From: Ophelia neglecta
Lineage: Eukaryota
Direction: 5' to 3'
Length of the DNA stretch: 64,000 bases
Assembly: GCA_965285935.1 (NCBI GenBank)
Contig: OZ260662.1
Span: forward strand, 6,076,001-6,140,000
Notes under the pieces: model-generated
Seen by the model: only the letters and a program-made list of their open reading frames with translations
The model's database searches: none
What the model was told of the DNA's origin: nothing
Part shown: in pieces, positions 1 to 64,000 of the stretch
Layout of the letters: the number at the start of each line of letters is the position of its first letter
How positions within the stretch are numbered: position 1 is the first letter of the stretch
Made by a program: the position numbers and the translations under genes

Positions 1-1332
1 ATATTGGACGGTATAGACACTTTTTACTTATTGAAAACCTTGGCAAAATATATACGGATGCCTGCTCGTGTGGCCAAACGAAACCCACGGAACTGGGAAC
101 GGGTAATGTATTTGTGCAAATGGTCCCGGGACTCGCGCTGAGGGCATTGGACTAAGGTAATCAGACAAAAGCGGCGGACGGGTCAAATGTATGATGATGT
201 TTTTGTCATTCACCAGTCGCGACCCATTTAAAAGGACATGAAAATCAGGTCCTGAATAACCCGCCGATGTATGCGGCACATGCCGTATGACCATACATTG
301 GAGAACGCCCCTCCCGCCCCCCCCCCTCCCACCCCCCAGAGGTTCAGGGCCTTATCAATGTAGCCAGACAGACGTGTTAGGAATCGAGCTGGGCTTAGTA
401 AGGTTAATTTTCCTTAGTTTTATAACATACTATGTATGTATAATTTAAATGTCTCAGGGGTTGTTTTAAAGAGAAAAACGACTGTATAAGATTGCGGACA
501 CTATATTTATTAGAAATGCATAAATTTTATCATATATACAGTCATATACGTGGTCTGTTCCTCTTACGGGGTAGATTCAGACATGATTTTACATACTTAG
601 CAAGGTACAAGACGAAGACACAACCGCCTCTAGGGTAAGGGTTGGTTATGGGGTAAATCAAATCAAGGGAAGTGTTTTTAACTCAAGTTTCACCACACAC
701 CCCCCCCCCCCCCACCCCTCACCTCCCAGCACCCGGATTCACCAATAGTCTTGTTTTACTGTTCAATGTTCACGCTTCTGACACAAATGACAGACACATA
801 CGTCTTCTTGTAGTGTCTCTATCTCCCGTGCCCTGTCTCTCAGCGGGTTGTCATGGTGACCGACCATACACAATATCAACCCTTATACAGGACATAATTA
901 GACCAGGACAAAATTACACCAGATTAATTGATATGAACTTCAAAATGGCCCATTAATCAGTTGAACGTGGCTCTGATCAGAGTCGAGCAGAAAACTGAGA
1001 TTCCTGGGAAGAGAAGAAGTGAGGTGAGATGATGTCATTATAGCCTGTTAAAGTGTCCAGGACAATGACAGATGATGTCAGTAAGGACAATTCATCTGAT
1101 TTATGTAGTAATGTACTGAGACTCGCATGATGGTTACTGCAGGTATGTCATTATATACTGACAAGACCCTTATTACAAGCTATGGGCGGTAACAGGGCGA
1201 CTGAAAGAGGCAGGGTCTAAGTGTGGAGTCGAGTTACATATGTGAATCTTGAAATGCATAGGGATGGCATTCAAATATAAAATACATAGACAGCTTCACC
1301 AGTCTACGGACTTCAAAAACTTCTAAACTACA

Positions 1333-1585
1333 CAGTGGTCCCTGCGATGTAGGGACACCTCTACATCCAAGCAAAAGTGTCCCTATATAGCAGGTGTCCC
1401 TTCATCAGAGGGACATTAACATAGGAAAGATAGGACATGAGCATTGAAAAATGTCCTGTGGTCGGAGGGAGTCCCTTCATCAGAGGGACAGTAACATAGG
1501 AAAGATAGGACATGGGTATTGAAAAATGTCCTGTGGTCGGAGGGAGTCCCTTCATCAGAGAGTCCCTTCATCACAGGGACCACTG
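1333..1585. mobile_element. Tc1/mariner-pogo-type MITE with an internal 75-bp tandem duplication
   Basis: TIRs CAGTGGTCCCTG(C/T)GATG, with TA on the right flank. Confidence 0.8.
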
Positions 1586-1858
1586 TACTCCTAAACACCA
1601 GATTGTCAATGCTCAAACATCGCCGCGTTCCACGGTGGGAGAGTGATACGAGTTACTGCACTACGTACACGGAGGGATGTTGTCCACCCGCAGTGAAGCC
1701 AAGATGATGTTCAAATCAGAATCAGAATGTTTTAAAAACACGGATGGCAATAAGTTTGTAATCTGACCACATACAAACACCAAAAAAGGGTCGGACCACC
1801 GTAACTGCTTCTGTTATCCATATCAATTTCTCTGCGTTTTGTTAGATAAATACAAATA

Positions 1859-2401
1859 CAGTGAAACCTGGTCTAAAGGGCACCTGGAAATTAGGGGCAC
1901 CTGATAATTAGGGACAGCTACATTAGGACCCAACATATCGTTTTCTATGTAAAATGACCTTGAAATTAGGGGCACCTTAAAAAACAGGGCACTTTAAGAC
2001 AGTCCCTTGCCTGTCCCTTATTTCCAGGTTCACTGTACACTGAAACCTGTCTAATCAGGTCAGTCAAAGGACGGAAAACAACTGACCCCAATATGTAGGT
2101 TACCTTAATAGGAAGGTCAGTTAACACAGGCATGATTGGGGATTATGCTATAATTTAGTGACCTTAGTGGGCAGTTGGCCTTAATACACAGGTGACCACA
2201 ATCACAGGTTTCATTGTAACCTACAGTGAAACCTGTAAATTAAGACCACCAAAGGGACTGGATAATACTGTCCTGATTATAGAGGTGGTCTGTTTAGACA
2301 GGTTATTTAACATTGAAAGTGTACACCACAATCCTCATATCGGTGGTCTGAATTAACAGGTGGTCTGGTTATAGAGGTGGTCTTTAAGACAGGTTTCCCT
2401 G
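1859..2401. mobile_element. Three adjacent CAGTGAAACCTG-type MITEs (1859-2035, 2038-2216, 2224-2401)
   Basis: TIRs CAGTGAAACCTG/CAGGTTTCACTG with TA flanks, ~178 bp each. Confidence 0.85.
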
Positions 2402-2780
2402 TATAACGGACTATCGGCCCCATGTATGGGTCAAATTCACCGGCCAGCCACCGAGTGGCCTCTGGTAAACATAACCTCCCTAACCGACACCACATCACTA
2501 GACCACCTCCCAGCGAGGACAAAGACGTCCTTACTGTCTTATGGTGTCAGTGCTAAGCCTGGGTTAACGGGGCTGAGCGGGTTCAGGGGTTAAGACCCCA
2601 CCCCAGGGTGAAATGGGCAGGCAGACACTTCCCGTCTCTAGATGTAGACGATTCAACCTTCCGCCAAATTTGAATTTGCCCCTGTAAAAGGTTGAGAGGG
2701 CGACCTTGTGTAGCAAAGGTAATATTCCCTACGTCCATGTACAAATAGAGCTTGTATTGGAGAGGGCTTATGCGACAGTC

Positions 2781-3348
2781 CTCCCCCCTACCCCTCCCCC
2801 CTCCCTCCAGCCCCCCTCCTCCTCCCCCTCCCTCCAGTCCCCCTCCTCCTCCACCTCCCTCCAGCCCCCCTCCTCCTCCCCCTCCCTTCAGTCCCCCTCC
2901 TCCTCCACCTCCCTCCAGGCCCCCTCCTTCTCCACCTCCCTCGAGGCCCCCTCCTCCTCCACCTCCCTCCAGGCCCCCTCCTCCTCCACCTCCCTCCAGG
3001 CCCCCTCCTCTTCCCCCTCCCTCCAGCTCCCTAAGCCCCCTCTCCCCCTCCCTCCAGCTCCCTAAGCCCCCTCCTCCCCCCTCCAGCCCCCTTCTACCAG
3101 CCCCCTAAGCCCCCCTCCCCCTAGCCCCCTAAGGCCCCCTCCCCCTCCCTCCAGCCCCCTAAGGCCCCCTCCCCCTCCCTCCAGCCCCCTAAGGCCCCCT
3201 CCCCCTCCCTCCAGCCCCCTAAGCCCCCTCCCCCTAGCCCCCTAAGCCTCCCCCCTCCCCCTCCCTCAAGCCCCCTAAGCCCCCCTCCCCCTCCCTCAAG
3301 CCCCCTAAGCCCCCCTCCCTCCAGCCCCCTAAGCCCCCCCCCCTCCCC
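2781..3348. repeat. C-rich minisatellite (27-bp then ~30-bp units)
   Basis: (CCCCCTCCTCCTCCACCTCCCTCCAGG)n followed by (AAGGCCCCCTCCCCCTCCCTCCAGCCCCCT)n. Confidence 0.9.
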
Positions 3349-3653
3349 AGAGGAAGGACAAACAGGACTTGTATTGTATTGGATGTGACCCTCTACCCCA
3401 CTCTTTCCCCCCGTTTAGCAATCTGTCCCAAATGGCATTCACCCCTCCCCTACCTCCCCTTTCAGCCTCATCCCGGCACCGTGCAACCCCCGCCCTGTCC
3501 CCCTCTCCCTTCAGTTCTCATTGAGACACCAACTCCACTTATTGCCCCTTCCTCTCTTCCCCTCTCTTTTCCCTCGCACCTCTGTTAATCCCCCCCCCCC
3601 CCCCCAGCTTCCCCCCATTCCCCTCTAGTACTGTCTCTCTGTATCATAATTTT

Positions 3654-3879
3654 GGCTATTGATTAAATGCGGACGTGCGGAAGCTATGCGGACGCGGAGA
3701 TCATGGGTATTTCAGAGAGACAGGAAGCAAAAAAGCGTCATCAAGGCTAGGGTTAGGGCTGAGGGTTAATTTTAGGGTTAGGAGAAGGGTTAGGGACAAG
3801 ATTAATAGGTCTAGTGCTCTGTTTTACTTTCGGGATTTACCTCCGCCAGGCTCCTCGCTTCCGCTTTTAATCAAAAGCC
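3654..3879. mobile_element. 226-bp MITE with GGCT termini, 8-bp TSD and internal TTAGGG-like repeats
   Basis: TIR GGCTATTGATTAAA/TTTAATCAAAAGCC, flanks ATAATTTT/ATAATTTG. A second copy lies at 30260. Confidence 0.85.
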
Positions 3880-5499
3880 ATAATTTGTCGTCTGCTCTCA
3901 ATGTGCAGAAGCGAACACCAAATAGCTTCCTTATCGTAAGTCGGTCCATTGTCGTCTGATGCCGCACCAAATTTAATTTTGGAGTTTTTCTAAGGCGGTT
4001 AACAGTGGATTACCCAGCATTTTCTGGTTAGTTGGTTTTCTGTATAGGCAGAGTCTATGAGCGTATCTCTGGTGACATAGCTCTCTGCTTACACGGGTCA
4101 AAACATACCCAGTACAAAGGTAGGTAAGTGGCCCATCGGGGTTTCATTATATACCTAATAATACGTACATTTTATTATTAACTGCACCTGTGTGGTCCAC
4201 CAGTTCATAGTTTTATTATTTGAAAAATAACCGGACGAAGTGCCCAATCCCTTTAGAATTACTGTTTGTATGAGTGCCAGGTGTCTTATTATGTGTATCA
4301 ACGGTAAGGGCCCCTTTCCAATCTGGTACTAACATCAAGTGAATATCAGGTGTCTGATGACCCAATCATTGCCATACCTGTGTAACCAGGGTGAAGCTAA
4401 TTATCTAACGAGCTAATCTCAGGTGTAATGTTACCTGACAATCTCTGTTCAGTGACAACCAGCCGGACAAGTCGGATTTTATCTAAGATATTTTCACAGT
4501 ATTTTCTTGACCAATATCTGGTAACAAAAGGTCAGTTCTTAGCCTGAACTCCTACAGTGACCTCATGTGTGCGTTGGAAAAACACGGCATCCAATCAGTT
4601 CTCGTCTTACTAAGGTTTTATAGTCTTCTTAGAGAGTTTCTCTCTCTTCAAATAAAGCCGGGTGTACGTGCACATTTAACACAGATAATTTTCTGCTGGT
4701 GGTTGATCATTTATAGTAAATGATAAGATCATCTGACCTCCCCTTCCGCCAACTCCCTTGACGGTTTTGTCTCCCCCCTACCGCCCTCCGTGGCGGGTTT
4801 TCGCCCCCCCCCCTCCCATAGTCAACCCCCCCCTCCCCTCCCCCCAACCGACCCCCTCCACATAACGTGTAGCCTCTCCAGCCTCTCTCTCCGTAAACAC
4901 AACACAAACCCACAAGCACCTAATAGTTCACTCCCCCACCCTCCCCACAAAACCCATCCAGGCAGTTGGAACTCTAATATTTGCTAGGTGGACCAGGTAC
5001 AGGGAACTCCGGTATGGTAACGCAGTGTCTTGTCAGCGGGCGAAAGGTAATTCGCTTTACAACCCGTAATTGCAGTCAAATAACGGTAGAGATCAGGGGA
5101 CTTCCAGAAAAAAATATATAATGTTCTAAAGAAGATGAGAGAGAAAGGTGTCTTATTAATATCCCATTGATGTGTGTCACAAACATTGCGAGAGACTTAT
5201 CAGCACTTCAGGTAAGAGGTGGTTACCTTGCAAACAGCCTCATCTTCTGACCCTCTTTGCACTGATGGTCCTTCAGACCATTTAACTGTTTTAAGTGTTC
5301 TCTTCGCACTGTAGGAACTTTGTACCTCATAGCTTTAATATAATATTCTACATTAATGATTTCAATAGTGGAATGCATTAGGGATACTTCTCCAAATCAT
5401 TATATGGATGGTAAGCTTAGTGGTTCTTCAAGAGCCATTAGTTGATGCACTTCTGCTTAATATGGCCTTTGATCAATAGACATGAACTCTCTCCTGTAG

Positions 5500-5680
5500 A
5501 AGGGACGGTACCTATAATCGCTGTTAACTGGGCTGGACGAATAGCTCTGCCACTCGGGGAAGGCGAGAGCGGACTTCAAGGCGGACCTTCTCCTTGTTAG
5601 ATGAACGCGGGCTGATGTCTACCGCCTAGTTCACCTTCCAGCATATACCAGGCGTACCTCATTCCACTTGGGTCAATTTC
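5500..5680 (-). mobile_element. SINE-like relic
   Basis: Reverse-strand ACCCAAGTGGAATGAGGTAC...TGCTGG resembles central domains of invertebrate tRNA-derived SINEs. No tRNA head is visible. Confidence 0.35.
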
Positions 5681-5803
5681 TGGACAGTTTTCTCGGTCCG
5701 TTCTCTGTAGTAGTCTTAACTCTTAGTCGGATTTAAATCAGGATTAATCAGGATTAAAGCGCTTGATCGGTGTTAACGTGCTAATCGGGGATTCTGGACA
5801 CTG

Positions 5804-6421
5804 GGCCCAGTCTCTAGAAGTGGTATTAACACTTATTTCGAATTAAAAACAGGATTAAAATGCTTAATCCGGCTTAACTTGCTAAGGCCAAAAAAAAATT
5901 ATGTTTCCTATTACATGGACAAAAAAAAATAGGGTAGGTAGAGAGGAAAAAGGTTTTTTTTTGGAATTTTTTTTTTGTAATGATCCTCGCGGTGTGGGTG
6001 TAATTTTTTCAGTATTTTATCATTAAATGTGGTTAACTTCACCAATTCTGAGAACTACAATGTTAAAACTACAATTGAACAGGTTTTATTTCTTAACTAC
6101 AACTGGAGTAAGTCGCGAGAATGAAATTTCTAGCGGACGGCGAGGGACGATGTTTCTTTGACTTTGGCGAGAATTGTTAATTTTTTTTAAGATGCTCATA
6201 AAAATTTTAGGACCGGGCACCTTTTGCTATATAGGGTTGGGCGACCGGAAACATAATTTTTTTTTTGGCCTAATCTGGGTTTCTGGGAGCTGGATTGGTT
6301 GTAAACTTAGCTATTATGGTCCTAAGCTGAACCCTGATCAATGGAAACACCGATTAACATGGCCTCAGCTAATCGGTAATAGGCAAATCTCACCCCAAAG
6401 ACCGCTACCAGAAACCAGGCC
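5804..6421. mobile_element. Harbinger-like MITE (host of the nested element)
   Basis: GGCCC...GGCC TIRs with CTG flanks. An uninterrupted copy lies at 9107-9343. Confidence 0.75.
5886..6270. mobile_element. PIF/Harbinger-type MITE nested in another MITE
   Basis: TIR GGCC(A)nTTATGTTTCC, 3-bp TSD TAA. Confidence 0.85.
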
Positions 6422-8878
6422 CTGGAGATAGCTTTATATTATTCTTGTGGAAATTCCACCCATTATAGTCATAGTAACGTCTATACAATGGTCACAATCG
6501 TGAAGTTTTTGTCACAATTCACTTTCAATTGTTTATATGATGCCTAAATAAATTACGCAACAAATATCAAGAGAAACAGCGCCCTTCAACGGTCATAGGA
6601 GCCATTACCGCCGCATTCAACAACTACTCACTTCTTTTATAACGAAAAACCCACTTAATCATGCACCAATGTTCTACCCAGTCCACTCTGCATCATTTAT
6701 CACCTCGCCGACCCCTATAAACCTTATTAAGTCGGTATAAAGTCACATATACACTCAATTAACGCCTTATAAAGCCACATTAGCCCCCTATAAACTAGAT
6801 TACCTATCCTGTTTACCACCTCACTCTTTTACAAAGTGTCATTGTGCGAATATTTGTAAATATCGCCCCAAATACCTACTTACGATATCAGATAAAGGTC
6901 TCTGAAATGATGCATTCATTGGGGGTCTTTTATTTGAAGATTTGTCGGACAAGGTGAGGGAGGGTGTAGATATCCAGCTTTCACTGGCAAATATATATAA
7001 GAAAGGAAAAGTGACGTTGCAGGATATTTGTTATGAGCATTTTATTGCGAAGAGAGTATTTACTAGCTCTGTCGATCATAAGAAGTCTCAATAAAATGTG
7101 TGATTACAGGTAAAAAGTGGGACAGGCCACCCGACATGCCATGTAAGTGATGTTCGATTATCTCTCGGGGCTATACATCATTTATGTATATATGTGGGCG
7201 AACGTTTTTATTTTAAACTGCAACATTCTGACACAATGTCTACTTCTCCAGAGGATAATTATACAATGGAAAACAATATATTTTTGTTCGGAAATAATAT
7301 TATTGAAGTATATACCCGCAGGAAATTTGGTAACCACTTGGTAGGACAAAGGGAAACATAAGTTTATTGACCTTACAAATTTCTATCAAATGGACAATGT
7401 GTTTTAGAACTGTTTCCTTAAGTTTGTATATTCAACATAATTATTCAAACTAGCAAACAATCAGTGTTAAGTGCATTATTTTACTTGCAAATTTGACTTG
7501 TATACACACTTAATGAAAGACTTATCCTGTCTCGGTGTGTGTTGATAGAGTTATGATGTGTTAGGCGGACATCTGATGTGCGAAATACAAATTTATAACC
7601 TCAAATCCGTGAATCAAGGAATAGAAAATATTCAGGTCCACAGCATGACAGTCTATTTATTCTAATTGCCAAGGAATTTGATATAGCCAGGCCGTAAAAT
7701 TTTATTCAAAAGATGTTACGGTACTTAAGATGGAACACGAGGAGTGACATAGAAATGGACAAGCGCTTTGCATGCATGTTAAAGCAGTTAGCTTCGTTTT
7801 TCTAAGGTTCTCCAGTCCTATAAGTACCAATAAAATAGTCCGTTGTCGTCGGTTTTTCATGATTTATTATAAACCCTAAAACAGATAACTTGATTATCAA
7901 AGTAGACGAATTTTGAATTTGAGACATTTCAACCTTGTCAGAAAAGAATCAAATCAATTTAATCAAATAGAAACTAGCTAACAGAATGTAGACTTTCAGC
8001 TGACATGTCCATGGCTCTTTAAAGACTGAAGACATTCAGACCATAAAACCGTTTTGAGCGCTGAAGACAATTGGTCAATAAACCCTACGGAGCATACAAT
8101 TGCTCAGAATGTGTCCCTCCGAGTTAAACTCCAACAGATCTCTATATAACAACCTCCTTTATTTCTGGTAATATGTAAATAACAGAGTTATAGAATTGTT
8201 AAACTGGATAGATTCACGGAATATGGCAATACGGAGATGGCAATGCAGCATGTTGTGGCAAATTAGGGCAGCAATTTTCTTTGTAGGCAGGGGTCCGCCA
8301 ATACTTTTGTTACCACATTTTAAAGTAATTAAAGAACAAGAGACATTGAACCAAAATAACGAGGGAGCGGGAAAACTTTGAACTGAAGTGGGCAGTAGAT
8401 AGGGAAAGGCACATGTTTTAAAGAATACACAAATAAATCGTTTCTTGCAGGTCGAGTGGAGCGTTTTAAATTGATTGTCCAGACATTGTGTGATCTCTAT
8501 GTGGCGGTATTCTGTGTTGTCGAGAGTCGTGTAGAGTTCCCATGGTCCGTATGTAGGTATCCTGGCCCGAAGTACCTCCCGGACAAATCAAATAGACCTC
8601 CCGGTAGGTCTCCGACAGCGTCAGGAATGATCAAAAACTGTTTGTCCCGTGTCAACAAATATCACAGATAGCTCCTGTCAACAATCGTCACTTGTCTGAC
8701 CGAGACAAGGCCGACTTCCTGTTTAAGACATGTTTCCTCCGACCCTCAATGCAGCCGACAGAATTCCTACAGTGGCCTGAAGGCTCACACTTTACAGGAT
8801 CTTGGTCAATATTGATGATATCGAACTTCAAATTCGAAATATATTTTCTGTGGAATGGTTGAAGTTCATACTTATCTA

Positions 8879-8975
8879 CAGTTGAATCTGTCATAAAGAC
8901 CACCTCTATAATCAGACCGCCTGTCAATTCAGACCACTAATATGAGGGCCATACTGTATACTCTCTATGTTAAAT
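8879..8975. mobile_element. Truncated CAGTGAAACC-family MITE
   Basis: Matches one half of 15292-15469 (AAAGACCACCTCTATAATCAGACC...). Confidence 0.7.
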
Positions 8976-9106
8976 ATGGCACAAAGTACAAAATGAAATA
9001 CGAATTACAGGGATAGGCATAAATAAGTTTAATTTTATCTACACGGTAATGACTTTAAGACTACATGTAGCTGCTGAACATTCAGTCACAGACAGCTTGT
9101 GCTCTG

Positions 9107-9343
9107 GGCCCGGTGTCTGGAAGCAGTCTTACCTCTTAACTAGGATTACAGTTCGGATTAAAATGCTTAATCGGTCTTAACTTGCTAGTTGTTGTATCTG
9201 GAAGCTGGATTCGGTGTGAGACCTAGCCATTTTGGTCTTTAACTAAATCTTGGTAAATGGAAACACCAATTAACACGGCCTCAGCTAATCGGTAATAGGC
9301 CAATCTTATCCCTGAACTTTAGACCGCTTCCAGAAACCGTGCC
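9107..9343. mobile_element. Harbinger-like MITE
   Basis: TIR GGCCCGGTGTCTGGAAGCAGTCT/AGACCGCTTCCAGAAACCGTGCC, CTG TSD. Confidence 0.8.
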
Positions 9344-9366
9344 CTGGCCTTATTCCCCCCATTACG

Positions 9367-9730
9367 TGTCGCCTATGGACACTTTTATACGACTGTTCCC
9401 GTCTATGCTGGCCTTCCTTTGTACTTAGCCTTTTCCTTATTATTACTTAACTTTTTTCTATCTATTTTAGGGCGTCCAATGTATACAGCCCTAACGGCGA
9501 TTATTGGCGTCCTGGTATCATCTCACTCGGTTCATTTTTCATTGACTATAATGTATTGTGTATATATAATACCAAATAAACGACCTACTACCTGTGATAT
9601 CCTATGTTTTATTGTTATTGTTATTATCATTATTCATCTTATTATTTATCTATTTAATAATTTATGTAGCGCCATACATCAATATTGTCGTTTGGCGCTG
9701 TACAGTGCACGATAAGATTTTAAAGATTCA
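9367..9730. mobile_element. Two tail-to-tail LINE 3'-end relics
   Basis: On +, a T-rich UTR ends in AATAAA plus short repeats (~9580). On -, an L2-like GCGC..GGCGCTACATAAAT end has an (AAT)n-like tail. Confidence 0.45.
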
Positions 9731-10868
9731 TACATACATAGACACAGTTAAGGTAAGTTATTGTAAGAGTATTAAGCCTTTTGGACAGAGGGCTATACGA
9801 AGCAATCAAGACCACACCTTCCTGTTGATGGTTTCACGTAGAGATTTGACTGTGAATAGCATATAGGAATGGGACGATTTCATATACGTTGTACGGTACA
9901 CAGCTGGGAGTATTCCTCCACCAACCGCAGCTCTGTACAATTCAAAGGGACACAAGACAACCCACAAGAGACCCTACCATAACATAACATGTACACGATA
10001 ACCAGTGGGAGTCTACCCAGGGCTGTTGTTCCTTTACAAGTCAAAGAAACAGATGTTCATTTAATAAGAATTGGCCGGACGACACAAGCCCACGGTTATC
10101 CCGAACACAAACCCTCGGTTACCCACGACACACATAGATTTGTTTCGACAAAAGCCTAATCACTGCTCTGGGCGAGGTTCTTCACTTCCTAATCACTTTT
10201 TATTTAATGAGAACAGGTTGTCTTATTCCCGAGCAGCAGGTCTAAGTATTGCTAATGATTCGGGAGGGCGGACACCTTGTATATACGGTTAATGACTTTA
10301 AAACTAATATTAGGACCCAATACCGCACTTAGAGAGGAATGGTGTTAATGTTTTTTGAGGTTTCAGCCCTCTGGCAAAGTAGAGATAGAACTCTCAACAT
10401 TCCTTTGAGACTGCATGGGCTGTTAATGATTCGCCACAGAACGAAAACATTGTTAAACCTTCCGACCACTGCCCGCGCAAACACAAGGTGTAAAGTCTTG
10501 TGATCTTTTTTGTCTTCATAATCTGAGACGAAAACCAACCTCGCCGCTAACAGGCCTGAAAGAGGCTTTGGTGTGTCCAAGGACTCCCAATAACGTTTAT
10601 CTTTGGGATATTGTCCGTTTTAAATGTTTACTTTTGGGATTTACAGCCTTTCTTGAATTGCCAATGCTTCCGAACTACTTTTTCTGAAGGTACATGATCC
10701 AGGTTTATTAGCCTCTAGCCGGCATTCGCATTCAAATCAAAGACAGACTGGATGTGTTTGTTTTGGAGATTCAGAAGGGGGCTATCAAGGGAAAGAGGCG
10801 AGTAACGAGGAAGCTTCTTCCCATCCCAACGACCGCATTCCCCATGTTTCTTTACCTGATCAATACTC

Positions 10869-11088
10869 GGCTTTGTGTTAACGGCGAAAGCGAAAGCTTC
10901 GATGAAAGCCGCATGGCCTCTTAAATTGAGCTAATGTGAACACAATAATAACCTTACCCTTTCCCATTTATATCAAAATCAAAATTGAGATGTCTGGGTT
11001 AAGGTTGGGTTAGAACTGATATTTTAGATTATTGTGACACCAATGCTGCTTTCGCAACAGCTTCCGCTTTCGCCGTTAACACAAAGCC
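10869..11088. mobile_element. 220-bp MITE with GGCT termini and 8-bp TSD
   Basis: Perfect 24-bp TIR GGCTTTGTGTTAACGGCGAAAGCG, TSD CAATACTC. Confidence 0.9.
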
Positions 11089-11308
11089 CAATACTCTTAA
11101 CAGTCAGTGTTATGATTTTAGTTGGCGGTTTGTTTCTCTGATCGCCTTCCGCGGGAGTCTTGAGAAACTGGCTTGAATCCTGAGTGTTTATTACCTCCGA
11201 TCACAGTCAATCTTGGTTGATTGCCGCCCATCTGTCGAGGTGTTAACAGCCGTGACATATCATTTCCCCTGAGACACCTATTCCGCCCTGCCTTATGTTA
11301 GGTAAATA

Positions 11309-11351
11309 GAGTGAAACCTGCCTTAAAGACCACCTCTATATTTAGACCACA
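11309..11351. mobile_element. Terminal fragment of a CAGTGAAACC-family MITE
   Basis: AGTGAAACCTGCCTTAAAGACCACCTCTATA matches the terminus of 15292-15469. Confidence 0.65.
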
Positions 11352-14002
11352 TGGAAATTAAGACCGAGGAGCGAGTTGAAAAAGCCAGGGCAAGGAAAAA
11401 CGAATGATTCTTAAAATACAAGAAGGAAAATGATCTACCTCGTTGAAAAAATAGTTTTCATTTAGTCTCTGGCTTGTAATTATATAATCATGGGAAGCCC
11501 ATTGGGATATACTTGCAATAACGGGAACTTCCCGACCTGTAGCCAATGTCAACTGTGCAAAACGCTCTTTTTTTTAAACTCGCTCCTCGACTTTTCATAT
11601 CGCCCCTCGCCTTTTCCAACGCGCTCCTCGCCACTCGACCGATTTAAACACTCCACCTTGAGTAGACAGGCGCTAGCATCTCATGCTATACTACCCTGCA
11701 CGTGCTGCCTAAATGCTTCCGGCTATCATGACCAAACTTTAGGGAAAGATTAAGTGCCCTGCTCTCCGATAGGGGATATGCACACCCCGTCATTTGACTT
11801 GGCACACATGCTGGGGTTTAAAGACAATGTTATGATTAAATGTACAACTTTGATCTGTGGTATTTAATCAAGGCAAGAAAATATTACAAGACAGCGTGAA
11901 CATCATAAGGTTAACATTGATAATGTACTGTGACATTTGCCTGTCGTTTCATCAAGTTCGGGAACGACAAGGAAGGCACTGCCAGTCTGACTACAGAGCT
12001 TCTCAAATTTAAAAAATGGTGGCGGTTAGCAGTTGATAAACAAGTATTGTCTGTTTGTTTGACTTTCTCTTTGGACACAGTCCATTAATTTATCTGAGTT
12101 TACATAGGCTTTCAGCCTAAACCAACAGAAAGTCCGCCCAAAAGATGATAAGTGGCCTATTTGGAGCAGCAGTATAAAACAGTGATTTTCCAGTAGATGA
12201 GCTTGTGTGTTCAGGAGTTTAGGACCATGAGTCTTAAGATAATATCATATAAAAGGCACGGGGAGTTCTCCATGGACAAGAATTGACTATCTCCCAGCGA
12301 TGAGTGATATTTAAACTAGCCCCATGTGTCCTATTATACGTATGTTATGTTAGTCAAAGCTCGTGTCTCGTGATACACAATGAAGTTAACTGGCTATCGA
12401 GTACCTGATTACCCAATCATTGTTATACCTGCGTAACCAGGTGTGGCTAATTATCTAACGAGCTTATCTCGGGTGTAAAATTGCCTAACTATTATCTACT
12501 GTCCGTGCCCAATTGTCAACAATGTCAGGCAAGTGCTGTTTTGTTGCAGATATTTTTACACAATTTTCTGGTCAATTGTTAGAAGAGAATGAGATGATTA
12601 TTCCCTCTTGGTCTTAAGTGGTGACCGTCTTTGCCCCACGCGGTGACGTCCGATGATAGAACATCAAGGCGCATGCAGTCAATTTCGCATCTTGTTATAT
12701 GTTTGTTGTCTCCATATAAAGTTTCTTGTGCCTCAGCATCCATAAAAGATTTCGCTTCTTCTTTATCGTAGACTCCAAACACTTATAAGCAATTCCCGTA
12801 TTAGAGGTGTATCAGCGAATGCTCCCGTGCTGCCGGCACTGCCCTGGACAAGCGCTGTGTGCCGGAATCTGTAGTTATTTATACCGAGCACAGGCGCCGC
12901 AGCACTGGAGCACTGGCGGCACTGCATCTATCTGATATGTATGTAGCTTGATGGAGTTCATTAGCAGATAAAAAAGACATAATCAACAGTCTGAGAGCTT
13001 TTTAAAGAAACCCTGCATAAATCTGTCTAAATGGGAAGCTGAACGCACAAAACAACAAAACGTGCGGCGGTTCCGTGGCCTTAGAGCGACAAATGCCAAG
13101 ACACACTTTTTATTTAAGAACAACATAGTATAAAGAAGGGTAGAATGTTGGGTGAGAAAAACAAGAACACGTGACTATACTAAGATTCAGATAGCCTCAA
13201 GAGACCCAATCAATCATGATGTTACGTTGGACAGTGCATGAGGTCCATTTACCGCGGTCATGTACTGTTTTGACTTTCCTCTACAAGCCGCTGCACTTAA
13301 CATATTCAAGGGAAACAGATCAACTTACACGACACCCGATCTAGCATTAACTTTAAACTAACACCACCCGAGGTCTGGCCCTTTTTGCGGTTCCTTTGCA
13401 ATTAAGTTTAAGCTCGGGAAATCAAAACAGGTGTTCATTTAATATGAATTGGCCACACGACTGAAACCCACGGCCAGTCCGACACCCCCTTCCGTTTGTT
13501 CTCCAGGTGTTTAATGGCGGATATGACCACGGCTATTCACTCCCTATTCATAGGCTAAAGTCCGAGTTAATTGTCTAGTTCCGTCCATTAGGGCTAAGTA
13601 TTATTAATCCTCTTGGAGGGCGGACGTTTTTTTTAACGTTAATTGGTTTAAGACTAAAATCAAGTATGGGTACCTCATATACAATATAAATGACAGTTAA
13701 GGAGTCGACCCTGAGCGTGGTGCTACGGTCCCTCTGACGTATTATGATTGGAGACACTCGTGGTTATAAGCCGACATCCCTTCCACCCGACTTAAGAGAT
13801 CTTTAGCGGCCTATTTCATTTGTCAATGGCCCCAAGCAGTGTTTACTAAGGGCTGTAGTCTCCTAAAGAAGAGGTGCAAGTGTGAATTTTGCTCGCGGGG
13901 CACTGTTTGACAAGACACCTCTCTTTAAAACACTTGATAAGCACAGGCAAAACACAAATACGTCTTTGAAACAAGCAGCTAGACAAGAGTCCTCATAGGG
14001 GA

Positions 14003-14631
14003 TCTGACGTCATTGGTGTGAGGAGAGGCTCTGACGTCATTGGTGTGAGGAGAGGCTCTGACGTCATTGGTGTGAGGAGAGGCTCTGACGTCATTGGTAT
14101 GAGGAGAGGCTCCGACGTCTTTGACGTGAACTCCAGAGTTCTCTGACGTCTTTGACGTGACCTCCAGAGTGACCTCCAGAGTTCTCTGACGTCTTTGACG
14201 TGACCTCCAGAGTTCTCTGACGTCTTTGACGTGAGCTCCAGAGGAGTTCTCTGACGTCTTTGACGTGACCTCCAGAGTTCTCTACGTCTTTGACGTGACC
14301 TCCAGAGTTCTCTGACGTCTTTGACGTAAACTCCCGAGTTCTCTGACGTCTTTGACGTGAACTCCAGAGTTCTCTGACGTCTTTGACGTGACCGCCAGAG
14401 TTCTCTTACGCCTTTGACGTGACCTCCAGAGTTCTCTGACGTCTTTGACGTGACCTCCAGAGTTCTCTACGTCTTTGACGTGACCTCCAGAGTTCTCTAT
14501 GTCTTCGACGTGACCTCCAGAGTTCTCTGACGTCTTTGACGTAACTTCCAGAGTTTTCTGACGTCTTTGACGTGACCTCCAGAGTTTTCTGACGTCTTTG
14601 ACGTGACCTCCAGAGTTCTCTGACGTCTTTG
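14003..14631. repeat. Compound minisatellite: 27-bp x4 then 31-bp x~17
   Basis: Units CTCTGACGTCATTGGTGTGAGGAGAGG and CTCTGACGTCTTTGACGTGACCTCCAGAGTT. Confidence 0.95.
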
Positions 14632-15291
14632 AAGGACAAAGCAGACACTCTGTCGCCTTTAACGTTACAACCAAAGGCTTTAACGCATTTGACATTTCAA
14701 CTGTGAACCGCCCGATGCACAGGCAGCTGCTAGCGTGAGTTTGGGATAAGAAAAGAAGACGCCAATCTTACAACTCCTTAACGGGCTCATCCAATGAAAT
14801 CGTCCTTGGTAGGACTTTAGGAAAGAGGACCAGGAAGTCAGAACCCCTAACCCCCCCCCCCCCTCCCTCCCCAGGCCCCACTGCCTTCCCCAGTCCCTCA
14901 GAATGTGGATGAAGGGCTAGGAGGACTTAACATATATACACAGTTGAGAAAAAGAGATAAGAACACCATGTAATGATTTATCTGGAGGGAGCGAGGCATA
15001 ATAACATGGTATGGTGGGAGTTAAGGGGAATAGTTTCCTTCAAGATTTGTCGCAAATCACCGACCTTTGGCCTTGGAGTCATTCTAGATCCTTTATGAAT
15101 TCACTAAACAGGTGAGCGTTGGAGATTAATCACGGCCTGTGGGCAGATATCACATTGTGAAGGTCTATAAGGGGATAAAGATTATTATTATATCAGTCAT
15201 TAGGCCGGCTGTGTCCTTGGCCTTTTTTGTATTAAGGTGATAACTACGTCTGATTAATAGTATCCAAACACATTGAGCATATATATATATA

Positions 15292-15469
15292 CAGTGAAAC
15301 CTGCCTTAAAGACCATCTCTATAATCGGACCACCTGCCAATTCAGACCACTAATATAATGACCATTGTATACACTTTCAGTGTAAAATAACCTGTGTAAA
15401 CAGACCACCTCTATAATCAGACCAGTATTTGCCAGTCCCATGGTTGGCTTTAATTCACAGGTTTCACTG
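15292..15469. mobile_element. CAGTGAAACC-family MITE
   Basis: Perfect 12-bp TIRs, TA TSD. Confidence 0.9.
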
Positions 15470-15671
15470 TATATATCCCATCGCCTTCCGCCTATCAGTA
15501 TCTTAAAATTTTATGTATGAAAGTTGGACTAAGCGTAGAAATAAACCCCCTAGAAGTATTCCCAGACCCCCCTCATTATATATGACTTAAATGAGTATTT
15601 TCTGTTGTTTTTAAGTTGCATGGCACCATTGGTATAAGAGTGACAAATATGCTGCTATTATAAAGCAAGTC

Positions 15672-15677
15672 TTTATT
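15672..15677 (-). terminator. Candidate polyadenylation signal AATAAA of the RhoGEF gene
   Basis: TTTATT on the + strand ~0.9 kb past the stop, in an AT-rich 3' UTR-like region. An alternative lies near 15935. Confidence 0.4.
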
Positions 15678-16587
15678 ACGAAAAGACATGAAAATTCACG
15701 TGATAATCAGAATATCAAAATGCGTTTGCACTATACAACATGTATTTATGCTTGTACAATTGAAGTAGGAAATGTTCCTATAATATGAAGTTAATTTTTC
15801 ACATATATTAAGTTGTGTAATTTTGTTTCCATTACTTCACGTGCAATTATACTGTCTTGAATTGTTATGACCAATAAGTCGTGAGGCATCTTAGTGATAG
15901 TTATTTCACAAAACTGGTATATGTTTGTACACTTTTATTGTTTGATTTATAGTTATGATAATGTTCTATTCTAAATTCACCGAAACAAAGCAGATCCATC
16001 AAGTGAAACGAGTAATCGTGTTTAAGTATTACTTGTGGTTATTCCTAAGTTAAAAGTATTTACTCTTCCATGCCCTTCTTCATATTAGGACATTTTTCAA
16101 AACTTGTAAACAATAAAGATACATTTGTTTATGGTAACGTAGACACACACTTTCACACACACCTTCACACGCACCTTCACACCCACCATCACACACACAC
16201 ATAAGCACACACATATTTATATATACATCTATGTACATCAAATAGTATTCTTTGATTGGAGTCTTTCGTTGCCAATTCGATAAATAAACAATATAATTTT
16301 AGTTAACAATATATACATATCACAGGTATTCTAAATAAAATATTATGCCAGTGACAGCAAACATGAATACGCATTTGACTAGGTTATGACAAACTATGTT
16401 AGTCATAAGGCCGGTTGCGTCCTTGATGTCTTTGATATGATGTTTACGGTTGTGTCCTTGATGTCTTTGATATTAAATTAGCGGGTGTGGTTCCCTCAGA
16501 CTAAGTTGTCTGTCATCCTCGTCATTTCTTCGTGTTGAACCTGGCTACAACCTTAGACAAACTCGTCTGGTGCTTCCCATTTCGCCC

Positions 16588-16784
16588 TCAGACAAAGTTG
16601 CCCGCCTGCCTCGCCATGTCTTCCTGCTGCACCTTGCAGGACGAGACCCTCTGCTCCAGAATGTTTGTCCACGTGCATTTCTGTTCATCGGAGGGCGCCC
16701 TCAGGGTAACGAGACGGGAGGCGTTGTAGGGACAGCTGTTGATGTGAGGGCTGCGGCAGTCGACCAACAAACTGAACTCACATG
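16588..16784 (-). CDS. Last coding exon: PH C-terminal helix (LRAPSDEQKCTWTNILE) to stop
   Basis: LxAxSxxxKxxW PH motif. Acceptor TTTCCAG|CA, TGA at 16588-16590. Confidence 0.9.
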
Positions 16785-19700
16785 CTGGAAATAAAATGAT
16801 TACTGTTAGAATGGTAGACTGCATTTACATAAATAAGTACATCTGGTGTATATACACAGTATATATAATTTGCCACCAGGAGAAGAATCTATGATTATAT
16901 TTTCGGACTTTATATATTGGATAACGTACCATTTATGCGAGATGATTCAACAGATATGATATTATGAAGTAAAATGGGATCTTCCTGCATAGTAAGATAC
17001 TCGTCATCCGTGATCTTGGTAAGTAGCAGAAGGTCACTCATCATTACAACCCATAGCTGGAAAAATAACAATTTTAAATCATATGTTTTAAAACATCAAA
17101 TACGTAGTTAACTTTTAACTATTCTTTTAAACAATCAAAATAGAAAACAGTATTTAATACGGACCATTATAAATATAATAAATTGTACTATATTTTAATT
17201 GTGTGCTACCTATAAGCTAAGTAAAATGCATCCCCTTGTTTTATTAAAAGGAATTTCTGTTGCTTGACTTACATTAGAGACTACTGCTCCGTCGACGGTC
17301 TGTAGGGCCCCCGAGTATATCATGTGACGAGACGGAGTGGCCAGCTGGTACGTCACAGTGTCGTCCTTGTACACCAGGCGGCTCTGAACATCCAGTACCT
17401 CCAGGTCTATACTACTAATGCTCATAGCTGATTGGCTGGATGTTGTCACGTGGCTAAGTGATGTCAGTCTTGATTGGCTCGAGTGAGAAGATGTCCCTGA
17501 TTGGCTCGATTGAGATACGGCTCCAGACTGGACAGCATGCTTAGGGGATCCTTGTTGGTTAGAGCCATTAGTATTGTTGGAGTGGTTTGAATATGCCGAC
17601 CTTGCCCTATCTGGTGACATTGAGTTTTGCATTGACCTTGAAGCATTCATCGAGGACACTATAGACAGAGTGCTCTGTGACCTTCTCATGTTGTTTTCAT
17701 TTATTCTGTTACATGCGTTCCTGAATGCTGAAATGTAATGTTTAATTGTTAAAATCTTAAATACTATTTCCAAGCTATGGATATTTCATTTAGCATATTT
17801 TGTAGATTTCTGTGACGTTCCAGATCAAATTCTGAACAAAAGCATGATTTGTCAATAGGTAGTGCTATACGTTCTGTAATATATGGAACAAAAATAAAGC
17901 AGAGAATCTGAATGCCGTTTAAAACCAGTCTTCATAAATCGCAAATTTTCAATTAGGTGACCTAGGTTATCAAGAAATTATTGTCAGAAGACATGACATT
18001 CATACAAAGAGAGGCAATGCATTTTGAAAACCCCTTCCATCATAATTTTGTTACTTACTGTTGACAGTGTAAGCGAGGTCCTGGTAGTCGTGATGTTGGA
18101 GGGGTGTGGTGGCCAGAATCTGTTGTAACACTACTAACAGGTCCTTGGCATACTGAGGGAGAAAAAGTCAAATTTATATTTCAATCTGAAAAAACGTGAT
18201 TTTTTTGTACTTAGATTATAGTTAGTTTCATTCGCTTACATTTTTATACCCATTAAATGATGTCAATCTGAGAATAGAAGTAAGCACTTAATGTGATTTT
18301 ACCAAGTAAATATATAAGGCCTGGACTTTGTTTTGATGTTGATCGAAACACAAGCAAGAACTTTACAGAAATATGGTAACAATGTGACGTCTAAAGAGAG
18401 TCTTTCATACCTCCAGAGGTTTCTGAATGAAACCAGCGATGGTCGACTGTCCATATTCGAGCATTGCATTCTGGGTAAACTGGTCAAACTCCGGGACGGC
18501 TTTCAGCTCCTTTAGCAGTCGGAAGGAGCTCTTAATACCGTTACAGTACGACTCGTAGGAATCAGCCATCAGAGAGACCTGGGGAGGGACAGGTGAATTA
18601 TGGTTAAATAACAGTGTAACAAATCTGCTACAAGAGCACCCTGGTGAAGTACAGAGGAAGAGGGTCCATCATTTCAGGATTTTAGCTACGAGACATGACA
18701 ATTCAACCTAAACTAAAGGTATAGTGGAGGTAGGAACTGAGGTCTAAAGCCCTGCAGTTGTGACATCCATGGTAAGTTACGATTACGGAGAAACGGATCC
18801 TTACGTTTGGCTGGCACACCCCTCCGACCAGGTCGATGTATCTGTCAGGAGTATTGCCTCTGTCGGAGTACGCCACGCTGTTCTCTGACAACTGGTGGAC
18901 TAAATTGTCGGACAGAGTCACCAACTGTAATATAAGTGGTAACATGTTACAGGTGATTATGGTACTGTGTATGGTTAACTACATTGTTATGCAGCCTTGA
19001 TTTTTCAACATTTAAAAACAAATTGAAAGTGCACAGGACACTGGTATAGGGGTGTACAACTATTATCCCTACCTGTTCCATATTCTGAAAAAGCGTCTTG
19101 TGTTCGGCGGGAGAGATGATACAGTGGCGGAGCGGGTGAGAGTAGCGTTGGATCCCAAACAACATCTGTTTGACGTAATCCTCAGTCAGTCTCAGCAGCT
19201 TTTGTACGGAGTCCTGTCTCTCTACCTCCTGACTGCTTAGGTCCTAGAGACAGAGAGTTAAACATGGGTAAATATAGGGTTAACAAGGGATAAACTGGCT
19301 ACTGAGGGCCAGGAGTCCTGTCTCTCTACCTCCTGGCTGCTCAGGTCCTTGGATACAGAGAGAAAAACTGGGAAAAGCTGACTACTCAGGGACAGGAGAC
19401 CGAGGGTTAAACCAAGGTATATTTAGGGTTTAAAGCAGATAAACTTGCTACTTAGGGCCAGGCGACAAAGGGTTAAACTGCAAAGAAGGTAAAATTGATG
19501 GTGTAAAAAATATAAAAGGCATGTTACCTGTCTGGCCGGTGGCCCCGCCGTCGCCACACGATTGGCTGCTCGTCTCCTTACTACGTCAATCCCGCTCTCC
19601 TGATACGATTCTCGCTGACTCAGCACCTCCTGCAGTGGCTCCCCCTTCCCTATCAGACTTCGACACTGGGCTGTGATTGGCTGCTGGGTGTACTCATCAT

Positions 19701-22700
19701 ACTCGTTGATTGGCTGCAGCGGTTTCCGGGAAAACAGTGGTGTGGAGGTTATGACCTCTGAAGGTCGGTTGAGGTCATTAGAATTCGAGATATCCGAAGG
19801 TCGGTAGATGTCAAGGATGATCTGTTTCTCAGATTGTCTGGAAAAGTAAACGTACGTCATTAATATAGGCATTCTTTTGATTATCATTGAAATATATATA
19901 TCCTTAGATTGCATTTTGCTATAAACAGTAAATCCTTAAAGGAAATATGACAGAATCAATATAGTATCGGACATTTTCTCCGAAACTAATTACTAAATAT
20001 ATGTATATATATAAGTATCATTTCCTCACTTGACTATTTTAGCGATGCTGTCGGCCATACTGCGAGAAACGTTCTGGCCGTTGATACGAATGATACAGTC
20101 GTTCCTCTGTAACCCGGCAACGGCGCCTGGCGACCCGTCCTTCACGTGACCTACTTTCACAGGGCTGCTCCCCAACACCGTAAAACCGTAACCATGGCGA
20201 CCTCGCTTGACAACAACCTGGAAAATGTGCAATGGAAGATATTAAATATCTGTACAGTAAATGCAACACACGTTTGCAAAAATATAAACTTCGTTGTTAC
20301 TATATGGGTGTAGGAAATGTGCTTCAGAGCCTTGGTGCTCTCAGAAAAATCAAAAGGGTCTTCGAATTCGAGGTTTGGACATACTTGCGAAATTTGCAGT
20401 ACAAAAAGGGCTGGCATAACAAAGATTTTACGGTTAATGGCCAAATTCGACCGACCAAAATAGACCTCCTCCAGCCTGAGGACAACAAATAAAATGCCCC
20501 CTCCCCCCATAAAAGGCCTAAACCCCTTTACATAAATTTCACACCCCACCTGAAAATAATTAGAACATATCCCTAAAGCTTATATAAATATATACAAGAG
20601 TCCATGTTGCAATACTGCAGTAACACTAACCGTGGCGGAGTCCATCCAGAGACAGTCCTGGTTGATTTCTGGGATGTTCTTCTGGGCTGTAACAGAAAAC
20701 ATTATCTAATTACAAACCAACCTCTGATTACAAAACATCATCTGATTACAAAACATCCTCTGATTACAATACATCATCTGATTATCAAACATCAACATAT
20801 CTTCTGATTATCAAACATCAACATATCTTCTGATTACAAAACATCATCTGATTACAAAACATCATCTGATTACAAAACATCAGCTGATTGTAAAACATCC
20901 TTAAATTAGAATTTCGTGTGTTTGCTTTCTTTAAAGACCGTTTCATTAATAAATCTGCCAAAAGCATTTCCCATGCTGCAAGTAAGACATGAAACAAAAG
21001 AGTATTCTCCCAGAATGCCTTCCAGGGGAAGTTGTTATAATTCGGACTGATTAAGGTGCAAGCTGAGGAATTAAACTAACCAAATATGCCCTGAGGTCTG
21101 GGTTTAAATCTGTCACAACTCATACCATGGCTTGATAATTATAAGTGAAAGCACTTCATGCCCAGAGATCGGGGAAACACTAACTTCAGGGTTATTAGTG
21201 AAACTAGCTAATGACTAACTAACTGGAGCTTAACAGACCAACTTACTGGGGCTAATTAACTATCAAAGTCAATTGACTTAACGAGGTTAGGACAATTACA
21301 ATGTAACCCGCTTTATAATGTATTCCGATCAGATGCATCCTTGGTCTAAGATTGCGGGCGGGGGAAGGGAGGAAGACAAAACCCCTCCCAAAGCTCCTCA
21401 GTTACCAATATGTTACTCTAGGTTATCGTGTCATGGGTCCCTGACTGCTGGGTGGGGCGCACAATGATTTGTACCTACTCAGGTGTCACCCAGACACTGT
21501 TATCTGTGCCCTGTCCGGAAATCACTTCCGTTTTTCACCTGTCAGGTAACCTTTACCTAAGTGCTGCACATTTTGTCAACATAGACTAGCAAAGTCATAC
21601 ATGGTATGTAACCTTTGATATATACTGAGGCGAAGCTGACGAAGACAATTTAATTGCTCCCGACCAGGGCTGAATTATTTGTCCACCAGGGGTCAGTGCT
21701 GATTGATATGTCTCAACACATATCTCACCACACATCTGTTTTATGTTCCAAACCTGATTTGGTATGCAAAAGATGAAGGGGGCTGAAAGAGGGGCTGAAT
21801 ACGGTGTCAAAGTGATAAAGTACCTGATAGAATTCACAGCCAGAAGAAAGAAGAGGTGCTCCGAGAGGTGTGCTGTGTGATATGATCTTAGTGAGGGAGA
21901 TCTGTTAGATAGATAATTCATAAAAGGACTGGGAGTTTGTGTGGTGAGACGAGGATCTTAATTATAGAGTTTGAGAGGACTGAGGCCAGTTTGAGGGGGT
22001 GTAAAGGTAATTAGCGTTTGAACAGCGCTGATGAAAGGTGAGGGGACGTATAGATATCATAATAATCTAGGTAGTTGTGATAGGGTGGAGCGATGCTTCG
22101 TAGATAAGTCTTAAAGGTATTGTAGATTTGTCAAAGGGGAAGGCTGGCTTTTGTTATGGAAATACATGATTAGTTTTAACAGCTCATGGCAGAGATAATG
22201 TGTAAAGTAAGACTTATAAGTTTGAGTTTCCTTGGTTAATAGAGCTAATTAAAGATCTTTCACAAAGGTGAGAAAGGCTGAAGATCTGGTTAAACATTTG
22301 TGAAGGAATATATAATACAATAATTGCAGGGTTCTGACCTCCGACCTGGGGCTGGGAGACGACTGGGTTAGAGAAGCTTGGTATATCATATTTAGAGTTA
22401 TTGTAGACATCGCAAAGGCGCAGGCTCACTTTTCTAATGGTTAACAAATAATTATAGTTTTAACAGCCAATGAAATAAGCTGCCAATTAAGACTTAAACA
22501 TAATTGAGGGTTTTAAGATATTCGAACACGTTTCAAATTTCTTTAAATGATGCTAATTAACGATCTTTCACAAAGGTGAGTAAGGCGGAAGTTCTGGTTA
22601 AATATTTTGTAAATGGATATATAATATAATAATTAGAAGGTCCTGCCCTCCGAGTAAGGCTGGGAGAGGAACCACAGATGAAAGATATCACTAAGTCTCG

Positions 22701-25700
22701 TTCAATCGAAGTGTGGAAGAACTCCCAACAAGTGTGGACAACACAGAGACTGTACTGTGGAAATCTGAGAAAATCCAGATGACTCAATTACTACAATTAC
22801 CAAGAGAACCTACACCACTGGTGGGAACAGTCATCTCAGTTTCCTCTCATACATACTTGATACCACAGATAACTAAAGACACCAGGCAAACTTTACCAAT
22901 TTGTAGAATAACTGTCACAGCTGGTCAGTGGTTATATGTCAGGAATAAATTAAGTCCAGAGACTGGTCAGAACCATTCCTTGAAATCCAAATCTCTTAAT
23001 AAGACAACTAAACGAGATTTCAGGAATGCCCCCATAGGGCTCCGGAGTTTGTGGGTTGTGATTCTTTCTCCTTAACAGAGAGTCCTGTTATTTACTCTGT
23101 CATTGTTAACTTAAGCTGTCCCTTCGGTATGATGTCATTTTGTGTTATGTTTGTTATTGTTGACCGGCTGTATGCTGTCTGTTATAACAATATACACCGC
23201 CATACCACACAAGGCAGGATTTCATCTCAAACAAACTGTCTGAGGGTGGTGATTGGTGAGAGCTAATGAGGGCTAATGATGGGAATGTGGTTGTCAGGGT
23301 GAGGGGGACTGGTGGGGGCAAGGAGTAGGAATAGGGACTGGTGAAAAGCATACAGAGTAATCGAGTTTGCGAGGGGGTGGAAAGGAGAAATTAGGCCGTA
23401 GTGGAGAGGTGAAACATACAGGGGTAGCCAGAGGGGAGGGGAGCAGATTTGGCGGTGAAGGGAGATTGAGCACCCCAATACTTCACATCCCTCCCCCATC
23501 CCACCCAGACCACCGGAGTTTGACTGAGGGCAGTCAGTTATTGTAATTAGGTAATTACCAGATGACAGTTATCCGGCTGTTTGTTTTACTTAAAGGTCTG
23601 GAGTCGGGAAGGTGGCAGATTCATACGAAATCAGACACCTCAGACCACAAAGTGGCTCCTACAGAGCCTATAAACCTAATCAAATAGTCCCTCGACAAAT
23701 ATACTGGAGTTGTCTAGTAATAATATACATATTCACCAGTCAGAGAATTGAATCTGAGATTAACCAATAAACCTCCCTAGAGGGCATAAAGCCGGTTTAC
23801 TGCCTCTCCCAGCTGTGCCTGGATCTCACCCCAGATTACCTTTACGCCACACATCTGTGTTTTAATTTACCTAGCACGTATACCTGAGGTGTTATCTTGA
23901 TGATAAATATTGTATATCGTTTCCTGGCATTCTACAAGCGGTGTTCTTCTTATTAGTGGGAAGATGGCAGGGGGCAGCACCGGACGAAGGAAGGGTGGGT
24001 TGTTATTGGGGGTGAACGAGGAGGGACGGGACTGTGGAGCCTATACGCATATTGAAGTCTTCAAGACCGATGAGAGATTTTACCACTGAACCATGACATG
24101 ACCTGGTAATACCTTACTGTTACTGTCCTGTCATGGTAAGTTGTTACAGGATGATCACCACATTGGTAGTTATGGTAACCAGAAGGAAAGTAAATATTCA
24201 CAGATCCAAATCTGTAGAAAGAAGTTGCTTTGATATGTGATGGAGTGAGGGATATCACGTGATCACAGCCAGGTAACATGAGGACTGGAGGTTTCAGGTG
24301 TATTGGTTATACCTGGTCTGGTTTAATGAGTGAATTAAGTAAAATTCTACTTAGATCTATTGGTAGGGTGTGTGGTTTGGGGAACTGTGGATGGGTAGCT
24401 AGGGTGGTGGGAAGGGGGGTACAGAGAGGTCGTGGCGAGCCCTTTCCCATCTCCCTCTCTCCAGGTATTTTAGCCATCATCACATATACATGCAGTATGA
24501 ACCGTAAATGACCACTAATAGCATACTGTAACCCTGAGATATGCTATTTATATGTAAATGTTCCAGGCGGGATTTCCTGGACTGTACCTTGATGTGCCTT
24601 CTAGTGATGTAAACACTCCTATTAAAGTCGTGGGACTAAGCTCATCCCCAAGGAACTCTCACCAGAACTAAATTAATCTCTCTACTGGCATCTCAGAAAC
24701 TGTTTGTTCTCATTTAATCTACATGAAATTACTTGCAAAAATATTGAGACATGAAAGACGATGCCAGAGTATAATCTGTCTGGAAATCACTGAATTGAAA
24801 AACTAGAATTAATAACAGTGTTTTATCATACGCCATTATTCTCTCTCAAGGTAGACATGGCATGATAGGGCCACATACTTGGTCTTTTGGCGAGGGGTAG
24901 GGTGGGGTAATATCAGGTAATTACCTATTGATACTGCAGCATCAACATATAAATACAGGTAACAGACCGGTAAGTTCTAGGTGGTCAATGCTAAGATGAG
25001 AACGACACGACAATAACAGATCTATCACCTGCAATATCCAGATTATAGTTCAAAGAAATTACAGGTAACCACCATTCACCCAGGTAAGTGACCGCCAATC
25101 GTCCAGGTAAATGGCTGGCACCCACTCAGGAAATCGCCCTTAGTCACGACCTAACTTAATCTTAAATCGATTATAACCTTTGAACAATATTTGAATAACA
25201 AGCCGCAAAGCTGTCTGAGGAGCCTTGGCCTGTAGGTTAATACAGACTTGCATGTTACATGTTACAGAAGTGCTATGGCCGAGTGATCAGCAGATACCTA
25301 TACAGTGAAACCTGTGAATTGAGACCACCCAAGGGACTGTAAAATAATGGTCTTATTATTGAGGTGGTCTGTTTAGACAGGTTATTTTACATTGAAAATG
25401 CAAAGTATGGTCTTCATATTAGTTGTCTGAATTGACAGGTGGTCTGATTATAGAGGTGGTCTTTAAGGCGGGTTTCACTGTATTTTTAACTGGTAGGAGA
25501 ACATAGTTGACGGATGTCATATGGACAGTAGAGAACAATTGACAACCAAACTTGAATTCAAACTCATTAGAAGTAGGACATCATATTGGTCTTTGATATA
25601 TTAACCATTCGGCCCTAGATGCTGGGGGATGCCAGTGGCTCAGATAAGGGTGTTGTTATCGTCAGAACTCATGATTTAGTTATTATAGACACCTTATATG

Positions 25701-26191
25701 ACCACCATCTCACAATAGATCTAACTGCATGCTCACATCACAGACCACATCAGTGACCAGGCAGATGGTATCTAGATCATTAAGGCTCATCAGAGGTAGT
25801 GGCTAGCTATATTGGGAGGGAGGGCAGGGAGAGGAGGGGTATCATAACATAATTATCTTCTCTAACTATCTATCTGAGATAACTGCATCATCATCAAAAT
25901 ATAAATTCTCCCAAAAAATCAGATAAAACGATGTATGTGACTTGGCCACCATACATGCTAGAGAAATTTGAATTCAAAGCATTAACTGATATTTTGTATG
26001 GAGCAAATACAGTCATTTTAACACCTGTACTACATGTATTCTAGCCACAGGAATGTCATGACTAAGGTGTGAAGTCGTGATGTATATAAATCTATGATAT
26101 TCTTACCCATGTATTGACGGCGAGCCTCGGCGTCCACGCTGTTCGATTCCAGGTCCGAGTCATAGCCGCTTGTACAGGACAGGAGGGGCAT
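16588..26191 (-). CDS. Multi-exon gene for a PDZ + DH (RhoGEF) + PH domain protein (architecture reminiscent of protostome PsGEF-like GEFs)
   Basis: Nine exons (20030-20217, 19528-19837, 19073-19243, 18805-18924, 18411-18578, 18059-18152, 17273-17727, 16930-17056, 16588-16784) have GT/AG boundaries and matching phases. They splice into one 1830-nt ORF ending in TGA, with recognisable PDZ, DH and PH motifs. The 5' exon at 26107-26191 is less certain. Confidence 0.9.
16930..17056 (-). CDS. Exon: PH domain (LWVVMMSDLLLLTK...EDPILL)
   Basis: Resembles the LFxDxLLLTK motif of DH-associated PH domains. Acceptor TTTTTCCAG|, donor G|GTACGT. Confidence 0.9.
17273..17727 (-). CDS. Exon: DH C-terminus (RINE), Ser-rich insert, start of PH (PSRHMIYSGAL)
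   Basis: Acceptor CATTTCAG|CA (phase 1), donor AAT|GTAAGT. Matches ORF 17210-17773. Confidence 0.9.
18059..18152 (-). CDS. Exon: DH CR3 region (LLVVLQQILATTPLQHHDYQDL)
   Basis: TPxxHxDYxxL motif. Acceptor TTTTTCTCCCTCAG|, donor A|GTAAGT (phase 1). Confidence 0.92.
18411..18578 (-). CDS. Exon: DH domain (SYESYCNG...FDQF...GFIQKPLE)
   Basis: YxxYC and F(I/L)xKP motifs. Acceptor CCTCCCCAG|, donor GAG|GTATG, 56 codons. Confidence 0.92.
18805..18924 (-). CDS. Exon: DH domain (LVTLSDNLVHQL...VGGVCQPN)
   Basis: Acceptor TTACAG|, donor AAC|GTAAGG, 40 codons in frame. Confidence 0.88.
19073..19243 (-). CDS. Exon: DH domain N-terminus (ERQDSVQKLLRLTEDYVKQM...HKTLFQNMEQ)
   Basis: DH CR1-like helix and LFxNxE motif. 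Acceptor TCTCTAG|, donor CAG|GTAGG, 57 codons. Confidence 0.92.
19528..19837 (-). CDS. Exon: end of PDZ plus linker
   Basis: Acceptor CTTTTCCAG|A completes the phase-2 codon. Open frame QSEKQIILDIYRP... to donor CAG|GTAAC. Confidence 0.88.
20030..20217 (-). CDS. Exon encoding the PDZ domain (VVVKRGRHGYGFTVLGSSPVKVGHVKDGSPGAVAGLQRNDCIIRINGQNV...)
   Basis: GYGF carboxylate-binding loop and GSPG..AGL..D.I..ING motif. Acceptor TTTTCCAG|, donor AA|GTGAG (phase 2). Confidence 0.95.
20700..20900. repeat. 18-bp minisatellite TCTGATTACAAAACATCA (homologue at 49139-49285)
   Basis: Direct tandem copies. Confidence 0.9.
25303..25480. mobile_element. CAGTGAAACC-family MITE (intron 1)
   Basis: TIRs and TA TSD. 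Confidence 0.9.
26107..26191 (-). CDS. Probable first coding exon (MPLLSCTSGYDSDLESNSVDAEARRQYM-G, phase 1)
   Basis: Kozak-like GTCACCATGC and donor G|GTAAGA. A homologous relic exists in the duplicate copy (58326-58684). A phase-bridging exon is needed to join it to the phase-0 PDZ exon. Confidence 0.6.
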
Positions 26192-26716
26192 GGTGACGGA
26201 CGGACGGACGGACGGACGTACAATGTCACTGAGAGGAATACTGGTACTGGTACTTGTAAGTCTAATAGCCAATTGTCAACACACACACTCCATAAATTTA
26301 CATAGAAATTCTTGTTTCCTGCTTTTCACCGAGTGTGAAACCATTCAAAGACCCACAAGCGTGGACAGTCAATAACAAAATATTTTCCTCAAGTCCTAAA
26401 AGTTGTACATCTAACTTACATCCAATCTTAGAAGATCGAGCAAGTAAATCCTAATTGAGGGTATTCCAATGGATTGCATTCAAACAGGTAAATATCCTCA
26501 GAGTCCGTTCCCTTGCACAATTCACGGTGTGTAGGAATACAACACAGCGGGCGGACGAACACACAATACAGACGATACAGTGGTATTCAGAGTGAGAGCG
26601 AGACCTGTAGAGAAGACGTGTCTACAGCAACGCGTCCACAGTGAGAATGAGGCCTGTGGAGGAGACCAGCCAGGCACACAGCTACCACCGCGTCTGGCCC
26701 ACAGGGCGTGTCTGAG

Positions 26717-26730
26717 AGCTGATTGGCTGG
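26717..26730 (-). promoter_or_regulatory. CCAAT (NF-Y-type) box in the putative promoter
   Basis: CCAGCCAATCAGCT on the minus strand ~530 bp upstream of the ATG. An identical 14-mer is retained in the duplicate at 59543-59556. Confidence 0.5.
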
Positions 26731-28577
26731 CTGTGGAGCGCGAGTGGGAGGTGCTTACACCACTTCATTCCTTAGGGCAGTCGCTATGGAGGAATGTTAA
26801 GAATTAAAGACGCTGTACGTAAATCGAGAAACAGTTTAATTATCCCAGAGCCTTCTCATGTAAAAGGACAATTCGTTCAGATGGTATTGATTATCAGCAA
26901 ATTTCTGGGCAGTAATTAATTTCATTGGAGATCTTTTCCGGAGGTGTGTGGTGCAGTGTGGTTGTGTGGGGGTGGGGTGGGGGTAGAGGGGAGTTTGATC
27001 ATGGGGATGGGAGATGGTGAAGCCAGGGGATTGAGGTGTTAGCAGGGAACTGCTAATAGCGCCGGGCGGGGTGTAAAGCAGGTTGGAACAAATGGTTCAT
27101 TACCTATGTCCGAATATTTGCAACATATTCTAAACGGACATGTTTTCTTTCAGATATCAGCTTTATAAACAGTGGACTGTTTGTCCGTGAATACTTAACT
27201 AACACTAACCCTGACCTAATGGCTATTAAACGCCAAGTTCCTAAGCAATATTGGGTTAGGACAAGTCCGCAAACTGATGAAAAGGCATTTTTCACATGTA
27301 TTTGATAATAAATACGTTAAACCCTCGACAATGTGTCTTGTTATTAACTTGTTCACGCACTTTATTACAGGAATTTGCCATCTCATAAGATTTTTACCAA
27401 AATTACCTTGTTACGGATGGGAATTTACACTAGCCCGACCCCCAGTAATAAGATATCTACTTCAGAGAAACCGACAGTAATGTTATGTAAACTTAATAAT
27501 AACAAACTCTCTTCATCACAGGAGCCGACACATTTCTTAGGTAAACTTAATTTCATTATACAAACCGCCTGGTTTACCCCACAGACTCGCCCTATGAGTG
27601 GCCCCCAGCCTGGTCAAACGGTCGTCCAGGCTAGAGCCCCATGAAAGGGGCCTTTATAAGGGAGAGCCCCCAGGACCAAGCAACCAGAATATATATAGGC
27701 ATATAAATATAATTCTGGGTCCTCTGTAAGCGGCCTCTGTCATATCTCAAGTGACAAACTTCGGTATATTCAAACAGGTTGGGTTACCAACTTTGCCATC
27801 TACACATCATGTTGTGTATTGTTACCACACACGGCTTTCACTCACAACAAAAGACGAGAAACCTCAAGTACACAGATCATGTATGGTAAGAACGGAGTCC
27901 AATTCAACGGACACTGAGGTTACATAAAGGAACCTCGGCTATAACAGCCATTGGAATTTTACAGAGTTTTAAATATCAAAATATTTTAAAATCACTTTAA
28001 TATTTTTGATATTTTGTCTCTGTTTACCTCTCTGTAGCTATCACCATGACAACATCAAATTTTTATTTTTCAGTCGGAAGGTATTTGACATTTCATTGAC
28101 CAAGCTTGTGTCAAATAAGTTTGAAAATACTTATTAATCGTTGCGTCAAATGAAATCAGTAGCCCTTCAATGGAATTTCCTGCACATATCAATAATGTTT
28201 ATGACATACATATATAACGATCAGAGGCTGCTACTCAGTGTATAGCTACCGAGTGAGAGGGGGTCAGATAAGCGGTGATAGGCCGTCCTACTCGCAGTCA
28301 GGGAGACAGATAACATAGACAGATAACGTTAGGGTCTCTGATCATGAAGACACACTATTGTGACTATCGCGCCGTATCAGCCTGGTGTCCCATGGGAACT
28401 TGGGATTACTGGTAGCGATAATCAGTACACTAATTAATTAGGAACAGTTGGCTTTTGGTCGCTGGGAATTTACACTAGCCCGACCCTGAGCCCAGCAGGA
28501 GCAAAACAGTGTAGACCTCCTAAACATATAACAGATTAGCACCTTGTTCGTTTCTAGATTTTTAGTCTATATAACTA

Positions 28578-29210
28578 CAGTGAAACCTGTAAATTGAGAC
28601 CACCCAAGGGACTGGAAAGTGGTGGTCTGATTTTGGGGGTGGTCTGTTTCGACAGGTTATCTCACACTGAAAGTGTAGAGTATGGTCTAAATATCAACGG
28701 TCCGAATGGACAGGTGGTCTGAATATAGAGGTGGTCTTTAAAGCAGGTTTCACTGTACTGTGAAACCTCTAAATTGAGACCACCCAAGGGACTGGAAAGT
28801 GGTGGTCGGTTTTTGGAGGTGGTCTGTTTAGACAGGTTATCTCACACTGAAAGTGTAGAGTATGGTTTAAATATTAACGGTCTGGATTGGCAGGTGGTCT
28901 GAATAAAGAGGTGGCCTTAAAAGCAGGTTTCAATGTACAGTGAAACCTGTAAATTGAGACCAGCCTAGGGACTGGAAAATGGTGGTCTGATTTTGGAGGC
29001 GGTCTGTTTAGACAGGTTATCTCACACACTGTATAGTGAAACCTGTAAATTGAGACCACTCAAGGGATTGGAAAGTTGTGGTCTGATTTTGGAGGTGGTC
29101 TGCTTAGACAGGTTATCTCACACTGAAAGTGTAGAGTATGGTCTAAATATAAACGGTCTGAATTGGCAGGTGGTCTGAATATAGAGGTGGTCATTAAGCG
29201 GGTTTCACTG
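28578..29210. mobile_element. Head-to-tail array of four CAGTGAAACC-family MITEs (three full, one half)
   Basis: Units 28578-28755, 28758-28935, 28938-29031 and 29034-29210, each separated by a single TA. Confidence 0.9.
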
Positions 29211-30259
29211 TACATGTATTTTCTCTGTGGATTAGCGAGGATGAGAAATCTTAAACAATATATACCTCTCCTGGCACAAGGATTCTTTTGCTATAGAATC
29301 CCCCTACCCTACCCGGCTGAATGGCTTTCCTTTGGCCAGGGGGTCAGAGGGTCAGGGGTATGGACGGGGGCGGGTTCTGAGCTTCTATGGCCAGTATGGG
29401 TCAACACAAGCACATGGCTCAATGCAACACAGGTAGTCACTTCCAGATAACCACCCAAATAGCTTATGTAATGTGTTATGCTCATGTTAGATATACAATT
29501 CCTACACACAGGACCATCGCTGCCCTTCGGGTCATCACTTCCGCCGGCTCCCTCGCTACCCTCGGGGCCGTCACTGTCTCCGCAGGCTATGACAGTGACT
29601 GACAGGTACAGGCTGGAGCGAACCGTTGGAAATTAGAAGTGAACTGGTGAGAAAATAAATAAGAAGACAAATATTCACTTGGACGGCAAGATTATTTGTA
29701 GAAGAGGATTTTTAAAATGGTTTTTCACACCGGCCATCAACTGATAATTTACACACAAACATATATGTCCTAATAGAGGCTATGTATATATTAAATTAGA
29801 GAGATGAGATTCCAGCGTTGTTTGAATGTACATGGCACCCACAGAAGATGTCAGAAGGAGGTAAAATATGTCCGTATACAGTAAGGACAGCGGCACGATT
29901 ACCAAAATAAAACTATTAAATTTGACAAGATAGTTCTTCCAAACCATGGGAGGTGACATGTTGACTAGGACAGATAGGCCCAAGCGTCGCCTTGTATGAC
30001 GTACGAAAATGTCCGCTCCTGGGGGAATTTAAATATAGAGGACACGTCCAGGGGATATCAGATTGTTAAATATGTCTGACTCCAGGATATCAGGTAGACC
30101 AGTAGAACGGTCATGGTATATAAAGGTAATATTATCATGATTAATACTGACAAGATACTTACTACAATCCACGGGAGGTAACAAGTTGAGATACATTATC
30201 TCAAAGTACTTCATCGTATTACCTGGGTGTGCTGCGAGTTGAAGCATATATAGAATTTG

Positions 30260-30485
30260 GGCTATTGATTAAACGTGGAGGTGCGGAGGCTATGCGGAGG
30301 CGGAGGTCATGAGTATTTCTGAGTGGCATGAAGCAAATAATCGTCAGCAAGGAAAGGGTTAGGACGGAGGGTTAATTTTAGGGTTAGGGGAAGGGTTAGG
30401 GACAGGTTTGATAGGTCTAGTGCTCTGTTCTAATTTCGGGATTTACCTCCGCAAGGCTCCGCGCCTCCGCTTTTAATCAAAAGCC
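30260..30485. mobile_element. 226-bp MITE, same family as 3654-3879
   Basis: Perfect 8-bp TSD AGAATTTG. Confidence 0.9.
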
Positions 30486-32046
30486 AGAATTTGTGAGGTT
30501 CAAATACAACAGATTATTACCATTCGGGCACATTTCTCTAAACAATAAGACCAAAGACTACATTTTCCTATTGATGTTTTGCCCTAAGAACCATACAAGA
30601 CTGCTTGACTGATAGATCCAGATGTCGGGTGAATTGGCTGCATGTATAGTGTGTAATGCTATGGTGGTTATTTCGAGATAAAAAAGGTTTTGTTGATACG
30701 CCACCTATCTCTGAACCCAAATCCATGCATAACTTACAAACTCTTCATTTCCAAACGTTCAAGTCATTTAGATTTTTATTATTGTTCACATTATTTCAAA
30801 ATAATAAAGGCACTGAGGCCTAGCTTTGTCAAATACATTTGAAATTTAAATTATTGGACATAAAACCAATATCACCTGGCACTGTATTGTGCGTGTACAA
30901 TTTCTCAGGGTCTCCGCGTGCTGCAATTTCCTGTTACAAATTACTGTTCACTGGTCTGACACTAAATTCAATTAAATCAAACAGTTCCATTACTTACAAA
31001 GCATCTATAACCCTCTCGCAGCTAACTCTAACCACATTGAGAAGACAAACCCAAACAGGCCCGTAGCCGGGGTGGTGGTGTTGTGGTAGAGAAGTTGATG
31101 AGGATGAGAAGGGGGAGGGGAGGAAGGAGGTGAGGTCGGGAAGCGTGGTTCCCTGGACCCCCCCCCCCTCTGGAGAACCTTATTTTTAGAGAACGGATTG
31201 ACTGCTGCTATAATTCACTTGTCTAAGTTTAGATGTGGGAAACGGTCTAAGATCAGTGTAAAATAGACTGGCGATATTACCCCCGACAGGGCGTACATTT
31301 CCTTCCTAGGGTAAGACAGGGAGGAAATCGAAGTATCCAGAGGTCAAGGTACAGCCCAAGGAGAGGACAATGTCCATATTAATATATCCTGATGTGTTCA
31401 GCCCTGTAGAGTGACATTGAGTTTGACCTTGTGGTCTGTGATCAGTGAAGGGTGGAGGGCGTGACCGCGCCGCTTGACCTTACATGACCTCACATGGCTC
31501 TGACAGAGTGCTGGTGTCATTAGCCTTGCTCACCCAGATCAACTTGCACCCGATTTCGAATAAAACGGAAAGGAAATCAGCTCGTTTTTCAAAATCTTAA
31601 GGCATTATTGTTCCTACTGTCTCTGAAGGCCTCAAGGGGATCAAACAGAATTCTACAATCCTTGCCTTACAATATGGACATGTCTGTTTTTAGGTCATTG
31701 CTATTGGTTAAAATCAGTTTATTAGATAAACTTGTCTTCTAGCTGACGCATAATCAATTTTTACAGAGAACTATACTTGAAAATGTCTACCAACAATGAC
31801 ATAGTCAGTCCACATAACATCGTCCTTTCAATTAGTTGACTACATAGACTTAAAGACAATGGAATACCACATGTCAAGTGGTACTAGTAACGGTCAAAAC
31901 AAAAGTCTATCCACAAACCTGCAAATAGAGTATTTAGCCACTTTGCTTTCCCTTCACCCCTGCTCTCCCTCTCTAGGTTTTCCCACTCAACCCTCTCTGC
32001 CTCCCGGCTCTAGGGTTCCCCACCTATTTCTCTCGCCCTAGGCCCT

Positions 32047-32192
32047 NNNNNNNNNNNNNNNNNNNNNNNNNNNNNNNNNNNNNNNNNNNNNNNNNNNNNN
32101 NNNNNNNNNNNNNNNNNNNNNNNNNNNNNNNNNNNNNNNNNNNNNNNNNNNNNNNNNNNNNNNNNNNNNNNNNNNNNNNNNNNNNNNNNNNN
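32047..32192. other. Assembly gap (146 N)
   Basis: Run of N. Confidence 1.
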
Positions 32193-32332
32193 ATCTGTAT
32201 CTGTCTCTGTATCTGTCGCTGTATCTGTCTCTGTAACTGTCTCTGTAACTGTCTCTGTAACTGTCTCTGTATCTGTCTCTGTCTCTGTATCTGTCTCTGT
32301 ATCTGTCTCTGTATCTGTATCTGTCTCTGTCT
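32193..32332. repeat. (ATCTGTCTCTGT)n microsatellite abutting the gap
   Basis: Direct tandem copies. Confidence 0.95.
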
Positions 32333-32799
32333 CAAAGTACCTATTTAGCTAAGCCGCTTATGCATGCTTACCCGTGGCACATGAGAGATAAAAATGCATT
32401 TATACCGATAATACCTTGTAATTTTGTAGATATTGTTACATCATATTTGGCGACTATCTGCTGTGTCTGCTATTAAAGGAGAGTTTATAAAGAGGATCTA
32501 TGCTTGTCAGGTAATCTTGTCCAATCACCTGTGTAATCTCCCGTTGTCATGCGATCACCTGTCAAGGTGAGAACGATCACCTGGACAGGTGAGAAACGAT
32601 TAACGTGCTGCCTCTTTGAACTCCTCGTTGTTACGGCATAAGATTACCATCCAGACACTTGTAAACCCTCCCTGTACACGGAGGCATCTGTATTTACTTC
32701 TTACCCACCACTACCCTCAGCTCTAACATCCAGTAAAACCACCGCGGGAAGTCAGCTCGCAATTTACACCTTCCCCGTCTGAAAACGAGTTGTTTAATA

Positions 32800-32977
32800 C
32801 AGTGAAACCTGCCATAAAGACCACCTCTATATTCAGACCACCTGTCAATACAGACTAACAATATAAAGACCATACTATTCACTTTTAATGTAAAAATAAC
32901 CGGTGTAAATAGACCACCTCCATAACCAGACCAGTATTTTCGGTCCCTTGGGTTGTCTTAATTCCTAGGTTTTACTG
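32800..32977. mobile_element. CAGTGAAACC-family MITE
   Basis: TIRs and TA TSD. Confidence 0.85.
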
Positions 32978-35489
32978 TATTTAACTTTTTTTTTACTTTT
33001 TATCGTGAGTTGATCGAAAGTTGATATTGATGCTGCCAGGCAAAGCAGTTGATCGATAGTAGAGATGGATGCTGGGTTGCACAGTAATTAATGGTTATCC
33101 TTGTCGAGATTAGTGCTGCCTTGCAACGTATTTGATGGTCCCGTATGAATATATTCCTTGCACCCGGCTTGATTGTTTATTTGGGATCGCCGATTTTGCT
33201 TTGTCTCTATCTTTGTTCACTATCTATTTTCTTCTAGTTTCTCTTCCTGTGGTCTATTTTGCGCGTCCTTTTTATTGTAACCTGCTCTCTGACCTTGAAG
33301 ATCTCAGGGCTTGGCTCGGGTAAAGCATGTTAAGTAGATCTTATCAGTTGTTTACCACCTTACCATCATCTTGTTAATCCCACTCTTCGTATACAAGAGA
33401 AAACGTCAACCCTTGTTGTTAGACACAGCTACTATATACAGAGAAATCATCAGCCCTATAAGATCATTGCGCATGTCAGCAACAACAGACATTTGCTTCA
33501 TCATGTCGAGTGTAAAGTGTGTCGAGTGTGATGCTGAAGGGTCTGACTCAAATTCAGGGTTAAACAATAAAGGTCAAGCCAGCAACTGTCAGATCACTGG
33601 CATTTACTGTTGCCTACCTTAACTTTATTTTGATTCAAAACAATGGTACCTGTCTTTGGCTAGAGTTGTAGTTTATCTGGGCCAAACATTAGCCATCTTT
33701 GAAGTTAGCACTCATTAAGTATCTCCCAGAATGATGCTCGGCAGACATGGGTATAAAAGCAGTGATTGCCGCATCATTTTAGTTTCTTAATTGTAGAGCT
33801 GTGGATGTTGATGATCCAATGAATGTAACTAATGCGAATAGGTATCACATTTAATAAGTTAAATATCATTGGCCCAGCTCATGGCTTTGGTAGAGAACAG
33901 ATGCATTTGGAAGTTGTTTTAAATCTTTTGGGTGTAAATTAGCATTTTGCAATTAATTTGGGATGACGTTGTCATTTATTACCAGAATAGCCCTTTGGTG
34001 AAACGCCGCCCAACTTGAGTCGGGGTGACCGTCTGTGATCAGGCAGTGTCAGGGGGTTTGCCCGACTTCGGGTAATAGCAGGGTAAGTTACATGTGAGAG
34101 GTATTTTCTTGCACCTGTTCTATACAGCTGAGAAGTCAACTGTCTCTGAAACTCACCTGTACCTCAGGTAATTGTGTGATCTCATAACGGCAGTCCCTTA
34201 CTGGACAGATATTCTAAAATATCTGTCTATAACAACAGTCATTGTTTATAGCCTAATTGCAGTCATTTAATATTTCCATATCTACCTCTTTGGTTTATTA
34301 GATTATAGTAGTATGGAAGATTTTACTCTTTAACAATATGGCAATATAGATTTTGTTGTTGGTTGCATATCCTCACCACATTTAACTTGTATAAAATCAT
34401 TAAGATCCTGGTCTGGCTATAGCTGATGGGACAAGCCATCTGTCATGTAGTGTTGCACGGATTGTGGTTCTTCCAACACCGCCAAGTACCATAGTTAGCT
34501 ATCATGCTACCGACAGGCCTTCAGCACTGTACTGGCCACCAGTCCTAACATGGACAACACATAAACTCCTTTTAATACCTGACACCCTGGTCTTTTACGA
34601 GCCGGCAATAGCGTTTTAGTCTTTTTTTACGAAATTAACCTGGAAGTACAAAGGCGAATAATAGTATGGAAAATTGAACATGAAGCTAGAAACAACTATC
34701 GGAACTGCGCATTGACATTGTACAGAGCTGACAATTCATATAAAGATAAAAAATATAAGATAAATATCCCGTAGCAACAAAAGTGAAAAGACAATAAGTG
34801 ACCAACTAAAGACTTAAATACGTTGAATTTGAATCAACGCTATGTGTTTCGTAACACATGCGTAATAAGTCTCCTATCGTGTCACCATGAATGTAATGTA
34901 GTCTCCGGGGGAGCTACAAAGCATATCAATGGTTTCTCACTGGCATCAAGTGGCTATCGAGTGTCCGAAGACCATAATAACGTCATACCTGCGTAAGCAG
35001 GTGAGGCTTATTATGTAATAACAAGCTAATCTCAGGTGTGAAATTTCCTAACTACTGCCTGCTCGCCTCTGATCAGGTGACAACAAGGTCAGACAAGTGG
35101 TGTTTTATTTCAGGATGTTGTACACGATTTTCTGGTCAATTATATTACAAAGGGCATATTTCTAACTCAAAACCCCACCTGGTTCCCTCTTGTGGCTCAC
35201 GGCATTCAGTCCAATTCACACCTTACTGTTTTATCTTATTAGGAGGTTCCTTGTCTCTATCAAGATTCATTAAAGGTGTGTTTGACTTGGACATAAAGGA
35301 CGTACACTTGTACGGAATCGGGTAGAGGGTATGAATTCAGTAAATTTGTAAATTTGTCCAGAAAGGAAAGGAACCCCTCCCAGCCCCCTCCAAACAAACA
35401 CCACCCCATTCCACTCCTCGCCTGACATTGTGGATAACAGTTGGATGAGGTCGATTCAGGTAACATCAGAACTGTTCTTGATATTGTCC

Positions 35490-36385
35490 CCCTATAACCT
35501 TCAGGTACAGTCTGTTATCATTTTCCAATAACCTCAACGTACAGCGTGTTATCATTTCTTAAAAACCTCCAGGTACAGCGTGTTTTTGTCTCTCAGTAAC
35601 CTCCAGGTACAGCGTGTCACTGTCTCCCAGTAACCTCCAGGTACAGCGTGTTACTCTCTCCCAGTAACCTCCAGGAACAGCGCGTTACTGTCTCCCAGTA
35701 AACTCCAGATACAGCGTGTTACTGTCTCCCAGTAACCTCCAGGTACAGCGTGTTACTCTCTACCAGTAACCTCCAGATACAGTGTGTTACTGTCTCCCAG
35801 TAACCTCCAGATACAGCGTGTTACTGTCTCCCAGTAACCTCCGGGTACAGCGTGTTACTATCTGCCAGTAACCTCCAGGTACAGCGTGTTACTGTCCCCC
35901 AGTAACCTCCAGATAAAGCATGTTACTGTCTCCCAGTAACCTCCAGGTACAGCGTGTTACTGTCTCCCAGTAACCTCCAGATAACGCGTGTTACTGTCTC
36001 CCAGTAACCTCCGGGTACAGCGTGTTACTCTCTCCCAGTAACCTCAATGTACAGCGTGTTACTCTCTCCCAGTAACCTCCAGGTACAGCGTGTTTTTGTC
36101 TCCCAGTAACCTCCAGGTACAGCGTGTTACTGTCTCCCAGTAACCTCCAGGTACAGCGTGTTACTGTCTCCCAGTACCCTCCGGGTACAGCGTGATACTG
36201 TCTCCCAGTAACCTCCGGGTACAGCGTGATACTCTCTCCCAATAACCTCCAGGTACAGCGTGTTACTGTCTCCCAGTAACCTCCGGGTACAGCGTGTTAC
36301 TCTCTGCCAGTTACCGCTACGTACAGCGTGTTACTCTCTGCCTGAAACCTTCATGTACAGGGTGATATTTTCTCCAAGTAACCTC
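35490..36385. repeat. 34-bp minisatellite, ~26 copies
   Basis: CAGTAACCTCCAGGTACAGCGTGTTACTGTCTCC. Confidence 0.95.
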
Positions 36386-39300
36386 AAAGAAGTGTATGTT
36401 ATTTTTATAATCTCACAACCCGATTTAAAAGAAACACGAATTAAAAGAAACAATTTTAACCTACTTATTGCAGTTACCTACAAACCCAACCTGGTTTCAT
36501 GCGTCAATGTGGTATCTTAGTCTCCATAACTACCTGGATTATAAATATATAGCCTTGGTGAATATATCTATTATTTGGAAATTGCGTGGAATTACAATAA
36601 TCAGTATGTAAAAGTTGGATATATGTGTCCACTTTAATATGTTTTTTATAATGAAGATGAGTTTGAACTTTTTAAAATTAACAGTTAGGTACAGACATGG
36701 GGTAAGGGTACACTAGTATTTCAGCTGATCATGTGGGCTGCTTTTCACTTAGTCCCTTATCGTCCGATCCCTTTGTACTGTATGTTCACTGATGGTCCTT
36801 TATACACATTTATGGTTCCAATTACACTGTAGTGCCTTTGTTGCAAACACCTCGGGTATAATGTTTAAAGGTAATGCTGTCAAGAACGGAAATCAAGAGG
36901 GAAACCTCTCCTAATTATTGTAAATTTAACACCTATAGGGGTTTCTCGAGAGACAGGCTTAAGCCAGCGGTTAATGTCGGCTATTGTCTCTCTTTAAAAC
37001 ATAGACTTTCAATAATGTGTAGAAAATCACCTTAAACAAGACCGGGAATCTATACTCCTTAATACCAAGTACTCGTATAGCTACTGATTGAAGTCAGGAG
37101 CGGATACAAGAGCGACATTCTTCCTTATAATACGTTATTGTAAACTGAATCTGAACTCAAGTCCAACACATAAAAACATCATCCATTTGTATTATCATCA
37201 TATTACATATTTACCAAGCCTCCCGGAGACCAATCTAAAAGCACGTCTCTTTATTATCTTAAGTTTTACATGCATATAATGTTATTGCATTTACAACTCA
37301 AACCATTCATTGTACAAACCAACCAAATTTCATACATAATCATAGTACGTTGTCATTTGATGATTTAAACATACCCGTATAGAGGCCCAGTCTTCACGAG
37401 CTACACCCCCTAATCTATCGATTACCACCGCCACATTAAATAACTAAATTCACTAATTCCGCAACTTAAAACCGAATATATTTGCATTATCATAGAATGT
37501 CCTCACCTATCGATCATTGATCAACTCATTAACTCACCTGTGCACACCAATATCTCACCTAAACACCACATTAACCCCTTATAACCCACATTTATCCCGT
37601 ATTAACTCGATTAACCTCCCTGTTTACCCTTTAACCTGTTTACCAAGAGTCAATGTGTGACAATTTGCACCAGTCACTGCTACCATAAACCTCTATTGGC
37701 TGATAAAGATCTCTTCTGTCAGATAAGGAGCCCACCATTTTTTATTTCCCACTAGGGAAAATAATGAAATAACATTTTAGTAAGTCCACGGGACAGGATT
37801 TTCCACTATAAAGAGTCGGTGGAACTTAACAGCCGAGGGACTCACAAACTTTCACCTGGTCAATGGACGGCAAGGGTCCCCTATGAAATAAAACCACACG
37901 GACTTTGTGTATGAAAATCTTAAAATGTATACATATATTAACAAATGGCGAAATGATCCTTAAAACATGCACACCATTTCTTTACACACGTTTCTTTCAC
38001 AAAGGCCTAGACATCTATTTAAACTAGGGAAATGTACGTGCCCTTGGGGAACCAGGGAACGGTTTTGGTAAAACAAAGGAGAATATTTAATTGACACATA
38101 TCGGAAATCGTATCAAACGGACAATTTGTTTTCAAGTTGTTTTCTTATATTTGTATTCAGGCTCGTTATTCAAATTAGCAAACAATTAGCACTTTAGAGT
38201 GAAAGCATAAGTCTTAAGGGCATTATTTAACTCGAAAATTTGACTAATACATACACCTAGCAAAAGGCATGCTCTGTAGTGGTGTGTGTGGAAAACGTTA
38301 AGGAGTGCTAGGTTGAAATCAAAAGTGCGAAATACAATTTTACAACATTACCTCAATACCGAAAGACTCTATTCATCAGCTTGGGAAACAATGTATTCAT
38401 ATTGGTATAGAATTTGGCTACTTTGCACCGTAAATTGTCTTGAAGTGTTATATGTATTTTCAACGTCACAATTCATTGGTTTGAAACATAAAGAGTGTAA
38501 TACAAATTAACAAACGCATTGGCTACCTTTGAACTAATCAAGGTGTTATCTATGGTAATTTAATGCCGAGTTGTATAATTACATGTGTGATGTAAAGAAA
38601 AAAACTGTCAAAATACCTGCGCTGTACAACGTTTTATATGATATCCAACATTATAAGCTTATATTTTATTAGTTTGAAGTATGAGGAGGGAAATGCAAAT
38701 TTACATTCGCCTTGTTTGTGTTAGGAAGAACCCATATATTGTCTATATATATATATAATTTGACGTAGAGGTGTACAATATATGTGTGGTGGGAAGAAAA
38801 AAGATGGAGACAATGTTTGACTTAATAACAACCTGTTTGACACTCCAGTGCTCATTTATTATAAAATAAAATGCAAATAAAGCCCCCTTACGTTAGTTCT
38901 CTTATCAAAACACGTGACCACTTACTGATACCCGATAGACAAAACTCACTGAACAAAACTTGTTTAATTAAATGTGTTTACATTCATCAGGAATTTTCCT
39001 TCGCGTCATCACACAAATATGTCTCTATTCATGTGGGGCTGCAGCGCACAGTTCCTGATCACGTGACCGATTTAATAAAGACGGAGACATTTGGCCTTTA
39101 ACCATGTCAGAGAAGAATCGAAAAACGTTTAAAGCAGCTATAAGCATTCGGCTGATGAGTATATGGCTCCTCGAGGAGCTGGAGACCATAAAGTCATTTT
39201 GAGGACTTAAGAAATTGGGGCAATAACCCTGTCAGGGAAATAATTACTCGCTCCCGGTAAACCCACATCTTGAGGATATTGTGACGTCCTTTATGTGTAT

Positions 39301-42300
39301 TAATTGGGTTTAACAAAGCCATAGATTTTCAATATCATCAAAACAGATCCAGGGAATCTGGAAATACTAGGTGGGATTTCTACGCCGACGAGTAAATTAG
39401 GGCCAGCAATTACTTTTATGGGCAGGAGTGGGCAATTACCTTTGTGGCCAGATTGTTTAAGTTGTTACATACATAGGGCATTGAACCAAAATAATGAGAG
39501 CGAGAAACTTGAAACTGAAGAGGGCAGTAGATGGTGGCGGGCTCATTCTTAATACAAATCATAGACAAATCAAGATTTCCGGTCTGTCGAGTGAAGAGTT
39601 TTAATTGTTTTGATCGTTGTCCAGGCTTTGTGTGGTCTCTGTCGTGGTATTTTGAGATGGTAAACGGTCATGTTTCATGAATGTATCCTCAGCCGAGGTA
39701 CCTCCCCAAAAATTTAAATAGACAGCTCGGTAGCCACAGATTCATTCAGGATTAAATGCTGTTTGTCCTATGTCAACTGCGATCGAGAACCTCCCGTCTC
39801 CTCTCAATATTCTTCACTGGTGTATTTGCGGTTGATTTCTTGTCTTAGGGAGACAGTTTTTCCTTCAAAACTAAAGAGCCTTCAAGTCCGTAGTAAAATA
39901 AATGCGCATGGTTCTGAAGACTTGCACTTGGTTTGGCGTGGTCAATACTCCTGAAGAATAAACTATCTGTATTTGTGTGTGAATTTTGTTCGACTTGTTA
40001 TTTCCATTCCTAATGGAATGAAAACAACACCCTAAGTGGTTTTATTACCATTTTAAGCTCACCGTCAATTCAGGTTTACCTAAGACAATAACAATAAACA
40101 CCCAGCAGTCCTTTTGTCACTGGCTAACAATAACACCTAAGCCACTTTAAGCCAAGCCCTGGCCACGCCAACATGTTAAGTCGGGACGTTAACTCCAAAT
40201 GTTAACTCTGACATTTGTATCAGAGAGATGGCTGTTGTCCCCCGGAGTATGCCTATAGCTTGTACTGATAAAGCTGTCTTCATTCACGTGGCCAAAGAAA
40301 TTCCATGTTAGGTGTGACTGAAAGATTTTATTCGCAGATAGTTCAAATCACAAAATTTAGCTAAATTTGCACAATGGTACCATCGATATACAATGATGTT
40401 AGGAGTGAACCCTTCGAAGTATCATGGCTAGAAGACATAGACACGATGATCTTTCTCCTTTTTTCTCACCTGAGGCTGTCATTGCCAGCTCAGAATGTGA
40501 CTTAAGACTGTCAGTGGGAAGAGTTCAACAAGACTGTGTTTAACAAGCGGACTAATGTCAATGAAGCAAATAGGTGTTAAGGGTTATTTCACTAACACTG
40601 GCGTCCCAATTTGTTAAGAAGAAACCTATCTGTATACCACCTGTGTCTACCAGGAACAGATCAGGAATCGGTATTCAAGACTATGCTAATCAAGATAGAA
40701 TAAAGGGAGCTAGTGTCCTGTTGTTTTACTTATCATCGCCTATCACAAGAGTGTTGGTGTCTTAGCCTGACTTTTCCTGTCTATCTTGTTCAATCCGATC
40801 TCCCTTTTGTTATATGTGTGATAAGCCTTTTGGAGAGGTAGCTCTTAGAATCAATAAAGACTCCGCCCTACCTCCCTCAAAGAGACCTATCTCTGTGTCG
40901 GACCCTACTTCCCTCAAAGACACCTACCCCCGTGTCAGGCCCTAAACTTGCCCCAATAAAACGTACCTCCCAGCGGTGTCCCTACCTTGTATTGTACATT
41001 GCTTGTAAATGGAATAGACTGTCTGTTGATATTATCAGGTGTTATCATGGACTTCTTCTGTTTGTGTCTCTGACTCCCATAACAGACTGAGCACAGTTCA
41101 TGAGATCTGATCAATCATTATGTCATAAAGGACCCTGGAGGGAGTCCACCGGCCACCGTCCTTCACTGTACTCACCTACCTCTACCCGACCACTGCCCAT
41201 CACATGTTAAAGGGAGTAGGAACAATATAAAAGAGACCCTATCTACCATTACCTTTACATAATCCCCACCGGGACTCTACCTACCGCTGCTGTTCCTTTA
41301 CAAGTCGAGGAAACAGATGTTCATTTAATATGAATTGGCCTCACGACACAAGCCCACGGTTATCATAAACACAAACCGACGGTTACCCCCAACACGCACC
41401 CCCATTTGTCCTGATGGAGGTCTGATGACTGCTCTGGCCGGGGTTCTTTACTTTCTATTGTACGGGAGCAAGTCTCTTAATTGCGGACAGCAGGTCTAAG
41501 TATTACAAATCATCCCGGAGGGCGGACATTTTGTTAGGTTAATGACTTTAAAACTAATATCAGGTCCCTATTCCACACTTAGACAAGAACGGTGTTAATG
41601 TTTTTTGAGATTTGTCAGTATTGATTCAGCCCTCGGGGCTGGGCAGAGAAAGAACTTTTCACATTCCACTGGCACTCCAAGTCAGTTAATGATTCCCCGC
41701 ACAACTTAAACCCTGTACAATCCGCTTGCCCACTGTCCTAGCAAACGTCAGGTGAAAAGTCATGTGATCTGCAAAGACTCGCACGCCTAGACAAATAATT
41801 CCTATCCCACTAATGGCCGTTTAAGAGACGTGCATATATTTAGGACCCCGCAATAACATTTACCTTTGGGATATTGTCATTTAGAATGTTTTCTTAGGGA
41901 TAAATTGTCTTTCACAAGCAATGGCCAATGCTTCCCAACTACATTTAACGGAAGTCACGTGACCCCCCAGTTTTTTTACAGACGGTATTCACGTTTAAAA
42001 AGACAGGTTGGATGTGCTTGTTTGAGAGCATCACAATAGGAAATCCAAGGGAGGCAGGTAATAACTTGGAAGCTTCTTTTAATCCTAGCCAATGACTTCT
42101 TCGTGTGTTTTTTACCTGCTCCTCCTGCTTAACATGACATCATAATATAAATCTCGCGCTATATATTTCTTTGAACTCATTCCACAGGAGCCTTGAGTAT
42201 TTGATTTTAAACCAAGGATGATTACTTCCTCTGATAACACTCCACCTGAGATAATTATCATTTATCGAGGTGTGAACTGCTTGGACACATCATTTCCCTG

Positions 42301-45300
42301 AGACACTCATCCCGCCCTGCCTTATGTCGGGTTACTACAGGTTGTCGCTGGCCTGGGCTGGTGATGTCTGGAATAGGCCCTAACTGTCTCCAGTTTTCCT
42401 CCCTGGTGACAATCTCATTTCTCCTTGTTATACTTTGTCTTTGACACATACTATGACTCCGATAGTCGTAAAGCAATGCTATGGGAACACATGAGTTCCT
42501 CAGCATAGCTTAAGGGCTGGGAGGAATAAATTCACATAGAGGAGGGCAATTAAAGGTCTCATCTGGAGGGAAGGCAAAATAATAACACAGTATTAAGTGT
42601 GTTTAGGATGATAATTGATTTTAATAAGTGATCTTCTTACACTGACTTTGACTTGGAGTGGATTTTGATTGAAGTTTATGGCTTAAAGTAGAATGTGGTT
42701 TCCTGGATGTAGGGCTGTGGTTATTACATGTATGTGACAGCGAGGATACCAAGCGATTAACATCGGCACTGTCTTATTATTTTCCTCTGTTGGTTCTAGC
42801 CCCATTGAGACTTTCAAACTTACACAGTTGGTGATGGTTAACAGCTGATTAACAGGTATTGTCTACTTGTTTGTCTTTCTCCGCGGTAAGAGTCCATCAG
42901 AATATCTTAGTAGACATAGGCAGTCTGCCTAAACCAACACACACTCTTGATAATAGATTGTAAGTGGTCGATCTTAGACAACTTTTCAACTTAATAAAAA
43001 CAGAGATTTTCTACCAAATGAACCCATATGGTTTGCTCCATAGGATTATAAACCTAAAGAAAATATCCCACTAATCTCCAGGGTAGTATACAATAACTGT
43101 GTTCATACCTGTGTAACGAGCTAAGGCTAATTGGTTAATGAGCTAAACTAAGTGTCAACAACAAAAGGCAAGAGCTGTTGCTCGTGCAAACATTTTTACT
43201 TTGTTTTCTGCTTAAATGTAGGGAGACAAGGACATGACCACAGTGGTGACATCTTGTGGCCGGTTATAAGCCATCCAGTGGCGCTCAGACCAAATCCTCA
43301 GGAACCGTCTGCCCTAAACATTAACCCCTGGTTCCCTATCTGTAAATAAGTGTAAACAAAATAGAAATCACTTAAGGATGGTTAAAGACGTGGGAGAGTA
43401 TATATGCCTGGTAAAACCATAATGAGTTTTAACGACCATATCAGGTGAATCGGCGGGAATCTAGCATAAACCGTCTGTGGCAGGTTCATAAAGCATCGAT
43501 GGTCAGCTCCGTAGATTTATAAGTTCGGTAGCGAATGCAAATGGAACACCACAACACATTCGATTAAAGTCACTGCTAGTTTATGTAGTCAATGGTGTAA
43601 GTGAAACAACATAACCAATCAGTGTGAGGTTTAAGAAGGACAAAGATGAACAGTTCCATTTGCAAACGTTGGATCTAAATATGACAAAAGGCGAGACAAC
43701 ACACGTTAGTCATTTGGTTACTACTATGGTCACATCGGACTGTACTCAACCGAAGCGGTCTTACTCCAACCGAATGTAACCTCAAAGCCCTGTTATTTTC
43801 TTGTTTTCGTTGACTTCAATTTCAGATGCTCTATATACTAATGACAGAAGGACCACCAGCGAAGTGACCAGATCTGGCTGGCAGATCAGAGGTGAAGATT
43901 CCCCGTCTACATTGACAGGACAATTCTCTGGCGTCAGCTGATGAATAGAGAACATAACAAGACAGAACTTCTTTACGCCTGTCTGGTTGACAGGGAGGGA
44001 GGGGGGGGGGGTAGGTCAGGGGTGATTTTTTTGGGAGGTTTAGCTGACATTTTTAACCCAGCGACCGGAGTGATATACAGCCATTGAGGCCTTCGGACTC
44101 TGGAATTAAAATAGATCCTTGGAATTAGGTAAGACTAAGGTAGGAATTCAACATTTATGTGGGAAACTACGGTTTTAATGTCTTTTGTCGGTAGAGTGGA
44201 ACAGTAATTAAAGAACCAGGTGCATTGAACCAAAATAACGAGCCCGGCGGAAAACTTGAAACTGAAGTGGGCAATTGGTTGTGACGGGAACGAGATTTAA
44301 ACAATACAATGATAATTCAATATTTCCTTTAGGTCCGTTGAGTGGATCCTTAATTTGTTCTGACGACTGTGCAGGCTTTGTGTGGTGCCTCTGTGGTGCA
44401 CTACCGGGGTGGACTACAGACCTGTAGAGTTACATACATCTTTGTGAGTGTATCCTGGCCCGGGGTAACACCAAGCAAGTCACATAGACTGATTATTGAA
44501 ACTCTGACAGCGACAACAATGATCAAAACCTCCCAATCCATGTCCAAAACCAACCCTTGTCTCTTGGAGACGTAGCTGAGGCCGACTTCCTGTCTTTAGA
44601 GGATGTACTTTGTTCAAATGAAAACAAAAATCAGAAATGAACACATATAGCATTCCTAGCTGGGTTCTGAGGCATGTTCATAGCTGGCGACCACTTCTGG
44701 CACCCATGTTTAAAGTGCATATTCCAACTACGATACTTAAGAGACGATATTTAAAGCTTGCGAAGTTAATGTTTCTTCATTTTACTAATCATGTTAAATC
44801 TCAAGAGGATTCTATTTTCCAAACTTCAGTAGGCTTCGCCTAGCTATACCGGCAATAGGTTTAACCCTTTTCCAAAAAATAAACCCTTCTACTTGCTTCA
44901 TTGACCTAATACGGCTTTGAAAGATCCAAGCTTTGTCGATAGCCCCTGTTCACAATAACAAAACTAAGTCGCATTCAGTCAAGTCAGTCATTCTCCCAAA
45001 CAGCATCTACAATTGATCGGAGTACCTTCTGTCAGGTTTGATCCCTGTAGCAGGATACCAGGCAGTCTGCATTCAGGATGTTAGCAATACAATTGGTGTC
45101 AGCAAGGTAGCTCTTGTCACCTGAAGACGGGCGTGTTTACAGATGTTGACACCAGTCCGCCAGCATTCAAATGTTAAACTGTATCGGGGACGTGAAGGAC
45201 CGGATGTAACTTACAGACTTTAACTGGAGTCAGTTTAGATAACATCTAGACCTAACACACTGACTATATACTACCCTCTCATTAGACAGGTGTCCGGACT

Positions 45301-46042
45301 TTTTACTAAACTTTAAGTTGAATCTAATCAGATTGGTATGACTTTTGGAGACCGTTCAATCATTATGTACGTATAATGGACACCACACGGAGTCACGCAG
45401 CCACTGTTCTTTACTTGTTAAAGGAGTGTGATCAACCCACAAGAGACCCAGCCTATTATTAACCTTTAAGTTGTCACCACCAGGAGTCTGGTCCTTGTTG
45501 CTGTTTCTTCACTGGTCAAAGAAACAGATGTTCATTTCATAGGATTGTCCACACGACCAAGTCCAACGGTCAGTTCCGACACAAACCACCACAGCTCTGA
45601 TGGAATCTAATGGAGACTACGGTCATGGCTTCTGAACTTCTATTCATTAGCAAGTCAGAACGAAACTCCAAACCGCGGCCAGCATGGTTAAGTATTACGA
45701 ATGGTCCCGAAGGGCGGACATTTCGTAAGGTTGATAGCTCTAAGACTAAAATCAAATATCGGTACAACATACAGTTGATAATAATGTAAATGAAGTGTGG
45801 ATTCTGTCCCCTGGGCAGGGCAGAGCACTTCTCACCGTAAGGCACTTTACACATAGTTCATAGCAAAGCACAACTACATTCCTAAAACCAACAACACAGC
45901 TGTCTTCTTTGAAGGTCTCTGTGATCATAACGGTAAGAGACTCTCAGATACACAAGTCAACCTCAGCCGACACACCTTTTATCTCGACTCAGAGCTCACC
46001 TTAGTCCGGGGGGAGTGGGGGGGGGGGTTTGGGGCGGGGGGG

Positions 46043-46434
46043 GGGGGTTCATAAAATTTGGATAAGTTCTAGCTAGCTAAACTTTTTAGTTGGCTAGTGA
46101 AAACTGGCTAAAATACAAGCTAGATAACTTAAATTGTTAGGATGCTATAGCGTAAGCCAAAGGTATGGCTAGGCTTATTGTGGGTACAGATAGGTGCCTA
46201 TAAAAAGAGGTGCCTCCGGGCCTCAATAGATAAGATTTTACTCTCCTCGCATCGTTGATTATAAAGTCCTATAGATAGGTATTGGCTAGCTGGCTTGGAT
46301 TAAAGCTGAAGCCTCAGATTTTGGGTTTTAATTCTAGACAGCTATGCTTTATGAAACCGTTTAGCCTAGAAAATATAGCGTTATCTCAAATTATAGCTGG
46401 TTACCCACTTATCCGATTTTTATGAAACATACCC
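46043..46434. mobile_element. MITE with GTTCATAAAA..GGATAAGT terminal inverted repeats (Harbinger-like)
   Basis: Inverted match to ACTTATCCGATTTTTATGAAAC at the right end. Confidence 0.65.
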
Positions 46435-46614
46435 ACAAGTGTTTATGGCCTACTAACAGTGTTTACTGTTCTCTGCCCATTTAAAAAAAACCTAGAGGGG
46501 GGTTGGGGGTTTAGGATCCAAACAGGATTTATCTAGAAGGCAGGCATGCAGACGTTTGGGATGAGAGTAGTATAAAGGACCTTATAATTCTCGAAACGCA
46601 GTAGAAGATCACAC

Positions 46615-46860
46615 AGGTACAATACCCTGAAGTGACGTAGAGACCTCTGGCATGCCATAAGTCCTAACTATATTTAGACAAACCGATATCTGTGGCATGC
46701 CTTAACTCAAACTGCAATTAGACAAACCGATATCTCTGGACCTATAGGCCATAACTCAAAACTTCAGTTAGACAAACTGATATCTCTGGTATGGCAGAAC
46801 CCTAAATTACAGTGAGACAAACTAAGATCTCAGTCATGCCATAAGTCCAAATTACGGTTA
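46615..46860. repeat. Degenerate tandem repeat (~45 bp)
   Basis: Recurrent TAGACAAACCGATATCTCTGG...GCCATAA. Confidence 0.75.
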
Positions 46861-48789
46861 TAATATTTCATACGTATTACAACGAGGGTTCTGCTGAAAA
46901 CACCATAGAACAGATCATTATATACACGCCTTGGCTTTTTACATCATGAGATATATAGATATGAGGATATCTATGTGGTGGATACACTAATACTGGCCCA
47001 GTGTTAGTGTATATATACAATTTGTGCTGCTCAGGCGCAGCGAAATTCATATATGGAGGGGGGTGGGGAGGAGAGATCTGTCAGTTGGCTGGCTAATTAG
47101 AACCGACCTTTTTAAATGCTAATATTGATTAAAAGACAATATCCTAGTGCTACTTCTGCGATTTTACTTTCCCTCTGCTTTTTTGACCAGATTGATCCGG
47201 CATCCGTTCGGTGGGGTCCCAGATTTCATCTGGACTATCAGAGGCCAAAGATGATTGAGGAATTACGACTCCTATTTAGGCAAATTATGTCTTAACAAAG
47301 GCTGTTCATGAGAGGTTTCATCATATAGAATCCTGGTATAGGTTGTCAGTGTCAGCGGTTTCTTCACATATGTCCTGTACTTTGGCCAGCATATGGTCCA
47401 TATTTGCGCTCCTTGGCTAATGAAGTAACATTGCCCAACAAAGGTGATTTACCTACACGGGCGTTATCAGACTCCATCGTAGACGTGCTATACCATTGAT
47501 ACCACATCTATATCGGAGAATCATCTGTAGGGGGACTTTACCATAGAGACCACTTCCAGCTTGAGAGTCAGATTTAAATCTGTTCTTTGTTTTCACTGAT
47601 AGCACTTCACCTGAGTTGATTGATACCCATCTGTCGAGGTGTTAACTGCCGTGACATATTATTTCCCCTGAGACACCCATCCCGCCCTACCTTATGTCAG
47701 AATTTATTTGAAATGGTCTAAGACATTAAAGTACCTCGCGTCTTGATGGCACCAAGATTTCTTGCAATTGAAAAGGGCTGTGCCCTCAAGAATATATTCT
47801 CTTTGATGTAAATTAATATTCATGGAGATGTGAGCTGGCCCAAGTGAAAAGCATGGTCTAGACTAGGTTCCCTATTACTGACAAAGCCCTGAGGCCTTTA
47901 TAACTGCATACATTAATATTCGAAGAGCGGGGTATGGGAGGAGGAATTGGGTGGCTACGGGTCCTTCAGTGTAAAGAAGACCTGTCAGGTGTATTGGAGA
48001 GGGAAGCGTGGGGTGGGGTGGTGGCGTCTATGAATCTCATAGGGCAAAACACACCTGCCAGTGTGGTGTAGAGAGCATGGAGAAAGGCTAGAAGTGTGAA
48101 TCTCGAAATCTACATGACAAACATGGTTTTCAAATCACAGTTTGCAGTGTACAGAAAGAGGCAGGGAAAATCAACGAAGTCCCCGCTCCATGAAAGATGT
48201 GGTTGAAGGGCTGGGAGGAATAACTCAGTTAGATGCACAGACGAGATCACAGATGAAACCCAAATTTAGGATTCATATGAGGCCAGGGAGGAATAATAAC
48301 AGGGTATTGGGGGTGTTTAGGGGGGTAATTAACTTTAATAAATGGTTTGCAAACACCGACCTTTGACTTCGGGTTCAAACCCGGTTTTAAATGGGAGCTT
48401 TGTGATTGCCCAAAATAGGATGGTGTTGGTAATTAGTCTGGGTAATGGCAGAATTACTAAACACATACAGTAAATAGGATAATGGTTCAATTTATATATA
48501 ATTATATTCGTAAAATATTGGGTAATTCAATGGCACTATTGGACTTTGTCTACCTTCTTTATTCCTTAAGATGTCAATGTTAAGATACAATTGTTTATTG
48601 GTGACATATATATGTACATATATAAATATATATGTATGTATATATACAATTATATGATGTTACTTTGGTGGAAATCTTCACTGATATTTTTTTTATAAAA
48701 TTTGATTATAGTTTTACTTAAATCCCTATTGACTATAGGGTTGATAATAAGTCTTTACAAAATTAAAATATAAAAAAAAACAGGTTTTT

Positions 48790-48882
48790 TTTAACGACGC
48801 TGCCGGCCATGCTTCGAGACACGTTCTGGCCGCCGATGCGGATGATACAGTCATCTCCCTGTAAGCCGGCAACAACACCCGG
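48790..48882 (-). pseudogene. Relic of the PDZ exon (PGVVAGLQGDDCIIRIGGQNVSRSMAGSVVK)
   Basis: 24/31 residues identical to the functional exon. The 5' half, the acceptor and the donor are missing; it joins directly to the homologous intron sequence GCAATGGAAG. Confidence 0.9.
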
Positions 48883-49359
48883 GTAGCAATGGAAGGAATA
48901 CTCATTTACAGTGTCCCTTGAATGATAATAAGCATTAAAATAATAATGTGAATCTTAATTACTAGCCTTATGAATTATAGTGAGATAGTTAAGTCAGAAT
49001 TGGCCTGTTGTAAAGGAAAACATTAATATTTGAATAAAGTTTGTATTTGTCTTTGTGCCCCGGTAGCACTGACCGTGACGGAGTCCATCCAGAGACAGTC
49101 ATGGTTAACTTCTGGGATGTTCTTCAGGGTTGTAACACAAAACATAATCTGATTACAAAACATCATCTGATCACAAAACACCATCTGATTACAACACATT
49201 TGATTAAAAAACATCAGCTGATTATAAAAATCACATCATTCGGTTTCCTAACCATTATCTGATTACCAAACAACAGTTGATTATAACTCGTATTGTGTCA
49301 TATAATATGCCGCCTGCTCTTGGGAAGGTTTATCATTATCTATTTCACAAATACATGTA

Positions 49360-49460
49360 GAGTGACACCTGTGAATATAGACCAGTCAGTGGACTGGAAA
49401 ATGCTGGTCTGTTGTTTGAAGTGGTCTGTTGTTTGAAGTGGTCTGTTTAGACTGGTTATT
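49360..49460. mobile_element. Truncated CAGTGAAACC-family MITE
   Basis: Degenerate TIR plus the GTGGTCTGTTTAGAC motif. Confidence 0.6.
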
Positions 49461-52114
49461 TTTTTCTAGAAATTGTACATCAGCTATTCACACATATCTT
49501 GTCTCACAATAGGGTGGTCTTTCATGGTTTTGTTCATGTTCCTATTAGTAAAATGACAGTTGTGACAAAAACAGTTAAATTTAGGTGGGTTTTCATCTGG
49601 CATTTTGTGTTTAGTATTGTGGATTGCGACTGTTCTATTATAAGATTTTAACGATAACTAAAAGACTGTATTGCTCAGTTAGTTCAACATCAGTTATGAC
49701 TAAGCTTCTTAATTTTCACTGTATTGCTTTGCCCTAGCTTCATTCCATTCAGTCTATCCTTTGCTTATTTAATTACCTGACGCTTTGCCATACTCTAATG
49801 TATTATTCAGAAGCTGTATTATGAGGGTACATTCCCAACCAGGGGTCCTATCATAATTGACCTTGGGTTATTGTAGGTTAATGTCAATTGAATTAAGTAT
49901 TGTTTCTTTCGTATAATTTTGTTTTATGTTGGAACTTACTTAGATCCGTTTATATTCATTTCTTGAATCTATAAAGTTGAATAATTATTATCATAAATAT
50001 GTTCACACCAAACATCACTGAAGATGTGGTATGCAAATTATGGAAATCGTTTAATCAATCTGTGAAATATCTAAGATTTTGAATTTAACTTGCGGATGTA
50101 TCCATTCCTGGTCTGATTAAAAGAAAATAGCCAAAGGACATTCTTTGATGGGTTATTATAACCCTGGTGAGACAGGGTAGGTTCCAGACTGAGGATTAAC
50201 CCAGAGACTGTGGCCCTGAGGTCAGGGCTTAAATATGTCATATCTCAAACCATGATCTGATAATTATAGGTGAAAGCACTTCATGGCCATAGGCTAGAGA
50301 AACACAAACTGTGTGGTAATTAGTGTAAATAGCTAACTCCAATTAACTGGGGCTTACTGCATAGCACAGGCAATTGACTTAATGCGATTAGGACGACTTT
50401 CAGATAGACCTAAACTAGACTACACCTGAAAACACTAGTCCACAGTCAAGGCGCAGATACATTATGGGTTTTAGGCCTAAGAGTTGGTTAAAGTTTGCGG
50501 GAGACGTTGAGGTCCTGTTGGAGGTGTCTAGGTAAAGATGGGGGAGGGGGGTGTGTGTGTGTGTGTGGTGGGGGGGAGGCTGGGGCAAGCGCGGGGGGGG
50601 GGGTAGGAGAGGAGTGAAGAGGGCAAGAAGGCGAGGGGAGAAGGGGGAGGGGAAGGGAGGCAGGGAGGGGGCAAGAAGGAGGGGAGGGGGAGAAGCGGGT
50701 GGAGGATGAGGAGGGAGGAGGGGAGGGGCAAGATGGGCAGGGGGGACGGGGGGAGTCGGTGAGGAGGCAATAAGGGGAGAAGTGGGGGAGGGATAGAGGA
50801 GGGGAGGGGGAAAGAAAAGGGATCATCCCCTCCCCATAGTGTCTAGGTGAAAATATTGAGGTGGGCAGCACCACCAAGAATGGTTCTCACTGAAAAGGTC
50901 ACTCCCCTAAGATACATAAAAACACTGATACTTTAAAACACTGATAGATGTAAACACTGATATATTTCACCAGAGGAAAAAATATAATTGATTTTCTGTT
51001 AAAGTCTGTTTGATATCCACCACAGAGCAATGGAGTAGAAGGAAAGCCAGTTTGAGTATGGATAGATAATAGGTCAATTATAATAATTATAGTGGTTTAA
51101 CCGTACTGAGTGTGTACTGAGGTAAGTATACAGTTTAAACAGATGTAAGAAGGCTGGATTTTGTCAAAGCCAGAAGGCTTTGTTTTGCACAAAGGTTTGT
51201 TTATATTATTATACAGAGATAATGCTATGGTTTGAGAGACGGCTGAGGACAGGGGTAGGGTGGAGAGTGTTAATTAAAGACAAAACAGTAGTACGAAAGC
51301 GTTCGTTTCCTATTCAGAGAGATAAGAAAGTGTTCGTTTCCTGTATAGGGAGATAATTAATGTCTTTCAGGAGGTGGGTTGAGATCTGTTCTCGGTGTGG
51401 AGACAATCACACAGCTGTGAAAGGCAGGGAGAAAGTATGGAGTCTGACAAAAGCCAGGGTGCTTTGTTTGAATAAATACCACTAGAGATAATTATAGATT
51501 TATAAGACTGGGCTCTGGGTTGGAGATAGTCAGATAAGGGGGAATAGTTAATTAAAGACCGAAAACAGTGCTCAGAAAGTTTATCAAAATGTTAAAGGTT
51601 ATTAGTTTTGTATGAACATAGTTGTGACAACTGAGAGAGTCTGACATGAAGGGTATCACTTGTCTTATCAGGATCGGACAACCCAAAGAGTGTGGACAAA
51701 ACAAGGAGCGTGGACAAAAGTAGGTATCTGAGAAAACGCAGATGTCTCTATTACCGTGCCTTGGAGATGGACAGATATGGATGGAGAGTTATAAGACAGG
51801 GGGTGCCGTGGAGACAGTCAGATAAGGGGGGTTGGGGGCGGGAGTCTAATTAAAGGCTCAACACACTGGTCAGAAAGGTTTACTTTTATCAAAATGTGTA
51901 AGGGGACTGGTATAAAGACCATTTCAGGGTTTTGACAGCTGAGAGAAGCTGGGGGTGGGGAGTGGATGAGGCAGGAGGCCAGACCAGAGCTATCACTTGT
52001 CTTACCAGGATCTGATAAACCAAGGAGTGTGGACAAATTATGGAGTGTGTGGACTGCTGGAGTATGAGAAAACGCAGATGACCCTATTAGCAGAAGGCAG
52101 CAGACTGGCACCCA

Positions 52115-52970
52115 AAAGAGTGGTGACACCTACTGGTGACTAGAGCTGAATGTCCCAGGCTGGGGTATCTACAAGGAGTGGTGACACCTACTGGTGACTA
52201 GAGCTGAATGTCCCATGCTGGGGTATCTACAAAGAGTGGTGACACCTACTGGTGACTAGAGCTGAATGTCCCAGGCTGGGGTATCTACAAAGAGTGGTGA
52301 CACCTACTGGTGACTAGAGCTGAATGTTTCAGGCTGGGGTATCTATAAAGAGTGGTGACACCTACTGGTGACTAGAGCTGTATGTCCCAGGCTGGGATAT
52401 CTACAGAGAGTGGTGACACCTACTGGTGATTAGAGCTGAATGTCCCAGGCTGGGGTATCTACAGAGAGTGGTGACACCTACTGGTGACTAGAGCTGAATG
52501 TCCCAGGCTGGGGTATCTACAAAGAGTGGTGACACCTACTGGTGACTAAAGCTGTATGTCCCAGGCTGGGATATCTACAGAGAGTGGTGACACCTACTGG
52601 TGATTAGAGTTTATGTCCCAGTCTCCGGTATCTTAAGAGAAAGTGCTGACACTTACAAGTGGTAGGAGCTCTATGTCCAGTGTAAACTCTTACCATAGAT
52701 GACAGATAGCCACCCACTCTATGAGGCTATACTATCCACTCAGTCCGCCAGCTGGGGTATCTACAGAGAGTGGTGACACCTACTGGTGACTAGAGTTTAT
52801 GTCCCAGGCTCCGGTATCTTAAGGTAAAATGGGGACACCTGCTAGTGGCAAGAGCTGTGTGTCCAATGTACACTCCTACCACAGATGGCCAAACAGTGTG
52901 TTTGAAGCTATACCACGCACTCAGTAGGCTAACTGGGGTATCTACAGAGAGTGGTGTCACCTACTGGATG
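52115..52970. repeat. 58-bp minisatellite (~8.5 copies) followed by two longer related units
   Basis: AGAGTGGTGACACCTACTGGTGACTAGAGCTGAATGTCCCAGGCTGGGGTATCTACAA. Confidence 0.95.
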
Positions 52971-53000
52971 ACACAGGCATAAATGGGGAGGAGGTTATTA

Positions 53001-53175
53001 CAGTGAAACCTGTCTAATCAGGTCAGTCAAGGGACTGGGAAAAAACTGTCCATATTACACAGGTGACATTAATAGGCAGGATACACAGGCATTAATGGGG
53101 ATCAGACAATTATTTAGCGTCCGTAATGGGCAGGTGACCTTATTACACAGGTGACCACAAACACATGTTTTACTG
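53001..53175. mobile_element. CAGTGAAACC MITE, same subfamily as 2038-2216
   Basis: Shared body CTGTCTAATCAGGTCAGTCAA, TA flanks. Confidence 0.85.
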
Positions 53176-53280
53176 TATATGAATATGAAAGACACTAGCC
53201 TCGCGGCCAGTCCCTGCCTGCTGTTATATATTACATATACTGTATATCAGGAACTTGTTACACTTTACTGGTTTCTGTAG

Positions 53281-54387
53281 GGTAACATCCCAATATTGCG
53301 AAAGTCCCTTATTCCGAACGTCCGCTATTCCGAAGACCCGTTATTCCGAAAATAGGCTTCATCACTGCACATATTTGCGTGCTTTGCTCGACTTGCTTCA
53401 GTCCGAACGGCCCAAGCCGTCACTTGACCCGGTAGGCTGCTTCGATAGCGTCAAATCGACTGGGCTATTCGGCAGGAAAATAATTTTTTTGATGCAAATG
53501 ACAAAGTTGGACAAGCAACATGGCTCTCTGATTGACAAAAGAAAATCACTCGAATAATTGCATAATCTAACCGGAAGCAGGTCTTTATTCCGAAGGTCCG
53601 ATGTTCCGTTATTCCGAAGGTCCGATGTTCCGAAGGTCCTATGTTCCGAAGGTCCGATGGTGCGATAGGTTAATTGCGCAGTGTTCTAAGATGCCAAAAT
53701 TGCCCTTTGATCGGGATTGGATGTTATTCGCCAGCAATTTAAATTTCAACCAGATTTTTAGAGGTCCATCCCGTCAATTATTTTATTCTGTAGCAGCGGT
53801 ATTTCGAAAACTCGAAACTAATGCAGTTTGGTACAGAAGTAGACACAATACAAGGCGCTGGTCATTTATTATATAAGGGGCGGGGTTTTTATATACACTT
53901 GAGGGAGGCTGCCACAGAGACTACGCAGCAGGAAATAGGGAGATGCTCACAAATAATAATGCAGAACCCCTGAATGTAGACGCAGCTGGAACAAAATATT
54001 TCCTTTAAACACTAAAAAATAAGATGTTGCTTATTTCATTTGACAAAAACCAAATTCCAAAATATTAGGAGGCGTTTAGGACTTGAAAAACGGGAGTGGA
54101 TACATTGCAGACACAGAGAAATCACTGATAAAGAACAGTCCGTTAAATCTGTCCAAAATAAACGGAAACCAACAGCCATAGGCCCACACACGTCAATCCA
54201 CAAACAGAATATAAAAGGGTAAGTAAGATATAAAATGGAAACAGTAGCCTAGCAAGCACTGATGATGGTAGTTGCTCTGGCTAGTAAGAATGGTTCACGT
54301 TGTCGTAACAAAGCCTTTTTCGGAACAACGGACCTTCGGAACAACGGACTTTCGGAACAACGGACCTTCGGAACAGCGGGATGCCCC
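53281..54387. mobile_element. Foldback/MULE-like non-autonomous element with 15-bp subterminal tandem repeats
   Basis: (TTCCGAAGGTCCGnnA)n at the left end and internally, with inverted (CGGACCTTCGGAACAA)n at the right end. No TSD was found. Confidence 0.75.
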
Positions 54388-54409
54388 CAATCTAACCAAT
54401 ATCACTAGA

Positions 54410-54622
54410 AACCCCGCCCACTCTTCAGCCTCCCCCCACAGACTTGAACTGCGCTGGGCCACGAGTTAAACCTCCCCCCCCCTTCAGCCTCCCCGACAGA
54501 CTTAAAGTGTGCTGGGCCATGAGTTAAACCTCCCCCCCCTTTTCAGCCTCCCCCGACAGACTTAAAGTGTGCTGGGCCATGAGTTAAACCTCCCCCCCCC
54601 CTCTTTTCAGCCTCCCCCGACA
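54410..54622. repeat. ~60-bp tandem repeat x3.5
   Basis: TTCAGCCTCCCC(C)GACAGACTTAAAGTGTGCTGGGCCATGAGTTAAACCTCCCCCCC. Confidence 0.9.
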
Positions 54623-55689
54623 GGAAAAGGGGCGGGATAGGACGGAGGGGGAAGGAGGGGGGTTGGGGATGGATAAGATGGAGTGGGAAAAGGGGTGGGA
54701 TAGGTAGGAGGGGGTCAGAGGAAAGGGATTGGGGATGGAGGAGGGAGGAGAGATGAATGAGAGGGAGTGGAAAAAGGGGCGGAATAGGACTGAGGGGGAA
54801 GGAGGGAGGCCAGAGGAAAGGGTGGAAGATTGAGGAGGGGTGGAATAAGAAGATGGGGGGTCAGGGGAAAGGGTGGGGATGGAGGGGTCTGAAAATGGGG
54901 AGGGTATAAATGAGAGGGAGTGGAAAAAGGGGTGGGATAGGAATGAGGAGGAAAGAAGAGTGGGGGCCAGGGGAAGTGTGCAGGGTGAGGGGGAAATGAA
55001 CAGGGCCTCAAGAGGGATAGTGAAGGAGTACAGTTAGTGGGGAAAGGAAGGGGATTGAGAACGAGCTGGGGATTCTGCGGTGAATAGGCAGGAGCTGGCT
55101 GTTGTACAAAGTAGAGGAGGGCGGAAAAGGCCAATGAATTAGTGACGAGAGGGAGATGGCTACAGTTGGCAGAGAGAAAGTAGGAGGGCAGTGATTTCTG
55201 GAAGCCACATAACAGCCAATGCACTGGTTCCTTGTGAACATGGACTGGTTCCTTGTTAACACGTAATGGTTCCTTATGGTAAACATGGACTGGCGACTTG
55301 TAAACATACCCTGGACTGGTTCATTGTAAACAGGCTATTACGTGCTCCCTTGTAAACCAAGCACAATCCAACAGTGTATGTACCAGGCGCCAGTCAGGAG
55401 GCTGTAATCCTCAGCCCCAGATTACTTGAGAAGTTGTTTAGTCTCAGACAAACATGACAATATGATTTTCTCCTCCGCTCAATACATGAGCATGTAAACC
55501 TGTCCAAGTAACCTGGCCACCACAACTGTGTATGTACTCTAACACGTATGTGTATACTGGGCCTTCAGGGGATCTGACACAAACAGGTCAATCTGAGGTA
55601 AATCTCCTGATAATCTCCAGATAATCTCCCGATAATATCCAGATAATCTGCCTTGGTCATGATATACATCATTAGGTCCAGGTGTCCAC

Positions 55690-55920
55690 CATCTTACCTG
55701 CCAGAGTAAACTAGCAGTGTCAATCATTTTACCTGTCAGTCAATCAGCCGTGCCGAGCATCTTACCTATCGCAGTCAATCAGCCGTGCCCACAATCTTAC
55801 CTGCCAGAGTCAATCAGCCGTGCCCACCATCCTACCTGCCAGAGTCAATCAGCCGTGACATCACCTTACCTTTCAGAATCGATCAGCCGTGCCCATCATC
55901 TTACCTGTCAATCAGCTGTT
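55690..55920. repeat. Degenerate ~35-bp tandem repeat
   Basis: ATCTTACCTGCCAGAGTCAATCAGCCGTGCCCACC. Confidence 0.85.
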
Positions 55921-55989
55921 CCATTCTGACTGACATTTACTATCAATTCTTACCTTTGTACCTGCCTGCCCTGTGTTGTTAACACCTGA

Positions 55990-56240
55990 GTATGTCAGGT
56001 AGGAACACAACCAATGTAAGCTGCACTGAATAACAATTTTGTCAATTACAGAATTCCACAGAATAGCAGATTTGTGAACAATAGAATGTTGTAGTGCAGC
56101 CAGTCTCGCTAATGGTACATGAAGTCTATGTGACTGGCTGGTAGAGTGACTATGGATTTGTGAATAATGTATATAGATCCTTGAGACATTCAGGCAACAA
56201 ACCATGACGTATCTTGAACATAAAGATAAATACCCCCTGT
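55990..56240 (-). mobile_element. CR1-like LINE ORF2 C-terminal relic
   Basis: Translation HSHSTSQSHRLHVP...SIVHKSAILWNSV...SL resembles the HxHxTR...LWNxL...S C-terminus of CR1-group RTs. Confidence 0.7.
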
Positions 56241-58325
56241 TCATTAATATTCAGCAATCTGGGACTACATGGTCCCAGTTAGCTCCTCCTGGATGTAATG
56301 TAGTAGTATAATGTTCTGTGAGTAGTAGTACAATGTCTTGTGAGGCCCATAGATGTGAGAGTGTAGATGCACAGGGATACAACTGGGGTTTGGAGTTGGC
56401 AGGGCTCATGGAAAACCAATATCAGTGGTGTTACACACTTTCACTGATGTTACCAGTCAGTTGACAATAACCCAGATATTCAACTCCGATCCCCTTATAG
56501 TACCCCCCCCCCCCCGCCCCCCTCCATGACCCTTGGGCAGAGGACAACCATGGACAGAAGGGTCCACTTCAAGGACTTTGACTATATGATCTGTGATTTC
56601 CTCAACCGTCAAGACGTGGATAGTAATATAGCAAAAGCAATTTGGTGGGCTACATCCCAGCAGTCTCATGTAGAATGGTTCAAACCCCATTCCCACCCTC
56701 TCTCTCCTCTCTCCAAATGTCCCCTCTCAGTCATCTTATCGACATAGCGTTCAGTTGTCAGAGATAACCTGGCTGGTTCCCTGCTGTCTGCCTGTCACTG
56801 CCCCTGATAGACTGGTACCACCTGTGTGCCAGATTGTAAACCCTTCATAAACCAGTCTACGCCTTGGTTAAATACATTACCTAAATAATCACCCCATTGT
56901 ACTGGGACTGAGCTGCCCACTGTACCAGTATAACAGGGTTTATAGTGTCCACATGGAGACAACCCAGAGTTCCCCACTTGACCACACCTCTCATGTATCT
57001 CTGATGTCAAAGACACATGAACAGTACTTCATTCCATGTTATTGACATATCATAGTCAGTTCCTCGCACGCTATTAAAAAGTGGTAACATATTTATAGCA
57101 GACAGAAAATGAGAGACAATATCCCTAGGGGGGGGGGGGGGGGGCATGGGCGTGTACAGGTTGCGGGAAATGTGGGGGATTGGAGGAAATGGGGGGGGGG
57201 GCACCATGCTGGTAAAGTCCGGGGCCAAAATGTCCTACATTCCTCTATGCAGTTAGTTAGCTCTTTCAACACTACCCCTTTAGTAACAGACACTTAGAGT
57301 TTAAAAAAAAATTGCTTTGAAAATTGATAAGAATGGTGACCTTCATTTTTGGTTTTACTTCAAGTTATATCAAAAAGGAGAAAGGTCTTATTCAAAATCT
57401 GAAAATTTCTTAGCAACAACGGTTTATCTCAATGAGTTAGCTGTTTGTTGCATAAATACGGGATGTTGCTATTGATATTGATAAAACTTCACATCGTATA
57501 ATCTAAATCTCTTAGGTTACAACTGATGCAGTGAACAGAGAAATGGGCTGCTCCATCCAGAATGATTATATATAGTAAATAACGCAGGATTGTAAGACAC
57601 CAAGGACAACTGACTGGACTTCAAAATAGTCTATATACCATCTAACCAGGCCTAACATAAGAGGGGCCCTACAATACAGGGGCCACTGTACTGCCATCTC
57701 TGAAGTGAGTGGGTACTTAGTCATTTGTAGGTTTGAATGCTGTCTTGGCAGCCTCGGGGAGATCCCCTAATCATTACGTTATTATCATCACACTAACCAC
57801 TAGAGATAAGTTTGAGATAGATATACATGACCTGCTACCACCAGACTGATAACCTCTCTCTGAGATGATAACCCTACACACCGTGGGCACACCAGTACAA
57901 ACCACCAACCAAGACTAACCCCTCTGATATCTGTAGATATCTGTGGATATCTATATCAAGGCTCATCATGTCCCTGTCTTATTGTCTGTCTATCTGTTTA
58001 TCTGTCTGGGTAAGCCAGTATCATAACATAATTATCACCACTAACTGACTTTCTGGGGTACATCAAAACCTCATCATCATAAAATGACACCTCCATCCCT
58101 ATGCCATCACTATGCTATTCCTATGCCACTGATAAAAACATAAAGAACCGTTGGAAAATGAATTCATCACAGACTCGTGATCAGATTTGAATTTAACACC
58201 AATCACTGACAGCTATTGTACATGGAATGCAAATTAACCCATTTATCACCTTTAGTATAGATGTTTATATCCACGGATAACACAGCTAAATCTGTGAAGT
58301 AGTACGACACACAAGTAGTATTAAG

Positions 58326-58684
58326 TCTTACCCATGTTTTAACTTTGTAACTTTACTTAGTGAGTATTCTTGTGTTTCGAAATGTTGTTGTAGGCCTAGG
58401 ACTGATGTGTATTTTGCATTGCTTAAATTATAGAGATAGATTGCTCTAGGTTTCGATGTATTCATCTCCTCATGAACTTCATTATTAATTAATAACGTTT
58501 ATTATTTTTTAGTTTCCTGGTGGATATCTCCTACTCGTATTACTATTTCTGTGTTCCTGTGTTCTTTCTCTTGGATTTGTAAATTATGTCAATAACTACA
58601 TACACATATATTGTCGGCGAGCCGCCGACTCCAATTCCTTGAAATCCCAGAGTCATAGCCACTGCTACAGGAAAACGGTGACAT
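58326..58684 (-). pseudogene. Relic of exon 1 (MSPFSCSSGYDS...), frameshifted and split by a 272-bp insertion
   Basis: Aligns to 26101-26191 with a net -4 nt indel. The insertion at 58338-58609 lies between the exon body and the retained ACATGG|GTAAGA donor. Confidence 0.85.
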
Positions 58685-59265
58685 GGTGACGGCCGAACGC
58701 ACGTACACACAGGTGACGGACGAACGCACGTACAGATAGGTGACGGACGAACGAACGTACAGACAGGTGACGGACGAACGCACGTACAGACAGGTGACGG
58801 ACGAACGAACGTACAGACAGGTGACGGACGAACGCACGTACAGCCAGTTGACGGACGACCGAACGTATAGACAGGTGACGGACGAACGTACGTACAGACA
58901 GGTGACGGACGAACGCACGTACAGACAGGTGATGAACGAACGCACGTACAGCCATTTGACGGACGCATGCACGTACAGACAGGTGACGGACGAACGCACG
59001 TACAGACTTGTGACGGACGCACGCACGTACAGACTGGTGACGGACGCACGCACGTACAGACAGGTGACGGACGAACGCAATTACAGACAGGTGACGGACG
59101 AACGAACATAGACATGTGACGGACGCACGCACGTGCAGACAGGTGACGGACGAACGCACGTACAGACAGGTGACGGACGAACGCACGTACAGACAGGTGA
59201 CGGATGAACGCACGTACAGTCTGGTGACGGACTCACGCACGTACAGACAGGTGACGGACTCACGC
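58685..59265. repeat. 27-bp minisatellite, ~21 copies
   Basis: GGTGACGGACGAACGCACGTACAGACA. Confidence 0.95.
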
Positions 59266-60034
59266 ACCAACTGACAATGTCTATGAGATGAATACAAGAT
59301 ACAGTCCAAAAGCATCAAGTATAAACAGTAGTCGCGCTGTCAAAGCTTCTGGTTAGATTGCCCGCTGTTAATCCATCGAGATCCTCTTCATACAATCTCC
59401 CGGTGAACGCAACACAAGCTTTGATCTAATGACAATGTATTCCAATCAGATGCACAGATAATGTCCAGATTGCCCAGTGCGGAGTCAGCCGGTCAGCTAC
59501 CTTTTTGTCCGATCCACACAGCTACTGACAGAGAAGTGCTTAAGCTGATTGGCTGGGCAAATAACATGGATTTCAATATATTGAAGTTTCATTGATTATT
59601 CTGCGAGTTAGTGTGGCTTAGGGGAGATTTTCTAAGCATTGTTACTATTAAAGGATATGTTGCTATGGGACAATTACCCTAAGGTCCATATAAAATAAAC
59701 ACCATACCTAACAAAAAAGGTGTACGCAGGACAATTATCCAATATTTGTCCTTTGGGGTAAAAAAATACTCGTATACAAGCGCTTGCATATTTGATGTAT
59801 CCAAAGTGCCGCGTAAAGTGTATTTATTCCATAGGTCAATGTCTTTTGAAGGTATTTTGGACAACTCAATGTACTCTTAGCTTAATTTAAACAAATAAAA
59901 TACATTTATTTGTACTTCTGCGAGTACTTACTGGCAGAAGTTACACATAAAACCCAGTGAAAATATTAAAGTTGCCAGGTAGCCTGATAGTTCCAATACC
60001 ATGTGCTATATGAACTAAAAGTAGATAAATTCAG

Positions 60035-60320
60035 GGTCGATTTTAGGGGCCGTTGGCCATTTATTTACATCAATATAAGGGGAGATTTTAGGGGCCTTTG
60101 GCCGACTTACATCAATATAAGAGGGATTGAGGGGCCCTTTTACGTTTATTTACATCACTGTAAAGGGAAATTTTAGGAGCTCCTGGCCGGTTAGCTACAA
60201 CAACATAAGGAGATATTTTGGGGATCCTCGGCAGTTTGCTAGCATCAATATTGGGCCCGATAAATGGATTTCAGGGGCCTTTGGCAGTTTGCCGACATCA
60301 ATCACAATTGTAGGGACCCT
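60035..60320. repeat. Degenerate ~42-bp tandem repeat
   Basis: Recurrent ACATCAATATAAGGG..TTTTAGGGGCC.TTGGCC. Confidence 0.8.
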
Positions 60321-63229
60321 AAAGACCCCAGAGTGTTACACTGTAAGCAGCTTCTATTCACTAAATTCGTTTTTCATCATAAAGAATTCACACCAACATC
60401 ATTGTTTATGTCAGTCACTATGTGATGAAGGAAGCTCTTTACACGGAGTCTGTGAAGTCATCAAAGAGAAATAATTGTAAGAACCAGATTAAAATGCATT
60501 AAACATCAGGTGACACAGGTGTCTTCCGATTCAAAGATCCTACTTCATTAACTTGCTTTAAAACATGCCTCAGTAATAGGATCCTTCGTTCACAGAAACC
60601 GACAATACGCGTTATGTAAACTTATTACAATATCAAGACACCATGCCTAACCCCGGGCGGGCCAAGAGGCCTCCAGGACTACAGAGAACATACAAGTCTC
60701 CGCCCCCCTCCCCAGACGTGTTAACAGCCACTCTAAAGCTACTCATATGGCAGACTTCAATCATTGTCCTCATCATATTATGTACGTCCGCCACACCCGG
60801 CTTTCAGTCATGGCATGAGACAAGAAACATACAATACAAGATTATGTAAAGTAAGAGCACAGCCCATAACAATGGACAGTGTGGTGAATTCCATGGGACT
60901 CTAGGGTTATAACGAAACTTACGGATAATTCTTATTTTTAACGGATGATTTATTATGACAATAACGTTTAAGACAATTTTATCTGTTCTTAACACAGAGG
61001 GAGCCAAGTCCAAGAGAGGTAGATCTACTTCTAAGCACACAAAGAGTAGCTGATCGCAAACTGCTGTATTCATGGTATTTGCAGCTTTTTTCGTAAGAAA
61101 AAACGATACATGGTACCCGGCTAAATCATTACACAATTCACAGCACTAAACAAACGACTCAATGATCAACGTGTGACAGAGAAGAAATATATCCTTGGAG
61201 AGTGTAGGACGGTCTAAGCTCTCTCAAATATAATTCTGAAGATAAATATGTCTTAATAAACACTAGACAAAATCTGAAATCAAGGATAAATTGTCAATCA
61301 CACAATTTTCCACAAATCAAGTTCGCTTTTATAATCATGAACGATGATGTTAGGATTTTCTTTAACCAATGCTACAATTATTAACAAATCAAATTTGAAA
61401 ATTGAAGATTTGATTATTTTGAATCATTAATGCTGGTTTCAGTAAGCATTGATATCAGCTTCCTGGGAACCTGTCTTACCCCGCTCCACACCGGGACACC
61501 GTGGGAGACTCTCTATTCGTGGCAATCTTCTTCCCATCACAGAAGCAGATTACTATCTGAAACACAGATAAAAATTAGAAAATATTTAAGTTGCTTCACC
61601 GCATCTTTCCTTCGTAGCAGAGTTAGGGTTCCATCCGCAGAGCTAGCGCACCATTGTCAGCGAGCAGGGCGTAGAGGAAGGGAACATCGCATCTAGGTAA
61701 CACCCCCTTAGAACTTGGAATTAAGGAGCTCAGTGGTAATTAGTCTGATAATCAATTAGTCAATATAGTTTGGAGGTCACTGGGGTGTGTGACTCAAAGG
61801 GGTGTCATATGTCTGGAGGAAGCAGTAGCTGAATATGAGAGGAGACAGCTATGACGAAATCTACATTAATAATAGGCCATCATATCAGTGATTTTATAAC
61901 CCAACCCCATCACATAAATCCCTCTTTCGTTCTAGGTATATATTGGCCTGATGAGGGTAACCATTATGTTTATTCTAGCAAATACTAAATGTCGCTTTTG
62001 CCACAGCTTTCGCTGTTTACACAAAGCTGCTGAGAGTTTTGTAAAGAGCTATCTCATGGTAGGGTTTGAGGTCCATTAAACGTGGGTATATTCAATTTGG
62101 TTCTCCAAATACACCGGTAGATATTCTCACTTCAATATTGGATCGAATTACTGCAATCATATGTATTTAATTATTCTTACAACTTGACTTAATATTCTGG
62201 AATAAACGATTTAATTTGACTGTTTATATGTATAAAAACTCTTCAGCTGTTTGGGATTGTCTGTCTCAGATTTACATGTCAGATCTCTATTAGACCCCTG
62301 GGAGGGATATACAGAGATAATTATATGATAGGGTAACACCCGGCAATATCTGGAATGAGAGGGGTGTCAGTTTCACAGTCCTCCTCCTGAGAGAGGAATC
62401 AGGTAACAGCTTTCCCAATACTTACGTCTATCCCCTCTGGATTACATTCAATTAGATCAGTGGAAACCTTGGTGTCAGCTTACTACCTATATTCTTGGGG
62501 AAATATCAGGTTTTTTGTTCTTCCCAAACCCCACCACATTATGCCCCACTCCCCCTTCCCGTCCTCCATCCAAAGGGCCTCAAGCAAACAATCTATAAGT
62601 ATAATTATGCAGTAATCAGTTTCAACCTTCCTCTGGAGGTTATCAACACAGATTTCAAACTAAAAGCTCCTCATTAACTTTCTTTATTCCATATTCAAAT
62701 CTCAGCTAACTAGATATTGACCGCTTCATTAAGTTATTAAAGTAACCCACTATCAGAACGGCGGTCAAGCACTCATAATCACCGATAACAATTACTACCA
62801 GAACGAGGTAAATACCAATGATAATATTTTGAAGGTCATGGGAACGTAGCAGTGTGATTGACGCCCCCACTTTACCTATGTTGGCTGGGAATTGTAGGAT
62901 TCAACAGAAATAATTGGGAAGGACTGTTAACCCCTCGGGCCCTAACAGTATAATCCCTGAGATAAATAACCAGCCCAAGAAAAACACAAGTTGCCCATAA
63001 TTTAAGGTTATTTGAAGCATTATAAAAGCGCCCTTGCAGATATAGAAAAGACAGGAGAAGAGAACAATCATAAGCCATCAGTGGTTTGGGTTTCCAGATA
63101 CATGTATGTTTAGATGAAAAGGACACAGCGAGAGGATGCCGAAAATTAAATATATCCAACTCCAGGGTACTAAATTGTGAAATGGAGAACGGTTTAAGTT
63201 GTTTCCATTATTACTGGTAAGATACGGAC

Positions 63230-63485
63230 TTCCAACCATGGGAGGTAACAGGTTGACTAACAGATAAAATATCTCACCATGTAATCATGTTACAGGTGTT
63301 TGTAGCTTTCAACTCCTATCAATAAACTTGCTACAAATCATGGGAGGTAACCGGTTGACTGGCAGATGAAATATATAACCATGTAATCAGGTTACAGGCG
63401 TTTTTAGCTTTGAACTCATGTCAGTGCTATTATTTCTGACACTACTCTTGCTAAATCATGGGAGGTATCTGATTTACTGGCAAAT
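63230..63485. repeat. ~105-115-bp tandem repeat x2.5
   Basis: CATGGGAGGTAAC.GGTTGACT recurs at ~63237, ~63339 and ~63457. Homologous to 29945. Confidence 0.75.
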
Positions 63486-64000
63486 CGAATGTATGAATAT
63501 AGACTCTTATAAAAGGGCTGTTCTGAATCGGCAGACGCGCGAACGGCGAACGCGGACCTCCAAAATTAGTAGCATTACGGCATGAAATCTGGCGCTGTCA
63601 GGAGACTGACCCGACTGGTGTCCAGTCAACTCACGCGGGTGCTAACTCACGCGGGCCACAACTCGCGCGGGTGCCAAGTCGCACGAGGTTATTTTCACAG
63701 TTATTGTGTTGTGATTGTTTACTACATTGCCGTGGAGTGTCACACTAAGTATGCAACACCAATCATGGCGGGACACGTTGTTTTGGTCTTGGAGGACGTA
63801 AAAACAAACTTGTGGTCATTTAACCGCCAGATAGATCGCGAGAATTTTAAAAAATCTATAATTATATTGCCGTAGTGCAACATCGATTTCCCGGTTCCTC
63901 AACCAACCGACGTGCCTGAAAACTTCACCGATTGTTGCTGAAACGTCTTTGGTTGTGCTAAAGTATGTGAAATTGCGGTGCGCTGTGCGCGTTTTGCAGT

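What the first reader, a model, noticed from the sequence alone, without database searches (positions are those of the whole stretch)
4330..48370. Ordered array of 3-4-copy non-coding modules: an older nested duplication with retained cores (candidate shadow-enhancer battery)
Seen: each large copy contains the same series of modules twice. M1 (CATACCTGYGTAAC...GCTAATTA...GAGCTAATCTC) is at ~4370, 12420, 34985 and 43105. M2 (CATTGAACCAAAATAAYGAG...AACTGAAG.GGGCA) is at ~8344, 39479 and 44223. M3 is at ~10030, 13425, 41295 and 45520, M4 at ~11225, 42260 and 47625, and M9 (AAGGGCT.GGAGGA...AATAAC) at ~14912, 42512 and 48206. None has TIRs, TSDs or ORFs. Inference: two rounds of duplication, with short cores surviving much better than their surroundings, which suggests selection on cis-regulatory elements.
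Basis: partly seen in the sequence, partly recalled or inferred. Interest (0 to 1): 0.75.

Follow-up and report, generated by a model that had tools for sequence, protein, structure and literature searches.

The report
Twice-duplicated non-coding block beside RhoGEF gene
A stretch of non-coding animal DNA next to a Rho-activator gene was copied in tandem twice, and a few short patches in the four decayed copies changed more slowly than the rest, as ordinary duplicated regulatory elements would, though no regulatory activity is shown.

Summary
The repeats are real and sit at the stated coordinates. They are remnants of one non-coding unit in four colinear, same-strand copies (A1, A2, B1, B2). 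A tree supports two nested tandem duplications, ((A1,B1),(A2,B2)), with both alternatives rejected at AU p<0.001. The 'modules' are largely pieces of one contiguous sequence split by younger insertions and deletions, not discrete cassettes. Block identity (59-75%) mostly cannot be told apart from synonymous-site identity (55%, interval 39-70%). Cores of about 50-75 bp in M1, M2, M3 and M4 exceed uniform-rate simulations (1, 2, 0 and 4 of 126); M0 and M9 do not. Only M1 and M3 slow down on all four branches, by about 40%. I found no coding, RNA-structure or splice signal, and no terminal repeats around the modules. Best reading: duplicated cis-regulatory elements under modest constraint (0.55). 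'Shadow-enhancer battery' needs activity data and is untested. This is a known kind of event.

The parts
3977..11885 (+). Unit A1 (M0, M1, X, Y, Z, M2, M3 with extension, M4, faint M9), broken up by inverted-repeat insertions
11886..15135 (+). Unit A2 (M0, M1, M3, M9), with a 31-bp minisatellite at 14003-14632
34841..42731 (+). Unit B1 (M1, X, Y, Z, M2, M3 with extension, M4, M9), with a 34-bp minisatellite at 35479-36387
42732..48442 (+). Unit B2 (M0, shortened M1, M2, M3, M4, M9), head-to-tail behind B1
3977..4230 (+). M0 in A1 (copies 11886-12266, 42732-43087); no core excess
   Evidence: 22 of 126 simulations reach it
4373..4426 (+). M1 core in A1 (copies 12424-12476, 34984-35039, 43104-43152); pairwise 35/49 to 47/53
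8344..8398 (+). M2 core in A1 (copies 39479-39530, 44223-44277); pairwise 43/52, 46/55, 45/52
10044..10092 (+). M3 first core in A1 (copies 13406-13470, 41308-41356, 45519-45566); pairwise 36/48 to 45/49
10241..10304 (+). M3 second core in A1 with a GC-box-like site in 4 of 4 copies (copies 13593-13654, 41495-41554, 45687-45746); pairwise 43/62 to 51/60
11226..11299 (+). M4 core in A1 (copies 42257-42328, 47625-47698); pairwise 58/71, 67/74, 60/71
14891..15135 (+). M9 in A2 (copies 42495-42698, 48185-48442); homologous, no core excess
   Evidence: 78 of 126
5125..7779 (+). A1/B1-only islands X (5125-5439), Y (6607-6904), Z (7307-7779), 62-64% identical to 36647-38530
16588..26191 (-). Gene A: 11 coding exons, 10 of 10 introns GT-AG, 656 aa, PDZ-RhoGEF-PH, PsGEF-like without a C2 domain in the window
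48784..58684 (-). Gene B, broken paralogue: exon 1 frameshifted (58594-58684), exon 2 (49057-49137), second half of the PDZ exon (48784-48883) without its donor; later exons absent
26718..26730 (-). CCAAT-box-like 13-mer about 0.5 kb upstream of gene A's start codon, identical at the matching place of gene B (59544)
   Evidence: motif name recalled
29796..30232 (+). Module E, two copies upstream of gene A; related copies at 1023-1286 and 63078-63485
32048..32193 (.). Assembly gap (146 N) between the two large copies

Best explanation
History (shown): a non-coding unit with at least about 4 kb of still-alignable sequence, just 3' of a PsGEF-like gene, was duplicated head-to-tail. The two units plus the gene were then duplicated again as a block of about 30 kb. 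The second gene copy stayed under selection for a while and then broke. Insertions and deletions cut the four units into islands. Function (inferred): the unit held cis-regulatory elements, clusters of transcription-factor sites about 50-75 bp long. Purifying selection on M1 and M3 in all four copies, and on M2 and M4 mainly in A1 and B2, slowed these patches to about 60% of the rate of their blocks, while the rest decayed at or near the neutral rate. The likeliest target is the intact gene A, which has one pair of units 1.5-12.6 kb downstream of its stop and the other pair 9-22 kb upstream of its start. A gene outside the window is not excluded, and the constraint may be past rather than present.
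For: Tree: AU p=1 against 7e-5 for both alternatives; informative sites 44 against 7 and 14. Best 40-column identity against 126 uniform-rate simulations with indels and realignment: M1 0.825 (1 reaches it), M2 0.867 (2), M3 0.862 (0), M4 0.900 (4); Fisher combination over all six blocks p=3e-4. Leave-one-copy-out in M1+M3: 57/477 mismatches in cores defined by the other copies against 156/756 elsewhere, 1 of 126 simulations, same direction in 4 of 4 copies. Independent pairs A1-B1 and A2-B2 covary in 20- and 30-column windows (r=0.46, 2 of 95; r=0.60, 0 of 95). CpG decay or base composition does not explain M1-M3 (0-9 of 200 in all 18 settings). Sister copies align over 46% (A1-B1) and 43% (A2-B2) of their length (summed by hand), against 18% of gene A's intron 1 and 16% of its upstream DNA. 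Common factor motifs are kept in three or more copies 11 times against 5.0 for permuted motifs (p=0.017).
Against: Block divergence (A1-B1 0.42, A2-B2 0.49) lies within the interval for synonymous sites (pS 19.5/43.2, 0.30-0.61), and the gamma shape of 4-9 means little site-rate variation overall. M0 and M9 show no excess (22 and 78 of 126). The site-by-site link between the independent pairs is not significant (OR 1.30, p=0.18), and the 10-column correlation is weak (8 of 95). The pooled all-branch statistic depends on settings (7, 32, 7 and 0 of 126). If true homologous background were 0.71, M1 and M2 lose significance (0.17 and 0.25). M4's core is not robust within its own block (2-53 of 200). 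The motif panel was chosen after I had seen the alignments. There are no chromatin, expression or cross-species data.
Confidence: 0.55

Rival explanations
1. Neutral fossil. The four units are decaying duplicates, and the cores are the best-aligning patches, produced by fine-scale mutation-rate variation and by picking the blocks that still align.
For: Block identity overlaps the synonymous interval. M0 and M9 behave neutrally. Gamma shape 4-9. With site-rate variation (alpha 1) and background 0.68-0.72, M1 and M2 cores are reached in 8-25% of simulations. Two-copy islands with good cores also occur in intron 1.
Against: The core excess survives realigned and CpG-aware nulls for M1-M3, and the leave-one-out test for M1+M3. 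My nulls do not model autocorrelated neutral rate variation, so this rival is weakened, not removed.
Confidence: 0.2
2. Gene conversion between paralogous units refreshed short tracts, giving identity peaks without selection.
For: M4 is closest between the non-sister copies A1 and B2 (67/74, against 58/71 for sisters). In M2 and M4, B1 shows no slowdown. The copies are tandem, 3-39 kb apart.
Against: One conversion would leave the third copy at background, yet in M4 A1-B1 is about 64/81 against a background of 0.66 (binomial 0.008). All six pairs are raised at the M3 core. The overall tree keeps the nested topology.
Confidence: 0.1
3. The modules are exons or splice signals of a non-coding transcript, or of a long-dead small gene duplicated four times.
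For: The M1 core reads as a strong splice donor on the minus strand in 4 of 4 copies. A1's M0 holds an AG-GT-bounded open 76-nt stretch (read). The order of modules is fixed.
Against: Splice sites shared by all copies number 9 against 8.8 +/- 2.9 in shuffles. No synonymous bias, and 42 of 187 pairwise indels are multiples of three (the codon test had little power even on true exons). No Pfam match above cut-off in 123 ORFs or 12 read-through frames. No match to the gene family or its C2 region. No Rfam family or tRNA. M1: 0 of 13 pairs compensatory.
Confidence: 0.08
4. The unit is an ancient transposable element (for example a non-autonomous Helitron-like or other element) that inserted or duplicated in tandem, with or without later exaptation.
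For: The window is rich in young inverted-repeat elements. An old non-autonomous element would leave no coding trace. No repeat library or genome was available to exclude it.
Against: All copies are same-strand, colinear and confined to four adjacent units. Their tree matches the gene's block duplication. No terminal repeats bound the units among the longest pairs listed, and there are no transposase domains.
Confidence: 0.07

Closest known systems
Shadow enhancers born by local duplication (fly CG6345 and E(spl)m sets; Ness, Kosztyo and Wunderlich, PMC13345019; abstract, Introduction and first part of Results read)
   Same: Several elements copied together with flanks and nearby genes by serial duplication; short conserved patches remain; larger sets more often show duplication (18.3% of fly sets, 33.9% of mouse sets).
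   Different: Those elements are defined by activity data and a shared target; here only sequence is available. The similarity here is longer (hundreds of bp at 59-77%) than their fly hits (median 18 bp, 93%), and the gene paralogue is dead.
Duplicated human enhancers with asymmetric evolution (Singh, Hoyt and Yi, bioRxiv 10.1101/2025.04.09.648062; abstract read)
   Same: One copy of a pair often changes faster; here B1 is the faster copy in M2 and M4, and B2 in M1.
   Different: Chromatin-defined, with outgroup species; here there are four copies, no outgroup and no chromatin data.
Redundant enhancers from independent transposon exaptation (Barth, Li and Taher, PMC7093719; abstract read)
   Same: An alternative route to several elements near one gene in a repeat-rich genome.
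   Different: Those partners are unrelated in sequence; these are homologous and colinear.
PsGEF (Higuchi, Kohno and Kadowaki, PMC2684095; abstract and first Results section read) - for the neighbouring gene
   Same: PDZ followed by RhoGEF. Gene A aligns over residues 32-642 at 35% (E 8e-101) to a C2-PDZ-RhoGEF-PH protein.
   Different: No C2-coding sequence was found in the window. Orthology was not tested by tree, and the names of the hits could not be looked up.

Membership tests
Nested tandem (segmental) duplication | Colinear, same-strand copies next to each other | tested here: met
Nested tandem (segmental) duplication | Tree groups copies by position within the larger block | tested here: met
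   AU p<0.001 for both alternatives
Paralogous conserved non-coding elements | Non-coding | tested here: met
   the codon test is weak, the indel pattern and the lack of homology carry the result
Paralogous conserved non-coding elements | Slower change than neutral DNA | tested here: inconclusive
   met for M1 and M3 cores, partial for M2 and M4, not met for M0 and M9; the neutral yardstick is only 43 synonymous sites
Paralogous conserved non-coding elements | Conserved in other species | not testable with these tools
Shadow enhancers | Each element has enhancer activity | not testable with these tools
   needs chromatin or reporter data
Shadow enhancers | Same target gene and overlapping expression (definition in PMC13345019) | not testable with these tools
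   only position is known: the units flank gene A on both sides
Shadow enhancers | Shared factor-binding sites between duplicated elements | tested here: inconclusive
   11 against 5.0 conserved motif instances, p=0.017, panel recalled and chosen after viewing
Dispersed transposable element family | Copies scattered in both orientations | tested here: inconclusive
   not so within 64 kb; genome-wide count not possible
Dispersed transposable element family | Terminal repeats or transposition domains | tested here: not met
   ancient non-autonomous elements could have lost them
Structured RNA genes (miRNA, snoRNA, tRNA) | Family match or shared fold with covariation | tested here: not met
PsGEF (neighbouring gene) | PDZ and RhoGEF domains | tested here: met
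   PDZ E 2e-10; single RhoGEF exons only E 0.01-0.02; whole-protein match to RhoGEF-bearing relatives
PsGEF (neighbouring gene) | N-terminal C2 domain | tested here: inconclusive
   none in the window; exons could lie outside it
PsGEF (neighbouring gene) | Orthology to named PsGEF proteins | not tested

The most novel reading that the evidence does not exclude
After the block duplication the gene paralogue died, but its regulatory units, which now lay 9-22 kb upstream of the surviving PsGEF-like gene, were adopted by that gene. One neural Rac-activator-type gene is then served by four homologous enhancer clusters on both flanks, with complementary loss of sites (B1 relaxed at M2 and M4, B2 at M1, A2 lacking M2 and M4). 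This fits B-unit branches being no longer than A-unit branches (0.19 and 0.23 against 0.23 and 0.26) while gene B lost most exons. It would be a four-way natural experiment on how redundant enhancers outlive the gene they were copied with.
Probability: 0.15. Interest if true: 0.6.

Novelty: new member of a known kind. Interest (0 to 1): 0.3.

Why it matters
Enhancers multiplied by local duplication are documented in fly, mouse and human, so the event is not a new kind of system. If activity were shown, the locus would be a tidy test case: four aligned paralogues with an ordered history, an intact gene and a dead paralogue, in what is probably a protostome invertebrate. It would let one ask which binding sites each copy kept and whether regulatory copies outlast the gene copy. 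Without activity data it is an old tandem duplication with a modest conservation signal.

Tried and rejected
Coding exons: six-frame self-comparison favoured no frame. The codon test was negative, but also not significant on the three true exon pairs (p 0.10, 0.52, 0.93). Pfam on 123 ORFs of 55 aa or more gave 5 weak hits, all below cut-off and unrelated, and on 12 read-through frames of two A1 stretches none (the B units were not scanned this way). The Atlas gave only noise-level hits for the 142-aa ORF over M2 (0.81). Tempting peptide-like frames in M1, M2 and M4 were dropped because stops or frameshifts are shared or scattered. Missing C2 exons of gene A: no hit above the decoys. Structured RNA: 4 of 48 folds had z below -2, with different structures between copies; Rfam gave 4 weak hits in the A units, none repeated in B. 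Uncollapsed haplotype: rejected, since the copies are 59-77% alike and the gene copies differ at pS 0.45. Whole-unit global alignment over-fitted and was not used for identity estimates. The column-shuffle motif null (12 against 3.3) is biased and was replaced by permuted motifs. The first realigned simulation ran about 0.03 low in identity for five of six blocks and was recalibrated; the window correlations quoted use the first set. A word-index protein search with one exon found nothing; the exhaustive search found 133. Names and organisms of those hits could not be obtained, so the lineage is inferred. A paper search for the T-box consensus returned 0, so all motif names are recalled. Bacterial, phage and plasmid collections were not searched (irrelevant to animal non-coding DNA). 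Metagenome and viral contigs were closed, so copies there stayed unchecked.
Full report
Setting. The window is animal DNA: spliceosomal introns, minisatellites, small inverted-repeat elements, CpG observed/expected 0.57, and a 146-N gap at 32048-32193. Self-comparison shows a colinear duplication with an offset of 28-33 kb running from about 4000-30200 to about 34800-63400.

Observation. Tile-wise nhmmer gave 241 off-diagonal hits against 4 on a reversed decoy. It resolves four units: A1 3977-11885, A2 11886-15135, B1 34841-42731, B2 42732-48442. A faint fourth M9 sits at the expected place in A1 (E=0.14), and a faint M3 extension in B2 (z=2.7). Blocks X, Y, Z and the extensions of M2 and M3 are clearly shared only by A1 and B1.

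The modules are not discrete cassettes. Across the B1/B2 junction, 1978 of 2202 bases align to another copy. In A1 the M3 extension and M4 are separated by an inverted-repeat element (10864-11093, with a copy at 61841-62033), whereas in B1 they are 40 bases apart. Other A1 spacers hold further such elements (5883-6272, 9106-9344, 11365-11630). Most spacers show no homology to the matching spacer of the sister copy: of the 11 sister-spacer comparisons, one had z above 3. Part of the 'core versus surroundings' contrast is therefore old sequence against younger insertions.

The gene. Between A2 and B1, on the minus strand, lies an intact gene: 11 coding exons from 26191 to 16588, 10 of 10 introns GT-AG, 656 codons and one terminal stop. 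Its exons match PDZ (E 2e-10) and, weakly, RhoGEF. One exon found 133 relatives. All 8 long ones scanned carry PDZ and RhoGEF, and 4 of 8 also carry C2. The best aligns over residues 32-642 at 35%. C2-PDZ-RhoGEF is the architecture of PsGEF, described as protostome-specific and needed for mushroom-body axon branching in the fly (PMC2684095, abstract and first Results section; PMC5499878, two passages). No C2-coding sequence was found in the window, so I call it PsGEF-like and infer a protostome. The second block holds a broken paralogue: frameshifted exon 1, exon 2, the second half of the PDZ exon without its donor, and nothing further. Over 66 codons pS is 19.5/43.2 and pN 23.5/154.8, so it was under selection for part of its history (inference).

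History. On the concatenated blocks the topology ((A1,B1),(A2,B2)) has AU p=1 against 7e-5 for both others; on M1+M3 alone 0.999 against 4e-4. Branches are A1 0.23, B1 0.19, A2 0.26, B2 0.23 and internal 0.12, so the first duplication is only modestly older than the second. Block divergence lies inside the interval for synonymous sites (pS 0.30-0.61).

Are the cores special? Against 126 simulations with uniform rate, indels and realignment, matched to block identity within 0.01 (0.02 for M0), the best 40 columns were reached 1 (M1), 2 (M2), 0 (M3), 4 (M4), 22 (M0) and 78 (M9) times; combined p=3e-4. Selection should slow all branches at the same places. This holds for M1 (1-6 of 126 across four settings) and M3 (0-14 of 126), not for M2, M4, M0 or M9; the pooled figure was 7, 32, 7 and 0 of 126. 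Defining cores from three copies and testing the fourth gave 57/477 against 156/756 mismatches in M1+M3 (1 of 126). Per copy the counts were 2 (A1), 20 (A2), 2 (B1) and 9 (B2) of 126; B1 shows no slowdown in M2 or M4. The independent pairs A1-B1 and A2-B2 covary at 20-30 columns (2 and 0 of 95), weakly at 10 columns (8 of 95) and not per site (p=0.18). CpG decay does not explain M1-M3 (0-9 of 200 in 18 settings), but M4's core is not robust within its already high block (2-53 of 200). With a true background of 0.71-0.72 and uniform rates, M1 and M2 lose significance while M3 (0.047) and M4 (0.003) keep it. The signal is real but modest and uneven.

What the cores are not. I found no coding signal, no family match and no likeness to the neighbouring gene family. 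There is no Rfam family, tRNA or shared fold. Shared splice-like sites are at chance level, 9 against 8.8, using matrices from 7 of 10 donor and 7 of 9 acceptor windows (the others were misplaced and dropped), although the M1 core is a strong minus-strand donor in all four copies. There are no scattered or inverted copies in the window.

What they may be. The sites kept in three or four copies resemble, from recall, a ZEB/Snail-type E-box and a homeodomain site (M1), an E-box, CCAAT, GC box and homeodomain sites (M3), and a T-box half-site and GC box (M4). With permuted motifs as control, 11 instances are kept against 5.0 +/- 2.3 (p=0.017), but I picked the panel after seeing the alignments. 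The simplest mechanism is clusters of factor sites acting as enhancers, most likely on gene A. This step is inference.

Comparison. Shadow enhancers are defined by a shared target and overlapping expression; duplication explains 18.3% of fly and 33.9% of mouse sets, sometimes with several elements and flanks copied together (PMC13345019; abstract, Introduction and part 1 of 3 of Results read). Asymmetric change between duplicated enhancers is common in human (10.1101/2025.04.09.648062, abstract). This locus looks like such a case, but membership is untestable here. My literature searches (listings only, apart from the papers named) were general, and I make no claim that the locus is undescribed. 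No supplements were read.

Verdict. Constraint is supported for M1 and M3, partial for M2 and M4, and absent for M0 and M9. A regulatory role is likely (0.55) but unproven. New member of a known kind; interest 0.3.

Noticed in passing
window 1023-1286, 29796-30232, 63078-63485: Module E: six copies of a short core that reads like a start codon (ACG in one copy) followed four bases later by a splice-donor-like GT, on the plus strand, about 3.5-4.5 kb upstream of genes A and B. The copy near 1180 may mark a third large block to the left of the window, or a small dispersed repeat (46-76% pairwise).
   Followed up: partly
window 2222-2404, 15289-15471, 25301-25483, 28576-29212 (three near-tandem copies), 32797-32979, 52999-53178; fragments at 8860-8976, 11303-11366, 49345-49530: A 183-bp inverted-repeat element with TA at its ends, resembling Tc1/mariner-type MITEs (label recalled); seven copies are 76-93% alike, the eighth 54-62%.
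   Followed up: partly
window 21029-21299 and 50150-50400: Island in intron 1 of both gene copies, 168/231 identical with a 28-base stretch differing at one site; another candidate regulatory element or alternative exon, kept even in the broken paralogue.
   Followed up: partly
window 26718-26730 and 59544-59556: Identical CCAAT-box-like 13-mer upstream of both gene copies, although the surrounding promoter DNA no longer aligns.
   Followed up: partly
window 17273-17727: Gene A has a serine-rich low-complexity stretch of about 90 residues in the exon between the RhoGEF exons and the PH-like part.
   Followed up: no
window 58680-59276 and about 26195-26220: A 27-bp minisatellite (22 copies) sits directly before gene B's start codon, where gene A has only a short 4-bp repeat; further large minisatellites at 14003-14632, 35479-36387 and 52115-52972.
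   Followed up: no
window 3646-3888 and 30252-30494: Two 88%-identical copies of another inverted-repeat element, one near each end of block A; younger than the block duplication by identity.
   Followed up: no
window 20696-20899 and 49136-49233: An 18-bp tandem repeat just upstream of exon 2's acceptor is kept in both gene copies, so it predates the block duplication.
   Followed up: no

What the first reader, a model, noticed from the sequence alone, without database searches (positions are those of the whole stretch)
4330..63270. Hidden ~30-kb ancient tandem duplication: functional RhoGEF locus plus an exon-stripped twin
Seen: more than a dozen non-repeat blocks in 4.3-30 kb recur in the same order and orientation in 34.9-63.3 kb, roughly 65-85% identical by eye. 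In the twin, the exons downstream of the PDZ exon (16588-19837) are not recognisable, the PDZ exon is halved and exon 1 is broken. Introns, promoter and 3' flank remain alignable. Inference: the divergence looks too deep for an allelic haplotype, although a gap separates the copies. The dead copy lies directly upstream of the live gene and could now serve as its regulatory landscape.
Basis: partly seen in the sequence, partly recalled or inferred. Interest (0 to 1): 0.8.

Follow-up and report, generated by a model that had tools for sequence, protein, structure and literature searches.

The report
Decayed gene copy in RhoGEF array
The two similar 30-kb halves of this window are real ancient paralogues, one a working PDZ-RhoGEF gene and one a dead copy, but they are two units of a larger multi-copy gene array rather than a private twin pair, which makes this an ordinary case of gene birth and death.

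Summary
About 20 non-repeat blocks (5.5 kb, 60-80% identical) recur in the same order in 4.3-30.2 kb (A) and 34.9-63.3 kb (B). The chain scores 2434, against 0-142 for a reversed-sequence null.

A and B are not each other's closest relatives. The whole window is the inverted copy of a 98-kb two-gene module at C2:5.926-6.024 Mb (67 blocks, 32.8 kb aligned). B pairs with unit G1 (16.2 kb, 72%) and A with unit G2 (16.5 kb, 71%). A likelihood test rejects A+B as sisters (delta lnL 200). A third, younger module copy (91-93%) lies at 5.82-5.86 Mb, and at least 24 DH-bearing paralogues lie on this chromosome.

B is an unprocessed pseudogene. It has a 4-nt frameshift in exon 1, has lost the 5' half and the splice donor of the PDZ exon, and carries one 5.6-kb deletion that removed every downstream exon. 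A is under purifying selection (dN/dS 0.20-0.25).

The unique flanks of the N gap are adjacent in both other modules, which supports the join. No read data could be obtained. The family resembles PsGEF (C2-PDZ-RhoGEF), but the local units lack C2. The regulatory-landscape idea is untested, and no conservation signal supports it. The scan has not noted this before on other DNA.

The parts
1332..63299 (.). Right arm of an old inverted segmental duplication. The whole stretch lines up, in reverse orientation, with C2:6,024,133-5,926,045.
   Evidence: chain score 17978, 67 blocks, 32.8 kb aligned.
4328..30203 (-). Unit A (type 2): live PDZ-DH gene with its 3' flank (4.3-16.5 kb) and 5' region (20.3-30.2 kb).
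   Evidence: best partner is unit G2 (chain 8755, 16.5 kb, 70.8%).
26107..26191 (-). Gene A, coding part of exon 1 (85 nt, ATG to a G|GTAAGA donor).
   Evidence: It is 91% identical to G2 against a background of about 71%.
20029..20241 (-). Gene A, open frame holding the PDZ exon.
   Evidence: Pfam PDZ E=2.2e-9, above the cut-off. 91-93% aa identity to G1, G2 and G3.
18054..19935 (-). Gene A, linker exon and four DH (RhoGEF) exon frames: 19426-19935, 18950-19243, 18706-18978, 18408-18668, 18054-18167.
   Evidence: Family HMM positions 292-577 are covered contiguously. Single-exon Pfam RhoGEF hits are weak, E about 0.02.
16591..17785 (-). Gene A, Ser-rich middle exon (17213-17785), a presumed PH-region exon (16913-17095) and the C-terminal exon (16591-16824). 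All are open.
   Evidence: Conserved in G1, G2 and G3. dN/dS 0.10-0.42. Pfam does not confirm a PH domain.
32047..32192 (.). N run between units A and B. It is intergenic, so reading frame is not an issue.
   Evidence: The unique flanks 31258-31754 and 32338-32755 are adjacent in both other modules.
34939..63276 (-). Unit B (type 1): unprocessed pseudogene unit.
   Evidence: best partner is unit G1 (chain 9220, 16.2 kb, 72.0%). The quartet test gives ((A,G2),(B,G1)).
58604..58684 (-). B, relic of exon 1: 81 nt instead of 85 (4-nt deletion, frameshift after codon 13). The donor context changed to T|GTATGT.
58680..59267 (.). B, 27-bp x 22 minisatellite grown from the short GTCC-rich motif just upstream of the exon-1 ATG.
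48790..48882 (-). B, surviving 3' half of the PDZ exon (residues 38-68). It has four B-specific replacements at positions invariant in the live copies. A 13-nt deletion removes the exon end and the GT donor.
48882..49067 (-). B, place where the 5' half of the PDZ exon is missing: 185 bp here against 504 bp in G1.
48713..48741 (.). B, junction of the 5.6-kb deletion. These 28 bp correspond to G1 5,945,820-5,951,422, which holds every exon after the PDZ exon and the stop codon.
32797..32983 (+). SINE-like dispersed repeat. Eight other copies lie in the window, among them 2222-2404, 15289-15475, 25300-25483 and 28572-29212. It is not part of the duplication signal.

Best explanation
The window holds two neighbouring units of a lineage-specific array of PDZ-RhoGEF genes (PsGEF-like, without a C2 domain) on chromosome C2 of a spiralian animal. 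An old tandem duplication produced two unit types, type 1 and type 2. The two-unit module [type 1, type 2] was then copied in inverted orientation, giving [A = type 2, B = type 1] in this window; noncoding K is about 0.35-0.37. Much later the module was copied again in direct orientation, giving [G1',G2'] and [G1,G2] with K about 0.07-0.10. After the inverted copy was made, B died. It carries a 4-nt frameshift in exon 1, has lost the 5' half of the PDZ exon, has a 13-nt deletion of that exon's end and donor, and has one 5.6-kb deletion that removed all DH and later exons. Its sister G1 and the neighbour A stayed intact. Shown: the unit relationships, the lesions, and purifying selection on A. 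Inferred: the order and mechanism of the events, and that B has no function.
For: Inverted chain over the whole window: score 17978, 67 blocks, 32.8 kb. Pairwise chains: G1-B 9220, G2-A 8755, A-B 2365. On 3.07 kb of non-SINE blocks shared by all four units, identity is B-G1 81%, A-G2 77%, A-B 71%. Topology ((A,G2),(B,G1)) has lnL -10521 against -10722 for both alternatives, the AU test rejects both, and informative sites split 170/12/34. Independent blocks sort the same way genome-wide: 7338-8695 is 78-79% identical to G2 and G2' but 67-68% to G1, G1' and B, and 57649-58336 has full-length matches only in G1 and G1'. G1-G1' is 90.9% and G2-G2' 93.2% identical. B's lesions. A has dN/dS 0.20-0.25 over about 590 codons, with dS 0.49-0.62. 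Array size: 25 DH1 matches, 24 of them on C2 between 5.82 and 14.43 Mb. Gap: the unique flanks occur three times in the genome, once per module, and are adjacent each time.
Against: Gene bodies carry mosaic signal (A groups with G1, G3 and G2 at 50, 29 and 23 informative sites), so exchange between paralogues occurs, and the history rests on the flanks. Only 264 kb of the array could be fetched, so G1' and G2' are known from about 5 kb each plus search coordinates. Alignable blocks are a biased subset, so the K values are underestimates.
Confidence: 0.85

Rival explanations
1. A simple local tandem duplication made A and B in place. Later gene conversion with G2 and G1 made each look closer to a distant unit.
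For: A and B are adjacent, share orientation and line up in the same order. Exchange between paralogues does occur in the gene bodies.
Against: The B-G1 and A-G2 similarity spans 39 and 28 blocks across whole 30-50 kb units, including flanks, at a uniform 71-72%. Conversion would leave high-identity tracts, not evenly old divergence. The A|B junction itself lines up with the G1|G2 and G1'|G2' junctions. Topology test: delta lnL 200.
Confidence: 0.04
2. Assembly artefact: the two halves were wrongly joined at the N run, or one half is an uncollapsed haplotype or a misplaced copy.
For: An N run of 146 letters separates the halves. Its right edge lies in a satellite-like repeat with many genome-wide copies, which is a typical place for assembly trouble.
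Against: A-B divergence of 28-33% in aligned noncoding DNA, with only about 20% alignable, is far beyond allelic. The unique sequences on either side of the run are neighbours, in the same order and orientation, in both other module copies: 434 and 815 bp apart there, 584 bp here. A false join would not reproduce that.
Confidence: 0.04
3. B is dead as a coding gene but is kept as a cis-regulatory landscape or a non-coding RNA source for gene A.
For: Geometry only. B lies 7-37 kb upstream of A's start. Some B blocks are 84-91% identical to G1.
Against: In the quartet tree B's branch (0.135) equals those of A (0.135) and G2 (0.150), so it shows no extra constraint. About 51% of B aligns to G1, and about 54% of A aligns to G2. 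In the parental module a live G1 occupies the same place upstream of G2, so the arrangement is not a product of B's death. No Rfam family matches. Expression could not be tested.
Confidence: 0.07

Closest known systems
PsGEF, protostome-specific GEF (Higuchi et al. 2009, PMC2684095; listed as protostome-specific in Fort and Blangy 2017, PMC5499878)
   Same: The paralogue on C8 encodes C2 + PDZ + RhoGEF in that order. Its C2 and PDZ domains are closest to those of RGS3 and its DH domain is closest to Rac/Cdc42-type GEFs such as P-Rex and intersectin, as the paper describes. The best database relatives are spiralian proteins with the same three domains. Loss of the RhoGEF exons has a precedent in Daphnia PsGEF.
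   Different: The PsGEF paper describes one PsGEF gene in each species it examined; here there are at least 24 linked DH-bearing copies. The five units near the window have no detectable C2 exon. Identity to the nearest named-architecture proteins is only 29-35%. Orthology to Drosophila or Lottia PsGEF was not tested directly.
Unprocessed (duplicated) pseudogenes in tandem gene arrays, i.e. birth-and-death evolution (general knowledge, for example globin and olfactory-receptor clusters)
   Same: B keeps the introns, flanks and promoter region of its parent type and carries several independent disabling lesions, while sister copies stay under purifying selection.
   Different: Nothing essential. 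The single 5.6-kb deletion gives it an 'exon-stripped' look.
Large inverted segmental duplications (general knowledge)
   Same: Two arms of about 62-98 kb lie in opposite orientation around a 53-kb spacer that holds another family member, G3.
   Different: The arms are only about 71-72% identical and half alignable. There is no sign of the arm-to-arm homogenisation typical of young palindromes. The right arm is about a third shorter.
PDZ-RhoGEF / LARG (ARHGEF11/12)
   Same: A PDZ domain lies N-terminal to a DH domain. The PDZ domain matches ARHGEF11 PDZ structures at E about 2e-7.
   Different: No RGS-like domain lies between PDZ and DH. The PDZ and C2 domains are closer to RGS3 and the DH domain is closer to P-Rex and intersectin.

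Membership tests
PsGEF (C2-PDZ-RhoGEF) | RhoGEF (DH) domain | tested here: met
   A's exon frames cover family-HMM positions 385-577 (E 1e-23 to 1e-3). The C8 paralogue matches Pfam RhoGEF at 2e-16. Single exons of A are sub-threshold in Pfam.
PsGEF (C2-PDZ-RhoGEF) | PDZ domain N-terminal to DH | tested here: met
   Pfam PDZ 2.2e-9 and PDZ_6 2.3e-10 on 20029-20241(-), above the cut-offs.
PsGEF (C2-PDZ-RhoGEF) | C2 domain N-terminal to PDZ | tested here: not met
   A family HMM run against every open frame of 20 aa or more in 264 kb found nothing for HMM positions 1-209 in A, B, G1, G2 or G3. tblastn with the C8 N-terminus found nothing either. The feature is met only by the C8 paralogue.
PsGEF (C2-PDZ-RhoGEF) | Orthology to named PsGEFs of Drosophila or Lottia | not tested
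   No named PsGEF sequence was returned by a tool. The best hits are unnamed spiralian proteins with the same domains.
Unprocessed pseudogene (copy B) | Homology to a parent gene that includes introns and flanks | tested here: met
   39 same-order blocks, 16.2 kb, shared with unit G1.
Unprocessed pseudogene (copy B) | Disabling lesions in the coding sequence | tested here: met
   Frameshift in exon 1, loss of half the PDZ exon and of its donor, and a 5.6-kb deletion of all later exons.
Unprocessed pseudogene (copy B) | No functional transcript | not testable with these tools
Private two-copy tandem duplication (A and B as direct twins) | The two copies are each other's closest relatives | tested here: not met
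   ((A,G2),(B,G1)) is favoured by delta lnL 200. Chain scores are 9220 and 8755 against 2365.
Inverted segmental duplication | Long same-order similarity in reverse orientation to a second place on the same chromosome | tested here: met
   Window 1332-63299 against C2:6,024,133-5,926,045: 67 blocks, 32.8 kb.
PDZ-RhoGEF / LARG | RGS-like domain between PDZ and DH | tested here: not met
   No Pfam RGS hit on the linker frame 19426-19935(-) or on the C8 protein.

The most novel reading that the evidence does not exclude
The remains of B (promoter and exon-1 region, intron and 3'-flank blocks) are not inert but have been co-opted as upstream regulatory DNA or a non-coding transcript for gene A. 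On this reading the death of one array member rewired its neighbour.
Probability: 0.07. Interest if true: 0.5.

Novelty: new member of a known kind. Interest (0 to 1): 0.3.

Why it matters
As a duplication plus pseudogene this is routine genome biology. Its value lies in two corrections. First, a pair that looks like a private ancient twin in a 64-kb window turns out, in whole-genome context, to be two units of a nested array: type duplication, then inverted module duplication, then direct module duplication. Second, 'exon stripping' reduces to one deletion. The wider point is of moderate interest. The PsGEF paper describes one PsGEF gene in each species it examined, and here a PsGEF-like family has expanded to at least two dozen linked copies that have dropped the C2 domain and show exchange between paralogues. 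That could interest people working on Rho signalling or on gene-family evolution in spiralians.

Tried and rejected

The G1'/G2' module and the DNA to the right of the window were therefore not examined in full.

(3) C2-domain exons were sought with tblastn and a family HMM and not found in any local unit. This rules out B as a Drosophila- or Daphnia-like 'short' C2+PDZ form.

(4) Pfam did not detect a PH domain in the exon frames 16913-17095 and 16591-16824.

(5) Rfam and tRNA scans of the whole window found nothing.

All searches were exon by exon, and dN/dS was summed from per-exon counts.

(7) High-copy repeats as the source of the A/B blocks: rejected for the main blocks, accepted for the two SINE blocks.

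(8) One search listed self-matches whose coordinates overlap the N run. I did not fetch or read those letters.
Full report
**Layout.** The window is G000:C2:6,076,001-6,140,000, in a 762-Mb genome of 223 contigs. It has 42% G+C and one N run at 32047-32192. The best protein relatives are from annelids, a nemertean and a bivalve, so the host is a spiralian animal. Its own proteins are not in the protein collection.

**Checking the observation.**
- Comparing 1-32046 (A) with 32193-64000 (B) gives a plus/plus chain of 22 same-order blocks. They total 5.9 kb at 60-80% identity and run from 4328-30203 to 34939-63276. The chain scores 2434, against 417 for the best minus-strand chain and 0 and 142 for a reversed-B null.
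- Two of the blocks are copies of a 187-bp SINE-like unit with more than 3000 first-look candidates in the genome. They do not count.
- The remaining blocks are not dispersed repeats. Blocks 9915-10861, 7338-8695, 20037-21232 and 57649-58336 match only inside a cluster on the same chromosome.

**The gene.**
- It lies on the minus strand.
- Frame 20029-20241 is a PDZ domain (Pfam 2.2e-9).
- Frames at 18950-19243, 18706-18978, 18408-18668 and 18054-18167 cover the DH domain of a family profile without gaps.
- Three further open frames follow (17213-17785, 16913-17095, 16591-16824). They are conserved in the paralogues.
- The coding part of exon 1 is 26191-26107, from the ATG to a G|GTAAGA donor.
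- Against three paralogues, A shows dN/dS 0.20-0.25 over about 590 codons with dS 0.49-0.62. A has therefore been a working gene for most of its history.
- Pfam did not confirm a PH domain.

**Genomic context changes the reading.**
- The PDZ and DH exons have many paralogues. There are 25 DH1 matches, 24 of them on C2 between 5.82 and 14.43 Mb.
- I fetched C2:5,876,001-6,076,000. Together with the window this gives 264 kb.
- That span holds four complete genes: G1 (5.946 Mb, +), G2 (5.988 Mb, +), G3 (6.039 Mb, +) and A (-). It also holds the relic B.
- The whole window, 1332-63299, aligns in inverted orientation with C2:6,024,133-5,926,045 in 67 same-order blocks totalling 32.8 kb.
- Pairwise unit chains:

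| Pair | Chain score | Aligned | Identity |
|---|---|---|---|
| G1-B | 9220 | 16.2 kb | 72.0% |
| G2-A | 8755 | 16.5 kb | 70.8% |
| G1-A | 5368 | not quoted | not quoted |
| G1-G2 | 5081 | not quoted | not quoted |
| G2-B | 2727 | not quoted | not quoted |
| A-B | 2365 | 5.6 kb | 67.3% |

- On 3.07 kb of non-SINE blocks present in A, B, G1 and G2, identities are B-G1 81%, A-G2 77% and A-B 71%.
- The topology ((A,G2),(B,G1)) beats both alternatives by 200 log-likelihood units. Informative sites split 170, 12 and 34.
- Independent genome-wide searches agree. A's block 7338-8695 is 78-79% identical to G2 and G2' but 67-68% to G1, G1' and B. B's block 57649-58336 has full-length matches only in G1 and G1'.
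- A third module, G1' and G2' at 5.82 and 5.86 Mb, is 91% and 93% identical to G1 and G2 in the gene bodies.

**History inferred from this.**
1. An old tandem duplication made type-1 and type-2 units.
2. The two-unit module was copied in inverted orientation, giving A (type 2) and B (type 1); K is about 0.35-0.37.
3. The module was copied again in direct orientation; K is about 0.07-0.10.

Gene bodies show mosaic signal: A groups with G1, G3 and G2 at 50, 29 and 23 informative sites. This points to exchange between paralogous coding regions, so the history rests on the flanks.

**What happened to B.** Relative to its sister G1:
- The 28 bp at 48713-48741 stand for G1 5,945,820-5,951,422. That is one 5.6-kb deletion which removed every exon after the PDZ exon, including the stop codon.
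- The 5' half of the PDZ exon is gone: 185 bp here against 504 bp in G1.
- The surviving half, 48790-48882, has four replacements at positions invariant in all four live copies. A 13-nt deletion takes away the exon end and the GT donor.
- Exon 1 (58684-58604) is 81 nt instead of 85. This shifts the frame after codon 13, and its donor context is altered.
- A short motif upstream of the ATG has grown into a 27-bp x 22 minisatellite.

B is thus an unprocessed pseudogene with at least four independent lesions. The 'stripping' of exons is one deletion, not selective removal.

**The N run.**
- It is intergenic, so frame is not at issue.
- The unique sequence on its left (31258-31754) and on its right (32338-32755) each occur three times in the genome, once per module.
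- The two are adjacent in the same order and orientation in the other two modules. They lie 434 bp apart at the G1|G2 junction and 815 bp apart at G1'|G2', against 584 bp here.
- A false join would not reproduce this, so the join is supported indirectly.
- The 141 bp right of the run are a satellite-like unit with many copies elsewhere.
- The same call listed self-matches whose coordinates fall inside the run. I did not fetch or read those letters.

**Family.**
- A paralogue on C8 (L033:79-2073) is a single 665-aa open frame with C2, PDZ and RhoGEF domains.
- This is the architecture that defines PsGEF, the protostome-specific GEF (PMC2684095).
- Its C2 and PDZ domains are closest to RGS3's, and its DH domain is closest to P-Rex and intersectin, as that paper describes.
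- The five units around the window have no detectable C2 exon. I therefore describe them as PsGEF-like PDZ-DH genes and do not file them as full members.
- The paper's Daphnia case, in which the RhoGEF exons were deleted and a C2+PDZ protein was left, is a parallel in kind. B cannot be such a short form, because it lacks C2 and half of PDZ.

**The regulatory idea.**
- B does lie upstream of A. In the parental module, however, a live G1 sits in the same place upstream of G2.
- In the quartet tree B's branch (0.135) equals A's (0.135) and G2's (0.150).
- The alignable fraction is similar: 51% for B-G1 and 54% for A-G2.
- Nothing indicates constraint beyond neutral decay. I give this reading about 7%.

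**Verdict.** The kind is known: birth and death of genes in a segmentally duplicated array. The expansion of a PsGEF-like family is the most interesting by-product.

Noticed in passing
L033:79-2076 (G000:C8:26,126,850-26,128,847): A single uninterrupted 665-aa open frame encodes C2 + PDZ + RhoGEF and ends at the end of the DH domain. The C2-chromosome copies split the same region into at least six exons. It could be a retrocopy or one very large exon of the ancestral-type gene. No poly(A) tract was obvious downstream.
   Followed up: partly
G000:C2:5.82-14.43 Mb: At least 24 linked places hold both a PDZ and a DH exon of this family, including near-identical sets at 7.04-7.14 Mb and 14.14-14.43 Mb. 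The PsGEF paper describes one PsGEF gene in each species it examined, so this is a large lineage-specific expansion.
   Followed up: partly
window 32797-32983; also 2222-2404, 8877-8974, 11306-11364, 15289-15475, 25300-25483, 28572-29212: A 187-bp SINE-like unit has more than 3000 first-look candidates genome-wide at 85-90% identity. Three copies lie head to tail at 28572-29212. ARAGORN finds no tRNA in it.
   Followed up: partly
window 9915-10861 and 13286-13679; 41179-42121 and 45399-45771; also 7966-8695, 39116-39821 and 44203-44531: Each unit holds an internal duplicate of parts of its own 3' flank, older than the unit duplications. This gives four copies in the window.
   Followed up: partly
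window 16555-20224 compared with G1, G2 and G3: Phylogenetic signal in the gene body is mosaic. A groups with G1 in 17267-17732 and 18405-18930, and with G2 in the PDZ exon. In the DH1 exon A is 96.6% aa-identical to G3. This suggests gene conversion among coding regions while the flanks keep the true history.
   Followed up: partly
window 35495-36385, 52115-52633, 58680-59267, 14110-14632: Four large minisatellites: 34 bp x 26, 58 bp x 9, 27 bp x 22 and 31 bp x 16.5. Three are in B. They create long spurious open frames.
   Followed up: no
window 32193-32333 and the N run 32047-32192: The right edge of the N run is a unit of about 140 bp that forms tandem arrays on C5, C8, C9 and C12. A genome search listed self-matches at coordinates inside the N run, so the tool's copy of the genome may hold letters there. 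They were not fetched or read.
   Followed up: no
window 2583-3414: A pyrimidine-rich (CCCTCC-type) tandem array with periods of 27, 54 and 81 bp gives long Pro- or Gly-rich open frames on both strands. It lies at the inner end of the inverted arm.
   Followed up: no
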